DNA from: Okamejei kenojei
Taxonomy: Eukaryota
Assembly: GCA_035221665.1 (NCBI GenBank)
Contig: CM069148.1
Location: forward strand, 7,874,001-7,938,000
Direction of reading: 5' to 3'
DNA: 64,000 nt
Positions 1 to 64,000 of this stretch are shown here, one piece after another; the first letter of the stretch is position 1, and each line of letters starts with the position of its first letter. The notes below the pieces were generated by a model. It saw only the letters and a list, made by a program, of their open reading frames with translations, had not been told where the DNA came from and did no database searches. Position numbers and translations under genes: made by a program.

Positions 1-870
1 AGTTGCTGCCTTGCAGCGCTTACTGCGCCAGAGACCCGGGTTCGATCCCAACTGCGGGGTGCAGTCTGTACAGAGTTTGTACGATCTCCCCGTGGCTTTT
101 CTCCGAGATCTTCGGTTTCCCATATCCACAATTCGCTGCAATTTCTTGGATGCAGCTGTTCCCAAACCAATAGACAAGGTTGGACGAGGAGCACGTGAAT
201 CTCTGCCTCACCTGAGAGGGCTGTTTGGATCCCTTGGATGGTGGCTGGGGGGGAGGTGCAGAGGCAGGTGTTGCACCTCATGAGTTGAGTTTCTTGTCAC
301 GTGTAGCGAGGTACAGTGAAATGCTTTTGTTGCGCGCTAACCAGTCGGCAGAAAGTCAACACATGGTTACAATCGAGCCGTCCACTGTGTACAGGGACGT
401 GATAAAGGGAATGACGTGAATAATGTTTAGTGCAAGGTAAAGTCCGATCAAAGATAGTCAGCGGGTCTCCAATGAGGTAGATAGTAGCTCGGGACTTCTC
501 TCTAGTTGTTGGTAGGATGGTTCAGTTGCCTGATAACAGCTGGGAAGAAACTGTCCCAGCTGTTATAACTGTCCCTGTATCTGGAGGTGTGCGTTTTCAC
601 ACATGGTTGCAGGGGAACATGCGTGGGGTAGAAAAAGATCGAACGCGCCAGGAAGTCGCAGAGAGAGTGGACAATGCAGAAAGCGGTCAAAATGGAAAAT
701 TGGGAGAATGATGATGACAATAATAAAATATCTTCATGTAAGTGGCCGCTTGTGGATCAGAATGAGCTTGCAGGCTGAGGGCCTGTTTCTGACCTATGAC
801 TCGCTAACTCAATACTACCGTGTCTAATGTCTTGATGTGCTCGTCTGCACAGCCTTGAAATAATCAGCGT

Positions 871-1382
871 CACGGTGGCGCAGCAGTAGAGTTGCTGCCT
901 TAACGCACCAGGGACCAGGGTTCAATCCCGACTAGGGGTGCTGTCTGTGTGGAGTTTGTGCGTTCTCCCCGTGATCTGCGTGGGTTTCCTCCGAGACCTC
1001 TGGTTTCCTCTGGTTTTCTCTGCCTCTGATGGCAGTGGAGGCCGGTTCTCTGGATGCTTTCAAGAGAGAGTTAGATAGGGCTCTTAAAGATAGCGGAGTT
1101 AGAGGATATGGGGAGAAGGCAGGAACGGGGTACTGATTGGGGATGATCAGCCATGATCTCATTGAATGGAGGTGCTGGCTCGAAGGGCCGAATGGCCTAC
1201 TCCTGCACCTATTGCCTACTGTCCTTCCACACTCCAGAGACGTACAGTGTTGGTTAATTGGCTTGGTACAATTGTAAATTGTCCCTAGTGTGTGTAGGGT
1301 AGTGGTAGTGTGCCTGGATCGCTGGTCGACACGGACTCGGTGGGCCGAAGGGCCTGTTTCCGCGCTGTATCTCTAAACTAAA
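871..1382 (+). mobile_element. HE1-type V-SINE interrupted by a CR1 3' fragment (~1012-1223)
   Basis: tRNA-derived head (A box GGTGGCGCAGC, B box GGTTCAATCC), V-domain, CR1-derived tail ending ctctaaactaaa. Confidence 0.85.
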
Positions 1383-1467
1383 GCAAACGGCACATTGGGA
1401 AGTCTTCTATTACAGGAATTCTAAAAACATAGGCACGATTGGGCAATTGTGTCTCAGCATTTGACCA

Positions 1468-2494
1468 CATAGAAACATAGAAATTAGGTGCAGGAGTAGG
1501 CCATTCGGCCCTTCGAGCCTGCACCACCATTCAATATGATCATGGCTGATCATCCAACTCGGTATCCTGTACCTGCCTTCTCTCCATACCCTCTGATCCC
1601 CTTAGCCACAAGGGCCACATCTAACTCCCTCTTAAATATAGCCAATGAACTGGCCTCCACTACCCTCTGTGGCAGAGAGTTCCAGAGATCCACCACTCTG
1701 TGTGAAAAAAGTCCTTCTCATCTCGGTCCGAAAGGATTTCCCCCTTATCCTTAAGCTGTGACCCCTTGTCCTGGACTTCCCCAACATCGGGAACAACCTT
1801 CCTGCATCTAGCCTGTCCAACCCCTTAAGAATTTTGTAAGTTTCTATAAGATCCCCTCTCAATCTCCTAAATTCTAGAGAGTATAAACCAAGTCTATCCA
1901 GTCTTTCTTCATAAGACAGTCCTGACATCCCAGGAATCAGTCTGGCGAACCTTCTCTGCACTCCCTCTATGGCAATAATGTCTTTCCTCAGATTTGGAGA
2001 CCAGAACTGTACGCAATACTCCAGGTGTGGTCTCACCAAGACCCTATACAACTGAAGTAGAACCTCCCTGCTCCTATACTCAAATCCTTTTGCTATGAAT
2101 GCTAACATACCATTTGCTTTCTTCACTGCCTGCTGCACCTGCATGCCTACTTTCAATGACACCCAGGTCTCGCTGCATCTCCCCTTTTCCTAATCGGCCA
2201 CCATTTAGATAATAGTCTGCTTTCCTGTTTTTGCCACCAAAGTGGACAACCTCACATGTATCCACATTATACTGCATCTGCCAAACATTTGCCCACGCAC
2301 CCAGTCACCTTGCAGTTTCCTAGCATCCTCCTCACAGCAAACTCTGCCCCCCCAGCTTAGTGTCATCCGCAAACTTGGAGATATTGATCATTAATGTATA
2401 TTGTAAATAGCTGGGGTCCCAGCTCTGAGCCCTGCGGTACCCCACTAGTCACTGCCTGCCATTGTGAAAAGGACCCGTTTACTCCTACTCTTTG
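1468..2494 (-). mobile_element. CR1/HER1 LINE 3' part with internal deletions
   Basis: [33 protein letters not shown] and LEFRRLRGDLIETYK motifs; 3' tail (CATAGAAA)n at ~1468-1484. Confidence 0.93.
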
Positions 2495-2664
2495 GTGTGT
2501 GGTGTGAGGAATGATCTGTATGGGGTGTAGGAAGCAATGCCAATAAACCTTTAATATCAAGGAACTCAGTACAAGAGTTAGTTCAGCTGCTAAAGGTTGC
2601 TTTAAAAAACAAACCTGGCACATTTAAGTCCCACTTCCTCTGAATGAAAGAACTTGAAATTGGA

Positions 2665-2932
2665 TTAGTTTGGAGAGACTACATTGAAACAGGCTCTTTG
2701 GTCCACCTAGTCCACACCAACCAGCAACCAACCATACGCCACCATCTTACACACGAGGGAATATTTTACAGCGGCCAATTAACCTACAAACCTGCAAGCC
2801 TTTGGAATGTGGAGGAAACCTGAGCACCTGGAGAAAACCCACACGTTCACAGGCAGCAACTGTGGTCTGGATAGAACCCGGGTCTCTGGCGCTGTGAGGC
2901 AGCAACTCTACCGTTGCGCCACCGTTCCGCCC
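2665..2932 (-). mobile_element. HE1-type SINE
   Basis: Reverse-complement match to the family consensus seen throughout the window. Confidence 0.8.
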
Positions 2933-4673
2933 TGAAATGTTATAGATTTAAAGTGGTATCTCTTTTACTTGTTACTGAATGGAAGATGGAGAGACGCGTC
3001 ACACATGTGTAGGAATTCATCAAGAAATTAGAAACGGATGTAAATTAAATTGTATATTAATAGTGTCGTGGCTAATACTGGACTCGAGCCCCAAATAGAA
3101 TTTAGCTTGTACGTGGAATCTCACATAATTGAATCAGACCCCAGTCTATTTTGGGATTTCCAGAAGTGATTTGATGAAGCACGGAATTGGTATTACGTAA
3201 AGTAAAAGCTCCTATTTGGAAGGAATCCAAGCTAAGAGGAAATCGGTAATACACGAATTAACCTTTTAATTTTATTCAAGAGAGAGTTAGATATATCGCT
3301 TGGGGCTTACGGAATCAAGGGAGAAAGCAGGAACTGGGTACTGATTTTGGATGATCAGCTATGACCATATAGACCATTATCGAAGGGCAGAATGGCCTAC
3401 TCCTGCACATATTTTCTAAGTTTCTAGTTGGCATGATGAGTGGCATGGTACAGGGGTTGATGTTAGTTTAGTTTAGAGATACAGTGTGGAAACTGGCCTT
3501 TCGGCCCACTGAGGCCTTGCCGACCAGCGATCCCTGCATACTAACACTATCCTACACGCACTGGGGTCAAGTGCCAATTAACCTACAAACCTGTGCATCT
3601 TTGGAGTGCAGGGGGAAATCGGAGAAAACCCACGCAGGTCACGGGTGGAACATACAAACTCCGCACCAACACATCCATAGTCGGGATCGAACCCAGGTCT
3701 CTTGTTATTGTTCTCGAGGCAAACCAAGGCTGATAAATGAATTTGTTACAATTGAATTGGAACATACAATGACTTGAGGGATTAATTAGCCTGTAGTTAT
3801 ACTGGTACGGTAAATTCATTCCTGGAACTTCAGCAGGGCCAGCTCTAGGAAAATATTTACTTTAGTTACCTTTCTCCAGATGAGAGACTGTTATAAAAAG
3901 AAAAATTGCATTCTGTTTTATTTTCTATTTCCCGTAAATATTATGCTTCCTCTTTGGATTATAAAATGTAAACCAGGACTATTTGGGGCTGCCTCCATTT
4001 CCAACGTGGAAACAAACAACTCCAGATGCTCGTTGAGCAGTCTGAGGGAGGGTTCCGACCCGAAACAACACCTATCCTTGCTCTCCACAGATGCTGCCTG
4101 ACCCGCTGAGTTACTGCAGCATTTTGCATCTCCTCAGTTTTACAAATGTCATTTGTCTTTAGCAACCAACCCCACTTTGGGAATCAATAAAGTTTTGGGA
4201 TCAATCTTGGCCCAATCTAACACGAAACGTTTAACTTTAGTGACGTGCAAGTGAAAAGATACCATGAACTGACCTAATCATTTGGAACATGAAGTGAAAA
4301 TGTGTGAAGTAAAAGTACTTTTCTTGATTTAGACTTGGAGATGCAGTGCAGAGATAAGCCCTTCGGCCCACTTATTCCACGCCAACCATCCCACACGCTA
4401 ACACTATCCCACACACTAGGGACAATTTACAATTTTCAGAAACCAATTAATATTTTCAGAAACCTTTAATATCTTGTCTTTTTCATCATGCGTATAGAGT
4501 TTGCACAATCAACTAATTTTAAACCAGTTAACATATAATCTGGGGAAGGATCTTGACCCAAAACGCCACCTATTCGTTTTTCTCCAGAAACCCGCTGAGT
4601 TACTCCAGAATTTTGTGTCCATCTTCAGTGTAAAAATCAGCATCTGCAGTTCCTCCTTGCACATTATCTCTAA

Positions 4674-4994
4674 AAGCCCTGTCCCACGGTACGAGTTCAT
4701 TCCAAGAGCTCTCTTGAGTTTAAAAAAAAATCAAACTTGTGGTAAGCACGGAGAATGAACATAGCAGGTACGTCGGTGCTCGGGGACATCTCTTAGCGCT
4801 AACGGCAGGTACTCGGGAAGACTCGCTAACGGCAGTTAAGCGCGGGAAGACTCGTGAAGATTTTTCAACATGATGAAAAATGTCCACGAGTGCCCCGCGT
4901 ACCGACGAGCGGCCATTACCGTAAATCTCCGCGTTCGAATCAGGGCAAACTCGGGAGAACTCTTGGAATGAACTCGTACCGTGGGACAGGGCTT
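4674..4994. mobile_element. MITE, PIF/Harbinger-like
   Basis: 35-bp perfect TIR AAGCCCTGTCCCACGGTACGAGTTCATTCCAAGAG (about 48 bp imperfect); TAA TSD at 4671-4673 and 4995-4997. Confidence 0.85.
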
Positions 4995-5413
4995 TAACAT
5001 TGAGTCTCACTGCCTTGAAGGTGGTGCAATTTACACATAACATTGGAGTGGGAAGGAGCTGCATGCATGATTATTCTGTAATAAAATGGAAAAGCAGCAG
5101 CATGAATTAATAATAATTCATAATAATATGAATTATTATTAATTTTATTTAAATTTGTTTATTAAAATAATATTCAATTTCCTGCTTGGTACCCTAACTC
5201 CGTGACTGCTGTTACGATTTTGGGCTGTAATCTTGTCATTTTCTCCAATTGAATTGAATACTTTGTCACATGTGACGAGTCCCAGTGAAATTCTTTGCAT
5301 GCGTTCCCAAGGTATGCAAACAGTGGCCACGTAAAGGGCGCTTTACGAAATTTCCCACGCCGGGTCCTCATTTGTCTACTTTTGCTTACTTCAACAACTT
5401 TTTCTTCCTTTAG

Positions 5414-5468
5414 GTTTGATCTTTCAGATAAGGACAACTTTTTCAGCAGCACTACAAGAAGCACAATA
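5414..5468 (+). CDS. ANO1: Anoctamin-1 internal coding exon (equiv. human exon ~5), (L)FDLSDKDNFFSSTTRSTI
   Basis: Polypyrimidine tract + AG (5412-5413), donor GTGAGT at 5469; 55 nt; matches ANO1 FDLSDKDSFFDSKTRSTI rather than the ANO2 equivalent. Confidence 0.93.
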
Positions 5469-6588
5469 GTGAGTATTGAAACTTTTGGAATGCTTAATTG
5501 AAGTCAATAATGTACAAACTGTTTCCATTGTTTTTAGTTTCAATTATAAAATGACTATTGTTTATTGCTGCCAAGGGTAGCCCATAATATTTGAAATGGT
5601 TTAATAATGTAAGTGATTCTCTATTTATGTCACTCCACATCAAAAACTGCAGATGCTTGACATCTGAAACCAAGGCTGATTAATGCCAAAAGGGCTTAAC
5701 AAGTCGGGCAGCATCTGTGGGGAGAAAAATGTTGACTGTTTTCTTAAGCTCATAAGTGATGGGAGCAGAATGAGGCCATTTGGCCCAATCAGCTCTACTC
5801 TGCCATTCAATCATGGCTGATCTATCTCTCTCTCCTAACGCCATTCTCCTGCCTTCTCCCCATAACCCCTGACATCCGTACTAATCGATTTTCCACCGCT
5901 GCTGCCTGGTTTGCTGAGGTTTCCAAGCCTTTTCCGCTTTGGTTTCTGTGGGGTTGTTTCAAACTGAATGAACTGTAGATGTTTAAATGATAATCCACAG
6001 TCAAAAGAAAAAATAAAATGCTAAACTATTTTGCGATGGATATTACAAATGAGCAGGAATATTGGCCAAATTGGATAGTAAATGCATTTGTACTGTTTAA
6101 CTTGCTGCTGCTGTTGTTGTAATTGTAAAGGCCCTGTTTTCTGTCCATACCAGGTTGGCTATTTGTGATTTGGCAGGAATCCTCTATGTGTAGCTTGGAT
6201 GTGATTAAGGCTGTAGGTGGGTTTCCAGAGAAAAATATTTGTAGTCCTCCCTCGGTCATGACTGACCATGGGCGATGCATCCTAGTTGTTGGCCGCTTGC
6301 TCCAATTCTTGGCTGGAGCAGCGTCGCTTGCGGCTGAAGAGACCAATGCGGGCGTGACATTCTCTGTCGCAAAGGTGTGTGCGGTCTCTGGTCTGTAGAA
6401 GTTGCCGCTCTTGTCTGCCGCTGCGTTCGTCAGTTTCTCTTCCCCCGTTTTGAGATGTTGGCTCAGGGTGCCTCTCCACCTCGTGCGGTCCAGCTGCAAG
6501 GCTCTCCCAGGACTCCACATCGAAAAATATCTTGTCACAGTAACAACACTGTTGGAATTGTGATATGGACAAATCACTGAAATAACTC

Positions 6589-6807
6589 GGGTGTACACAA
6601 AAAGCTGGAGAAACTCAGCGGGTGCAGCAGCATCTAAGGAGCGAAGGAGATAGGCGACGTTTCGGGTCGAGACCCTTCTTCAGACTCTGAAGAAGGGTCT
6701 CGACCCGAAACGTCGCCTATCTCCTTCGCTCCTTAGATGCTGCTGCACCCGCTGAGTTTCTCCAGCTTTTTGTGTACCCTCGATTCTCCAGCATCTGCAG
6801 TACCTTT
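6589..6807. mobile_element. Palindromic mini-element derived from the Penelope terminus (92-bp perfect arms 6593-6684 and 6686-6777, plus tail)
   Basis: Arms are exact reverse complements; arm nearly identical to 42703-42796; 18-bp TSD AAATCACTGAAATAACTC at 6571-6588 and 6808-6825. Confidence 0.9.
6687..6714 (+). ncRNA. Minimal type I hammerhead ribozyme core (putative); mirrored on - strand at 6656-6683
   Basis: CTGAAGA-A-GGGT(CTCG)ACCC-GAAA-C-GTC: CUGANGA box, 4-bp stem II, GAAA box, palindromic ACGU stem III, GUC cleavage triplet. Confidence 0.7.
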
Positions 6808-7820
6808 AAATCACTGAAATAACTCAGCAGGTCCAGGCAAGGGGAGCATTTTGGGTCAACATCTTTGGTCTTGCAGCATTTTCATAATCATAAGTAACGT
6901 AATGAATCTTGAGAACAATTGTAAATCAACTAACTATATGGGTTCATAGGTTCTAGGAGCAGAATGAGGCCATTCAGCCCATCAAGTCTACTCTGCCACT
7001 CATGGCTGGTCTATCTCTTTCTCTCTCTCTCTACCTCCCCCAACACCATTCTCCTGCCTTCTCCCCATAACCACTGACACCTGTACCAATTAAAACTCTA
7101 TCCATCTCTGCCTTCAAAATATCCATTGTTTTGACCTCCACAGCCTTCTGTTTCAACACTATTGTCACATCTCCAATTACTGTCAATCTTTGTTTAAAAA
7201 TAAACGCTAGAGAGATATCCAACTGTGCCAAGATAATTGTGGAAACATGGAACTGCAAATGCTGGTTTACAAAAAAAAAAACACAAAGTGCTGGAGTAAC
7301 TTGGCAGCATCTCCGGAGAATGTGGATGGGTGAAATGTAGGAAGGAACTGCAGATGCTGGTTTAAACTAAAGATAGACACAGTGCTGGAGTAACTCTGAG
7401 GGTCAGGCAGCATCTGTGGGGGAAAGGAATGGGTGACGTTTTGGGTTGAGACCCCTCTCCGGACTGCTAAACTGAACATTCCCTGCATATCTATGTGCCC
7501 ATCTACAAGCTATGGATACACTGGTTATTAAAAGCCACTTGCACTTCCCTGTGTCGGATGCATAAACTATTTGGGTTCAAGCTTTGAAGCATTCATTCCC
7601 ATCCCTGAAACATCCATTCCTGGGGATTTACGGGATTTTAAAATGCTATTTGAACTGAGATGTGGCTTAAAACAACACAGCCCGCTGTCTGGACTCGATG
7701 TTGCTTCCTCTCTCGGTAACATTAAACTGAGACTGACGTTTCCGGAGTAAGGGAATGGGTGACATTTCAGGACTAGGTTCTTCTTCAGACTGGGATTGGG
7801 ACCCTGGTCTGAAGTTCAAT

Positions 7821-7822
<2 letters not shown>

Positions 7823-7851
<29 letters not shown>
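7823..7851. repeat. Poly-G run (29 nt); a similar run lies at ~33596-33637
   Basis: Directly visible. Confidence 0.9.
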
Positions 7852-8921
7852 TGGAAGGATATAAAAAAGTGAAAGGGTAATCATGTCATTGACCCCATAA
7901 GGGCACATGGTGCTGGAGTAACTCAGCGGGTCAGGCAGCATCTCGGGAGAAGATGCTTAGGTGACGTTCCGGGTCTGGACCCTTCTCCAGGCTCCCGACA
8001 CAAAACGTCGCCCGTCCATGTTCTCCAGAGATGCTGCCTGACCCGCTGAGTTACTCCAGCACTGTCTTCTTTTGGGCCAAGGTACGTACCTGTTTGGGAA
8101 CCCGGAGGAAAGGATTAATCTGTGGAAAAAGTCTTCCTGTAACTTGTTTGTTACAACAGAGACTTGGCAAGAAGTAAAAATAGATGCCGGGCGTTTCCCG
8201 TTGGGCCCAGTCTCTGTGGAAAACGGACCCGTGAGAGCTGGGCACATCAGGGTTGCAGCGGCAATATTTTTAGCATTATTATTGATTTGAAGAGCAAACA
8301 TCCCCAATTGGACTTCCCATCTGAGACTGGATCAGGCTGATTAATAGTGGCGGCAAATGTGAACTGTTTAACTAGTTTAGTTTAGAGATACAGCGTGGAA
8401 ACAGGCCATTCAGCTCGCTGAGTCGATGCCAGTCACGCACATGCACCATATTTTTAAGGTAGAGATAGATAGATTCCTGGTTAGTGCAGGTATCAAAGGT
8501 TATGGGGAGAAGGCAGGCGAATGGGATTCGTAGGCTGAGGTAAATCAGCCATGATTGAATGGTGGAGTAGAATTGATGGGCCAAATGACCTAATTCTACT
8601 CCTATCCCTTATGGCCTTAAACCAAGCCAATTAACCCACACACCTGTACGTCTTTGGAGTGTGGGAGGAAACCGGAGCACCCAGAGAAAACCCACGCAGG
8701 TCACTGGGAGAACGTATAAACTCCGTACAGACAGCACTCGTAGTCAGGATCGAACCTGGGTCCCTGGCGCTGTAAGGCAGGCATTCTACCGTTGTGCCAT
8801 CGTGCTGCCCATTAGAAGAAGAATGCAGAAGGATGTCGTTTTCTTCAAGGTCTGGTCCTGCTAAGTTCAAGGAGCAGCGGTCGTGATGTTTTTGGGGCCA
8901 GTTCACCAACTGCTTAGGAAT

Positions 8922-8993
8922 GAAATGTGATGACCTACCAACAACTGAAATGTGATGGAAGGAAATGTGATGACCTACCAACAACTGAAATGT
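8922..8993. repeat. Local tandem duplication, 32-bp unit, period 40
   Basis: GAAATGTGATGACCTACCAACAACTGAAATGT at 8922-8953 and 8962-8993. Confidence 0.9.
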
Positions 8994-10624
8994 TGGTCAT
9001 TAACCTGACAAGGAAATGGGCGTTGTGAAGTGGGGGGAAATGAGAGACTTGAGGATGAAGGAAAACTAACTTTGAACCAAGATAGTATCGGAAGGTGGAG
9101 GGCAGAAATGTGTTTGGAATTGTTAAGGGAAGAAACTGTCCCTGAATCTGGAGGTGTGTGTTGTCATGCTACTGTACCTTTAGCCCGATGGGAGTGGGAA
9201 GAAGAGGGAGTGGCCATGGTGCAGCTCATCCTTGGTTATGCTGTTGTGTTGCTGAGGCAGCGTGAGGTGTAAATGGAGTCGGAGGAAGGGAGATTGGTCT
9301 ATGTGATGGTCTGGCTTTCGCCACAATTCGCTGGAATTTCTTGTGGTTCTGGATTTGCAATAACAAAGAGAATTGGATGGCCATTCCATTCCTCCCTGAT
9401 GGTTCTACCCTCATGGTTATTTTCATTCTAGTCAAGGTCTTTTACGCATCCTCCAATGCCTCTGGGTCCTTTTATTGTATGCGGTACTGTATATCATGTG
9501 CCTACTATGGTCTAAGCAAGGTGCAAATTAACATGTGCAGCCTTTAGAATGGCATTTGCTCAATGTTTACCATCTTGAATATGGTAAAAGCACACCTTAT
9601 TGTTTCGCATTCTACTTGTGAGCCATTCTAATCGTGTGTGTGTGTGTGTGTGAAATCTTGGGGAGCTCAGATTTGAACAGTTCAATCAATAGCCATTGGT
9701 GAGCCTTTAACTCAGAGGTAAACGTCATCAACCTCGGTACTGAACGGTTTAGGTTTATTGCCTCGTGAAATGAGGTAGAGTGAAGAGCTTTGTTTTGCGA
9801 GTTCCCCGATCCAATCGGATATTACACATAAATGATAAAAGATAGATCGGATATACATGAATGCCATGAATCCCATCTCAAGTACAGTTGGTAGAGCTAA
9901 AGGAAGATACAGAGTGCGGAATATAGTTCTCAGCACTGTAGCGAACAGAGATAGACTGAAGGAGGATCTCGACCTGAAACGTCCCCCATTCATTCTTTCC
10001 AGAGATGCTGCCTGTCCCGCTGAGTTACTCCAGCTTTTTGTGTTTATGTTCGGTTTAAACCAGCATCTGCAGTTGCTTCCTACACTGTAATAGCTTGATT
10101 GTAATCGTGTGTTGTCTTTCCGCTGACTGGATAGCACACAATGTTTTGTGTCCCTCTTCAGTTTGAACCAGCTTCCTACACATTGTACCGCCAGAGTTCT
10201 GGAGACAAAGTCCTTATATTAGCAATAGGGTAGCGGTGAATCGGACAGTTTCATGGCTGATGGAAGGTCCATTCAGAAGCCTGATAATAACAGAGGGGAA
10301 GAACCTGTTCCTGAGTCTGGTGCACAAGGAACTGCAAGTACTGCAATCACGATCAAAACATAAAAGTGCTGGAGGAACTCGGCAGGACGGGCAGCATCCG
10401 TGGAGGGAAATGGACAGTGGACACTCTGGGTTGGGACCTTCAGAAGCTTTGAATTCTTTCCTTCCACGGATGCTGCCAGACCTGCCAAGTTCTTCCAGCA
10501 CGTGTATTTTGCTCACGTTTTGTGGGATTTCAGGGTCAGTTGCCCAATTCACATCATTTGCACCAATGATTTAACTTAATGGTATCACGTGTGCCAGTTC
10601 CTAATTAAATGAAAAGAGATTTAG

Positions 10625-10933
10625 AGGCAGCACGGTGGCGCAGCGGTAGAGTTGCTGCATCACAGCGCCAGAGACCCAGGTTCAATCCTGACTGCGGGTG
10701 CTGTCTGTACGGAGTTTGCACGCTCTCCCCGTGAGCTGTGTGGGTTTTCTCCGAGATCTCTGGCTTCCTCCCACACTCAAGGTGTACAGGTTTGTCGGTT
10801 AATTTACTTTGTATAATTGTAAATTGTCCCGTGTGTGCGTGTGTAGGTGAGCGTTAGTGTGCGGGGATCGCTAGTAGGTACGGACTCGGTGGGCCGAAGG
10901 GCCTGTTTCCGTGCGGGTATCTCTAAACAAAAC
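10625..10933 (+). mobile_element. HE1-type SINE, full length
   Basis: ggcagcacggtggcgcagcggtagagttgctgc...gggccgaagggcctgtttcc...ctctaaac. Confidence 0.9.
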
Positions 10934-11813
10934 TGAGATTGTGCAGGAAGTTATGCTGAATTTGTCAACAGCACCGGAGTAAACTTCCTTGTTGTGAAAA
11001 GAAAACAATTTGTGTTTCCCTAAATTACTTCAGAACTCATTTGGAATGTCGCTAATTCGCATTCCTGCTGAGATTGGTGCTCACATGCTTGGCTCTGCTG
11101 TTCTTATTTCACTGATGATGGAATCTATTAATACACTGTTTAGTTAAACCTTTCTGATGGTTTATCGAGTCAATAAAGGACCGTGTGTACATAAAAGCAG
11201 CTCATTGAAGATAAAGATAAACTATTCTGGGTCCTGTATTTACAACTCGCTCTGGAAATGTAAACTTTCAGGATAGAAAAATAATTCCGATACATCTTTT
11301 CCTCCTATTTTGTACCCGACAGTAAGTAACATAGATACATAAAGTATATGCCAGCACCGCCATTAAATGTGATCACGGCTGATCACCCAAAATCAGTACC
11401 CCCTTCCTGCTTTTCCCCCATATCCCTCGATTCCGTTATCCCTAACAGCGAAATTTTAACTCTCTCTTGAAAACATCCAATGAATTGGCCTCCACTGCCT
11501 TCTGTGGCAGAGACTTCCACAGATTTGGTAGTTTTAAGTCTTTTACAGAAAAGTAATACAAATATTATGTAAGTTTACAAAAGGTTTGAATCCTGCCTGA
11601 TTCCATGGCAGCGAGTCTCTTGCCGCCACCCCGAAATCTCTGTTCATTTAAATAGGAACTGGCACACACGATATCATTACCACATCCAGAGAGCAGTCCC
11701 GGACTACTATCAACCTCATTGATGAACCTCTGACTCTCCTTGTTGGGAATTTGCTGGGCTTCACCTTGCACTAAACTTCATTTCCCTTAACATGTATCCA
11801 GACACTGTAATAG

Positions 11814-11998
11814 ATACAACAGCGGAACAGGCAGCATCTCTGGAGAGAAGGAATGGGTGAAATTTCGGGTCTGAAGCAGGGTCTCGACCCGAAACACCCG
11901 ACCCATTCCTTCTCTCCAGAGATGCTGCCTGTCCTGCTGAGTTACTCCAGCTTTTTGTGTTTATCTTCGGTTTAAACCGGCATCTGCAGTTCCTTCCT
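11814..11998. mobile_element. Degenerate palindromic Penelope-terminus mini-element inserted into a Rex1-type 3' fragment
   Basis: Inverted arms around ctgaagcagggtctcgacccgaaac; 12-bp TSD ACACTGTAATAG at 11802-11813 and 11999-12010. Confidence 0.75.
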
Positions 11999-12334
11999 AC
12001 ACTGTAATAGCTTGATTGTAATCGTGCATTGTCTTTCCGCTGACTGGATAGCACACAACAAAAGGTGTCCGAAGAAAGGTCTCCGCCCAAAACGGCACCT
12101 ATTCATGTTCTCCAGAGATGCTGCCTGACCTGTCGAATTACTCCAGAACGCCATGTGCTAGAAGGTTTCTTGTTTTTTTCACGATCGCTGCAATGCTTTC
12201 AAAGAATGACTCTGGTTCTAGCCCTTTCTGTGAGTTAATCTTTAAAATAGTTGCAGTACATTTAATTTGACATTGCACGTGCAAGTGACATTGCTTGCTG
12301 ATCGTAAATGTGAAAAAAATATGTTGTGGAGTTT

Positions 12335-12625
12335 GGTTTAGAGAAACAGCGCGGAGACCGGCTCTTCAGCACACCGAGTCCATACTGACCAGCGACCCCC
12401 GCACATTATCACTACCCTACACGCACTAGGGTCAATTGTACATTTATACCAAGCCAATTAACCTACAAACCAGTACGTATTTGGACTGTGGGAGGAAACC
12501 AAAGATTTCTGAGAAAGCCCACGGGGAGAACGTACAAACTCCGTACGGGAAACGGCCATAGTCTGGATCGAACCCGGGTCTCTGGCGCTGAGAGGCAGCA
12601 AATCTACCGCTGCACAACCGTGCTG
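12335..12625 (-). mobile_element. HE1-type SINE
   Basis: Full-length reverse-complement copy. Confidence 0.85.
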
Positions 12626-13107
12626 CTCTGAAAAAAATAATTGCCCCTAGTGTGTAGGGAGTGGATGCGAAAGTGGAATAACAGAGAACTGGAGCAAATC
12701 GTAACATAAACATCCACGTAGGGGAAAGGAAAAGGGAGTAGAGGGAAGTGATGCCGTTGCAGGGAGATGGTTCTGGTCACTTCACTAAAAACAAAAATAC
12801 AGATCATAACAAGGAACTGCAGATGCTGCTTTATACCAAAGATAGGCACAAATACTGGAGCAACTCTGGCTCGGGCAGCATCTCTGGAGAACATGTCTGG
12901 ATCCTCCTGATGATACTAACAATAATTCTACTAATAGTCGGGCAGAATCTGCATTTGTACAGTTTTGTGCAGTTTTATTCCTCCACCTCAGAGGTTGCCT
13001 GACCCGAGTATTTCCAGCATTCCTCTTTTGTCTCAGCATCTGTGGTTTTCCGTTTTCTTTTCCCATTCTAAGTGGCCAGTGAGTAGAACGGGTGTTACCA
13101 TAACCAA

Positions 13108-13390
13108 TGGTAGAGTTGCTGCTTCACAGCGCCAGAGACCCTGGTTCGAACCTGACCACGAGTGCTTGCCTGTAAGAAGATTGTATGTTCTCCCTGTGAC
13201 CTGCGTGGGTTTTCTCCGGGTGCCCCGGTTTCCTCCCACATTCCAAAGACGTGCATGTTTGTAGGTTAATTGGCGTCTGTGAGTTGTAATTTGTCCCTAG
13301 TGTTGTGGGATGGTGCTGGCATGCGGGGTGATTGCTGGTTGGCGTGGACTTTGGGCCGAGGGGGCCTTGTTTCCACGCTGTATGTCTAAA
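13108..13390 (+). mobile_element. HE1-type SINE
   Basis: Family consensus match. Confidence 0.82.
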
Positions 13391-14475
13391 GAGTGCCTTG
13401 CAGCTCAAAACACCATTGTGTCTTATTACCTCAGCAAGAGCATTAATTAACGAGGAGTAATTGTTTCTCATTGAGCATGTGGGAATTGACCAGGGACACC
13501 ATTTTCCACCAGTATACAATAACTCCTTTGGAGGACTTGCTTGTTTGCTCAGCTGCTAAATGGAGACCAGCCAGTTGGGCTGGTGTCATCATTACCTGCC
13601 GGTTGTTTGCCTCATTCGCTTTCTGGTAAATACACTCCAGTGGGTTAGGAGGTACCATGAGATTGTCTCAATGATGCTGGGTCAGACTCAGTTTTGATTG
13701 AGCCCAGCTAATGAGTCTCTGAAGGTGGACCCATTAAGATATGATGCCTGCAATCCAAGGTGATGCTTTCAATCGGGGATTTCTCAAAGCGGTCATTAAT
13801 GAGATAAGTGTCGAAGCGTTTGTCGTCGTCAGCTGGACTCTAACAGCTTGTATTCATTTTCCAGGCATACTGTGATTGGTACAGGTGTCAGGGGTTATGG
13901 GGAGAAGGCAGGAGAATGGGCTTAGGAGGGAGAGATAGATCAGTCATGATTGAATGGCAGAATAGGCTTGATGGGCCGAATGGCCTAATTCTGCTCCTAT
14001 CGCTTATGACCGTGTGACACTTTATTTACTTGTGGACAAGGAGAGCAACACACAACCAGTTACTATACTGTTCTGAAAACCCACTCACAGCTGTCAGCTT
14101 TCATACAGATTTTGACCCTTGATATTGTCCGCACTTTCTAGTTTCTTGTCATCCATCGCAGTTTCCTCCACCACTCTGCAGCTCCACCAGAACATATATG
14201 AAGAAGGGACCAAAACCCAAAATGTCGCCTACCCATGTAATCCAGAGATGCTGCCTGACCCGCTGAGTCACTCCAGTCTAGTTTTTAGTTTAGAGATACA
14301 TCGCGAAAACAGGCCCTTCGGCCCACCGAGTCCACACTGACCAGCGATCCCCGCGCACCAGCACTGTCCTACACAATTTACAATTTTTCCAAAGCCAAAT
14401 TAACCTACAAACCTGTATGCCTTTTGAATGTGGGAAGAAACCGGAGCACCTGGAGAACCCACGTGGTCACTGGGG

Positions 14476-15303
14476 AATAATAATAATAATACGTTTTGTT
14501 TAATGGCGCCTTCCAAGACACTCAAGGTCACCTTGCATGACATAATATCAGTAACAGACATACAATAAGCAACAAAACACAGCACAACGGGTTAAGATTG
14601 ATGTAAAATAAGATGCAGTTGTTGCAGTTAAAAAGATGGGTTTTAAGAGCGGTTTTGAATTCTGTCATGGAGTCCAGTACGTGGATGTGAGGGGGTTCGG
14701 GTGCAGCGCGGGAGAAGGCCCTGGCACCCATTGTGCTGAGGCTGATGGGTGAAAGTGCCAGTAGACCTGCGGATGAAGGCCGCATGGAGCGGGAGGGGGT
14801 GTAAGTCTGAAGGAGGTTTGTGAGATGAACTGGGGAAAGGTTACGAAGCGCTTTAAATGTTAATAATGCAATTTTAAAGTTAATCCTTTGGGATGCAGGG
14901 AGCCAGTCAGCAGGGGTGTGACATGATCAGTGGACTTGTGATAGATAATCCGTGCTGCAGAGTTCTGGATGAGCTGAGGTCGACGAATGAGTTTGTTGGG
15001 GATGGCATAGCAGTAGTCGATGCGTTGACTCGAACCTCCGTGGAGTGTTGTGTTAAAGCGGGGCGTAGTCTGGAGATGTTTCGTAGATGGGAAAAGTCAA
15101 TCCAAGAGACATTGTTTGTATGACTGGAGAAAGAAGGGGTACTGTCCAATATAACACCAAGGCTCTTAACCTGTGTGGAGACTGGTATGACGGATTCAGC
15201 GATGGGGAGTGAACAGATATTGGTTTTTGAGAGTGTAGATTTAGAGCCGCTGAGGAGTAGCTCAGTTTTACTGCTGTCGAGCTTTAGGTATTTGTCATCC
15301 ATA
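14476..15303 (-). mobile_element. L2-clade LINE 3' fragment inserted within an HE1 SINE
   Basis: ORF 14907..15302 LKLDSSKTE...LGVILDS...HLRNISRLRP and downstream FKTALKTHLF; 3' stem-loop and (ATT)n tail; SINE halves at 14278-14475 and 15365-15465. Confidence 0.85.
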
Positions 15304-17213
15304 TCTGTATCTCATGGTGACGGGCAGTGAGAGTGCTGGCGGGGAGAGTAGAAGTGCCACGCCTGTGTACAAACTCCATACAGACAGCACCCATTGTCAG
15401 AATCAAACCTGGGTCTCTGGAGCTGTGAGGCAGCAACTCTACTGCTCTACCACTGTGCTGCCCTGTCCGGTAAAGAGCTGCCCTGTCCGGTGAAGCTTCC
15501 TCATGAGGGGCAGTGAATGGTGCTCCTGGCCTCTCGTGGTACCCTGCCACATGACACGTGCAAAGGGGTGGGACAGATACAACTTGGTAACGTGCTGCTG
15601 TCTATCCATGTACACATTGGGCTCCACTGGTGGAGATGTGAACCACCTGGTGGGCCCTAAGCAGCCCTGACAGTCAAAACTGAAGCTCGGACAGACCGAA
15701 AAGTAACTCGGTGGGTCAGGCGGCATCTCTGGATAGAAGGAATAAGTGAAGTTTGGGGTTGAGATCCTTCTTCAGTCTGCTAGTCGGACACAGACCCAGT
15801 CTATGGGAAGGGTCTCGACCTGAAAGGTCACCCATTCCTTCTATGCAAAGATGCTGCCTGTCCCGCTGAGTTACTCCAGCATCTTGTGTCTATCTTCGGT
15901 GTAAATTGCATCTGCAATTTCTTCCTACGCATTGAAACTCTCTCACACTGGAATGCCCTGCTAGCTTTGCCCTGTGACCTTAGTACAAAGCTCTTGACTT
16001 TTGCTCTACCAACTATTCAAGGGCTATTCGTGTGGGAGCCAACTTGCAAGCACTGAAGTGCTCTCTTTCAATAAAGAGAAAGATGACTTTGGATGAAAAC
16101 AATGGGAATATTTTGCAGAGACCCGGAACTGCAGATGCTGGTTTAGAAAAGATACAATGCTGTGGAATAACTCTGGTCAGGTAGCATGAACACAAAATGC
16201 TGGAGTATCTCAGCGGGTCAGGGAGCATCTCTGGAGAAAAAGCATAGGTGATGATTCGGGTCATGTGCCTTTTTCAGGGGTCATGATGAATGACGTTTCA
16301 GGTCGGGGCCCTCCTTCAGACTGATTGCCGGGGAGTGGCAAGAAAGCTGGATGAGGGGAGTAGCAGGTTGAAGATTAACACGGGCAAGGAGGGTTTTATG
16401 AAAGGCAGATGGTTCGGATGAAGGCCAGAAGCAATATTTTGGATTGGGGTTGAAGATAATTTGTGACTTGCAGTAATTCACCTCTTCCACTCTTTCCATC
16501 CTGCGTAGAGTTGTTCATTTCTAGCCTCTTAGACATGACTAACTTCATTCTTCTATCAGTTTCTTAGTTTGAGATTAAAAAAAATAAGACACACAAAGGG
16601 TGATGGGTGTATGGAGCGAACTGCCGGAGGAGGGATTTGAGGCGTGTGCTATCATCGCATTTAAACAGTTGGACAGGTACATGGATAGGAGCGGTTTAGA
16701 GGCATATGGACCAACGCTGGCAGGTGGGACTAGTGTAGATGGGACATGTTGACCGGTGTGGGCAAGTTGGTCTATAATGGCCTGTTTCCACTCTGCAATA
16801 CTCTCTGACTATAAAAAGTCTGGATGCAACAACTGGATTTGATTAGAAAGCCTTGGCTTACTCAAACAAAGACTCTTGTGACAAGCTAAATAGTCGGTTG
16901 GTATTTGATGACCATTTCCAAATGGAGTTGTATTTTTGGCTTTTTGTTGTTCAGAGCAGTGACCAAGGAAGCTTTTGTCCTGAGCCATTTTCCTGATTAA
17001 TTTGTAGCAATGATTTCCCCGATATCCAGAGAAATGCATGCATATTGTTAATTAAAATAATCATTGTGGACAATAGGTGCAGGAGGAGGCCATTCGGCCC
17101 TTCGAGCCAGCACCACCATTCAATATGATCATAGCTGATCATCCCCAATCAGTACCACGTTACTGTCTTCTCCCCATATCCCCTGACTCTGCTTTCTTTA
17201 AGAGCCCTATCTA

Positions 17214-17232
17214 TCTCTCTCTCTCTCGAAAA

Positions 17233-17307
<75 letters not shown>
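17214..17307. repeat. Compound (CT)n/(CA)n microsatellite inside a CR1 3' fragment
   Basis: Directly visible. Confidence 0.95.
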
Positions 17308-17308
<1 letters not shown>

Positions 17309-17679
17309 CCAGAGAACCGGCCTCCACCGCCCTCTGAGTCAGAGAATTCTACAGACTCACAACTCTCTGTATGAGAATTTGTTTCCTCGTCTCCGTTCTA
17401 AATGGCTTACCCCTTGTTCTTAAACTGCTTCCTGGTTCTGGATTCCCCCAACATCGGGAACATATTTCCTGCCTCTAGCGTGTCCAATGGTTGCATTGTG
17501 TTTTACAGTATGCCACCAGGAAAGTTGTAATTATGATTTGCCAATTTAACTCTCCCCATGAATAGTGCTGAAGGTTACATGACTTTCCATCTGTGGTAAA
17601 TAGATTTTGTATTTTCACTACTCACACTTTTCATGTAAGGTAGCCCCTCACTGGGCAACGTGGTATTAGACTCCCTCGA

Positions 17680-17707
17680 CTGAAGAAGGGTCCCGACCCG
17701 AAACGTC
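17680..17707 (+). ncRNA. Minimal hammerhead ribozyme core (putative), sense to ANO1 pre-mRNA
   Basis: CTGAAGA-A-GGGT(CCCG)ACCC-GAAACGTC; all core nucleotides intact, only the loop differs. Confidence 0.6.
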
Positions 17708-17730
17708 ACCCATCCTTTTTCTCCAGAGAA

Positions 17731-18054
17731 GGGTGGCACGTTGGTGCAGCAGTGGAGTTGCTGCCTTGCAGCGTCAGTGGCCCGAGTTCAATCCTGACTA
17801 CAGGTGCAATCTGTATGTCGTTTGTACGTTCTCCCCGTGACCTGCGTGGGTTTTCTCCGGGTGCTCTGGTTTCCTCCCAAATTCCAAAGACGTGCAAGTT
17901 TGTAGGTTAATCGGCTTTGGTAAGTTGTAAGATTGTCCCTTATGTGTGTGTAGGACAGTGTTAGTGTACGAGGATTGCTGGGCGGTGTGGGCCCTTATGT
18001 ACCTTGTGGGCTGAAGGGCTTGTTTCTGTGCTGTATCTCCAAACTAAACTAAAC
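17731..18054 (+). mobile_element. HE1-type SINE
   Basis: Head, V-domain and (CTAAA)n tail. Confidence 0.85.
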
Positions 18055-21000
18055 CTTTAAGAGCCCTATCTAGCTCTTTCTTGAAATTATCCAGAGAACC
18101 GGCCTCCACCGCCCTCTGAGGCAGAGAATTCCACAGACTCACAACTCTCGGTCTCGGTGGGCCGAAGGACCGGTTTCTCTAAACTCCAAAACATTTACTG
18201 TATAAATCCTGCCCTGGTTTAACTTCCCAAATTGAAACACGCCATAATTGGCCGAGTTAAATTCCATCTGCCGTTCCTTTACCAATTTCTCAGTTGACCA
18301 TGGTCATGTTGCAATCATAAATAACTCGAGCGGCCTTGCCACGTAAGTCATGTGATGGCAAGGAACGGTCAGAAACTGGACAATTTGAGGTGAATGATTT
18401 ATGAATTTGCAATTTAATATGATCATGGCTGATCATCCAGAATCAGTACCCCACTCCTGCTTTCTCCCCATATCCCTTGATTCCGTTGGCCTTAAGAGCA
18501 ATATCTAACTCTCTCTCGAATGCATCCAGTGAATTGGCCTCCACTGCCTACTGTGGCAGAGAATTCCACAGATTCACAACTCTCTGTGTGAAAAAGTGTT
18601 TCCTCATCTCCGTTCTAAATGGCTTGCCCCTTATTCTTAAACTTTTGCCCCTGGTTCTGGACTCCCCCAACATCGGGAAGATGTTTCCTACCTCTAGTGT
18701 GTCCAAACCCTTAATAATCTTATGTTTGCCCTCTCATCCTTCTAAACTCCAGAGTATGCAAGCCTTTAACTTTGACCTTTTTAAACTCCATTCAGATCTG
18801 TCCGTTCTCCTCCTTGCCTTGCTCTAAACGTTATTCCCTTATCATGTCCACTGTAAACGGCTCGTTGATCATGTATTGTCTTTCCACTGAATGGATCGCA
18901 CGCGACAAAAGCGTTCCACTGTAAATTGAACTGAAGTCAATTGTTTTTAGTACACAAAAGTGCTGGAGAAACTCAGCGGGTGCAGCAGCATCTATGGAGC
19001 GAAGGAAATGGGCAACGTTTCGTGCCGAAATCCTTCTGCTTCTGATTGAATAGATCTTGCTCTTATCCTGACGACAGTTTGAAACTCGATGCCTAATTAA
19101 GCGTTCGGACATAATTTCTCTGCCTTGCACACTTCTACAATGTACGTGTCCTGAAGATGCTCCCTGCTCCCTCAAGGCAGTTCCTTCTCAATTACATTTC
19201 TCCTCCATGTAAATTTCCTTGCCCTTCTTGCAAAGGCAACATATATCTCAGTCACCCTAGGGCCCACTCAGTTCCTGGCAAAGAGAGGCAGGCGTGCACT
19301 TAATGCAGAGCTTCACATGGCCTCTGCTCAGTGGGGCATCTCAGAAGTGCCGTCTCTGAAATGTAGCGATCGTTTAGAGCGCAGCACGCTCCTATAAACA
19401 GCAATATGTCGCGATCAAATTATCTCTGGTGTTGATAGAAGGATAAACGATGGCCTGAGTAACGCAATATCCTTTCTGCTCTCCAAAGCAATGCCTTCTC
19501 TTAACTCACGGCTTGTATGTTAAGGTTCATTTGAAAGCCAGCGCTGTGCTCCTTTGTCATTGGAGTCTCAAATTTGTTGTTTTGTTTTTTGGTGAGCTCT
19601 AATCCCTGGAGTAAGGCTTGATTTGACCCAGTGGGGTGAGACTCGAACAAGCGTACTTCTGATTCAGCTGCTAACTGACCCATCCCTGACCCGGAGGCAA
19701 AGTCGTCAACTGTCCGTTTTCTCTTCTCTCCCGCCCCCTTCCCCCGCAAATATTAGTCCATTTTCCCAGCAGTTTTGTCAATGGCCTTGGATTGAAATGT
19801 TTCTCCGTGTGAGGGGAGGGTAGATAGATGCAAAAAGCTGGAGTAACTCGGTGGGACAGGCAGCATCTCTGGGGAGAAGGAATGGGTGATGTTTCGGGTC
19901 AAGACCCTTCTTCAGACTGATAGTCGGGGGAAACTGAAACGAGAGCTGTAGAACTTTATTTTTGAGATTGCTTGAAAGGTCATCCATGTTTCTGTGTCTT
20001 TTCACAGCCAGAACGTGAAAGACAGCAAATGTTGTTCCCATATTGGGTGCGGGGGAATAAAATGAGCTGGATGGGTTTTTGTGGCATTTCACGTCACCAT
20101 TACTGATGCAAGTGTTTTATCCCCACTTTAATCATTTAACTGGATTTAACTCTCGCAACTGGAGGAGGTGAGATTTGAGCTTGTTTAACGGGTTCATCGA
20201 TGGTAAGGAGGCACGAGCACTGCAGATGCTGCAAGGATACGAAGTGCTGGAGCAACTCAGCAGGTCAAGCAGCTTCTGTGGAGAACATGGGTTGGTCAAG
20301 ACCCTTTTGTCAGACCTGAAACGTCACCTAACCATGTTCTCCAGGGATGTGGCCTGACCTGCTGAGTTACTCCAGCACTTTGTGGCCTTATGTCTTAACC
20401 AGCATCTGCAGTTTTTTTTAAATTTGTTTCTGCAGATGCAAGAATCGGGAGAATAATTCCACGGCAACTCAATGGGTTGAGCAACATCTGTGGAGGGGAA
20501 AAGAATTGTCGATGTTTTGGGTTGAGGTCCTGCATCAATTATTGGTGAATCCGCAAAGTTTTACAAGGTCCTTTTAAAGAAGGAGTCAGCTGTGCTTGCC
20601 TGATCTGGTCTTTGTGACTTCAGCCCAACATTGGGGTTGAGTCTTGTCTGCTCTGTGTGTGTGTGTGTGTGTGTGCGCAGATATTCCAGCAATGTATCAA
20701 GCCAGCACAGGCTTAGATGGAAAGGCCTTGTGACACTTGTGGCCTTATAAAGCCTCTGGTGTATTCATAAGACCATAACTGATGGGAGCAGAATTAGGCC
20801 ATTTGGCCCATCGAGTCTATTCTGCCATTCATTCATGGCTGATCTATCTCTCCTTCCAAACCCCATTCTCCTGCCTTCTCCCCATAACCTCTGATACCTG
20901 CACTAATCTCCTGTACTATATCTGCCTTTAAAATATCCAAAGAATTCCACAGATTCACCACCCTCTGACTAAAATTGCTCCTCATCTCCTTCCTAAAAGA

Positions 21001-22188
21001 AGTCCTTTAATTTTGAGGATATGACTTCTAGTCCTAGACTCTCCCACTTCTCGCATCCACTCTATCCACGCCCTTCATTATTCTGTATGTTTCAATTGGG
21101 TCCCTCCTCATTCTTCTAAACTCCACCGGGTACAGGCCCAGTGCCGTCAAATGCTTGGGCGTTTGAGTCTTTTTTTTTTTTTAATGGTTTACTAATCTAA
21201 CCTTAAAGTTCAAATCCAGTTGTCAAGGGAGAAACTTGGCAAGAACTGAATGCTAACCCATGTTTTGGAAGGCATGCTTTCTAGAGAAGGTCACAAAGTG
21301 CTGGAGTAACTCACCGGGCCAGGAAGCATCTCTGGAGCACATGGATAGGTGATGTTTCAGGTTGGGGACATTCTTCGGCAATTCAACATGTCTTCCAGAG
21401 ATGCTGCCTGTCCTACCGAGTTATACAAACACTTTTTTTTAAATAATCAATCACCTGCAGTTCCTCGTGTCAACATTTCACTGCTCCACTGTGTAATCTC
21501 ATCAACGTATGCCCACTTTGAAGATGTTCTCCTCCTCTCTCCAAGAGGAGTTCCCTGCAACTCTCCCTTACTCTTCCTCCTCTGTGGTTCTTGCTGTTCT
21601 TCAACCATGCTCTGACTGAGTCCGAAGAAGGGTTCCGACCCAAAACGTCACACATCCACGTGTCCTCCAGAGACGCAGCCTCATCTACTGAGTTACACCA
21701 GCACTGTCGTTTTTATGTAAACCAGCATCTGCAGTTCCTTGTGTTTGCCAGACAATCTTGCATCAACAGGAGAGGCCCAGTGGAAACTTCTGCTGATAAC
21801 TATGCGTGCATTGATCACCAACCTATTTAGACACGAACTGCTGGAGTAACTCAGCAGGTCAGGCAGCATCTATGGATCCTTCTGAAGAATCCCAACCTGA
21901 AACGTCACCTATCCACATCCTCCAGAGATGCTGCCTGGCCCGCTGAGTTACTCCAGCACTTTGTCCTTTTGTGTAAACCAGCATCTGCAGTTCCTGGTGT
22001 CGACATTTTTTTACGATGTTGCCTGGAGTTGATAGCGGACCATTTTATTCAAAAAGCATCTTTGGTTTCTGGTGGAGTTGTACCCTGATTTCTTGATGTA
22101 ACGAGTAATCGAACTTTTCCCCAACAGTACAATTGCCGTGGCTGCGGTTTGACTGTAATGCATTAAGCCTGCTCTTTTTCTCTCCTAG

Positions 22189-22240
22189 GTCTATGAAATT
22201 TTAAAAAGAACAACCTGCACCAAAGCCAAATACAGCATGG
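22189..22240 (+). CDS. ANO1: Anoctamin-1 exon (~6), VYEILKRTTCTKAKYSM(G)
   Basis: ttttctctcctAG acceptor, GTAAAG donor at 22241; 52 nt; peptide as recalled for mammalian ANO1; phase fits neighbours. Confidence 0.96.
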
Positions 22241-22454
22241 GTAAAGCAGCTTTGATTCCAAACCATTGTTGTAAGATGCATGCCCGTAAACATTAATATT
22301 AAAAATGCCAAAGTAAACTACGTTATGAAATCTCTGCTTGCCGCATCCATTGTGAAGGCGGTACAAGCGGATGCTAATTAATTTGCAGTTGGTTCAGCAA
22401 TTTTCCCCCTGTGTTTGTGATATTATACACTGGAATGATTAGGGTCGTTGCCTA

Positions 22455-22752
22455 GATAGAGTTGCTGCCTCACAGTGCCAAATACCCAGGTTCGATTCCG
22501 ACTACAGGTGTTCTCTCTGCGGAGTTTGTATGTTCCCCCTGTGACCTGCGTGGTTTTCTCCGGGTGCTCCGGCTTCCTCCCAAATCCCAAAGACGTGCAG
22601 GTTTAAGTTAGTTGGCCTCTATAAATTGCCTGTGGTGTGTAGGACGCGAAGGTGGGATAAGATAGAACGAGTGTGACCGGGTGATTTGGGGTCGCCATGG
22701 ACTCGGTGAGCCAAGGGACCCGTTTCCACGCTGTATCTCTAAAGTAAGCTAA
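22455..22752 (+). mobile_element. HE1-type SINE in the short intron between ANO1 exons ~6 and ~7
   Basis: Family consensus match. Confidence 0.82.
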
Positions 22753-23145
22753 ACACAATTAGTCTCAATGAGTTAGAGTCATGCAGTGTGGAAACAGGCC
22801 CTTTGGCCCACATTGACCAACATGTCCCATCTACGCTAGTCCCACCTGTCTGCATTTGGCTCGAATCCCTCCAAACCTGCACCTATCTATGTACTTGTCT
22901 AATTGCTTCTTAAAATTTGCGATAGTCCCTGCCTCAACTACCTTCTCTGGCATCTTGATCCATACGCTTTATATACCCGGTCTATAGTTAAAAAGTTAAA
23001 TGGCGCGTCCAATGTTTCTTAAGCGATTGATCCCTTTGCATGCAAGGAATAACTTTTGTTTGAATTTGAAGCGCTTTCTTTTATTAGATTTGTAGCTTTG
23101 TTCTTGCGTTCTGCAATGTTTAAACTAGCTTTTGTTTTGACACAG

Positions 23146-23201
23146 GAATCACCAGTCTTCTTGCCAGTGGCGTTTACATGGCGGCCTATCCTTTACACGA
23201 C
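23146..23201 (+). CDS. ANO1: Anoctamin-1 exon (~7), (G)ITSLLASGVYMAAYPLHD
   Basis: tttgacacAG acceptor, GTAAGT donor at 23202; 56 nt; conserved anoctamin AYPLHD motif. Confidence 0.96.
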
Positions 23202-23268
23202 GTAAGTTCTTCCCTTCAGCCATCGGGCTTTTAGACTCTACAAAGCTCTGAACTGCGTAGATTATTGC

Positions 23269-23413
23269 NNNNNNNNNNNNNNNNNNNNNNNNNNNNNNNN
23301 NNNNNNNNNNNNNNNNNNNNNNNNNNNNNNNNNNNNNNNNNNNNNNNNNNNNNNNNNNNNNNNNNNNNNNNNNNNNNNNNNNNNNNNNNNNNNNNNNNNN
23401 NNNNNNNNNNNNN
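23269..23413. other. Assembly gap (145 N)
   Basis: N run. Confidence 1.
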
Positions 23414-24279
23414 ATAAGTACATGTACATCTTTGTGAGTTTGTATATGTATATACACACACTGCTTTTTTCTTGTTTATTATATTGTCTACAGTGTACTA
23501 TTCTGTTGCAAGTAAGAATCTTATTGTTCTATCTGGGACGTGACAGTAAAATACTCTTGACTCTAACGCCAATAAAGGATGTAAAAGGCAAATCAAATAT
23601 CTCACATACTTTTAGATACATTGAGTACGTTTTTAATGAGGAGAGATGTTTCACCCATCTCCGCTGTAGCATAAATGTGCAGGGGAACAGGCAAATGGGG
23701 TTGTGCCAGTGTTTGGTAGTGGTGTCTTTTATTAGATTGAGTTTGGAGTAAGTGGAAATTCAATGTACAAGCAGCAATTCCAAAATGTTCTTAATGTAAG
23801 GAATTTTGAAAACTAACTATATGGGTTCTTAAGTTCCAGGGACAGATTTAGGTGATTCAGCCCGTCCAGTCTACTCCACCATTCAATCATGGCTGATCTA
23901 TCTCTCCTACCTAACCCCATTCTCCTGCCTTCTCCCCATAACCTCTGACACCTGCACTAATCAAGAATCTGTCAATCTCTGCCTTAAAATTACCTACTGG
24001 GCCATGGGCCAAAATACCTCGTTCTATGAAGTTAAGGAATATACGGAGCTACATAGCAGTCACCAACTTCTGCTGCAATATAGACAAAATTATACTACAA
24101 ACAGGGCCCAGGTCTGTGGCAAAATGAGTCTGCCTACATTATAATTTCCGAGTTTTATCATAATACACATCTAGCAATTTACAATTAAGTTGGTTCAAGA
24201 ACAATGCACAGTCATCTGCATTGTTGTACGTTAAACCTTCATCCGTTGGACAGGGCAAATTTAGAAACTTAAGACTTGT

Positions 24280-24615
24280 AGGGCGGCAGGGAGGTGCAGC
24301 AGTAGAGTTCCGTACAGCACCAGAGACATGGGTTTGATCCTGAAACTGCGTGTGCTGTCTGTACGCAGTCCTCCCTGGCACTGCGTGGGTTTTCTCCAGG
24401 TGCTCCTGTATCTCTTCTCTCCCCCCCCCCCCCTCCCCCCCCCCCCCCCCACACCCACACCCACACCCCAAAGGCATACAGGTTTGTACATTAATTGGCT
24501 TTAAGTTGTAACATAATCCCCCGTGTGTAGGATAGTGTTAGTGTACGGGGTGATCGCTGGTCAGCGTAGGCCTGGTGGGCCAAAGGGCCTGTTTCACTAC
24601 TGTATCTCTAAAGTC
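24280..24615 (+). mobile_element. HE1-type SINE with internal poly-C expansion
   Basis: Family match; C-run at 24421-24450. Confidence 0.78.
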
Positions 24616-24718
24616 AAAAGTCGGAAGACCTTTTAATGTTTCAAATGTTGTGTAGAATGGAGGTGGACAGCCAATGCAAACTCTTCTAGCTCACACAATC
24701 TACTTGAACTTTTCACAG

Positions 24719-24760
24719 GGTCATTACAGAGGGGAAGCAACAGAACCAAACGACAGAAAG
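24719..24760 (+). CDS. ANO1: Anoctamin-1 exon (~8), GHYRGEATEPNDRK
   Basis: cttttcacAG acceptor, GTAAGT donor at 24761; 42 nt, phase 0-0; aligns to GDYNGENVEFNDRK. Confidence 0.92.
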
Positions 24761-26106
24761 GTAAGTGGAATTGAAACGTTGAAATGGGAGCTTGAAATAT
24801 TCCAGGCGATTGACAACTCGACCCAGAATGTTTCATCCCACCTGTCTTTACACCCAGCAATGGACATCTACTCCAGCTTCAGTCTTGTACGTGTGAGACA
24901 CACATAGCTCAGTCTGCATAGTATATTCACAAACTCCTCACGGTGCGTGTTCACAAGTTATATGAATAGAATTAGGCCATTCGGCCCATCAAGTCCATTC
25001 CGCCATTCAAACATGGTTTGATCTCTGCCTCCTAATCCCATTTTCCTGCCTTCTCCCCATAACCATTGACAGCCATTCTAATCAAGAATTTGTCTATCTC
25101 TGCCTTAAAAATATCCACTGACTTGGCCTCCACAGCCCTCTGTGGCAATGAGTTCCACAGATTAACTACCCTCTGAATAAAGAAGTCCCTCCTCACCTTT
25201 TTGAAAGAGTGCCCTTTAATTCTGAGGCTATGACCTCTGGTCCTAGACTCCCACCGGTGGAAACATCCTTTCCACATCCACTCTATCTATGCCTTTCATT
25301 ATTCTAAGTTTCACTGAGGTCCCTCCTCAACCTTCTAAACTCCAGCTAGTAGAGGCCCAGTGCTGTCAAACGCTCATCGTATGCTTACATGCTCATTCCT
25401 GTCGCAGGGGTTGTAGTGAGGGCTAATGAATGATGAATAGGGGTGTGGTTTGGATTAATGAGGTGGCAGGAAACCGGAGACAAACCCTAACATGAACGTC
25501 ATTGATTTTGTGTGCATACATCTTTGTAACAGAAATCTGGATCTACCATTAGCGAATTTAGACTTGTGGACAGTCATCTCGTTCTTGTTTGTGACCTAAC
25601 TAAGTCCTTCTTGAGATCCATTCTGTAATTACGACCTTGTTGTACTGTTGATCGAGTCTCTGCAAAAATCTTGTTACTGTTAATCGAGTTTCTGAGCAAC
25701 CTCGTCCTCTGAGAATATAACAAGATGCAGCAAAGTCACACTTGAAGGGTGAACATTGGCTGGCACCCTGTTACACAAGCACCAGTTTAATAAATCGCCC
25801 ATTGCTTCGAACGCCAACTCCTCTTGGCCTTTCCATTTTAGCTCCTGCAGTGAGGCCTTGTGCAACCTGCTATGAATATTGTTACAGCCCATGCAATAGT
25901 CTTCCAGTGCAATTCTTGTAACAGCCTGAAAGTAGCTCATTGTTATTCATGACCAATATTAGTACATCCCAGTTTCTGGATGTCCACATTTCTATAGTTT
26001 CTCCCCTCTGTGCTCTCCTTTGAGTTCCTCATCCATTCAACATCTTTTCTTGACCCTATTTAATGGCGTTGACCAGCCCCAACTTCTCCTGGTCCTTCTA
26101 TCATGA

Positions 26107-26688
26107 GGAGTTGAGTATAGGAGCAAAGAAGGTCTTTCTGCAGTTGTACAGGGGTCCTGGTGAGACCACACTTGGAGTATTGTGTGCAGTTTAGGTCTCC
26201 AAATTTGAGGAAGGACATTCTTGCTATTGAGGGAGTGCAGCGTAGGTTCACAAGGTTAATTCCTGGGATGGCGGGACTGTCATACACTGAGAGAATGGAG
26301 CACCCGGGCTTGTATACTCTGGAATTTAGAAGGATGAGAGGGGATCTTATTGAAACATATAAGTTTATTAAGGGTTTGGACGCGCTAGAGGCTGGAAACA
26401 TGTTCCCGACGTTGTGGGAGTCCAGAACCAGGGGAAAGCCATTTAGAACAGAGATGAGGAAACCCTTTTTCTCACAAAGTTGTGAGTGTGTGGAATTCTC
26501 TGCCTCGGAGGGCGGTGGAGATCGGTTCTCTGGATACTAGATGGGACTCTTAAAGATAGCAGAGTCGGGGGATATGGGGAGAAGGCAGGAACAGGGTACT
26601 GATTTTGGATGATTAGCCATGATCACAGCGAATGGCGATGCTGGCTCAGAGGGCCGAACGGCCTACTCCTGCACCCATTGTCTATTGA
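26107..26688 (+). mobile_element. CR1/HER1 LINE 3' fragment
   Basis: ORF 26160..26540 RPHLEYCVQF...RRMRGDLIETYK; ends in the gggccgaacggcctactcctgcacc 3' motif. Confidence 0.92.
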
Positions 26689-27211
26689 ATCAGGTTCCCT
26701 TCTGTTTGGACACTGCACCCCCTCAGTGAAATAGCGAGAGGCCTGGATAGAGTGGGTGTGGAGAAGATGCTTCCACTAGTGGGAGAATCTCAGACCAGAG
26801 ACCATAGCCTCAGAATTAAAGGGCACTCTTTTAGAAAGGAGGAACTTCTTTAGACAGAGGGTGGTGAATCTGTGGAATTTGTTGCTACATTTGGAGGCCA
26901 AGTCAATGGATATTTTGAAGGCGGAGATAGATAGATTCTCGATTAGTTCGGGTGTTGGGGGTTATGGGGAAAAGGCAGGAGAATGGGGTTAGGAGGGGAA
27001 GATAGATCAGCCATGATTGAATGGCAGAGTAGTCTGATGAGCCGGATGGCCTAATACTGCTCCTATCACTTACGAACATGAACTCAGCAACCAGCCCTCC
27101 CTCATTCAAACTTTGAAGTTCCTTGTTTATGCACACAATCTGGTAAAATCAGACAACGGACCTCAGTACAGAGAGTTGCCACGTGTCTGGCGCCTTTGAA
27201 GTTGAGTTAGA

Positions 27212-27547
27212 ATGGTAACTGGGCAGAAGGTACAGAAGTGTGCAAACACACACCTCCAGATTCAGGGACATTTTCTTCCCGGCTGTTATCAGGCAACTGA
27301 ACCATCCTACCACAGCCAGAGAGCAGTGCTGAACTACTATCTACCTCATTGGGGTGACCCTCGGACTATCTTTGCTTGGACCTTGCTGGCTTTACCTTGC
27401 ACTGAACGTTATTCCCTTTATCATGAGTCTCTGTGCACATTGGGGCGGCTGGATTGTAACCATGTATTGTCTTTCCGCTGACTGGTTAGCACGCAACAAC
27501 AGCTTTTCACTGTCCCTCGGTACACGTGACAATAAACTCAACTGAAC
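27212..27547 (+). mobile_element. Rex1/Babar-type LINE 3' end; related pieces at ~285-605 (-), 9100-9345 (-), 10230-10325 (-) and 48512-48770 (-)
   Basis: T.RFRD.FFPAVIRQLN coding remnant followed by the shared 3' UTR tgtattgtctttccgctgactggttagcacgcaac...cacgtgacaataaact. Confidence 0.7.
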
Positions 27548-27920
27548 CTGGGCAGCACACAGAGTTGCGATGTTTCTGGCATCTAAGAGGTTGCGTTCTA
27601 ATGGTGTCTGTCTTTGGGAGAGGCTTTCCTCGTGCTGTTTACTTTGAGATCAAAACAGAAAAGATAACATGAACACGTTAAAATGTTGGCATCTGTGTGG
27701 TAGCTTCGCAGTTATAAAATTATAATTCATCCCAGGACATGTTCGAACTTTGGTGTAATGGAGATCTGGTCTTTTTTTTTTGAATCTGCTATTTTGAAAC
27801 TGCCAAGATTAAATTTGGAATAGTTCTTTGGAAGACTTAACATGGTGTTATGTTGAGAGATACAAGAGACTGCAGATGATACTGTCTTTAGTGGAAAAAA
27901 TTCTGCTTGTGGAACTCGGG

Positions 27921-28204
27921 GGTAGAGTTGCTGCCATTCAGCGCCAGAGTCCTGGGTTCCATCCTGACTACGGGTGCTGTCTGTACGGAGTTTGTACGTT
28001 CTCCCCGTGACCTGCGTGAGTTTTCGCTGAGATCTTCGGTTTCCTCCCACACTCCAAAGACGTACAGGTTTGCAGGTTAATTGGCTCGGTATAAAATGTT
28101 AAATTGTCCCGTGTGTGTAGGATAGTATTAATATGCAGGGATCGGTGCGGACTTGATGGGCGGAAGGGCCTGTTTCCGGGCTGTATCTCTAAACTAAACT
28201 AAAC
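27921..28204 (+). mobile_element. HE1-type SINE
   Basis: Family consensus match with tail. Confidence 0.87.
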
Positions 28205-28386
28205 CCGTGGGCAGCAGCAACTGGGAAGGCACATGGAAAGGCTGTGTGACCCGCTGAGTTCCACCAGCAGTTAGTTTTATATTGACTTGTATGCCACCCC
28301 TGGTTGATAATAATGAATGTGCCTACATGACCACAAATGCGATGCCCTCTGCTTCCAATGTAACTGAATTTAACAGGGTAGGATGA

Positions 28387-28550
28387 AACAAAAAGCTGGA
28401 GTAACTCAGCGCGACAGGCAGCATCTCTGGAGAGAAGGAATGGGCGACGTTTCGGGTTGAGACCCTTCTTCAGACTGTGAAGAAGGTTCAGTTACTCCAG
28501 CTTTTGGTGTCTATCTTTGGTTTAAACCAGCATCTGCAGTTCATTCCTAC
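28387..28550. mobile_element. Palindromic Penelope-terminus mini-element with an intact - strand hammerhead core (28446-28473)
   Basis: 14-bp TSD ACAGGGTAGGATGA at 28373-28386 and 28551-28564; partial inverted arms. Confidence 0.8.
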
Positions 28551-28689
28551 ACAGGGTAGGATGATGGCTTTGTTTTTTCCCCCCAAAATAAACTTTTGAA
28601 GGTTTTTTAAACTGCAGATGCTGGTTTAAACTGAAGATAGACTGACTGGCTTTAGACTCCTGATTCTCCTGATCCCTTTAACCTACCAG

Positions 28690-29075
28690 TTTAATCTTTT
28701 CTGTCCTGGGCCTCCATTGTCAGAGTGAAGCCAAATGCAAATTGGAGGAACAGCACCTCATATTTCGCTTGGGCAGCTGACAAGCGGCCAATATGAATAT
28801 TGATTTCTCTAACTTTGTAATCTTTCCATCCTCTCCCCCTTTTTTTGTTCCCTGATTCATTGTATAACTGTCTGTATTTAATCATTTACACCTACCCCCA
28901 CAGACAACAATGGGCCGTTTCCTTGATGTTCGTTACTATTTTGCGCACCTTTGTTCTATGTCGCCTTCTATATCTCTCCTTCCCCTTTTGTTCAGCTGAC
29001 TCGGCCCGAAACATCCCCGATTCCCTTTTCTCCAGAGATGCTGCCTGACCCACTGAGTTAGTCCAGCATTTTATG
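28690..29075 (+). mobile_element. Degenerate Penelope-like 3' fragment (GIY-YIG C-terminus and terminus)
   Basis: Encodes ...HCQSEAKCKLEEQHLIFRLGS*...MNIDFSNF, homologous to the 43030-43290 ORF; followed by the same terminal repeat. Confidence 0.75.
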
Positions 29076-30062
29076 CGTCTGTCTCGAGTTTGTTAACGTT
29101 TCCACGAGTGGATCTCAAAGGTCCACTCACCAGTTAGATGTAGCTCTTCGGGCTAAGGGGGAGTCGAGGGATATGGGGGGGAAAGCAGGAAAGAGACACT
29201 GATTTTAGATCAGCCATTGGTCATATTGAATGGCTCGAAGGGCCGAATGGCCTACTCCTGCACCTATTTTTGTGTATTTCTATGCTGCAACTCTGAGAGG
29301 AGCAACATCGTCTTTGCTGAAGTGCTTGGTGACTTGGCCATTGCTGCAAGCATTCTAGTGAAACAAATTGCTATCAGCTGGGATTGCTTCTGTGGGTGGT
29401 AGGAAATACAGAAAGAATTGGCCTGACAAAGCACTTGTGTTTTACAATCTTTGTTATCACAATCTTAACATCTCGGAGTTCTTTATAGCCGATGAATAGA
29501 TTTACTTTGGAAATTAGCTACTTGTAACGGCCGTAATCTGGCCATCAGATTGCACGAAGATATACATTAATGACACATTAAATTGAGGTCGAGTGGGAGA
29601 TTGAACAATGAATTTAGTCAAATCCTGTTTGACGCTCGTCTGTGAAGCATACTCTGAAACGTCATCTCATGGTATCAGTATTTTTTATTGATCTGTCGGT
29701 CTGCAGCGACCGCAAAGCTGCCGATCAGCGGCATCATAGAAAATGGGCACTGGAGGAGGCCATTCGGCCCTACGAGGCAGCACTTCCATTCAATACTATC
29801 ATGGCTGATCATCCAACCTCAGTACAACCCCATATCCCTTGATTCCGGTAGCTCCAAGAGCTACAATTTAACACTCTTGTAAATACTTTCAAGTGCACTG
29901 ACTGAGGGCGTTGAAATCTTGACACAAATGTCAACCTCAGCATTCATTTCAGTTTAGTTAGAGATACAGAGCGGAAACAGGCCCTTCGGCCCGCCGAGCC
30001 CGCTCCGGCGCCTAGTTTTAAGGTGAAACGTCGTAAAGTGCTGGAGTAACTCAGTAACTGGA

Positions 30063-30345
30063 GGGAGACACAGTGGCACAGCGGTGGAGTTGCTGCCTTA
30101 CAGCGCCGGAGACCCAGGTTCGATCCTGACTACGGGCGCTGTCTGTACGGAGTTTGTATGTTGCCCCTGTGGGTTTTTCTCTGAGATCGTTGGTTTCCTG
30201 TCACGACCCAAAGGTTTGTGGGTTAATTGGCTTTGGTAAAAATTGTAAATTGTACTTAGTGTGCAGGATAGTGCTAGTATACTGGGATCGCGGACTCGGT
30301 GGGCCGAAGGGCCTGTTTCAGCCCTGTATCTCTAAACTAACCTAA
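30063..30345 (+). mobile_element. HE1-type SINE
   Basis: Family consensus match. Confidence 0.83.
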
Positions 30346-30501
30346 GCTTAAATTAATCTCCAGATTGACCATTGTGTCAAAATTTTAGCGCTCTCAGTCA
30401 CTGCACTTGAAACTAATGCATTTGGAAGGATTCTTTTTGGTTAAGTGCCAAGTAAAATCAGTTTTTCTCATACTTTTAATTTTGAGTTAATGTCAGCAAA
30501 A

Positions 30502-30537
<36 letters not shown>

Positions 30538-31189
30538 TGGGCTCCAGAAAGTCTTGTTGCCAATACCACCTCCCGCAATTCTCCCCAAGACTTTTCCGGG
30601 TCAGGGTCTTTGAGAAAAAAAGATCATGCAAAAGTTCAAGCTATTTCAGGCACAAGTCTCCCAACTTAGTGCATTTTAGGAAATCGGAATTTATTATTCT
30701 TGGAGTAATCCATCTTCTCGGCTATGCTGGAACTGTGTAAATTCCAAAAAGGCCTGTTCCATCAGTCGCTGTCGACCCAAATGATTAATCGTGGACTAGA
30801 GTATGTAACACTGTCAATAAAGTGACTAGTGAGTATTTAACATGTACCAGCCACCTACCCAGTGTTGTTTAAAGTCGTGAAGGCTTTAACCGCTTCAGTT
30901 CTGCTGCTCTTCAATGGGGCACCAGTGAGGCAGCGTATTTAATACAGACGCTGAAAATAAAACTGAGTTCCAAGCACACAGCGGGGAAAAATCTACCAGT
31001 GTTATGTTGCTAACCACTGCACTCCAAGTGGCGTCCAAGACTATTGCAACTTTGGGCGTTCAGGAAAGTCAGTGCTGCCAGATTTTGTTCGTATCAATTA
31101 ACTTTTCCGCAAGGCCACTTGAATAGCAACTTGCTGAGAGATTGACAAAGATAGATTAAGGGAGAGCCCAATTTAATTTGATTCAAATG

Positions 31190-31794
31190 TGTGGTGCAGC
31201 GATGGAGTTGCTGCCTCACAGCGCCAGACACCAGAGTTCAATCCCCACTACGGGTGCTGTCTGTACGGAGTTTGTACGTTCTCCCCGTGACCGCGTGGGT
31301 TTTCTCCAATGTCTTCGGTTTCCTCCCACACTCCAAAGACGTACAGGTTTGTAGGTTCATTGGGTTGGTAAACTTGTAAATTGTCCCTAGTGTGTGTAGG
31401 ATAGTGTTGGTGTGCAGGAATCGCTGGTCGGCGAGGACTCGGTGGGCCGATCGGCCTGTTTAGCTTCGCTTGGAGATACAACACAAACAGGCAGCTTAGG
31501 CCCACCGTCGACACCCACCAAGGATCCCAGCTCATTAACACAACCCTACACACACTAGGGACAATTTTACGTTCATACATTTCTGCTGAAAGCCAATTAT
31601 CCTACAAACCTGTACCTCGTTGGAGTGTGGGAGGAAATCGAAGATCTCTGAGAAAACGCATGCAGGTCACGGGGAGAACGTACAGACAGGGCCCATAGTC
31701 AGGATCGAACCCGGGTCACGGGCGCTGTAAGGCAGCAACTCTACCGCTGCGCCACCGTGCCGCCCCCATACTGTATCTCTAAACTAAACTAAAC
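31190..31794. mobile_element. Two HE1 SINEs: a - strand copy (~31460-31766) inserted into the tail of a + strand copy
   Basis: The + copy breaks at 'ggcctgttt' and resumes 'ctgtatctctaaactaaactaaac' after the inverted copy. Confidence 0.85.
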
Positions 31795-32745
31795 TTGGTT
31801 GCAAGAAATCACAGACAGAAAGGCCTTGAATTTGTTATTGTAAATCTGAGGTCCTGTAAACAAGGGCCGTGCTTGGAGCTACTAAATTAGCCCATGCTAA
31901 TGACTTGGCATTTCAAGTTATTTTTGTTCCTTCCGTTCTTCTTTTAGTAACCCAACTTTGATTGTTGACCAATATGCCTGCTCTTGTTTGCTATTAAAAT
32001 AGGGAAGACTTTTAGGAGTGATTGCTTTGCAGATGAATCCTGTGTGTGTGTGTGTCTTCAGTCGTGGGAGAGTGCAACCAAGTAAAATCGTTACATTTGC
32101 GTGTGTAAGAGTCCCCGCTTTAAGCCAGAGAACACAGAGAAGGGGTAAAGATTAACGATGATGTTTGGTCGAAGATGGATTCTATTGGGATCAGTGCTGA
32201 GGTCATTATTCATTATTTCTTTTACCATTTGGAATAATCTAATTTTTTCGTTTGATGCCAGATTTTATTGTGGGAAGATGATTGTACAGCTGATTCTGAA
32301 GCGGAGCTCAGCGTAACGGGTCCATTCTGTTAAATGAAAAGGCATAAATTAGAAGAAAAGATATTGGATACACAGTCTCTTGCCTAGAGCAGGTGAATTG
32401 AGGACCAGTGGATGTAGGTTTAAGGTGAAGGGGGAAAAGATTTAATAGGAACCCGAGGGGTGACGTTTTCACACGATGGGTGGTGGATGTATGGAACAAG
32501 TTGCCAGAGGAGATAGTTGAGGCTGGGACTATCCCAACGTTTAGGAAACAGTTAGACATGGATAGGACACGATCGGAGGGATTGGGAACAAATGCAGGCA
32601 GGTGGGATTAGTGTATCTGGGACATGTTGGCCGATGTGGGCATGTTGGGCTATAGGTCCTGTTTCCACACTGTATCACTCTATGACACTATAAAGTGCTT
32701 GTGGGACTCGGCAGGTCCGGCAGCATCTACTACTAGAGTCAAAAG

Positions 32746-33040
32746 GGGGGCACGGTGACGCAACAGGAGAGTTGCTGCCTCACAGCGCCAGAGATCCAGG
32801 TTCAATCCTGGCTAAGGGTGCTGTCTGTACGGAGTTTGTACGTTCTCCCTGTGACCGCATGGGTTTTCTCCGGGTGCTCCCGTTTCCTCCCGCACTCCAA
32901 ACATATACAGGTTTGTAGGTTAATTGGCTTTAGAAAAATTGTAAATTATCCCGTATAGGTTTGTAGGATAATGTCAGTGAGCGGGGATCACTGGTCAGCG
33001 CGAATTTGGTGGGTGGAAGGGACTGTTTTTGCATTGTATG
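32746..33040 (+). mobile_element. HE1-type SINE
   Basis: Family consensus match. Confidence 0.82.
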
Positions 33041-33519
33041 AAGCTCATTTTAGTTTAGAGATACAAAGCTGTCAGGATTCAAATCAAACTGGGTATGGGG
33101 TGAGAAGTTATTGAATTCTCGCTGGTGGTATAATTGGGATGTTTGAAAAGTAGAACATTGTAGGTAATTCTTTCTTTTAGTACGTTTGGGCGTTTACCCC
33201 ATCAAGGGGCAAGACAAGTCAAGATTCTCAAGGTGCTCTCCCTCTAATGTTTCTTGAAGCTGATTCATCTCTGGAGAGCATGGATAGGTGACGTTTCAGG
33301 TCTGCACCCGCTGAGTTGCTCCAGCACTTTGTGTCTACCCTTGTAGACCAGCATCTACTGTTCCTTGAACAAATCATTTGTTTAAGTAACAATAACACAT
33401 AAAGCCAAGGGGCTTCTAACATAAGGGATGGATGATTTAAGTACACAAAATGCTGGAGTAACTCAGCGGGTCAGGCAGTATCTCTGGAGAACATGGATAG
33501 GTGATGTTTCAGGTCAGGA

Positions 33520-33594
33520 CCTGAAATGAGAGGTGCCAAGTTTAAAGGAGAAATGAGGGGTACGTTTTTTCCACAGAGCGTGATGTGGAACGTG

Positions 33595-33627
<33 letters not shown>

Positions 33628-34200
33628 GGGTGGGGGGGTGGAGGCAGATATGATAGATACATTTAAGAGGCTTTTAGATAGACTGACGGATATGCAAGGA
33701 TATGGGTCACGAGCAAGGAGAGGAAATCGGTTTAACCTGGCATTATGTTGTTATACGAGAATGATCCCAGGAATGAGTGGGTTAACATATGATGAACGTT
33801 TGACAGCGGTGGTCTGTACCCGTTGGAGTTTAGAAGGATGAGGGGGGCGACCTCATTGATACTTGTGGAATAGTGAAAGGCTCGAATAGAGTGGAAGTGG
33901 AGAGGTTGTTTCCAGTAGTTGGGCGAGTTTAGGCCAAGGGGCACAGGAAGGAGATGTGGAGGAATTTCTTTCGTCAGGAGGTGGTGAATCTGTGGAACTC
34001 TTTGGCACTGCAGGCTGCGGAGGCCAAGTCGGTGGATATTTTTAAGGTAGAGATAGATTCTTGATTAATAAAGGTGTCTGGGGTTATGGGGAGAAGGCAG
34101 GAGAATGGTGGTTAGCAGGGAGAGATAGATCAGCCATGATTGAATGACGGAGTAGACTTGGTGGGCCAAATGGTTTAATTCTGCTCCTGCCACTTAGGAA
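33520..34200 (+). mobile_element. Tandem CR1 3' fragments
   Basis: RMIPGMSGLTYDERL... and the ggggagaaggcaggagaatgg...atcagccatgattgaatg 3' UTR motif. Confidence 0.75.
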
Positions 34201-34723
34201 CTGTTGAGCTTATTAGATGGGTTCATGGGTATGCAGAGACATCGCCCATCCATTCCCTCCGCAGATGCTGCCTGACCGGCTGAGGTTTTTTTTTAATGCT
34301 ACAGAGCAGCCTTGCCTTCAGATGGCAAGACTCCAAGCTCTGGAATTCCGTGTCTAAACTTATCCTCTCTTGAGCCCTTTTAAGCTGGGATCACGGCAGA
34401 ACTTTAAGAGGCGTTTTTTGGCGACTTGCCAGGTGTGTCCTGGTGAGGACTGGTATCAATTTTGTTTGCTCAAGCTCCTGTGGGATGTTTTTGAAAGCTC
34501 TGTATAAATCCATGTTGTTTTTTTTATTATTGTGCTCGGTTCGTCATTAGCATGGCGAGTTTGGGGCTTGGGAGCAATCGTGTCACCGGGAGAAAGAAAT
34601 CGGAGCAAAAACACGCAGTGCTGGAAGAACTCGGCGGGTCAGGCAGCATCTGCGGAGGGAATGGACGGTCTACATTTCAGGGTGGGGGCCCTTTGGACTG
34701 GAGTAGGGAGGAGAAAGCTGGAG

Positions 34724-34909
34724 GTAGAAAAAAGTGCTGGAGAAACCCAGCGGGTGCAGCAGTATCTATGGAGCGAAGGAAATAGGCAACGTTTGGTCCC
34801 GAAACGTTGCTCATTTCCTTCGCTCCATAGATGCTGCTGCACCCGCTGATTTTCTCCAGCACTTTTGTCTACCTTCGATTTTCCAGCATCTGCAGTTCCT
34901 TCTTAAACG
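34724..34909. mobile_element. Palindromic Penelope-terminus mini-element nested in an older PLE 3' region (34610-35280)
   Basis: 14-bp TSD GGAGAAAGCTGGAG at 34710-34723 and 34910-34923; symmetry centre inside hammerhead stem II. Confidence 0.8.
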
Positions 34910-35790
34910 GGAGAAAGCTGGAGTTGAGAGGAGATCAATGCCTGGCAAGTGATGGGTGGATACAGGAGTAGTTTGAGGGCAGGGGGAGGCGTTTGGCAAG
35001 TGGGTGGAGTAAATGAAAAACAAGCTAGAGGTGACGAGGGTAAAGAGGAGAGGAGAGTAATACCACTATGACTGCACCTTAATTGGTGCTCGTGACGATA
35101 CAAGACCTTTGAGTGAAATGTAAAAATGGAGGGGCTGGATAAGGGATGGGGAGGGTGTGGTAAAGAGCGGGGATTAAAGGGAAATTTGGAGTATGGGTAA
35201 TGAGATTCCAAAGGTCGGAAAGGAGCAGGATAACTCGGAGTAGAGACATCGATGTTCATATCGCTGGGGTGCGGACCCAAGCAGACTACCCCACCTCATA
35301 TTTCTCTAGGGTATTCTGAGCATATGAACATTGACCTCTAATTTTCGATAACCCTTGCTTTCTCCCTCCTTCCCCTCCCCTTCTCAATTCTCCCGCAGTC
35401 CTACTGTCGTCTCCTCCTCCCTTCCTCCCCACCCCCCCCCCCCCCCCCAACATCAATCTGTTGTCGCCTATTCCTTCTCTCCATAGATGTTGCCTCACCC
35501 GCTGAGTGTCTCCAGCATTTTTCGTCTACTTTAGATGTTACCAGCATCCGCAGTTCCTTCGGGAGGGGAGGGGGGAGGGGAAACAAGAAAGAGAAGTGAT
35601 GTGGGGGGGCAGTGGTTTATTACTGGAAGTTGGAGAATTCAGCATTCGTACCATTGGATTGTAAGGTACCCTGATAGTTACAAACACACCTACCCTGGAC
35701 ATCGCCTGTTATGTTTTACTTGTGCAAGACACAAACTCCGCACAGACAGCACCCGTAGTCAGGATCAAACCCGGGTCTCTGTCGCTGTGA

Positions 35791-36228
35791 CGGGCCTGTC
35801 CCACTTGGCCGTAATTTGCGCCTCATTTACGCGTCATGTGTAAAATAGGTCGGCGCGCGGGGTGCACATGCGTTGCGCAGGGTGAGGCGTGGAATCGCAT
35901 GCGGTGGCATGCGGTATCGCGCGCCACTCCAGGATTTCGTAGAGTAACAAAATACTCGCACGCCACCTGTGTGACGTATCGCGTACGCACGCTGACGCAT
36001 TGGCGTCGCACGTTGGCGTCCCGACGTCTCGCGTGTATCGCGTGGTGACGCATGGTTACGTCAACGTGCGTAACCACGTGTCGCCGCGCACCGCAGGGGT
36101 TCTAATGTCACGCGCACCAGACGGCTGTGCTGACGCATGATGCGTGATTTGCGCGTGAAGTCGCGTTGACCTATTTTACGTATGACGCGTAAATGAGGCG
36201 CAAATGACGGTCAAGTGTGACTGGCCCT
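35791..36228. mobile_element. CpG-rich MITE, PIF/Harbinger-like, inserted in an HE1 SINE
   Basis: ~66-bp imperfect TIR beginning GGGCCTGTCCCAC; flanks TGA/TAA at the host SINE 'gctgTAAggcagc' site. Confidence 0.8.
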
Positions 36229-36935
36229 TAAGGCACCAACTCTACCGCTGCGCCACCTTGCTGCCCAATGTGTTTTTCAAATCTATTATTAAATTCTCCA
36301 GGATAGGATGTGTTTGGATGAGTGTTGTACACGGTTAAAATGATATAAATGCTGACTAATTGGGAACAGCAATAAATGGTTTTAACTTCGGAGTACCCGG
36401 GGAATTGATAAACCACAATTGCTTCTGGTAACAAATATGAAGTAACTCTTCCTACGTTACCAAGTGATAATCCCAAGAGTCATTGAATCACACAGCGCGG
36501 AAACAGGCCCTTCAGCTGAACTTGCCCACACCGACCAACATGTCCCATCTACACTAGCCCCTCCTGCCTGCCTGCCTTTGGCCCATATCCTTTTAAACCA
36601 CTCCTATGTACCTGTCTAAATGTTTCTTAAATGTTGTTACTTAAACAAATGTTTCTTAAACGTGCTTCAACTACCTCCTCTGGCAGCTGGTTCCATACAC
36701 CCACCACACAAAAAGGATACCCCTCGGGTTCCTGTTAAATCTTTTCCCCTCACCTTAACCCTGTGGCCTCTGGTTCTCGATTCAGCCCCGTTGTGCGAGG
36801 GCCTCGGTGAGTTTATCCGATCTAATCCTCTCATGGGTTTGTACACCTCTACAAGATCACCCCTCATCCTCCTGTACTGCCAGAGATAGTCCTAGCCTCC
36901 TCACCCTCTCTTTATAGCTCAGGCCCTCGCGTCCT

Positions 36936-37235
36936 GGGGTGGAACAATGGCGCAGCGGTAGAGTTGCTGCCTTACAGCGCCAGAGACCCGGGTTCAATCC
37001 TGACTACGGATGCTGTTTGTCCACAGTTCCCGTGACCTGCGTGGGTTTTCTCCGGGACCTGTGGTTCCCTCCCACACTCAAGGCTTACAGGTTCGTCGGT
37101 TAATTGGCTTGATAAAATTGTAAATTGTCACTTGTACGTGTAGGATAGTGTTGGTGTGCGGGGATCGCTGGGCGGCATGGACTAGGTGGGCCGAAGGGCC
37201 TGTTTCCACCCTGTACCTCTAAAACTAAAAAACTA
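36936..37235 (+). mobile_element. HE1-type SINE
   Basis: Family consensus match. Confidence 0.85.
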
Positions 37236-37989
37236 AGGGAAAGTTATTCTGGGAACAAGTAACTACTTCTAGACATCTGCTTTACATCTTAAGCAGTCTT
37301 TTTCCAATAACGAGGTGAGTGGGTGGTGGCTGAAGGGAGTGACCGATAGTGATACACATAGTGACTGCATAACTGTGTGACCTTCAAGATCCAAGATGTT
37401 TAGGATTGGATCTGTATTTATCCTGTAACCAAATGCACGTTCTGTTGGTTATCGAATAGCCACCATATTCTTCCGAAGCGTGAATGAAGTTGTAACTGCT
37501 GCCTTTGCCAAGTGCGATAAATAAGAGTTATTTTGACCTCTCAAGTTAAAGGTGCTTGAATATGATATGCCACGTATCTTTGCTCTTAGTATAGCATTCT
37601 GTGAAATATCAGGGTGGGGGGTTTTCTTCAATTAAAATATGTAAATCTTTAATGCAATTTAAAAAGAACCGCAGATGCTGACTTCTAGCAAAGATAGACA
37701 CGAATGCTGGCAAAAATTGATAGATCTTGTTTCGAGTCGAGACCCTTCTCCAGACCTGTTATAAATTATAAAGATTATATTCTTTACAGAGATTATAAAT
37801 CATCTTTGTTTTGCTTGCTTTGTGGCTTAATCTTTGATGCAGTTTGGGTGTGGTTTCCGAGTTTACTTGTTAATGGTTCCCAATCATAAGTCTACTCTTT
37901 CATCAACAAGTCAATGTTTGCGTTCTATTAAAGGTACACTAAACTGCTGAAGCCCCGTCTAACAGCAATCTATGGTTACCAAGTGAACC

Positions 37990-38270
37990 CTAGTTTAGTG
38001 ATACAGCGTGAAAACGGGCCCTTCGGCCTACTGAGTCCGCGCCGACCAGTGATCCCTGCACGCTAACGCTTGTTCTACACGCGCGCACAATAGGGACAAT
38101 TTGCAATTATACCAAACCAATTTTCCTACAAACTCTTTGAGTGTGGGATGAAACTGGAGCACCCATAGAAAACCGTCGCAGGTCACGGGGAGAGCGGACA
38201 AACTGCGTAGTCAGGATCGAACCCGGGTTTCTGGCACTGTTAAGTAGCAACTATACTGGTGCGCCACTTA
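37990..38270 (-). mobile_element. HE1-type SINE
   Basis: Reverse-complement family match. Confidence 0.82.
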
Positions 38271-39419
38271 CTCTTGAGTATGTGTGTCGGTGAGTGGATA
38301 CAGCTGCTCTTCACCTCCACCAAGGCTGGGGTCACCGTAAATATTTGAATTTTTTTTTGTGATTTTTTTTCTGTTCTGCAAAATTTTTCCAATTTCCACT
38401 GTTCCAAATTTGGATCGGCAACTGGGACTACTTGGGATTTTAAAACCCCTTGTGTATTGGGGAAAGGCCAGATTTTGTGTGTGTGTTTACTGGGAAATGG
38501 AAGATTACAGATGTTTTTTGTTTTAAAACTGGGATCTTTTCATCGTTTTTCCAAATTCTGCAAGTGGGTCATAAAAAAAAAATAATTTATCTATTGTGTA
38601 GGCCACTGCTGAAGCATTATCAAGCTGGTAAAGGTTATCCTGAAGAATGAACCATAGAAACATAGAAACATAGACAATAGATGCAGGAGGAGGCCATTCG
38701 GCCCTTCGAGCCTGCACTGCCATTCAATATGATCATTGCTGATCATCCAGAATCAGTACCCCGTTCCTCCTTTTTACCCATACCCCTTGATTCCTTTAGC
38801 TAAATCTAACTCTCTCTTGAAAACTGAATCCTGAAGAAAATATCCTGAAGTTATTACTCGGTTATTCATCAGAATAAAAGGATGTAGCTTCAGGAAGGAG
38901 ATGAGGAGGAATTTCTTTATTCAGATGGTGGTGAACAGCTGTTCAGGCCAAGCCAATGGATATTTTTAAGACAAAGATTGCAATTGACAGACTTGATCAG
39001 TGATGGCATCTGGAATTATGGGGAGACGGCAGGAGAATGGGGATGAGATGGAAAGATAGATCAGCTGCGATTGAATGGTGGAGTAGACTTGATGGGCCGA
39101 ATGGCTTAATTCTGCTCCTATCACTTATGAAATTATGGATGATTTTGTTTTTGCTGAATTGAAACGCTTAATAAAAGTGCTAGAAAAGGTCGACCTAAGG
39201 TATAAGTGGGAGGAAAGAGCCAAGAAGATGGCGTGGAGTGGGGCAATTCTTGTGTGCTGGTCCCAGAAGAGGCTTTACTATTATACAATACAATCACCAC
39301 TCTTTTAAATCTTCCACTCGTAAATCTATTACTTTCTAGCTGTACGAATAATACTCTCTTTAAAAGTCTTTCTTCACTGTCCTTCCCTGCACACAGCCTT
39401 TTGTACTTGTTTAGGTTCC

Positions 39420-39697
39420 CGATACAGCCTGGAAACAGGCCCTTTGGCCCACCGAGTCCACACTGACCAGTACGCCAGCACTATCCTACACACACTAGGG
39501 ACAATTTACAATCTTTTCCGAAGCCAATTAGCCTACAAACCTGTACGTTTTTGGAATGTGGGAGCAAACCGGAGCACCTGGGGAAAACCCACGCAGGTCA
39601 CAGGGAGAACGTGCAAACTCCGCGCAGACAGCACCCGTGGGCAGGACCGAACCTGGGTCTCTGGCAGCAATTCTACAGCTGCACTGCCCTGCCGCCC
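39420..39697 (-). mobile_element. HE1-type SINE
   Basis: Reverse-complement family match. Confidence 0.82.
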
Positions 39698-42401
39698 TTG
39701 TTTGTGACTTCATTGCATTCATGTACAGTATTAATTGATGGGACTGCTCGCACCAAAGGTTTCTCCACCTTGGTGCACGTGACAATGTCCCGATGCATTC
39801 ATGGTTCTTTAGTTAGGCTGAGTTGGCACCCGTGATCAGCGTGTGAGGGAATGGAGCCACTTTGACATCCGTTAGGCCAGGACTTCCTGACTTACTCTTG
39901 CCAGCTTGGGTCTCTCATATCAGCAGGGTGAAAGAATCCCAACAGTTTTAGCCACGCACTGTTAGTTATTTGGTGCCCCACTGTGTTTGTTACTTGGTGT
40001 CAAGATGGAGGTCAGACATGCCGCCAGAGCAGCCAAAGGATTAGACGGCTTGAATTAAACCTGAAAGCTCGGGTATTTTGCACTTTCCTTCTGAGGCTAA
40101 TTCTGAACCACAGCAAAAACTCCTCTTGCTGGATTGATTTAGCTGGAGGCTTGGTTTAAAAAAAAAGAAAAACCTTTTCTCGTTTTTTCCTGTTATATAC
40201 AATGTTTACATATTCACATATTGTGTTATGCTGCAGCAAGTAAGAATTTCATTGTCCCGTCCGGACAATGAAACACTCTAGACTCTTGGCTAGGATGAAG
40301 CCTAAGGCCTCAAAATCTAGGGGGCCTCTGGCAAAGGTGTATAATATTTTTTACACTGTCATTGGCCTTTCTTACATATGCTGTCACAACGGACTGTAGT
40401 CTCTAAACAACCTTTTAGTAATTTTCCTTGCCCTCAATTTCAGAATAATACTGTTTTAGGCCGATAACTCGACACCAGCACTGGCAATAAATACAATTTT
40501 TTAAAAGCGCAGCTTTCCAGCCCCTTATCTCATTGGCCACGCTCGGCTGCACATTGGTGTCAATCTGGTGGCACGGGGTCCGGCAAACGATCACACGTGC
40601 TCTAGTAAGCAGCGATGGTGGATGCAAAGAACACCCTTGGATACTTGCAGGCTTCAAAAGCCAAAAACTCGGGGATAAGTGGAATTAAGGAATTGCAGAA
40701 TTTTAAACACCCGTCCTCATCCTTGGCTTTGAGTCTTGCCTCATCAAGTCTGAGAAATATTCCAAAAGTATTTCACACACTATAAAAAAAGAGAAGAATT
40801 GTTATATGATGACATCAAGTTTGCACCACAATTAGTTCCCACAAATAGCAACGGAACGAGGAATTGGTCTCTTATTATAATTTTTTTTTTTTGTGCTGAT
40901 ATTGTGGACACGTGGAGCCCCAGCATACTTTTAATCAGAATATCCTGTTTTCCTTTAAGACAGAAACAAGCTAATTAGGGTTTATTTTTGATGCCTCTTG
41001 CAATTGGAAAGCTAACACACAGGGGCACCAATCCAGACTTGCAACCCAGCTTAAAGTGCCACTTGAAGTAAACCTTCGTATTAAAGATTTTCTAGGCAAA
41101 GGATTTCAATAAAATTATATAATTCAATGGAAGGAGGTGGACTTTGTCAAAAGTTCTTAATGCAACATTTCTGAGATAGATAGGTTCTTGATCAGTACGG
41201 GTGTCAGAGGTAATGGGGAGAAGGCAGGAGAATGGGGTTAGGAGGGAGTGATAGATCAGCCATGATTGAATGGTGTAGACTTGATGGGCCGAATGGCCGA
41301 ATTCTACTCCTGATCACGTATGATTTTGCCCCGCTAGACTCCACGTACAGTTGATGGGGTTTATCGTGGACAATTGGAGAGGGTTTCCAGTACATTTATT
41401 GTCCATCCCGGTTACTCCAGCTGGTTTTCCTGAGTGACCAGAATAACCCGCAGGCAGTCAAGATCCCTGATTAAAGAGACTTCCTAGTGGATGCAGCAAT
41501 CTGTGTGTCACTTAAATATGTGTTTCTGATAACTTTGCAGAGTTCTTGCAGTGGTCTTTCTTGTGGGAATTGTCGGAGTCCTTACTCACTGCTCCAGGAA
41601 GTATGTTGATATTTCTGAGTTGGCGTTTTTTATTATTTCTTTGCCCGTAGGACGGCAACACACTCGAAAGGTCATTTGTATGTAAATGTTCTCATGCTGA
41701 GGTTCATTAAGGCATTTTTTTTTTATTTTTTGCAAGATGTAGCTTTGTATAGAAAGGTCAGAAGTTGATACTGTTCTCAGTTCAAAATATCTTCCCACAA
41801 AATGAAACCAAAGCCAGAGGTAATGTAAATCTTCTGATCTTCAAGTGTAAAAGACTGATGATGTCTAACTAGCTTGCACGGAAAAGCTATTGGAATTGTG
41901 CTCTGAAAGATGATTATTAGTGCGGCAGTTGTTGCCCTAGTTAGTTTGAGTTGTTGTCCTAGTTAATTTGAGCTGTTGCCTTTTTGAATTGGTCTGGGCA
42001 TTCACAAAGTCTCCAACCCCAGTCCCCCAACCTACCACACTGTGGCCCTTGCAGTTTTTTTTTAAACCTGCACTATCTCTGCATCTGTAAGACTATAATG
42101 CTGTAAAGTTATATCCTGCACACTGCTATTTTTCCCTCTCCTACTGTGTGTGTCTTGATTATACTGATGATAGACGCAAGATGCTGGAGTAACTCAGCGG
42201 GACAGGCAGCATATCCGGAGAAAATGAATGGGTGACCTTTTGGGTCAAAACCCTTGGATGGCTTGATTGGATAGCATGTAAACAAGTTTTTTTTTCACTG
42301 TAATTTGATACACATGGCAGTAAGAACCCAATTCTAATACAAACAGTGGATAATGTGGGCAGTACTCTTTGAAGTAGGACTTCACGTACAATGCTATTGA
42401 T

Positions 42402-42687
42402 AGGGTGGCCATGGTAACACAGCGGTAGAGTTGCTGCCCTGCAGCGCCGGAGACCCGGGTTCGATCCCGACTACGGGTGCCGTCTGTACGTTCTCCCTGT
42501 GACCGCGTGGGTTTTCTCCGAGATCTTCGGTTTCCTCCCACGTTCCAAAGACGTGTAGGTTAACTGGCTGGGTGTAAATTGCCCCCAGTGTGTGCAGGGT
42601 AGTGTTAATGTGCGGGGATCGCCGGTCGGCGCGGACTCGGTGGGCCGAAGGGCCTGTTTCTGCGCTGTATCTCTAAACTAAAATAAA
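42402..42687 (+). mobile_element. HE1-type SINE, CpG-rich (young)
   Basis: Near-consensus copy with intact B box GGTTCGATCC. Confidence 0.88.
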
Positions 42688-42702
42688 CTGGTGGTGGGGA
42701 GG

Positions 42703-43307
42703 GTACACAAAAAGCTGGAGAAACTCAGTGGGTGCAGCAGCATCTAAGGAGCGAAGGGAGATAGGCGACGTTTCGGGCCGAGACCCTTCTTCAGACTGGT
42801 CAGGGATCAGGGAAACGAGAGATATAGACGGTGATGTGGAGAGATAAGGAACAATGAGTGAAAGATATGCAAAAAAGTATCGGTGATAAAGGGAACAAGC
42901 CATTGTAAGCTGTTTGTGGTGTGAAAATGAGAAGCTGGTGCGACTAGGGTGGGGGAGAGATAGAGATAGAGGGAATGCCAGGGCCCGAGGGCTGAGGGAG
43001 AGGTGGGAAGGGGAGGAAGACAGCAAGGGTTAACAGAATTGAGAAAATTCAATATTCAAGCCCAAAGGATGCAGACTCCCCAAACGGAATATGAGGTGCT
43101 GTTCCTCCAGCTTGCGGTGTTGCTCACTCTGGCCGTGGAGGAGGCCCAGGACCGAGAGGTCGGATGTGGAATGGGAGGGGGAGTTGAAGTGCTGAGCCAC
43201 CGGGAGGTCGGGTTGGTTATTGCGGACCGAGCGGAGGTGTTCGGCGAAGCGATCGCCAAGCCTCCGCTTGGTCTCACCGATATAGATCATCTGGCATCTG
43301 GAGCAAT
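42703..43307 (-). mobile_element. 5'-truncated Penelope-like retroelement (GIY-YIG endonuclease C-terminus, 3' UTR and hammerhead-bearing terminus)
   Basis: ORF 43030..43290 IYIGETKRRLGDRFAEHLRSVR...PVAQHFNSPSH...LEEQHLIFRLGSLHPLGLNIEF is a PLE GIY-YIG domain; 15-bp direct repeat CTGGTGGTGGGGAGG at 42688-42702 and 43308-43322. Confidence 0.9.
42767..42794 (-). ncRNA. Minimal hammerhead ribozyme core in the PLE 3' terminus (putative)
   Basis: Reverse complement CTGAAGAAGGGTCTCGGCCCGAAACGTC; the stem II change keeps a U-G wobble. Confidence 0.65.
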
Positions 43308-44342
43308 CTGGTGGTGGGGAGGACTGTGCCCGTGACGTGATGGGCTGGGCTCAGTCCACCACTCTCGGCAGCCTCTGACATTCTTGCATGTTGGAAATGC
43401 CAAACCAGGCCACGTCGCAGTTAGTCAGACTACTTCCCGCGGCGCATCTGTGCAACACGCAACGAAAGCTTTTCACTGTACCTCGTCACAACAAACAAGA
43501 AGCAAGCTGAACTAAACACAGGAAAACCCAAGTCTTTAATGGTTTGTTTCAGGAACATGATCCAGATATGATGATGATGTTGATGGTGACGTTACTGTCA
43601 CAGATACTTGGCTCCAGTGAAAAGCTTTGTTTTTGCGTACAAACTACATGAAAGAATCACCACTAAGTTACCAACTAAGTTTTAAGTAATGTACCTTTTA
43701 AGTAATGTTGGTCCCCTCGTCCCCCACCTCCTCCACCCAGAGTCCATCTTTGTTCTCGGCGACGCAGCCCGTACACCTCACCCCGTAGAAACATAGAGAA
43801 TAGGTGCAGCAGTAGGCCATTCGGCCCTTCGAGCCAGCACCGCCATTCAATGTGATCATGGCTGACCATCCAAAATCAGTACCCCGATTCTGCTTCATTG
43901 CAATATCCCTTGGTTAAGAGTGTTTTATTGTCATATGCCCCAGATAGGACAATGACATTCTCACTTGCTGCAGCACAACAGAATATGTAAACATCGTACA
44001 TAACGGGAGAAAAAACTAGCCCAAAGAGCTAAATCTGACTCTCTTGAAAACATCCAGTGAATTGGCCTCCACTGAGAATTCCACAGATTCTCTGCTCTGG
44101 GTGAAAATGTTTTTACCTCAAATCAGTCCTAAATTGTCTATACATTCTTAAACTGTGACACCTGGTTCTGGATTTCCCCAACATGGGGACCGTTTTTCCT
44201 ACCTCTAGCCAATCCAATCCATTAAAAATGTTCTATGTTTCTATAACATCCATAAGGCCCATTTCTATAAGGCTCAACCCCCAGGGACTCTGACTATTGA
44301 ATATTAAACTGAAAATAACTCTCTAAATTCCTTCCCCTTCAG

Positions 44343-44407
44343 CTTCTGTACCAGCAATGGGCCAGCTACGGAATATTTTACAAATACCAACCATTGGATC
44401 TCGTGAG
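44343..44407 (+). CDS. ANO1: Anoctamin-1 exon (~9), [21 protein letters not shown](R)
   Basis: ttccttccccttcAG acceptor, GTAAGG donor at 44408; 65 nt; conserved W..Y...YKYQP.DL.R motif. Confidence 0.96.
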
Positions 44408-44881
44408 GTAAGGAGCCAGTGATGATGAATTAAATGTCCGACTGAATTAAATCCTGGTTTCTGTTCATTATGTAAGAAGCTCGATTACCTCTAATCGCCA
44501 CAGAGGGAGTCCTCAGCTTTAAACACATAGTGTACATTTACACCTTTGCCACCATGCGAATAGCTCCTTTGAACAGATGCGTGAACTTTTCATTGACCGA
44601 AGCTCTGGTTCATAGAACCTCGTGCAGTACAGCACAGCAGCGGTAGAGTAGCTGCCTCACAGTGTGGGAGGGAACTGAAGATTTTGGAGAAAACCCACGC
44701 AGGTCACGGGGAGAACGTACAAACTCCGTACAGACAGCGCCCGCAGTGGGGATCGAACTCTGGTCTCCGGTGCTGTAAGGCAGCAACTCTACTGCTGCAC
44801 AAACCCTAATCTGACTACATTTTCTTTAAACAATGATGCTTGTGGCAAAGTCTTTAAAATGACAGCTGATGTCTTTTACAG

Positions 44882-45016
44882 GAAGTACTTTGGTGAGAAG
44901 ATTGCTTTTTATTTTGCTTGGCTCGGAGTGTACACGCAAATGCTGATTCCTGCTTCCACTATTGGGATCATCGTGTTCCTGTATGGATGTGCAACTGTTA
45001 ACGAAAATATTCCCAG
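44882..45016 (+). CDS. ANO1: Anoctamin-1 exon (~10), [44 protein letters not shown](S), includes TM1
   Basis: gtcttttacAG acceptor, GTGAAG donor at 45017; 135 nt; hallmark YFGEKI..YFAWLG motif. Confidence 0.97.
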
Positions 45017-45191
45017 GTGAAGCTTGAGCTATTTATTTATACAGTCATTTATAACTCTTGCAAGTAATTGAACTGCTCTTGGCAGGAGATTTGCAAGCTC
45101 CATCCATTAAGTTTTTGTTTAAAATCCCCTCGAAAGGCTGTCGATATAAAATAAATAAACTGTAGTCCTTGCGATATATAAACTGACAGCA

Positions 45192-45530
45192 CAGTTTAGT
45201 TTGGAGATACAGCGCGGAAACAAACCCTTCGAACCACCGAGTNNNNNNNNNNNNNNNNNNNNNNNNNNNNNNNNNNNNNNNNNNNNNNNNNNNNNNNNNN
45301 NNNNNNNNNNNNNNNNNNNNNNNNNNNNNNNNNNNNNNNNNNNNNNNNNNNNNNNNNNNNNNNNNNNNNNNNNNNNNNNNNNNNNNNNNNNATACCAAGC
45401 CAATTAACCTACAAACCTGCACGTCTTTGGAGTGTGGGAGGAAACCGAAAGATCTTGGAGAAACCCACACAGGTCACTGGGAGAACGTAAAACTCCGTAA
45501 ACACAATACCTGCAGTTGGGATCAAACCTG
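45192..45530 (-). mobile_element. HE1-type SINE spanning an assembly gap
   Basis: Tail at 45192-45242, body after the N-run. Confidence 0.75.
45243..45391. other. Assembly gap (149 N)
   Basis: N run. Confidence 1.
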
Positions 45531-45661
45531 GGTGATGTCTGTATGGAGTTTGCACGTTCTCCCCGTGACCATGTGGGTCTTCTCCGAGACATAGAGGTTT
45601 TCTAACTTTATTGGCTTGGTATAAATGGAAATTGTCCCCTGGAATATGTAGGATAGTGTTA

Positions 45662-45940
45662 AGGGCCTGTCCCACTGTATGAGGTAATTCAAGAGCTCTC
45701 CCGAGTTTAAAAAAAAAATCAAACTCGTGGTAAGTACGTAGAATGTACGTAGCAGATACATCGGAGCTCGTGGGTGTCTCGTGGCGGATCGTAATGCTAA
45801 AGGCAGGTACTCTGGAAACGCGGTAACTCGTGCCGTTTTTTTCAGCACTGTGAAAAATGTCCACGAGAGCCCCGAGTACCTACGAATCAGGGGAAACTCG
45901 GGAGAACTCTTGAATTACCTCGTACACTGGGACAGGCCCT
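45662..45940. mobile_element. MITE of the same family as 4674-4994, inserted in an HE1 SINE
   Basis: TIR AGGGCCTGTCCCA...TGGGACAGGCCCT; interior homologous to 4674-4994; TTA/TA flanks. Confidence 0.83.
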
Positions 45941-46477
45941 TACGTGTGCAGGGATCGCTTGTTGGTACGGACTCAGTGGGCCGAAGGGCCTGTTTCTGTG
46001 CAGCATCTCTAAACTATAAAAAAATGATTATCTTTCTGAGTATCTCCAGCTGCTTTTAATGTTTTATTGCTGTTTCTCATGACTGTCGTTGCATTAAGAA
46101 GAATTTATTTGGATGGATCTTCAAAAATAAGAGTAATTTGTTGCTAGACAGTTTAATTCCATATTTGATGGTCAGAATGGTAGCTGTGATTAGCATCAGG
46201 GTAACACAACATTCCGGTTTGAGATTAGCAATAAATTGAGACAAGATCCATTACTCATTTTTAATTGTGTTCCATTCTCCATTGAGTGGAGTTTCTAATC
46301 ATCTTGTGCTCCATAATCTTTAAACCCAGAGATAAATTTATTGTGTCAAATTTGAAGCATAGGAACAAATTCTTTGGGTCAACGGATGATCTATTGGCTC
46401 AGTTGTGTTTCAGAATCGATGATGAATTGGAAATTGATGCAGATAGGAATAGATAATCCAATGTCAAAAGTATACGT

Positions 46478-46820
46478 GGGAAAGAACTGCCGAAGCTGGT
46501 TTAAATCGAAGGTAGACACAAAATGCTGGAGTAACTCAGCGGGTGAGGCAGCATCTCTGGAGAGAGGGAATGGGCGACGTTTCGGGTCGAGACCCTTCAG
46601 ACTGATGTCGGGGAGGGGGCGGGACAGAGATAGAATGTAGTCGGAGACAGTAAGGCTGGTGGGAGAACTGGGAAGGGGGAGGGGATGGAGAGAGAAGGCA
46701 AGGGCTATCTGAAATTGGAGAAGTCAAAGTTGATACTGCTGGGGTGGAGACATAGAAAATAGGTGCAGGAGGAGGCCATTCGGCCCTTTGAGTCAGCTAC
46801 CCAAGCAAAATATGAGGTTA
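46478..46820 (-). mobile_element. Penelope-like 3' fragment
   Basis: Terminal repeat with partly deleted hammerhead, purine-rich 3' UTR (on +), remnant 'caagcaaaatatgagg' of the HLIF.LG codons. Confidence 0.65.
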
Positions 46821-47186
46821 TATTCTCATTGCTTAACATAAATTCAGCCCATCTAAAAAACAAACCTCTTACTTATTTGGAGAGTGTGTATCTGTAAATA
46901 CCCAATAAATATCCACATTCCAGTTGTCTCATTAAAGTTAGTTTGGGCTTGTTGCTAAGTTTGATTTTTTTTTTTTGTTGTTGCCCCCCCCTTATGTACA
47001 ATCTTCCTATTCTACAGGTACCTTGTAGTTGAAACTCAAGGAGGCTTAAAACGAGGACCTCTTCTATCTTTATCACACACTTTTTTTCTTTTCATCTCTG
47101 GCCTTTGTCCAGACATCTACCTCTTAAACAAAAAAACCCTTCACCTGCATCCACCTATCACTTGCCAGACTTTGTCTGAACCCCAC

Positions 47187-47389
47187 TGTAGATGATATGT
47201 GTATACACCTTTAATTGATAGTAACGATGTCCATGCTAGCCACTCCCCCACCAGTTAGTATAATGGTAACCCACACGCCCCTAGCTCGCTCTCTAGTGAT
47301 CGTGACAGACCACGTACAGCCAGGGCTATATATCATGTATGCTTAATAAAGTAGTGAAGACTTTAAGGTGTCTGTGTACCTTCTCTACA
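47187..47389 (+). mobile_element. Solo LTR (203 bp) of an LTR retrotransposon
   Basis: TGTAGA...TCTACA termini, 5-bp TSD CCCAC (47182-47186 and 47390-47394), AATAAA at 47345-47350. Confidence 0.85.
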
Positions 47390-48240
47390 CCCACCTCTCT
47401 TCCAGCCTTCTTCCCTCCCCCCCCCCCCGCTTACAATCTGTCTGAAGAAGGATCCCAACCTGAAATGTCACGTTTAGTTTAGAGTCACTTATCCATTTTC
47501 TCCAATGATCCATTGATTTACTCTCGTTCTTTGTGTCATTTTTACGCTGTGTATCATCCGTTTAGAGGCCGGGTCAAATAGACTTCTGACAAGGATGGTT
47601 ATTGCTGTATTGGTTTAACATCTACAAAAGGTCATAAGTGATAGGAGCTGAATTAGGCCATTCAGCCCATCAAGTCTATTCTGTCATTCAATCATGGGTG
47701 ATCTATCACTCCCTCCTAACCCCATTCTCCTGCCTTCTTCCCATAACCCCTGACACCTGTACTAATCAAGAATCGACCTATATCTGCCATAAAAACATCC
47801 ATTGACTTTGCCTCCACAGCCTGCTGTGGCAATGAATTCCACAGATTCACCACCCTCTGATGAAATGAATTTCTCCTCATCTCCTTCCTAAAGGACGTCC
47901 TTTAATTCTGAGGCAATGACCTCTAGTTCTAGACTCTCTGGAAACATCCTCTCCACATCCACTCTATTCACGCTTTTGACTATTCTGTATGTTTCAATTA
48001 GGTCTTTCTCCCCCCCCATTCTTCAAAAATCCAGGGAGTACAGGCCCAGTGCCGACAAACGCTCATCATGGAAGCATCCTCTCCACATCCACTCTATCCA
48101 AGCCAAGAATGGTCAAAGGCTAGGAGGCATGAGGTTGACTCCAACACTTTGTGTCATCAATAAATGAATGTGAAATCCTGTCTGATTTGTGACTCCACCT
48201 CCGATTAATGTTGCCGATCTCTCTCCCTCTTTGACCGCAG

Positions 48241-48401
48241 CATGGAGATGTGTGACCACAGGGCCAATATCATCATGTGCCCACTGTGTGACAAGACCTG
48301 CAGTTACTGGAAGCTCAGCACTGTCTGCGCCACCGCACGGGCGAGCCACCTGTTTGACAATCCCGCCACGGTTTTCTATTCCATTTTCATGGCTTTATGG
48401 G
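48241..48401 (+). CDS. ANO1: Anoctamin-1 exon (~11), [53 protein letters not shown], extracellular Cys-rich loop and start of TM2
   Basis: ttgaccgcAG acceptor, GTAAGG donor at 48402; 161 nt; MCPLCD..C motif, five cysteines, LFDNPAT motif; overlaps ORF 48242..48463. Confidence 0.97.
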
Positions 48402-49644
48402 GTAAGGAACCTTGGTTCAGTTCATCTCATTGCCGCATGTTCAGCACTGAGATCTCTTTGTAGATGAACGACCAATTCAGACTAAAATATTGCCCTGTTG
48501 AGCTACTCTGTTCAATATAGTTCAGTTTGGTCACGTGTACCGAGGTACGGTGAAAAGCTTTTGTTGCGTCCTAACCAGTCAGCGGAAAGACAACACATGA
48601 TTACAATCGATGATACATGATAAAGGGAATAACGTTTACTGCAAGATAAAGCTGGTCTAGTCCGATCAAAGATAGGCCGAGGGTCTCCAAATGATGTGGA
48701 TGGTAGTTCCGGACTCCTCCCTCGTTGAGGTATAGTTGCCTGATAACAGCTGGGATGAACCTGTCCCAATCATTCCCCTATCCACTGAGGCCACCTTTAA
48801 AGACTGCACTTCTTCAGAATCAAAGGACGTACCATTAGAATTTCTTTAATCAGAGGGTGGTGAATCTGTGGAAATGATTGCCACAGAAGGCTGTGGAGGC
48901 CTAGTCATTGGTTATTTTTAAGGTTGAGAATGACAGATTCTTGATTAGTCAAGGGTTATGGGGAGAAGGCAGGAGAATGGGGTAGAGAGGGAACGGCAGG
49001 CCGAATGGCGGAGTGGGACAGAGGATTAAATCACTTCTTTGTGCTCATCCATTAAAGTTATGCATTTATACCATGTGTGACATTTCTGTTGAAATTTTGC
49101 TTGATTTTTCTTTCTCCTGAACTCCATCACGTTCTGTATTTGATTTCTGCGTTGAACTTGTGGTGTTGTATCGCTGGTTTTCCTCGATTCATGAATTGCT
49201 GTCGCCGCCAGCACATGAACCACGTCCCTCCAATCCCTGTCCTATCCATGTCCCTATCTAACAGCCTCACAATCCCCTCTATCGTATCTCCCTCCATCAC
49301 CACTCCTCGAAGCGCATTCATGGCACCCGCCAGGCAGCACTGGTAGTCGGGATCGAACCCGGGCCTCTGGCGCTGTAGGCCAGCAACTCTACCCCTGTGC
49401 CGCCGGTCTTACTCCAATCTAATGAACTCTCTTGCCATGCACACTGCCATGCTAGGTTCACTGTTGACCACTGCTGCAAGGTCCCACGAGGCCTATTCCC
49501 ACCACTGTTGTTATTGGCGTGTGTATTCAGTTTGTCACGTTGGAAAAGAATTGAGCTGGAAGCAACAATAAAAAAAAGTCTGACTGTGCCCACTGTGACA
49601 TGTCCCTCCTGTGACATTAAGCCATTGTGTTGACATCTGAACTT

Positions 49645-49942
49645 GGGTGGCGCAGCAGTAGACCCGCTGCCTTGCAGCTCCAGCGGCGCCAGTTCGACCC
49701 TGACTGCGGGGGCAGTCTGTACCGGGTTTGTACATTCTCCCCGTAACCTCCATGGGTTTTCTCCGGGTGCTCCAGCTTCCCCCCCCCCCCCCCATGCTCC
49801 AAAGACGAACAAGTTTGTAGGTTAAGTGTAGGTTTCCGTTACAAAAATGGTAAAACTGCCCCTAACGTGTGGGATAATGTGAGGTACGGGCATCGCTGGT
49901 CAGCACTGACTCAATGCTGCCGCAGTGTATCTCTAAACTAAA
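49645..49942 (+). mobile_element. HE1-type SINE
   Basis: Family consensus match. Confidence 0.8.
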
Positions 49943-50029
49943 CTTGAGACACAGTCGATACTAGGTGACACTTTGACACTGAAGTTGGCATTAGGGATCC
50001 TTTTACCTCCTGGCTCAATCTTTTTATAA

Positions 50030-51377
50030 CCATATAACCATATAATCATATAACAATTACAGCTCGGAAACAGGCCCTCTCGGCCCTTCCAATCCGTGCT
50101 GACCATTTGTTTTCCCCTAGTCCCATCTACCTGCACTCAGACCATACCCCTCCATTCCCTTCCCGTCCATATACCTATCCACTTTACTTTTAAATGTTAA
50201 AATAGATCCTGCCTCCACCACTTCTGCTGGAAGCTCATTCCACACAGCCACCACCCTCTGAGTAAAGAAGTTCCCCCTCACGTTACCCCTAAACTTCTGT
50301 CCCTTAATTCTCATGTCATGCCCTCTTGTTTGAATCTTCCCTACCCTCAATGGGAAAAGCTTATCCACGTCAACTCTGTCTATCCCTTTCATCATTTTAA
50401 AGACCTCAATCAAGTCCCCCCTTAACCTTCTGCGCTCCAAAGAATAAAGACCTAACTTGTTCAACCTTTCTCAGTAACATAGTTGCTGGAACCCTGGCAA
50501 CATTCTAGCAAATCTCCTCTGTACTCTCTCTATTTTGTTGACATCCTTCCTATAATTAGGCAACCAAAATTGTACACCATACTCCAGAATTGGTCTTACC
50601 AATGCCTTGTACAATTTTAACATTACTTCCCTACTCCTATATTCAATGCTCTGATTTATAAAGGCCGGCACACCAAAGGCTTTCTTTACCACCCTATCTA
50701 CATGCGATTCCACCTTCAGGGAACTATGCACAGTTATTCCTAGATCTCTCTGTTCCACAGCATTCCTCAATTCCCTACCATTTACCATGTACGTCCTATT
50801 TTGATTTGTCCTGCCAAGATGTAGCACTTCACACTTATCAGCATTAAACTCCATCTGCCATCTTTCAGCCCACGTTTCCAAATGGCCCAAATCTCTCTGT
50901 AGACTTTGAAAATCTACTTCATTATCCACAACACCACCTACCTTAGTATCATCTGCATACTTACTTATCCAATTTTCCACCCCATCATCCAGATCATTGA
51001 TGTACATGACAAACAACAGTGGACCCAACACAGATCCCTGAGGCACCCCACTGGTCACCGGCTTCCAACCTGACAAACAGCCATCCACCATGACTCTCTG
51101 ACATCTCCCATTCAGCCACTGTTGAATCCATCTTGCTACTCCGCCATTAACACCCAAAGATTGAACCTTCTTAACCAACCTTCCATGGGGAACCTTGTCA
51201 AAGGCCTTACTGAAATCCATATAGACAACATCCACTGCTTTACCCTCATCAATTTCCCTAGTAACCGCTTCAAAAAATTCAAGAAGGTTTGTCAAACATG
51301 ACCTTCCAGGCACAAATCCATGTTGGCTGTTCCTGATCAGACCCTGTTTATCCAGATGCTTATATATATTATCTCTA
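50030..51377 (-). mobile_element. CR1/HER1-clade LINE, 5'-truncated, RT domain to 3' microsatellite tail
   Basis: ORFs 50471..51385 and 50117..50464 share one frame, split by a single TGA; motifs QHGF, DFSKAFDKVPH, GVPQGSVLGP, YADD, LERRRLRGDLIE; (CATATAAC)n-like tail near 50030-50060. Confidence 0.95.
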
Positions 51378-52164
51378 AGTTGCATTTAGTTCCAAATACA
51401 CATTGAAATCATTATATGCTCCATCAATTTGTCCATCAACTGGAAAGCAATTACTGCTCTCTTCATAAAATCTTACTACTGATGAAGGGCAATTGGATGA
51501 AGAAACAAAAATGAGAAATAAATGAAAGGATGTCCCATTCTTGAAACCCTCTACTTTGGGCAATGCCTAGAAGAATCTAATAAACACCAGTGTATTCTCC
51601 CAGAAGAAATTGATTTCTTGTAAATACTCCCTAATTCCCAAGGTAAATAAAAACAGTTCCAGATTATTTTCCCCATCCACAATTTGCCATTGTGCCATCT
51701 TGGCCCAGTGCTCTTTAATAGATTGTGTTATACCTCCTTTCATTTCTTTCTGTTACCCGCCAAAACCTATGACTGAACCAGCATGGAGGCTGAAGAAGGG
51801 TCCCGACCTGAAACATAGGTGCAGGATTAGGCCATTCAGCCCTTCGGGACAGCACTGCCATTCAATATGGTCATGGCTGATCATCCAAAATCAGTCCCCC
51901 GTTCCTGCTTTTTCGCCCCATATCCTTTGATTCCGTTAGCCCTAAGAGCTAAATCTAAATCTCTCTTGAAAACATCCAGTGAATTAGACTCCACTGCCTT
52001 CTGTGGCATAGAGCTCCACAGATTCACAACTCTCTGGGTGAAAAAGTTTTTCCTCATCTCAGTCCTAAATGGCTTACTCCTTATTCTTAAATTGTGACCC
52101 CTCGTTCTGGACTCTCCCAACATCGGGAACATTTTTCCTGCATCCAGCCTTTAAGAATTTTATA

Positions 52165-52468
52165 TTTAGTTTAGGTTAGAAATACAGCATGGAAACAGGC
52201 CCTTCAGCCCATCGAGTCTGCACCAACCAGTGATCCCTGCATATTAACACTATCCTACACAGACAATTTTTACATTTAGCAAGTCAATTAACTTACCCGG
52301 TACGTACCTTTGGAGTGTGGGAGGAAACCGAAGATCTCAGAAAAAAACCCACGCAGGTCACGGGTAGAACGTACAAACTCCGTGCAGCCAGCACCCGTAG
52401 GCGGGGTCGAACCCTGGTGTCTGGCGCTGCTTTCGCTGGAAGGCAGCAACTCTACCGATGCACCACCT
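52165..52468 (-). mobile_element. HE1-type SINE
   Basis: Reverse-complement family match. Confidence 0.82.
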
Positions 52469-52834
52469 GTTTCGATAAGATCCTATAACGTCACCCATTC
52501 CTTCTCTCCAGAGATGCTGCCTGTCCCGCATTGATTATTGAACATTTAACAGTGCAATTTAAATGAATATATGTGTAAAGCATCAGAGAGCTAGATAGGG
52601 CTCTTAAAGATACCGGAGTCAGGGGATATGGGGAGAAGGCAGGAACGGGGTACTGATTGGGGATGATCAGCCATGATCACAGTGATTGGTGGTGCTGGCT
52701 CGATGGGCTGAATGGCCTACTTCTGCACCTATTGTCTATTGCATCAGAACAGTATCTTCATTGGATTTTGTATTGGTTATTTTCGTTCCAGACCAGGCTT
52801 CAGGCCTGGTGGGAGGAACCGCAGATGGTGGTCA

Positions 52835-53270
52835 ATAATAATAATAATATATTTTATTGTCATTGCACAGAGGTACACTGAGATTTGGTATGCAGCTTCC
52901 ATCCAATGTAATAACTTAGTCAACTAAAAAATTTAGACACTCATCGAAACAAGATTTAAAAAAACCCAGTAAAACAGTATAAAGTGCAAATAGGTCAGCC
53001 AGGTCGATGTGCGACGTGACCATCCGAGGGAGGCAGTTCATGGGGGTGGGGGGCACTCAGCAGGGCCGGTTCAGAGCAGCTATAGCTCTGGGGATGAAGC
53101 TGTTCGTAAGTCTGGAGGTGCGGGCGTAGAAGGCCTTGCAACGTCTGCCGGATGGTAGGAGTTCGAACAGACTATTGCAAGGGTGCGAGGAGTCTTTGTG
53201 AATGCTGACGGCCTTCCTGAGACACCGTGTATAGTAGATGCCCTCCAAGGCTGGTAGACGTGTCTCAGTT
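52835..53270 (-). mobile_element. Rex1/Babar-type LINE 3' fragment
   Basis: ORF 53057..53248 DSSHPCNSLFELLPSGRR...TSRLTNSFIPRAI is the typical Rex1/Babar C-terminus; (ATT)n tail. Confidence 0.8.
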
Positions 53271-54257
53271 TACCCCAAAGGTACACGAAATGCTGGAGTA
53301 ACTCATCGGGACAGGCAGCGTCACTGGAGAGAAGGAATGGGTGACGTTTCGGGTCGAGACCCCTCTTCTGTCTTTAATTATTTGGGGCGTTGTGGCACTA
53401 ATGAGAATTAACCGAGTTTAATACTTCACTTAAAGCAACATTGCAAAGGTTGAAATTACCTCTTGCAATGAGGTCATGTTAAAAGACTGCACGTTAGTTG
53501 TGGTCCCGAGGACATGTTAAGAGACGGCATGTTACTAGTGTGTCAAATGATGATGGCCTTATTCTTGCTTGACTCTTGGAAGCACTTGGAAGTTTATTTA
53601 AATGTTGACCTTGGCTCTAGAATGAACAGTGAGTGCCCAGATGATAGAGATTGCCAGTATTATAAAAGGACTCAAATCGCTGGAGTAATTCAGCAGGCCT
53701 GGCAGCTTCCCTGGAGAACATGGAGAGGTGACGTTTCAGGTTCAGACCCTTCTTTAGACGGCAGAAGATTCTTGCCCCAAAATGTCACCTCTACACGTTG
53801 ACACTGTGGAAAGGTGTCGACCCGAAACATCACCCGTCCACGTTGAGTCTGAAGAAGGGTCTCGACCCAACCCGCTGAGTTATTCCTGCACTCTTTGTCC
53901 TTGTGTATTGACCAGCATCTGCTGTTCTTTGTTTCCACAATCCCTGTATTATATTTGATCATTAAAAATACAAACACTGGAAGCAAGCAGGTTAGGCAGC
54001 ATATATGGAGAGGAGAACAGAATCAATGTTTCAATCAACCCTTCATCAATGTGTTTTGGTTATATTAAGATATAATACAGAGAACCCATTTGGCTGACAT
54101 TGTCTCAATGGTGCAACTAGTCCCAAACTCAACTTACCAAATTCCGAGTCCTCTGGGTCCCCTTTCGAGTCCTCCGCCTCTACTTTCCCTGCTGTTCGGT
54201 GCTTTCAGAGGCTACCCTGTTCACGTTGGCTCTTCCAGTGTTTATTCTATCGAATGA

Positions 54258-54557
54258 AGGGCGGCGCGCTGGCGCATTAGTACAGTTGCTATCTTGCAGC
54301 GCTCACAGCGCCAGAGACCCGGGTTCAATCCCGACCACGGGTGCTGTCTGTACGGACTTTGTACGCTCTTCCCCGACCCCAAGTGCTTTCTCCAAGATCT
54401 TTGGTTTCTTCCCACACTCCAGAGACGCGCAGGCTTGTGGGCTAATTGGCTTGGTATAAATGTAAATTGGCCTTGGTGTGTGTATAGTTTAGTGCTGGTG
54501 TGCTGGTCGGGGCGGACTCGATGGGCTGAAGGGCCTGTTTCCGTGCTGTATCTCTAA
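54258..54557 (+). mobile_element. HE1-type SINE
   Basis: Family consensus match. Confidence 0.82.
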
Positions 54558-54894
54558 AAAAATATATCTTCGTTGTTGTTGATGTTGGACTGATTGCCGC
54601 CCTGAATGTACATTAAGAGGGAATGAGGGCATGGGAAAGGGGAAGAGAATCCGACTAACTATTATTCCCTCAGTGTTTACCTTGGTATATGGTTTTAATT
54701 GTTACCTTGGGGGATATTTAACGTTAGCTGGTCCAAGAAGCATAAAATGTCCCGACAATTTAAACGCAGCTGAACACCACATGAGCCCAAGAGAGCGAAA
54801 TAAAAATCTTAGTTCTCTTGTCATGGGCAACCTGATCATTGCTTCCCCAGTTGATGTTTATGACATTATTTAGTTGCCTCCAGTTCCACAAGAA

Positions 54895-55176
54895 CTTTAG
54901 AGATACAGCACGGAAACGGGTCCTTTGGCCCAGCGAGTCCGCATGCCGACGAGCGATCTCCCCGTACACTAGCACCATCTTGCACGCTAGCGGCAATTGA
55001 CAATTTTTACGTAAGCCAATCAATCCACAAACCTGCACGTCTTTGGAATGTGGGAGGGAACCGGAGCACCCGGAGAAAACCCACATGGTCCCAAGGCGAT
55101 GGTGCAGATAGTGCCAGTAGTCAAGATTGAACCCGGGTCTCTGGAGCTGTAAGGTCGCAACTCCACTGCTGTGCTG
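54895..55176 (-). mobile_element. HE1-type SINE
   Basis: Reverse-complement family match. Confidence 0.82.
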
Positions 55177-56829
55177 ATGGGAGGATGTGGTTTCTGCTTT
55201 AAGTCGAGTTAATGTATTGAGCAAGGTTGTAATATTTGATATAGGGAATGTAAAAGGTGGAGATGGAACCTCCAACACATTTATCTGAATGAAGTAACTT
55301 TCTTTGCTACAAAGGCATATTCCATTGTTACAATTGTCCAGAACCAGGGGCCACAGTTTAAGAATAAGGGGTAAGCCATTTAGAACGGGGATGAGGAAAC
55401 ACTTTTTTCACACAGAGAGTTGCGAGTCTGTGGAATTCTCTGCCTCGGAGGGCGGTGGAGGCCGGCTCTCTGCTATCTTCAAGAGCCCTATCAAGCTCTC
55501 TCTTGAAAGTATCTTGAAAGAGTCGGAGGATATGGGGGAAGGCAGGAACGGGGTTCTGATTGTGATGATCAGCTATGATCACATTGAATGGCGGTGCTGG
55601 CTCGAAGGGCCGAATGGCCTACTCCTGCACCTGTTGTCTAATAAGACGGCAACGTATTGGTTATTCTAACAAATGCAAGGAGAATGTTATCCATTCTCAA
55701 GATGTGTGTCTAAAATGCTTTTGCACGTTTCCTGTCTGGCAGTTCCACATACGTATATTTGAATGCAGTGAATCACAAGTATTATTATTAATGTTGGAAC
55801 TTGCAACGAGAAATCCGGGGTTGTTGTATCGTCAACCAGATGCCCCAGCAGAAAAATATTTTGTGCAGACATTCTTGTTGTGCTTGTTTTGCTTGCCTAG
55901 GCTAGCCCTTTCATTGCCCCCACGGGCTGCCTCGCTGTTCCCCTGGGCGCTGAGCCAACTACTTGGCGAATGTTTGTGGAGCATCTGTGTCTAAACATTC
56001 CTTGCTAGACGTGGGCACAAAACGCTGGAGGAACTCAACGGGTGAGGCAGCATAGATGGAGAGAAGGAATCGGCGACGTTTCGGCTCGAGACCCGAAACG
56101 TCGCCCATTCCTTCTCTCCATAGATGCTGCCTCACCAGTGGTATTCTGTTCCCACCCATTCCGTTAATAACACCTTTTTTTTTTCGACAGCTCATTACAG
56201 AACTATATGCAAGAGTAACATCACTGAAATAATTTGCTATCAGTAGCACGAAAGGGCTGCCAGCAATTATCCTTCTTTTTCCATGACCATTTATTTTTCA
56301 TGAAGACAGACACACATAGCTGGAGTAAATCAGCGGGTCAGGCAGCATCTCTGGAGAAAAGGAATGGGTGACGTTTCAGGTCGACACCCTTCACAATCCG
56401 AAACGTCACCCATTCCGTTCCTCCAGAGACGCTGCCCGATCCGTTGAGTTACTCCAGCTGTTTGTGTCTGTCTTCAGTTTAAAACAGCATCTGCATTTCC
56501 TCCTTGCACATTTATTTTTTCATGTCTTATTCTTGTTCCTGATCCATTTTTTTTTCTTTCTCTACTTCCCCATAATTTCCCATGTGGGTGAGCAATCAAG
56601 CAAGTGGTGCACTTTCCCAGGAGTCTGCATACTCTCAATAGGATGTCAAATGTAATTTGTTTTCCCTTACCAATCTAAGTGTGGCCTATGAGGGTTGTGG
56701 AAACATACTTGTACCTCCAGGTGTACGATTACACCTGTGATAAATTTTCAACTTGCATGCATTTGCCGGCAGCCCAGAAAATCACTTGCGGTCCTTCCCT
56801 GCGCTGGTACATAAGGTCATAAGTGATAG

Positions 56830-57030
56830 GAGATAGACACAAAGAGCTGGAGTAACTCAGCGGGATAGGCAGCATCTCTGGAGAGAAGGAATGGGTGACG
56901 TTTCGGGTCGTCGCCCTTCTTCACTCTGCAGACCCTTCTTCTCCAGAGATGCTGCCTGTCCCGCTGAGTTACTCCAGCTTTTTATGTCTATCTTTTGTTT
57001 AAACCAGCATCTGCAGTTTCTTCCTAAAGC
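56830..57030. mobile_element. Palindromic Penelope-terminus mini-element interrupting a CR1 3' end
   Basis: Inverted arms gctggagtaactcagcgggataggcagcatctctggagagaagg / ccttcttctccagagatgctgcctgtcccgctgagttactccagc. Confidence 0.7.
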
Positions 57031-57769
57031 TGGGAAGAAAGTGATGGGAACAAAGAATTAGGCCATTCGGCCCATCACGTCTACTCTGCCATTCAATCAT
57101 GGCTGATCTATCTCTCCCTCCTAACCCCATTCTCCTGCCTTCTCCCTGGAACCCCTGACACCCGTACTAATTAAGAATCTATCCATCTGTGCCTTAAACA
57201 TCAATTGAATTGTCCTCCACAGCCTTCTGTGGCAACGATTCCACAGATTCACCACCCTCTGACTAAATAAATTGCTCCTCATCTCCTTCCTAAAGGAACA
57301 TCCTTTAATTCTGATGCTATGACCTCTGGTCCTAGACTCTTCCCCCCTGATGGAAACATCCTCTCCACATCCACTCTATCCGAGCCTTTATGTTCAGAGA
57401 TACAGCATGGAAACAGCCCTCGAGTCCACACCGACCATCGATCACCTGTTCACACTAGTTTTATGTTATCCCACTTTCTCATCCACTCTGTACCTACTGG
57501 GGGCCAATTAACCTACAAACCTGCATATCATTGGGATGTGGGAGGAACCCAGAGCACCCGGAGAAAACCCACTCGGTCACTGGAGGCAGGTGCAAACTCC
57601 ACATACTTGGCACCTGAGGTTGGGATCGAACCTGGTTCTCTGGCACCGTGAGGCAGCAGCTCGACCGCCCGCACCACTTTAGTTTATTGTCGTATGTGTA
57701 CTAAGGTACAGTTGCAAACTTTTCACCCCTGTGCCGCCCTGTATGTGTGCTCTCTCTTCTGAATGACCC

Positions 57770-58050
57770 AGTTTAGTTTAGTGATACAGTGTGGAAACAA
57801 ACCCTTCGGCCCACCGAGTCGACACCGATCAGCGATTCCCGCATATTAACACTATCCTACACACACTGGGGCCAATTTAACATTGATACCAAACCTACAA
57901 ACCCGCACTTCTTTGGAGTGTGGGAGGAAACTGAAGATCTCTGCGAAAACCTACGGGGTCACGGGTAGAAAGTCCAAATTCCATACAGACAGCACCCGGG
58001 TCTCTGGCGCTGTAAGGCAGCAGCTCAACCGCTGCGCCTCCGTGCCGCCC
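57770..58050 (-). mobile_element. HE1-type SINE (a further - copy lies at ~57385-57678)
   Basis: Reverse-complement family match. Confidence 0.82.
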
Positions 58051-58947
58051 TTGAGAGCTTTGTGCAAATAATGGACGTGATGGTGTCAATGTCTGTCGTC
58101 ACCAGAACAGCTACTATTTGTATGTTAGATCATTGGGTACCTTGGCCGGTTCGCAGCTTGCTATTACAGCAGCAGACCAGCACAGTCTCGCCCCTGACCT
58201 GCATCACCATCGTGTTGGATTGTCCCAGCTTAATAACCATTCATCGCACCAGCCAGCACAGGATCACGTGTGCGTGTGATGCCGTGCTGTTTAAAAATGT
58301 CACTCCAAAAATGGTAGAAATTCAAACCATTTACATCTACTTGTCCATATCTGCGGCACTATCTGCAAATTGTCCACTCCAGCTGGTGTTTAAATGAAGT
58401 AAACCCAGAAGCAGAGAAACGGGCCCATTTTCAAGGCTCTTTCCAGTGAGTATGTAAAACCTGTGTAGGAAGGAACTGCAGATGCTGGTTCATATCGAAG
58501 ACAGACGCAAGGAGTAGCTCAGTGGGTCGTCCCTGACCTGCTAAGTTATTCCAGCAGTGTGGGTGTGTTCCTATTGTTCATCAAACCATTCACTTTTCCC
58601 TCCTTGGATGGGTGTTCATGTTGAGTTGCCAAGGTTAATAGTGCCGACCAGTTTGCCTGAGCTATGTACAAGGGAAGTTAAAAGTGAATTAAAGAAGGCA
58701 CAAAGTGGCGGAGTTACTCAGCGGGTCAGGAAGCATCTCAGGAGAACATGGATAGTTGACGGTTCTGGTCGGGACCTATCTTCAGACTAATTATATTGGG
58801 GTTAGGGGGTGAGGAGGAGGAGGAGAAAGAAAGTTGGGAGAGAGGATGGGCATGACTTACCCTTAGTAGGTGATAGGTTGAAGCTAGACACAAAAAGCTG
58901 GAATAACTCAACGGGTCAAGCAGCTTCTCTGCAGAAAAGGAATAGGT

Positions 58948-58975
58948 GACGTTTCGGGTTGAGACCCTTCATCAG
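58948..58975 (-). ncRNA. Minimal hammerhead core with canonical CUGAUGA (putative)
   Basis: Reverse complement CTGATGAAGGGTCTCAACCCGAAACGTC. Confidence 0.6.
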
Positions 58976-59561
58976 ATACAGGTGAGGAGGGTAGAGAGTT
59001 GGGCAAAGGCCAGTGAACTACGCTGAGCACAATCGCAACATGGTTTCCCGTTGATATCACTCAAAATTAGGTTGATTTATTTTTTATGTTCTGCTTTTTG
59101 TTTATTTATAACCAAGTTCAAATTTAGAATGGCGCTGTGGCACAGCCAGGGGAGGGAAAGTCAGGTTCAATTCTGACCTCGGGTGCTGTCTGTGTGGGGT
59201 TTGCACGCTCTCCCTGTGACCGCTTACGTTTCCTTCGGGTGCTCCGGATTCCTCCCACATCATAAAGGCCTGCAGGTTGCGTAGGTTAATTGGTCCTCTG
59301 GAAATTACACCTTGTGCGTAGGGTGGTACGGTGCAGATGCAAGGAACTGCAATCAAGCTAGACTCTCTTCCCATACTCTTCCCTAACAACCCTAACAAAT
59401 TCCATTCTCATTTTTTTTAAAAAGATATTTATCCAGCCCCTCTCTCAATTCTGCTATTAACTTTGCCTCCACTCTCTCTCTAGAAGTGCATTCCATCCTC
59501 AAATATCCATTGTGTTTATGAAAAACCTCGCACCCTCTGATACTTTTGCCAATCACCTTTA

Positions 59562-59778
59562 AGGGCCTGTCCCATTTTCATGACCTAATTCACAACCTTT
59601 TTTTACTTGTGGGCATTTTTCATCAGGCTAGAAAAACGCCCCGACCTACTTGATGTCACGAGTACCTACGACTGCAATCACGACCTACCTACAACCTACC
59701 TACGACCTCGTGACGACCATGCTGCGAGTACGAGTCAATGGCAAACTCGGCAGAGGTCGTGAAAGTGGGACAGGCCCT
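59562..59778. mobile_element. MITE with the same TIR tip but a different interior
   Basis: AGGGCCTGTCCCATTTTCATGACCT ... AGGTCGTGAAAGTGGGACAGGCCCT; preceded by TTA. Confidence 0.78.
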
Positions 59779-60168
59779 TTTTATTCTTTTTATTTTAATT
59801 CCGATACTTTTCCAATCCGTCTCCCTGTCCAAATGTCTTTTAAATGTTGGGATAGTACCTGCCTCAACTACCTCCTCTGGCAGCTCGTTCCATTCACCCA
59901 CCACCCTCTGTGCAAAACAGTTGCCTCTCGGGTTCCTATTAAATCAACCCCCTCTCACCTTAAACCTATATTCTCTAGGTCATGATTCCCCTGCTCTGGG
60001 TAAAAGACTGTGTGGACCCATAGGTTTTACAGGCTGTCATTACCACTGTGTGTCCACTAGACCCACATTATAGACTCTCATATAGAGATGCAATGCTGAG
60101 ATTTGTTAATAACCTCAAGATTATTATACAATTGGACTGTCAGCAAAGCATTAATGGACACCATGATT

Positions 60169-60473
60169 TTAGTTAGGTTTGGAGATACTGCGTGGCAACA
60201 GGCCCGCGTCGACCAGCGATCCCCACAGATTAATACCATCCTACACACACTGCGGACAATTCTTTACAATTGTGCCGTGGCAATTAACCTTCGAACCTGC
60301 ACGTCTTTGGGCTGTGAAAAGAACCGAAGATCTCGGAGAAAGCCCACGCAGGTCTCGGGGACCACGTGCAAACTCCGTGGTCGGGATCGGAAACTCCGCA
60401 GACGGCGCCCGTAGTCAGGATCGAAACCGGGTCCCTGGCGCTGCAAGGCAGCAACTCTACCGCCGCGCCGCCC
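60169..60473 (-). mobile_element. HE1-type SINE with a small internal duplication
   Basis: Reverse-complement family match; 'aaactccg...gtc.ggatcg' occurs twice. Confidence 0.82.
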
Positions 60474-62021
60474 TAAGTGATAAACTGACCAGAAAGCCTC
60501 TGCACAAATGTCGTCTTGTTTAAATTTGGGTAAACATTGTAAGCCCTGTTTTAATACTTAACAAATGTTGCGTGACACTAGTCAAACTTTCAATTGAAAC
60601 CATCCATTAAATTCATTTGTTTTGCTTACAGTCCATTACTTTATGTAAGCTTGCCTTAAATCAACCTTGACTGTGCAGCTGAGCACTATGACATTTTTAC
60701 CTCTGACAAGACGACTGCAAATGACAACAACATATCTAAGTAGTACTCTTAACATGGCTCCCGTACATAAGATATCGAAAGACACTTTGCCGTGCAAAAG
60801 TAAAACAATTTGTATTGGGTTGATTTGCGACATAAAGCTTTCTCAGGGCACATCACAATCACAAGCTGATTTGCAAATGCATCTCCTGACTCCCAACTAT
60901 AATCTATATCTGAAAAAGTGTCCCAACCTGAAATGTCACCCATCCTTTTTTCTCCAGAGATGCTGCCTGACCTGCTGAGTTGCTCCAGCATTTTGTGTCC
61001 ATCTTTGGTGCAAAGTAGCGTCTGCACCTTGTTTCTACCTTCCTATGCCTGTCCTGCAGAGTGTGCAGGGTTACAGTGCTAGGGACCCGGGTTCCAACCT
61101 GATTACGGGTACGTTCTCCCTGTGACCACTTGGGTTTTCTCCGGGTGCTCCAGTTTCCTCCCACACTCCAAAGATGTATGGGTTTGCAGTTTAATTGGCT
61201 TCGGTAAAACGTTCTCTAGTTTGCAGGATGGTGTTAATGTACAGGGCGATTGCTGGTCAGCACGAACTCACACGGTTGAAGAGTCTGTACTTGCGCACAG
61301 TATGTCTAAAGATTGTTTTCTCACCCTCAATGTACTGTCTGCAACCCAATACACTGGTTCAACTCTTGCTGGAGAACATGCGTAGCTAACGTTTGGGGTC
61401 AAGATCCAGCACTTTGTGTCCTTTCCTGCTGAGTTACGCCAGCAGTTTATGTCCTTTTGCATAGTAACCAGCATCTGCTGTTCTTTGTTTCTACATAGAA
61501 TTATAGTGTCGTACAGGGAGGAAACAGGCCCTTCGGCCCAACTTGTCCACACCAGCCAACATGTCCCATCTACACTAGTCCTACCTGCCTGCGTTTGGTC
61601 CATGTCCCTATAAACCTGTCTAGGGTACACAAAAGGCTGGAGAAACTCAGCGGGTGCAGCAGCATCTAAGGAGCGAAGGAGATAGACGACCCTTCTTCAG
61701 ACCTGTCTAGATGTTTCTTAAATGTTGCCTCAACGACCTCCACCAGCAGCTTGTTCCATGCTCCCGCCACCCTTTGTGTGGAAAAAGTTACTCATCGGGT
61801 TCCTATTAAATCTTTCCCCCCTCACCTTAAGCCTTTGTTCTCTGGTTGTCACTTAAACATCTTCTCAATAACATAGCAACTTGTTGTTCTCATCGCACAC
61901 GTTAGTTGGGACCTCGGTCAGTTCCTATTTGTGGATGGAAGTAAGATGGGATTGACAGGTCAACATTTTCCGGTCCAGAATAGGTGCAGAATGTAACTAA
62001 AGGCAGTCAAGTGCCTATTTC

Positions 62022-62572
62022 TTAAAAAAAATAATTTAAAAAAGATATTTTAATTAGAAGTAATGTACATTACCGTAGTATAAGCCATAAAGAACATAAT
62101 ACATTTCATATTCCACTTGTTTTAAACTTTAAGAAAAGGAAAAATAGAAAAAGATAAAATAGTAAGTGCGTGAGAGAGTGAGGAGAAAGAACCCGTAGAG
62201 GACGAAAAAGGAAAAGAGAAAAATGTAAAAAAAGAAAATATAAGAAAATAAGATAAGCTAAAGGGGATGTACCTACTTATCTTTACACACCCCTCACCAG
62301 GTCCTGAAACCGTTTATTTTCAAAGTTATGTTGCTTGTAATAAGTCGATAAATGGAGACCAAATCTTTTGGAATTGGTCTGATTTGCCTTCTAGGACGAA
62401 TCTCATATCTTCGAGGTGTAATATTTTGGACATATTTGAAATCCGCATTTTACCGTTGGTGTGGGAGGTTCTTTGCCGTTATTAAGCCATAATTAAGGAA
62501 ACTCTTTTGGAACGAAGTCAGCTCAGAACCGACTTCCATTGTTCCAAAAATAATCAAATCTGCATTCGGTTT
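62022..62572 (-). mobile_element. L1-clade LINE 3' fragment with TSD
   Basis: - strand encodes MRISNMSKILHLEDMRFVLEGKSDQFQKIWSPFIDLLQAT* (fish-type L1 ORF2 C-terminus); 18-bp TSD CAGTCAAGTGCCTATTTC at 62004-62021 and 62573-62590. Confidence 0.8.
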
Positions 62573-62601
62573 CAGTCAAGTGCCTATTTCAAACAAGGCC
62601 A

Positions 62602-63015
62602 ATTTTTTTTTTTTAATATATTTATTTTATTAGAAGCACTTTACCATGAAAAAGTAATCAACATAACAATTATACAATTTTCGTACAGCTTCAATTTTAA
62701 CATTTTGTAAACTGATAAGTGAATCGGAAAAAAGTAAAAAGGAAAGAATGAAAAGGAAGAAAGATACAAAAAAAAAGATGCAAAAACCCCTGAACTAACA
62801 AAGAAGTGATTTTTTTTTAAAGCGGAGATATACCCCACTAACCTTCCCTACGCCCGCTCACCCGACCCTAGCGTTGGTTTTGAATTTGTGTTCAACCATT
62901 CTGTTGAAGAAATTCACTGATAGGAGACCATATTTTGGAAAATTGGTCTGATTTGTCAGACAAACAAGCCTTATTTTTTTCTTAATGTAGTGTCTCGGTC
63001 ATTTCTGTGATCCAC
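62602..63015 (-). mobile_element. Second L1-clade 3' fragment
   Basis: - strand EWITEMTETLH...DKSDQFSKIWSPISEFL; poly(A) tail seen as poly-T at ~62603-62614; direct repeat TCAAACAAGGC at 62589-62599 and 63016-63026. Confidence 0.75.
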
Positions 63016-64000
63016 TCAAACAAGGCTAGAGTTACACAGTGCATTGACTTCTGTTCCGTGGCACCATCATTGGTGTCAAAGAGCAGAGAGAGTTCAAAAC
63101 CCAGTGATAGAGACAAAAGTCTGGAGTAACGCAGCGGCTCAGACAGCATCTCTGGAGAAAAGGAATAGGTGATGTTTCGGGTCGAAACCCTTCTTCAGAT
63201 TGGGAGTCGGGGGAAAGGGAAGCAAGAGATATAGGTGGTGATGTAGAGAGATAGTGAACAAATGAATGGAAGGTACGCAAAAAAAGCAAGGATGATAAAG
63301 GAAACGGACCATTGTTAGCTGTGAGATAGGTGAAAAAGTGTTACAGACAATGAGACTCAACAAGACAACCCAAAATGTCTTTAATTCCTTTTTACCGGAG
63401 ATGTTGCCTGAGCCGCTGAGTGACCAGCTATTTGTGTCTATCTTTGGTTTAGACCAGCAGTTCCTTCCCACTCAAAACCCAGTGAACTGGTGGAACTTCC
63501 GAGCACGGTTGTACCAATTTCACTCTTGCAGAAGGCGGAAAGCAGTGTACTATGTGTATGAGTAACTGCAACGTCACTGCAGGAGATGTCTGATGAATCA
63601 TTCCTGGTGTCTGAGAAAAAAAATCAACTAAACAAGACGTCCTTAAGTTTGTGGTTTCCGTAGCTTATTCACCATAGACAAGGAACTCACTGGAATATAA
63701 ATAACTCAGATTTAAATGTTAACATATGACGACGTTTCAGTTTAGTTTATTACCAAATCATCGGTTTCCTTTGCCATTGAATTTTAGTAGAAGCTTGCAC
63801 CTTTCAACTCCAGTTCGTTTTGAAGGAAAATATATACAACATTTTATATTCAAACAAGATACCATGTTAGACTTGATTGATACATTCTTCTTAGTCTTGT
63901 GTTCATTAATTTATTTTTTACCATCCACTAGGATGCCCAAAGAGGTTCTGATGAATAAAGTGGAGAAACAGAGAATGTTTCCACTAGTGGGAGAGTCCAG

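Follow-up and report, generated by a model that had tools for sequence, protein, structure and literature searches.

The 64-kb stretch of the skate Okamejei kenojei analyzed here (hereafter the window) holds 77 arm fragments of a ~131-nt terminus, which were detected with nhmmer, cover 6,536 bp and fall into 40 clusters under a 200-nt gap rule (Table 1). The reversed window, searched as a control, gave 0 terminus matches. These counts bear out the sequence-only reading, which had reported some 40 or more copies of a motif or its complement; recurrence every 1-2 kb holds as an average (~1.6 kb), but the largest gaps reach ~6 kb. A tRNA-headed SINE, which we take to be HE1, gives 50 matches in 41 clusters in the same window, so the family does rival it in copy number as proposed. 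Tandem Repeats Finder detected no tandem array of the terminus unit in the window; short, decayed partial tandems lie at 16186-16322 and 53760-53870, and another partial tandem at 58691-58977. Model positions are numbered in the hammerhead sense: 5-11 are CUGANGA, 12 is an unpaired A, 13-16 and 21-24 form stem II, 25-28 are GAAA, and the predicted hammerhead cut falls after position 32. The terminus has two 3' ends ~35 nt apart, a short one (~90-102) and a long one (~126-131): 29 of the 77 fragments end at 90-105, 31 at 120-131, 4 between these and 13 are shorter.

Table 1. Features of the terminus family in the 64-kb window. Junctions are given as model positions of the left/right arm ends.
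Feature	Positions	Strand	Details
Terminus family span	4039..63468	.	77 fragments, 40 clusters
Fold-back, youngest, subfamily B	6571..6825	.	18-bp TSD; junction 2/4, 1-nt overlap; tail on right arm only
Fold-back, C	7893..8072	.	junction ~2/12; neither arm tailed
Fold-back, old, D	10325..10508	.	spacer at junction ~4-10/40; left arm tailed
Fold-back, A	11802..12010	.	12-bp TSD; junction 20/3, 3-nt overlap; tail on right arm
Fold-back, A	15702..15927	.	junction 1/~10, ~27-nt spacer; tail on right arm
Fold-back, C	20218..20418	.	junction 3/20, 3-nt overlap; both arms long
Fold-back	21284..21466	.	spacer at junction 7/40; right arm tailed; arms just 65% alike
Fold-back	21824..21997	.	junction 47/4; tail on right arm
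Fold-back	28373..28564	.	14-bp TSD; junction 1/6; positions 18-71 missing from the tailed right arm
Probable long inverted insertion	28610..29086	.	plus copy meeting, head to head, a short minus-strand arm with tail (28610-28642)
Fold-back	33266..33367	.	junction 13/64, 4-nt overlap
Fold-back, B	34710..34923	.	14-bp TSD; junction ~20/23 in stem II 3' strand
Single copy	35300..35561	+	ORF end, 3' UTR (72% like 46479 copy), tail
5'-truncated PLE copy, 605 bp, subfamily B	42703..43307	-	15-bp TSD 42688-42702 / 43308-43322
GIY-YIG-type endonuclease open fragment, 91 codons	43033..43305	-	CxxC, IYIG, H..H; inside TSD-bounded 605-bp copy
Single copy	46479..46750	-	tail, 3' UTR, last ~13 ORF codons
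Fold-back, complex	53660..53931	.	right side: tandem partial hammerhead units of ~44 nt, then tailed end
Fold-back on stem II	56009..56141	.	left arm to 13, right from 20, 5-nt overlap; single clean snap-back-like junction
Fold-back, A	56288..56519	.	11-bp exact TSD; junction 10/~23; tail on right arm
Fold-back	56829..57025	.	junction 6/45 with 16-nt stretch repeating positions 7-18; tail on right arm
Fold-back, short	58466..58570	.	junction 63/60, outside hammerhead; tail on left arm
Single stub, 77 bp, subfamily B	61614..61710	-	10-bp TSD; 5' end at ~4-5; internal deletion
Long fold-back, A/A	63094..63485	.	14-bp TSD; tail-less left arm ~160 nt into 3' UTR; tailed right arm from ~21

The 605-bp copy ties the terminus to a coding element: it reads, in order, endonuclease C-terminus, ~235-nt pyrimidine-rich 3' UTR, hammerhead motif and short 3' end. 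Its 91-codon fragment has no Pfam match by itself; it is 88% identical to a skate protein, and among its 27 homologues GIY-YIG was matched in all 8 that were scanned (E 3e-5 to 0.05, 2 over the curated cut-off). Longer homologues bear an RT, a CX5CxxC linker and GIY-YIG, the linker following the RT in P0002, P0004, P0005, P0015 and P0020, and an RT with YIDD occurs in shark and other homologues; inside the window there is no RT or linker, its copy starting downstream. The closest match, P0001, opens with an RT stretch unlike that of the other homologues and may be a chimeric gene model. A C-terminal GIY-YIG endonuclease with a CCHH motif linked to the terminus, 5' truncation, TSDs and inverted truncated copies (18 head-to-head pairs, 8 exact TSDs), and an optional tail that is often one-ended (bimodal 3' ends; one-sided in 14 of 16 pairs) are the marks of an endonuclease-bearing PLE. 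We are highly confident that the family consists of the 3' ends of several subfamilies of such an element, of Neptune/Nematis type, 5'-truncated at insertion and lying within introns of a skate anoctamin gene. The PLE-terminus identity proposed earlier is thus upheld by a TSD-bounded copy that joins the terminus to an endonuclease fragment. The label of mini-elements does not hold, since at least 5 copies extend upstream into the PLE 3' UTR or ORF; most copies are best read as truncated PLE ends rather than as one mini-element.

The consensus of the 77 arms has the CUGANGA/GAAA/UH core, the unpaired base before stem II and the palindromic helix III of a minimal type I hammerhead, which supports the prediction of a hammerhead-type motif; an Rfam search returned no hammerhead match at E up to 1. 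All core bases are kept in 10 of the 28 copies covered from the core start, and stems II and III are also kept in 6 of them. Non-CpG core positions are better conserved (396/428, 92.5%) than positions 33-95 (3066/3715, 82.5%; p=1e-8), but two downstream blocks equal them (1373/1508, 91%; p=0.38). The variants that had been named as falling in tolerated positions do exist, with the stem II G-U and the CTCA loop both on CpG sites; the same CpG became TG 15 times and CA, which ruins core G12, 10 times (p=0.42). Two-sided change was seen in 1 of 21 pairs and in none of stem II, and 434 of 500 shuffles scored as high, in a set of 30 decaying copies with low power. Because CpG decay explains most of the apparently tolerated variation and the helices lack compensatory change, the notion of ribozyme-preserving variation between copies fails. 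Folded as monomers, six copies gave z from -1.0 to +0.8, with stem II visible in only one; self-cleavage would probably proceed in a dimer or with help from protein.

Eighteen adjacent head-to-head pairs lie in the window, at hand-curated loci many of which are old and have ends uncertain by several bases. All ten fold-backs listed by the sequence-only reading are among them, that at 53670-53940 being complex, with tandem units of ~44 nt. Exact TSDs number 8 in all (10-18 bp), 2 around single copies and 6, of 11-18 bp, around pairs, a score reached by 0 of 306 mismatched flank pairs; the other 12 pairs have no clear TSD. TSDs of 12-18 bp had been reported at several of the listed fold-backs; exact ones are present at 4 of the 10, and also at 6585 and 63098. 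The arms of the fold-back at 6571..6825 are identical at 92 of 92 shared columns. The fold-back at 34710..34923 appears to have inserted into an older PLE copy, within its 3' UTR, and the plus-strand copy of 28610..29086, around which no TSD was found, starts in the endonuclease C-terminus (28697).

Breakpoints cluster at the hammerhead, as had been claimed: of 36 arm ends, 26 fall in positions 1-24 (its 5' two-thirds), 0 in 25-36, 7 in 37-72, 1 beyond and 2 upstream, with none at the cleavage site, and at least one end lies within 1-24 at 16 of 18 loci (p=0.003). Four fold-back points named beforehand proved right to a few bases, at 6685-6686 (2/4), 28477-28478 (1/6), ~34797 (20/23, by eye) and 56090-56094 (13/20). 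The last is the only clean stem II snap-back among 18 junctions. Of 16 scored junctions, 5 have overlaps of at least 3 nt where 5% would be expected to, one of these (7989-7993) with mismatches, and 10 abut or hold spacers. Of the 16 pairs that could be classified, 14 have the ~35-nt tail on a single arm (p=0.002 vs random pairing). In 11 of the 14 asymmetric pairs it sits on the arm with the shorter 5' reach (p=0.057, two-sided); six of these 11 differ by <10 nt, and the five clear cases are 21284, 56300, 56829, 63098 and 28610. A tailed arm that reaches less far was not simply copied from the other, so plain hairpin snap-back is insufficient.

The best explanation is that each fold-back is the known head-to-head type of PLE insertion, made at its own locus. 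We put at about even the chance that the two arms are target-primed cDNAs from two RT start sites, joined through micro-complementarity. The endonuclease would nick both target strands 10-18 bp apart, and each 3'-OH would prime a separate cDNA on the element RNA, one at the short start (~96) and the other at the long start (~131), so that the ~35-nt tail would be left on one arm only. Both cDNAs would extend to the 5' side of the RNA, stopping mostly in positions 1-24; being of the same sense, they could join only through inverted complementarity or by blunt or spacer end-joining, and the hammerhead region may provide the micro-matches (3-5 with 20-22, 13-17 with 20-24, 13-16 with 64-67). Arm ends would not be set by ribozyme cleavage. 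While the anatomy, TSDs, junction positions, tail asymmetry and subfamily match can be read directly from the loci, we infer that priming is twinned, which cDNA is primed first and why synthesis stops. In vitro, both strands are nicked and extended by an Anolis PLE, whose RT begins at two sites bounding the tail and whose main substrate is uncleaved RNA; the account of this Poseidon element, as far as it is drawn on here, reports no inverted product (PMC11167929).

The self-priming of a cDNA (or antisense template) that folds back at a hairpin of the hammerhead region and copies itself, one end and its tail then being trimmed by the endonuclease, is unlikely in our view, but has real weight: with trimming it fits the same data as twin priming. 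It is the published reading of PLE palindromes, proposed in PMC3846280, with the tail ascribed to endonuclease resolution in PMC8557442. The stem II overlap at 56090-56094, the agreement of arms in subfamily, the identical arms at 6585 and the 3 of 14 pairs whose tailed arm reaches farther all suit it. Without trimming it fails at the five clear loci above, and its loop would be a single base at 6685 and ~34797; moreover, the two borders of the tail are RT start sites in vitro (PMC11167929), and the TSD-flanked single copies 42703 and 61623 also end at the short site. This explanation is close to the first option of the sequence-only reading.

A bolder extension of twin priming, which we regard as rather doubtful, is that the stubs are the fossil record of an undescribed PLE step in which a dimeric protein primes both strands on one RNA at two internal starts, the tailed cDNA trailing and both running off where the RNA begins, immediately ahead of the hammerhead. 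An initiator motif fits the bases around position 2. If so, stubs of 95-130 nt would represent "strong-stop" cDNAs that arose from the 5' pseudo-LTR and were then inserted, with the 3' one as the source of the long copies; a single cause would underlie tail asymmetry, inverted repeats and partial tandems, and the skate genome would offer many thousands of scorable events.

A further possibility, compatible with either way of joining but in our view improbable, is that the short copies descend from dedicated non-autonomous masters, mini-elements with an RNA starting at the hammerhead, and not from truncated long RNAs. Such masters would account for the 13 of 36 fold-back arm ends in positions 1-7 with just 2 going upstream, for the ~21 of 30 single arms reaching position 17 that have no pyrimidine-rich UTR upstream, and for the loose contig ends that accumulate at position 1 in three runs. 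Yet position 1 is also the UTR divergence point between subfamilies and the model trim point, subfamily B has a long endonuclease copy and short copies that are 98% alike, and a TSD proves the 5' end of only one short single copy.

That pairs arose from two independent insertions or by subsequent rearrangement, the endonuclease preferring its own sequence, is very improbable as a general account. It may hold for some: in 5 of 17 scored pairs, ranking from one side or both puts the partner arm 17th or lower, and in another at 21st-24th; arms are just 65-72% alike at 12809, 21284, 53660 and 58466; PLE insertions are nested at 34604-35561; and the 12 pairs noted above have no clear TSD. Against it, 6 pairs lie as a whole within a single TSD, the orientation of close pairs is head to head in 16 cases and tail to tail in 2, and wherever both arms could be assigned to a subfamily they agreed (10 of 10 pairs, with a chance of 0.34 for each). 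A fold-back master spreading as a MITE-like family of its own has a still slimmer chance. The 3/20 junction type does recur, but in subfamilies A and C (11870 and 20218..20418) with the arms swapped; four subfamilies fold back, junctions differ by locus, and the long tail is restricted to one arm. Some 68 nt of right-flank sequence are common to the copy at 9953 and the fold-back at 11820-11999, which makes one possible passive duplicate; a common junction with private mutations at different target sites was not found in the window. Of the earlier ideas, repeated independent formation stands, the propagating master is not supported, and template switching by a single RT at the hairpin is weakened by its one clean junction in 18 and by the tails on arms of shorter reach. 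Least credible of all is that hammerhead cleavage fixes the junctions by giving the RNA a new 5' end, from which RT runs off: a minimal type I core sits in the expected place (PMC4209133), but none of the 33 ends inside 1-72 lies in 29-36, where 3.7 were expected (p=0.02), most arms hold sequence 5' of the cut, and the main in vitro substrate is uncleaved RNA (PMC11167929).

Inverted PLE insertions, tails and minimal hammerheads are already published, and the fold-back architecture is in print (PMC3846280, PMC8557442, PMC4209133). Like the metazoan PLE hammerheads of Cervera and de la Pena (2014, PMC4209133), the skate motif has a CUGANGA core, one unpaired base before stem II, a G-C closing pair, palindromic ACGU for helix III and a short helix I; that work likewise describes dispersed copies in the thousands, which it attributes to truncated PLEs, as well as dual opposite-strand motifs 100-700 bp apart. 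Stem II is 4-5 bp in skate against 7-8 in the Schistosoma example, covariation is reported there and absent from 30 skate copies, and cartilaginous fishes are not named in the sections consulted. The C-terminal GIY-YIG with CCHH, and in homologues the CX5CxxC linker after the RT, match Neptune/Nematis PLEs as PMC8557442 gives them, a clade assignment drawn from homologues 51-67% identical rather than from a tree. As in Anolis carolinensis Poseidon PAc (PMC11167929), two RT starts downstream of the hammerhead would bound the skate tail; the main PAc start lies 85-92 nt past the cut (from 111-118 and 26), and the putative skate starts ~60-70 and 95-100 nt past it. PAc belongs to a different clade, and its ORF starts inside the hammerhead, where the skate consensus has no ATG. 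Non-LTR retrozymes, which occur in one chondrichthyan genome, are also PLE-derived non-coding repeats with a type I hammerhead (bioRxiv 10.64898/2026.07.22.740005); they form tandem arrays of whole units, whereas skate copies are single or inverted, and the window yielded not even a pair of adjacent full units with complete hammerheads, its partial tandems being short and decayed.

The closest likeness is to the inverted pseudo-LTR insertions of Adineta vaga Penelope (PMC3846280; scheme in PMC8557442) and Drosophila virilis Penelope (PMC2377424), with which the skate pairs share a head-to-head inverted 5'-truncated copy, a 30-40 bp tail at one end only, junction palindromes or overlaps, TSDs and partial tandems. 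The TSDs are 8-10 bp in these and 10-18 bp in skate, where both arms are usually <131 nt and ORF-less and one cluster occurs per 1.6 kb. The passages drawn on from those papers contain no mapping of junctions to a ribozyme and no comparison of arm reach with tail. Skate junctions, in contrast, can be placed on the hammerhead, at its 5' edge and stem II and not at the cut; this clustering of the joins on the small ribozyme motif gives a hint of how head-to-head pairs form.

The 3' terminus of a Penelope-like element (PLE) is repeated many times in the window. A profile of 131 positions trained on 18 window copies found 77 terminus fragments (6,536 bp in 40 clusters, any of which may contain more than one insertion), and none in the reversed window. 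The sequence-only reading had held that the family rivals in copy number the tRNA-headed SINE, which we take to be HE1, and this is borne out by the 50 SINE matches in 41 clusters (9,440 bp). The host locus is marked by an anoctamin exon in the plus-strand frame 44679-45017 of the window translation (E = 8e-16), and the repeats lie within the introns of this gene or close by. A 660-nt copy was matched by 82,071, 78,793, 49,197 and 5,847 contigs in four public runs from three organisms, contig depth not being equivalent to copy number. The terminus family is clearly genome-wide and common to several organisms, and the element is an ordinary, very abundant PLE.

Features of the window discussed in the text or lying beside the terminus copies
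Feature	Positions	Strand	Remarks
Anoctamin exon	44880-45017	+	PF04547
PLE copy	42703-43307	-	15-bp TSD on both sides
LINE fragment with RT	50471-51385	-	304-codon open frame, PF00078, E 2e-28; RT fragment at 50474-51385; presumably CR1-type
LINE fragment	1632-2189	-	presumably CR1-type
LINE fragment	26121-26540	+	presumably CR1-type
~280-320 bp element, copy 1	4673-4995		bounded by 49-nt terminal inverted repeats (94% complementarity); resembles a non-autonomous DNA transposon
~280-320 bp element, copy 2	45660-45942		as copy 1
tRNA-headed SINE copies	31192-31763		two, tail to tail
Inverted pair	1141-1555		78 nt, flanking a SINE piece
Nest of PLE pieces	34604-35660		old minus copy with UTR, young fold-back within that UTR, plus copy with ORF end, another ORF-end-like stretch rightward; suggests an element inserting into its own kind

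On the complementary strand of the motif first reported, the terminus carries CUGANGA at 5-11, an unpaired A at 12, a stem II pairing 13-16 with 21-24, GAAA at 25-28, and ACGUC ending at 32, the predicted cut. Further downstream, the blocks 52-60 (516/552), 69-83 (857/956) and 109-117 (262/281) are well kept, and the stretches 33-47 and 84-108 are variable (~74% kept). Positions 52-59 are complementary to a conserved block of the tail and 68-83 form a hairpin; these are putative protein-binding and start signals. The 3' ends are bimodal, with 29 of 77 at 90-105 and 31 at 120-131, and the ~35-nt gap between the two classes is the PLE tail. An Rfam scan of the window (E up to 1) gave 11 weak matches, all below the gathering score, with no hammerhead family among them. 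Its microRNA and cis-element matches are the long hairpins, and in annotation the fold-back hairpins mimic both microRNA precursors and MITEs.

In the copy at 42703-43307, an open stretch of 91 codons is followed by a pyrimidine-rich UTR and then by the terminus. The 91-codon fragment on its own has no Pfam match; the protein that matches the element best comes from a skate (88% identity), which makes a skate or a close relative the probable host, and the endonuclease fragment has 27 longer homologues, among them shark proteins with an RT, a CX5CxxC linker and a GIY-YIG domain. Such a linker is ascribed to Neptune and Nematis in passages of PMC8557442. One shark gene model continues into a peptide resembling the window translation through the hammerhead. 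Several skate, ray and shark gene models (P0001-P0003, P0021) seem to include the endonuclease fragment beside unrelated domains, and these chimeras are probably annotation artefacts. ORF ends also occur at 28697-28816 and 46711-46749, and the UTRs of the copies at 63098 and 35300 are 72-77% like those at 42703 and 46479. Of the 30 single arms extending as far as position 17, 9 are preceded by a pyrimidine-rich stretch; the background rate is 6% of windows. Summed contig depth in run X1 was 1.5-7.1 million over the UTR and endonuclease, 57 over the flank, and 16.4 million in the hammerhead bin, a value inflated by other subfamilies. The UTR and endonuclease depth and the copies bearing UTR or ORF show that long copies are not rare. 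The earlier proposal of Penelope-terminus mini-elements stands as regards the PLE terminus; 'mini-element' is a size class and no separate family. Among 33 single arms, TSDs were convincing only at 42703 and 61623 (10 bp), the other 8-11 bp flank matches being at chance level, so that the 5' ends of most single arms are unproven; the crowding of single-arm starts at 1-8 (25/41) was left out as evidence because the model is trimmed there.

Many arms are paired. Of 37 adjacent pairs at most 200 nt apart, 18 are head to head (fold-backs), 10 tail to tail and 9 tandem, and at spacings up to 45 nt head-to-head pairs prevail 16 versus 2. Exact TSDs of 11-18 bp enclose both arms in six fold-backs, a match as high being found in 0 of 306 mismatched flank pairs. 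Diagnostic columns assigned 51 of the 77 arms to four subfamilies, and in all 10 pairs callable on both sides the two arms belong to the same one (A in five, B in two, C in two, D in one). Arm-to-arm identity ranges from 100% down to 65%, and the partner arm has a median rank within the top 8% of all arms. Junctions vary from locus to locus; the type 3/20 (model positions at which left and right arms meet) occurs twice, in subfamilies A and C, with the arms swapped. The fold-backs have arisen many times independently over a long period, with no master copy. Of the two origins considered in the sequence-only reading, repeated generation agrees with pairs matched within all four subfamilies, and the propagation of a fold-back master is contradicted by those subfamilies and by the differing junctions. 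There is one hint of duplication: the copies at 9952-10150 and 11802-12058, 1.9 kb apart, are ~90% alike and have in common ~68 nt of right flank belonging to another repeat, whereas their left flanks are unlike. Either one locus was passively duplicated, or a favoured site received two insertions.

To map the junctions, we hand-curated 18 loci. The pair 12809/12980 was removed (83-nt spacer, arms 67% alike, partner rank 41 of 43), and retaining it would put two more ends into 37-72; 28610/28697-29086 was included despite a spacing above the 200-nt cut-off. The 36 arm ends fall at 1-7 (13), 8-12 (4), 13-24 (9), 25-36 (0), 37-72 (7), past 72 (1) and upstream (2). Breakpoints had been said to cluster at the hammerhead, and they do: 26 of the 36 ends lie in 1-24, and 16 of the 18 loci have at least one end there (p = 0.003, null uniform over 1-72). 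With the raw profile starts of the 18 pairs first counted, the picture is nearly unchanged (26 in 1-24, none in 25-32), and the end of a fold-back arm is no model artefact, since partner-arm sequence follows it directly. The four bases on either side of the predicted cut hold no arm ends (3.7 expected, p = 0.02), an empty zone that agrees with the use of uncleaved RNA as template in vitro. Among 16 scored junctions, five have overlaps of 3-5 nt (5% expected; one mismatched), two overlap by 1 nt, one abuts and eight have spacers.

Other joints were recorded separately. Contigs of the four runs on 42680-43339 include, among the joints listed, one that leads from 42797 to 42762 and carries an additional C; these joints are not counted as evidence of fold-backs or caps, and those stepping by 30-36 nt may stem from assembly. 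Run X16 may be RNA, and it is not taken as evidence of expression or cleavage. At 53760-53870 and 16186-16322, only the hammerhead part is directly repeated, in units of ~36-44 nt, and these short tandems look like the seed of a retrozyme array. A G precedes position 2 at every joint of the 53760-53870 tandem, and such an extra G, possibly cap-derived, is seen only there and perhaps at 21619.

How well is the ribozyme itself conserved? Non-CpG core bases are kept at 92.5% against a downstream average of 82.5%, not above other conserved blocks (91%), a pattern that mirrors constraint acting on the source elements. The inserted copies show neutral-looking decay: the CpG at 24-25 is now TG in 15 copies and CA in 10, the latter destroying G12, and the core is intact in 10 of 28. 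The view that variation falls at tolerated ribozyme positions has to be given up in the light of this decay. The helices show no covariation among 30 window copies, the set on which the suggested covariance check was run, and monomer folds of six copies were no more stable than shuffles and formed no hammerhead, as expected of the minimal type.

The tail bears on how fold-backs form. Of 16 pairs that could be classified, 14 have a one-sided tail (p = 0.002), and the tailed arm has the shorter 5' reach in 11 of these 14 (p = 0.057), clearly so at 21284, 56300, 56829, 63098 and 28610. This argues against a self-copying cDNA, because a template without a tail cannot give its copy one. In an Anolis PLE, the available text of PMC11167929 describes nicking and extension of both strands, two start sites bounding the tail, a predicted dimer and uncleaved RNA as template. 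Twin priming is the simplest joint reading of the tail pattern and these data, and we give it about an even chance: each of two nicks would prime its own cDNA from one of the two start sites, and the same-sense cDNA ends would be joined where the sequence has inverted matches. Self-priming followed by trimming of one tail, along lines found in parts of PMC3846280 and PMC8557442, would also leave a single tail; we think it rather unlikely, and the window data alone cannot tell it from twin priming. The two differ in their predicted patterns and can be distinguished genome-wide and in the existing in vitro PLE system. Splicing of the RNA through an acceptor at positions 1-3, as reported for D. 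virilis in a section of PMC4209133, is not indicated, as several arms retain those bases. The crowding of ends at 1-7 may be due to an RNA 5' end, a structural stop or the small palindrome 1-7; in folding, positions 7-16 can pair with 33-44.

Two further asymmetries were observed. In 11 of the 14 asymmetric fold-backs (p = 0.057) the tail belongs to the right, plus-strand arm, a bias possibly tied to the direction of host transcription or replication. Among TSD-bounded ends (11813, 42702, 63107, 11999, 28551), the TSD opens at several 3' ends with 2-4 bases that coincide with the element's own continuation, as might be expected if target and template paired briefly at priming.

The family is real and abundant; the new elements are the map of junctions and the relation of tail to reach, in a small sample. 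Its value is that of a natural data set, in which short TSD-bounded pairs can be scored for junction, tail and arm reach. An earlier Repbase or Dfam entry for the terminus family is likely; in the open-access literature, we found no paper on it in skates, nor one that treats twin priming of PLEs. Head-to-head inversion, one-sided tails, junction palindromes and TSDs are already described in passages of PMC3846280, PMC8557442 and PMC8969392, the second of which states the origin of PLE inverted repeats and one-sided tails as an open question. Excerpts of other reports note very short 5'-truncated PLE insertions in Chlamydomonas (median 128 bp; PMC9977147), hammerhead pairs on opposite strands (PMC4209133) and tandem forms (2026 preprint, bioRxiv 10.64898/2026.07.22.740005).

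The motif matches the minimal hammerhead of metazoan PLEs outlined in PMC4209133, down to the palindrome that serves as helix III and the extra base ahead of stem II. In D. virilis, according to portions of PMC2377424 and PMC4209133 respectively, the start site lies 46 bp ahead of a 75-bp intron and this intron ends at the hammerhead; a putative RNA start directly at the motif, if real here, would differ from that arrangement.
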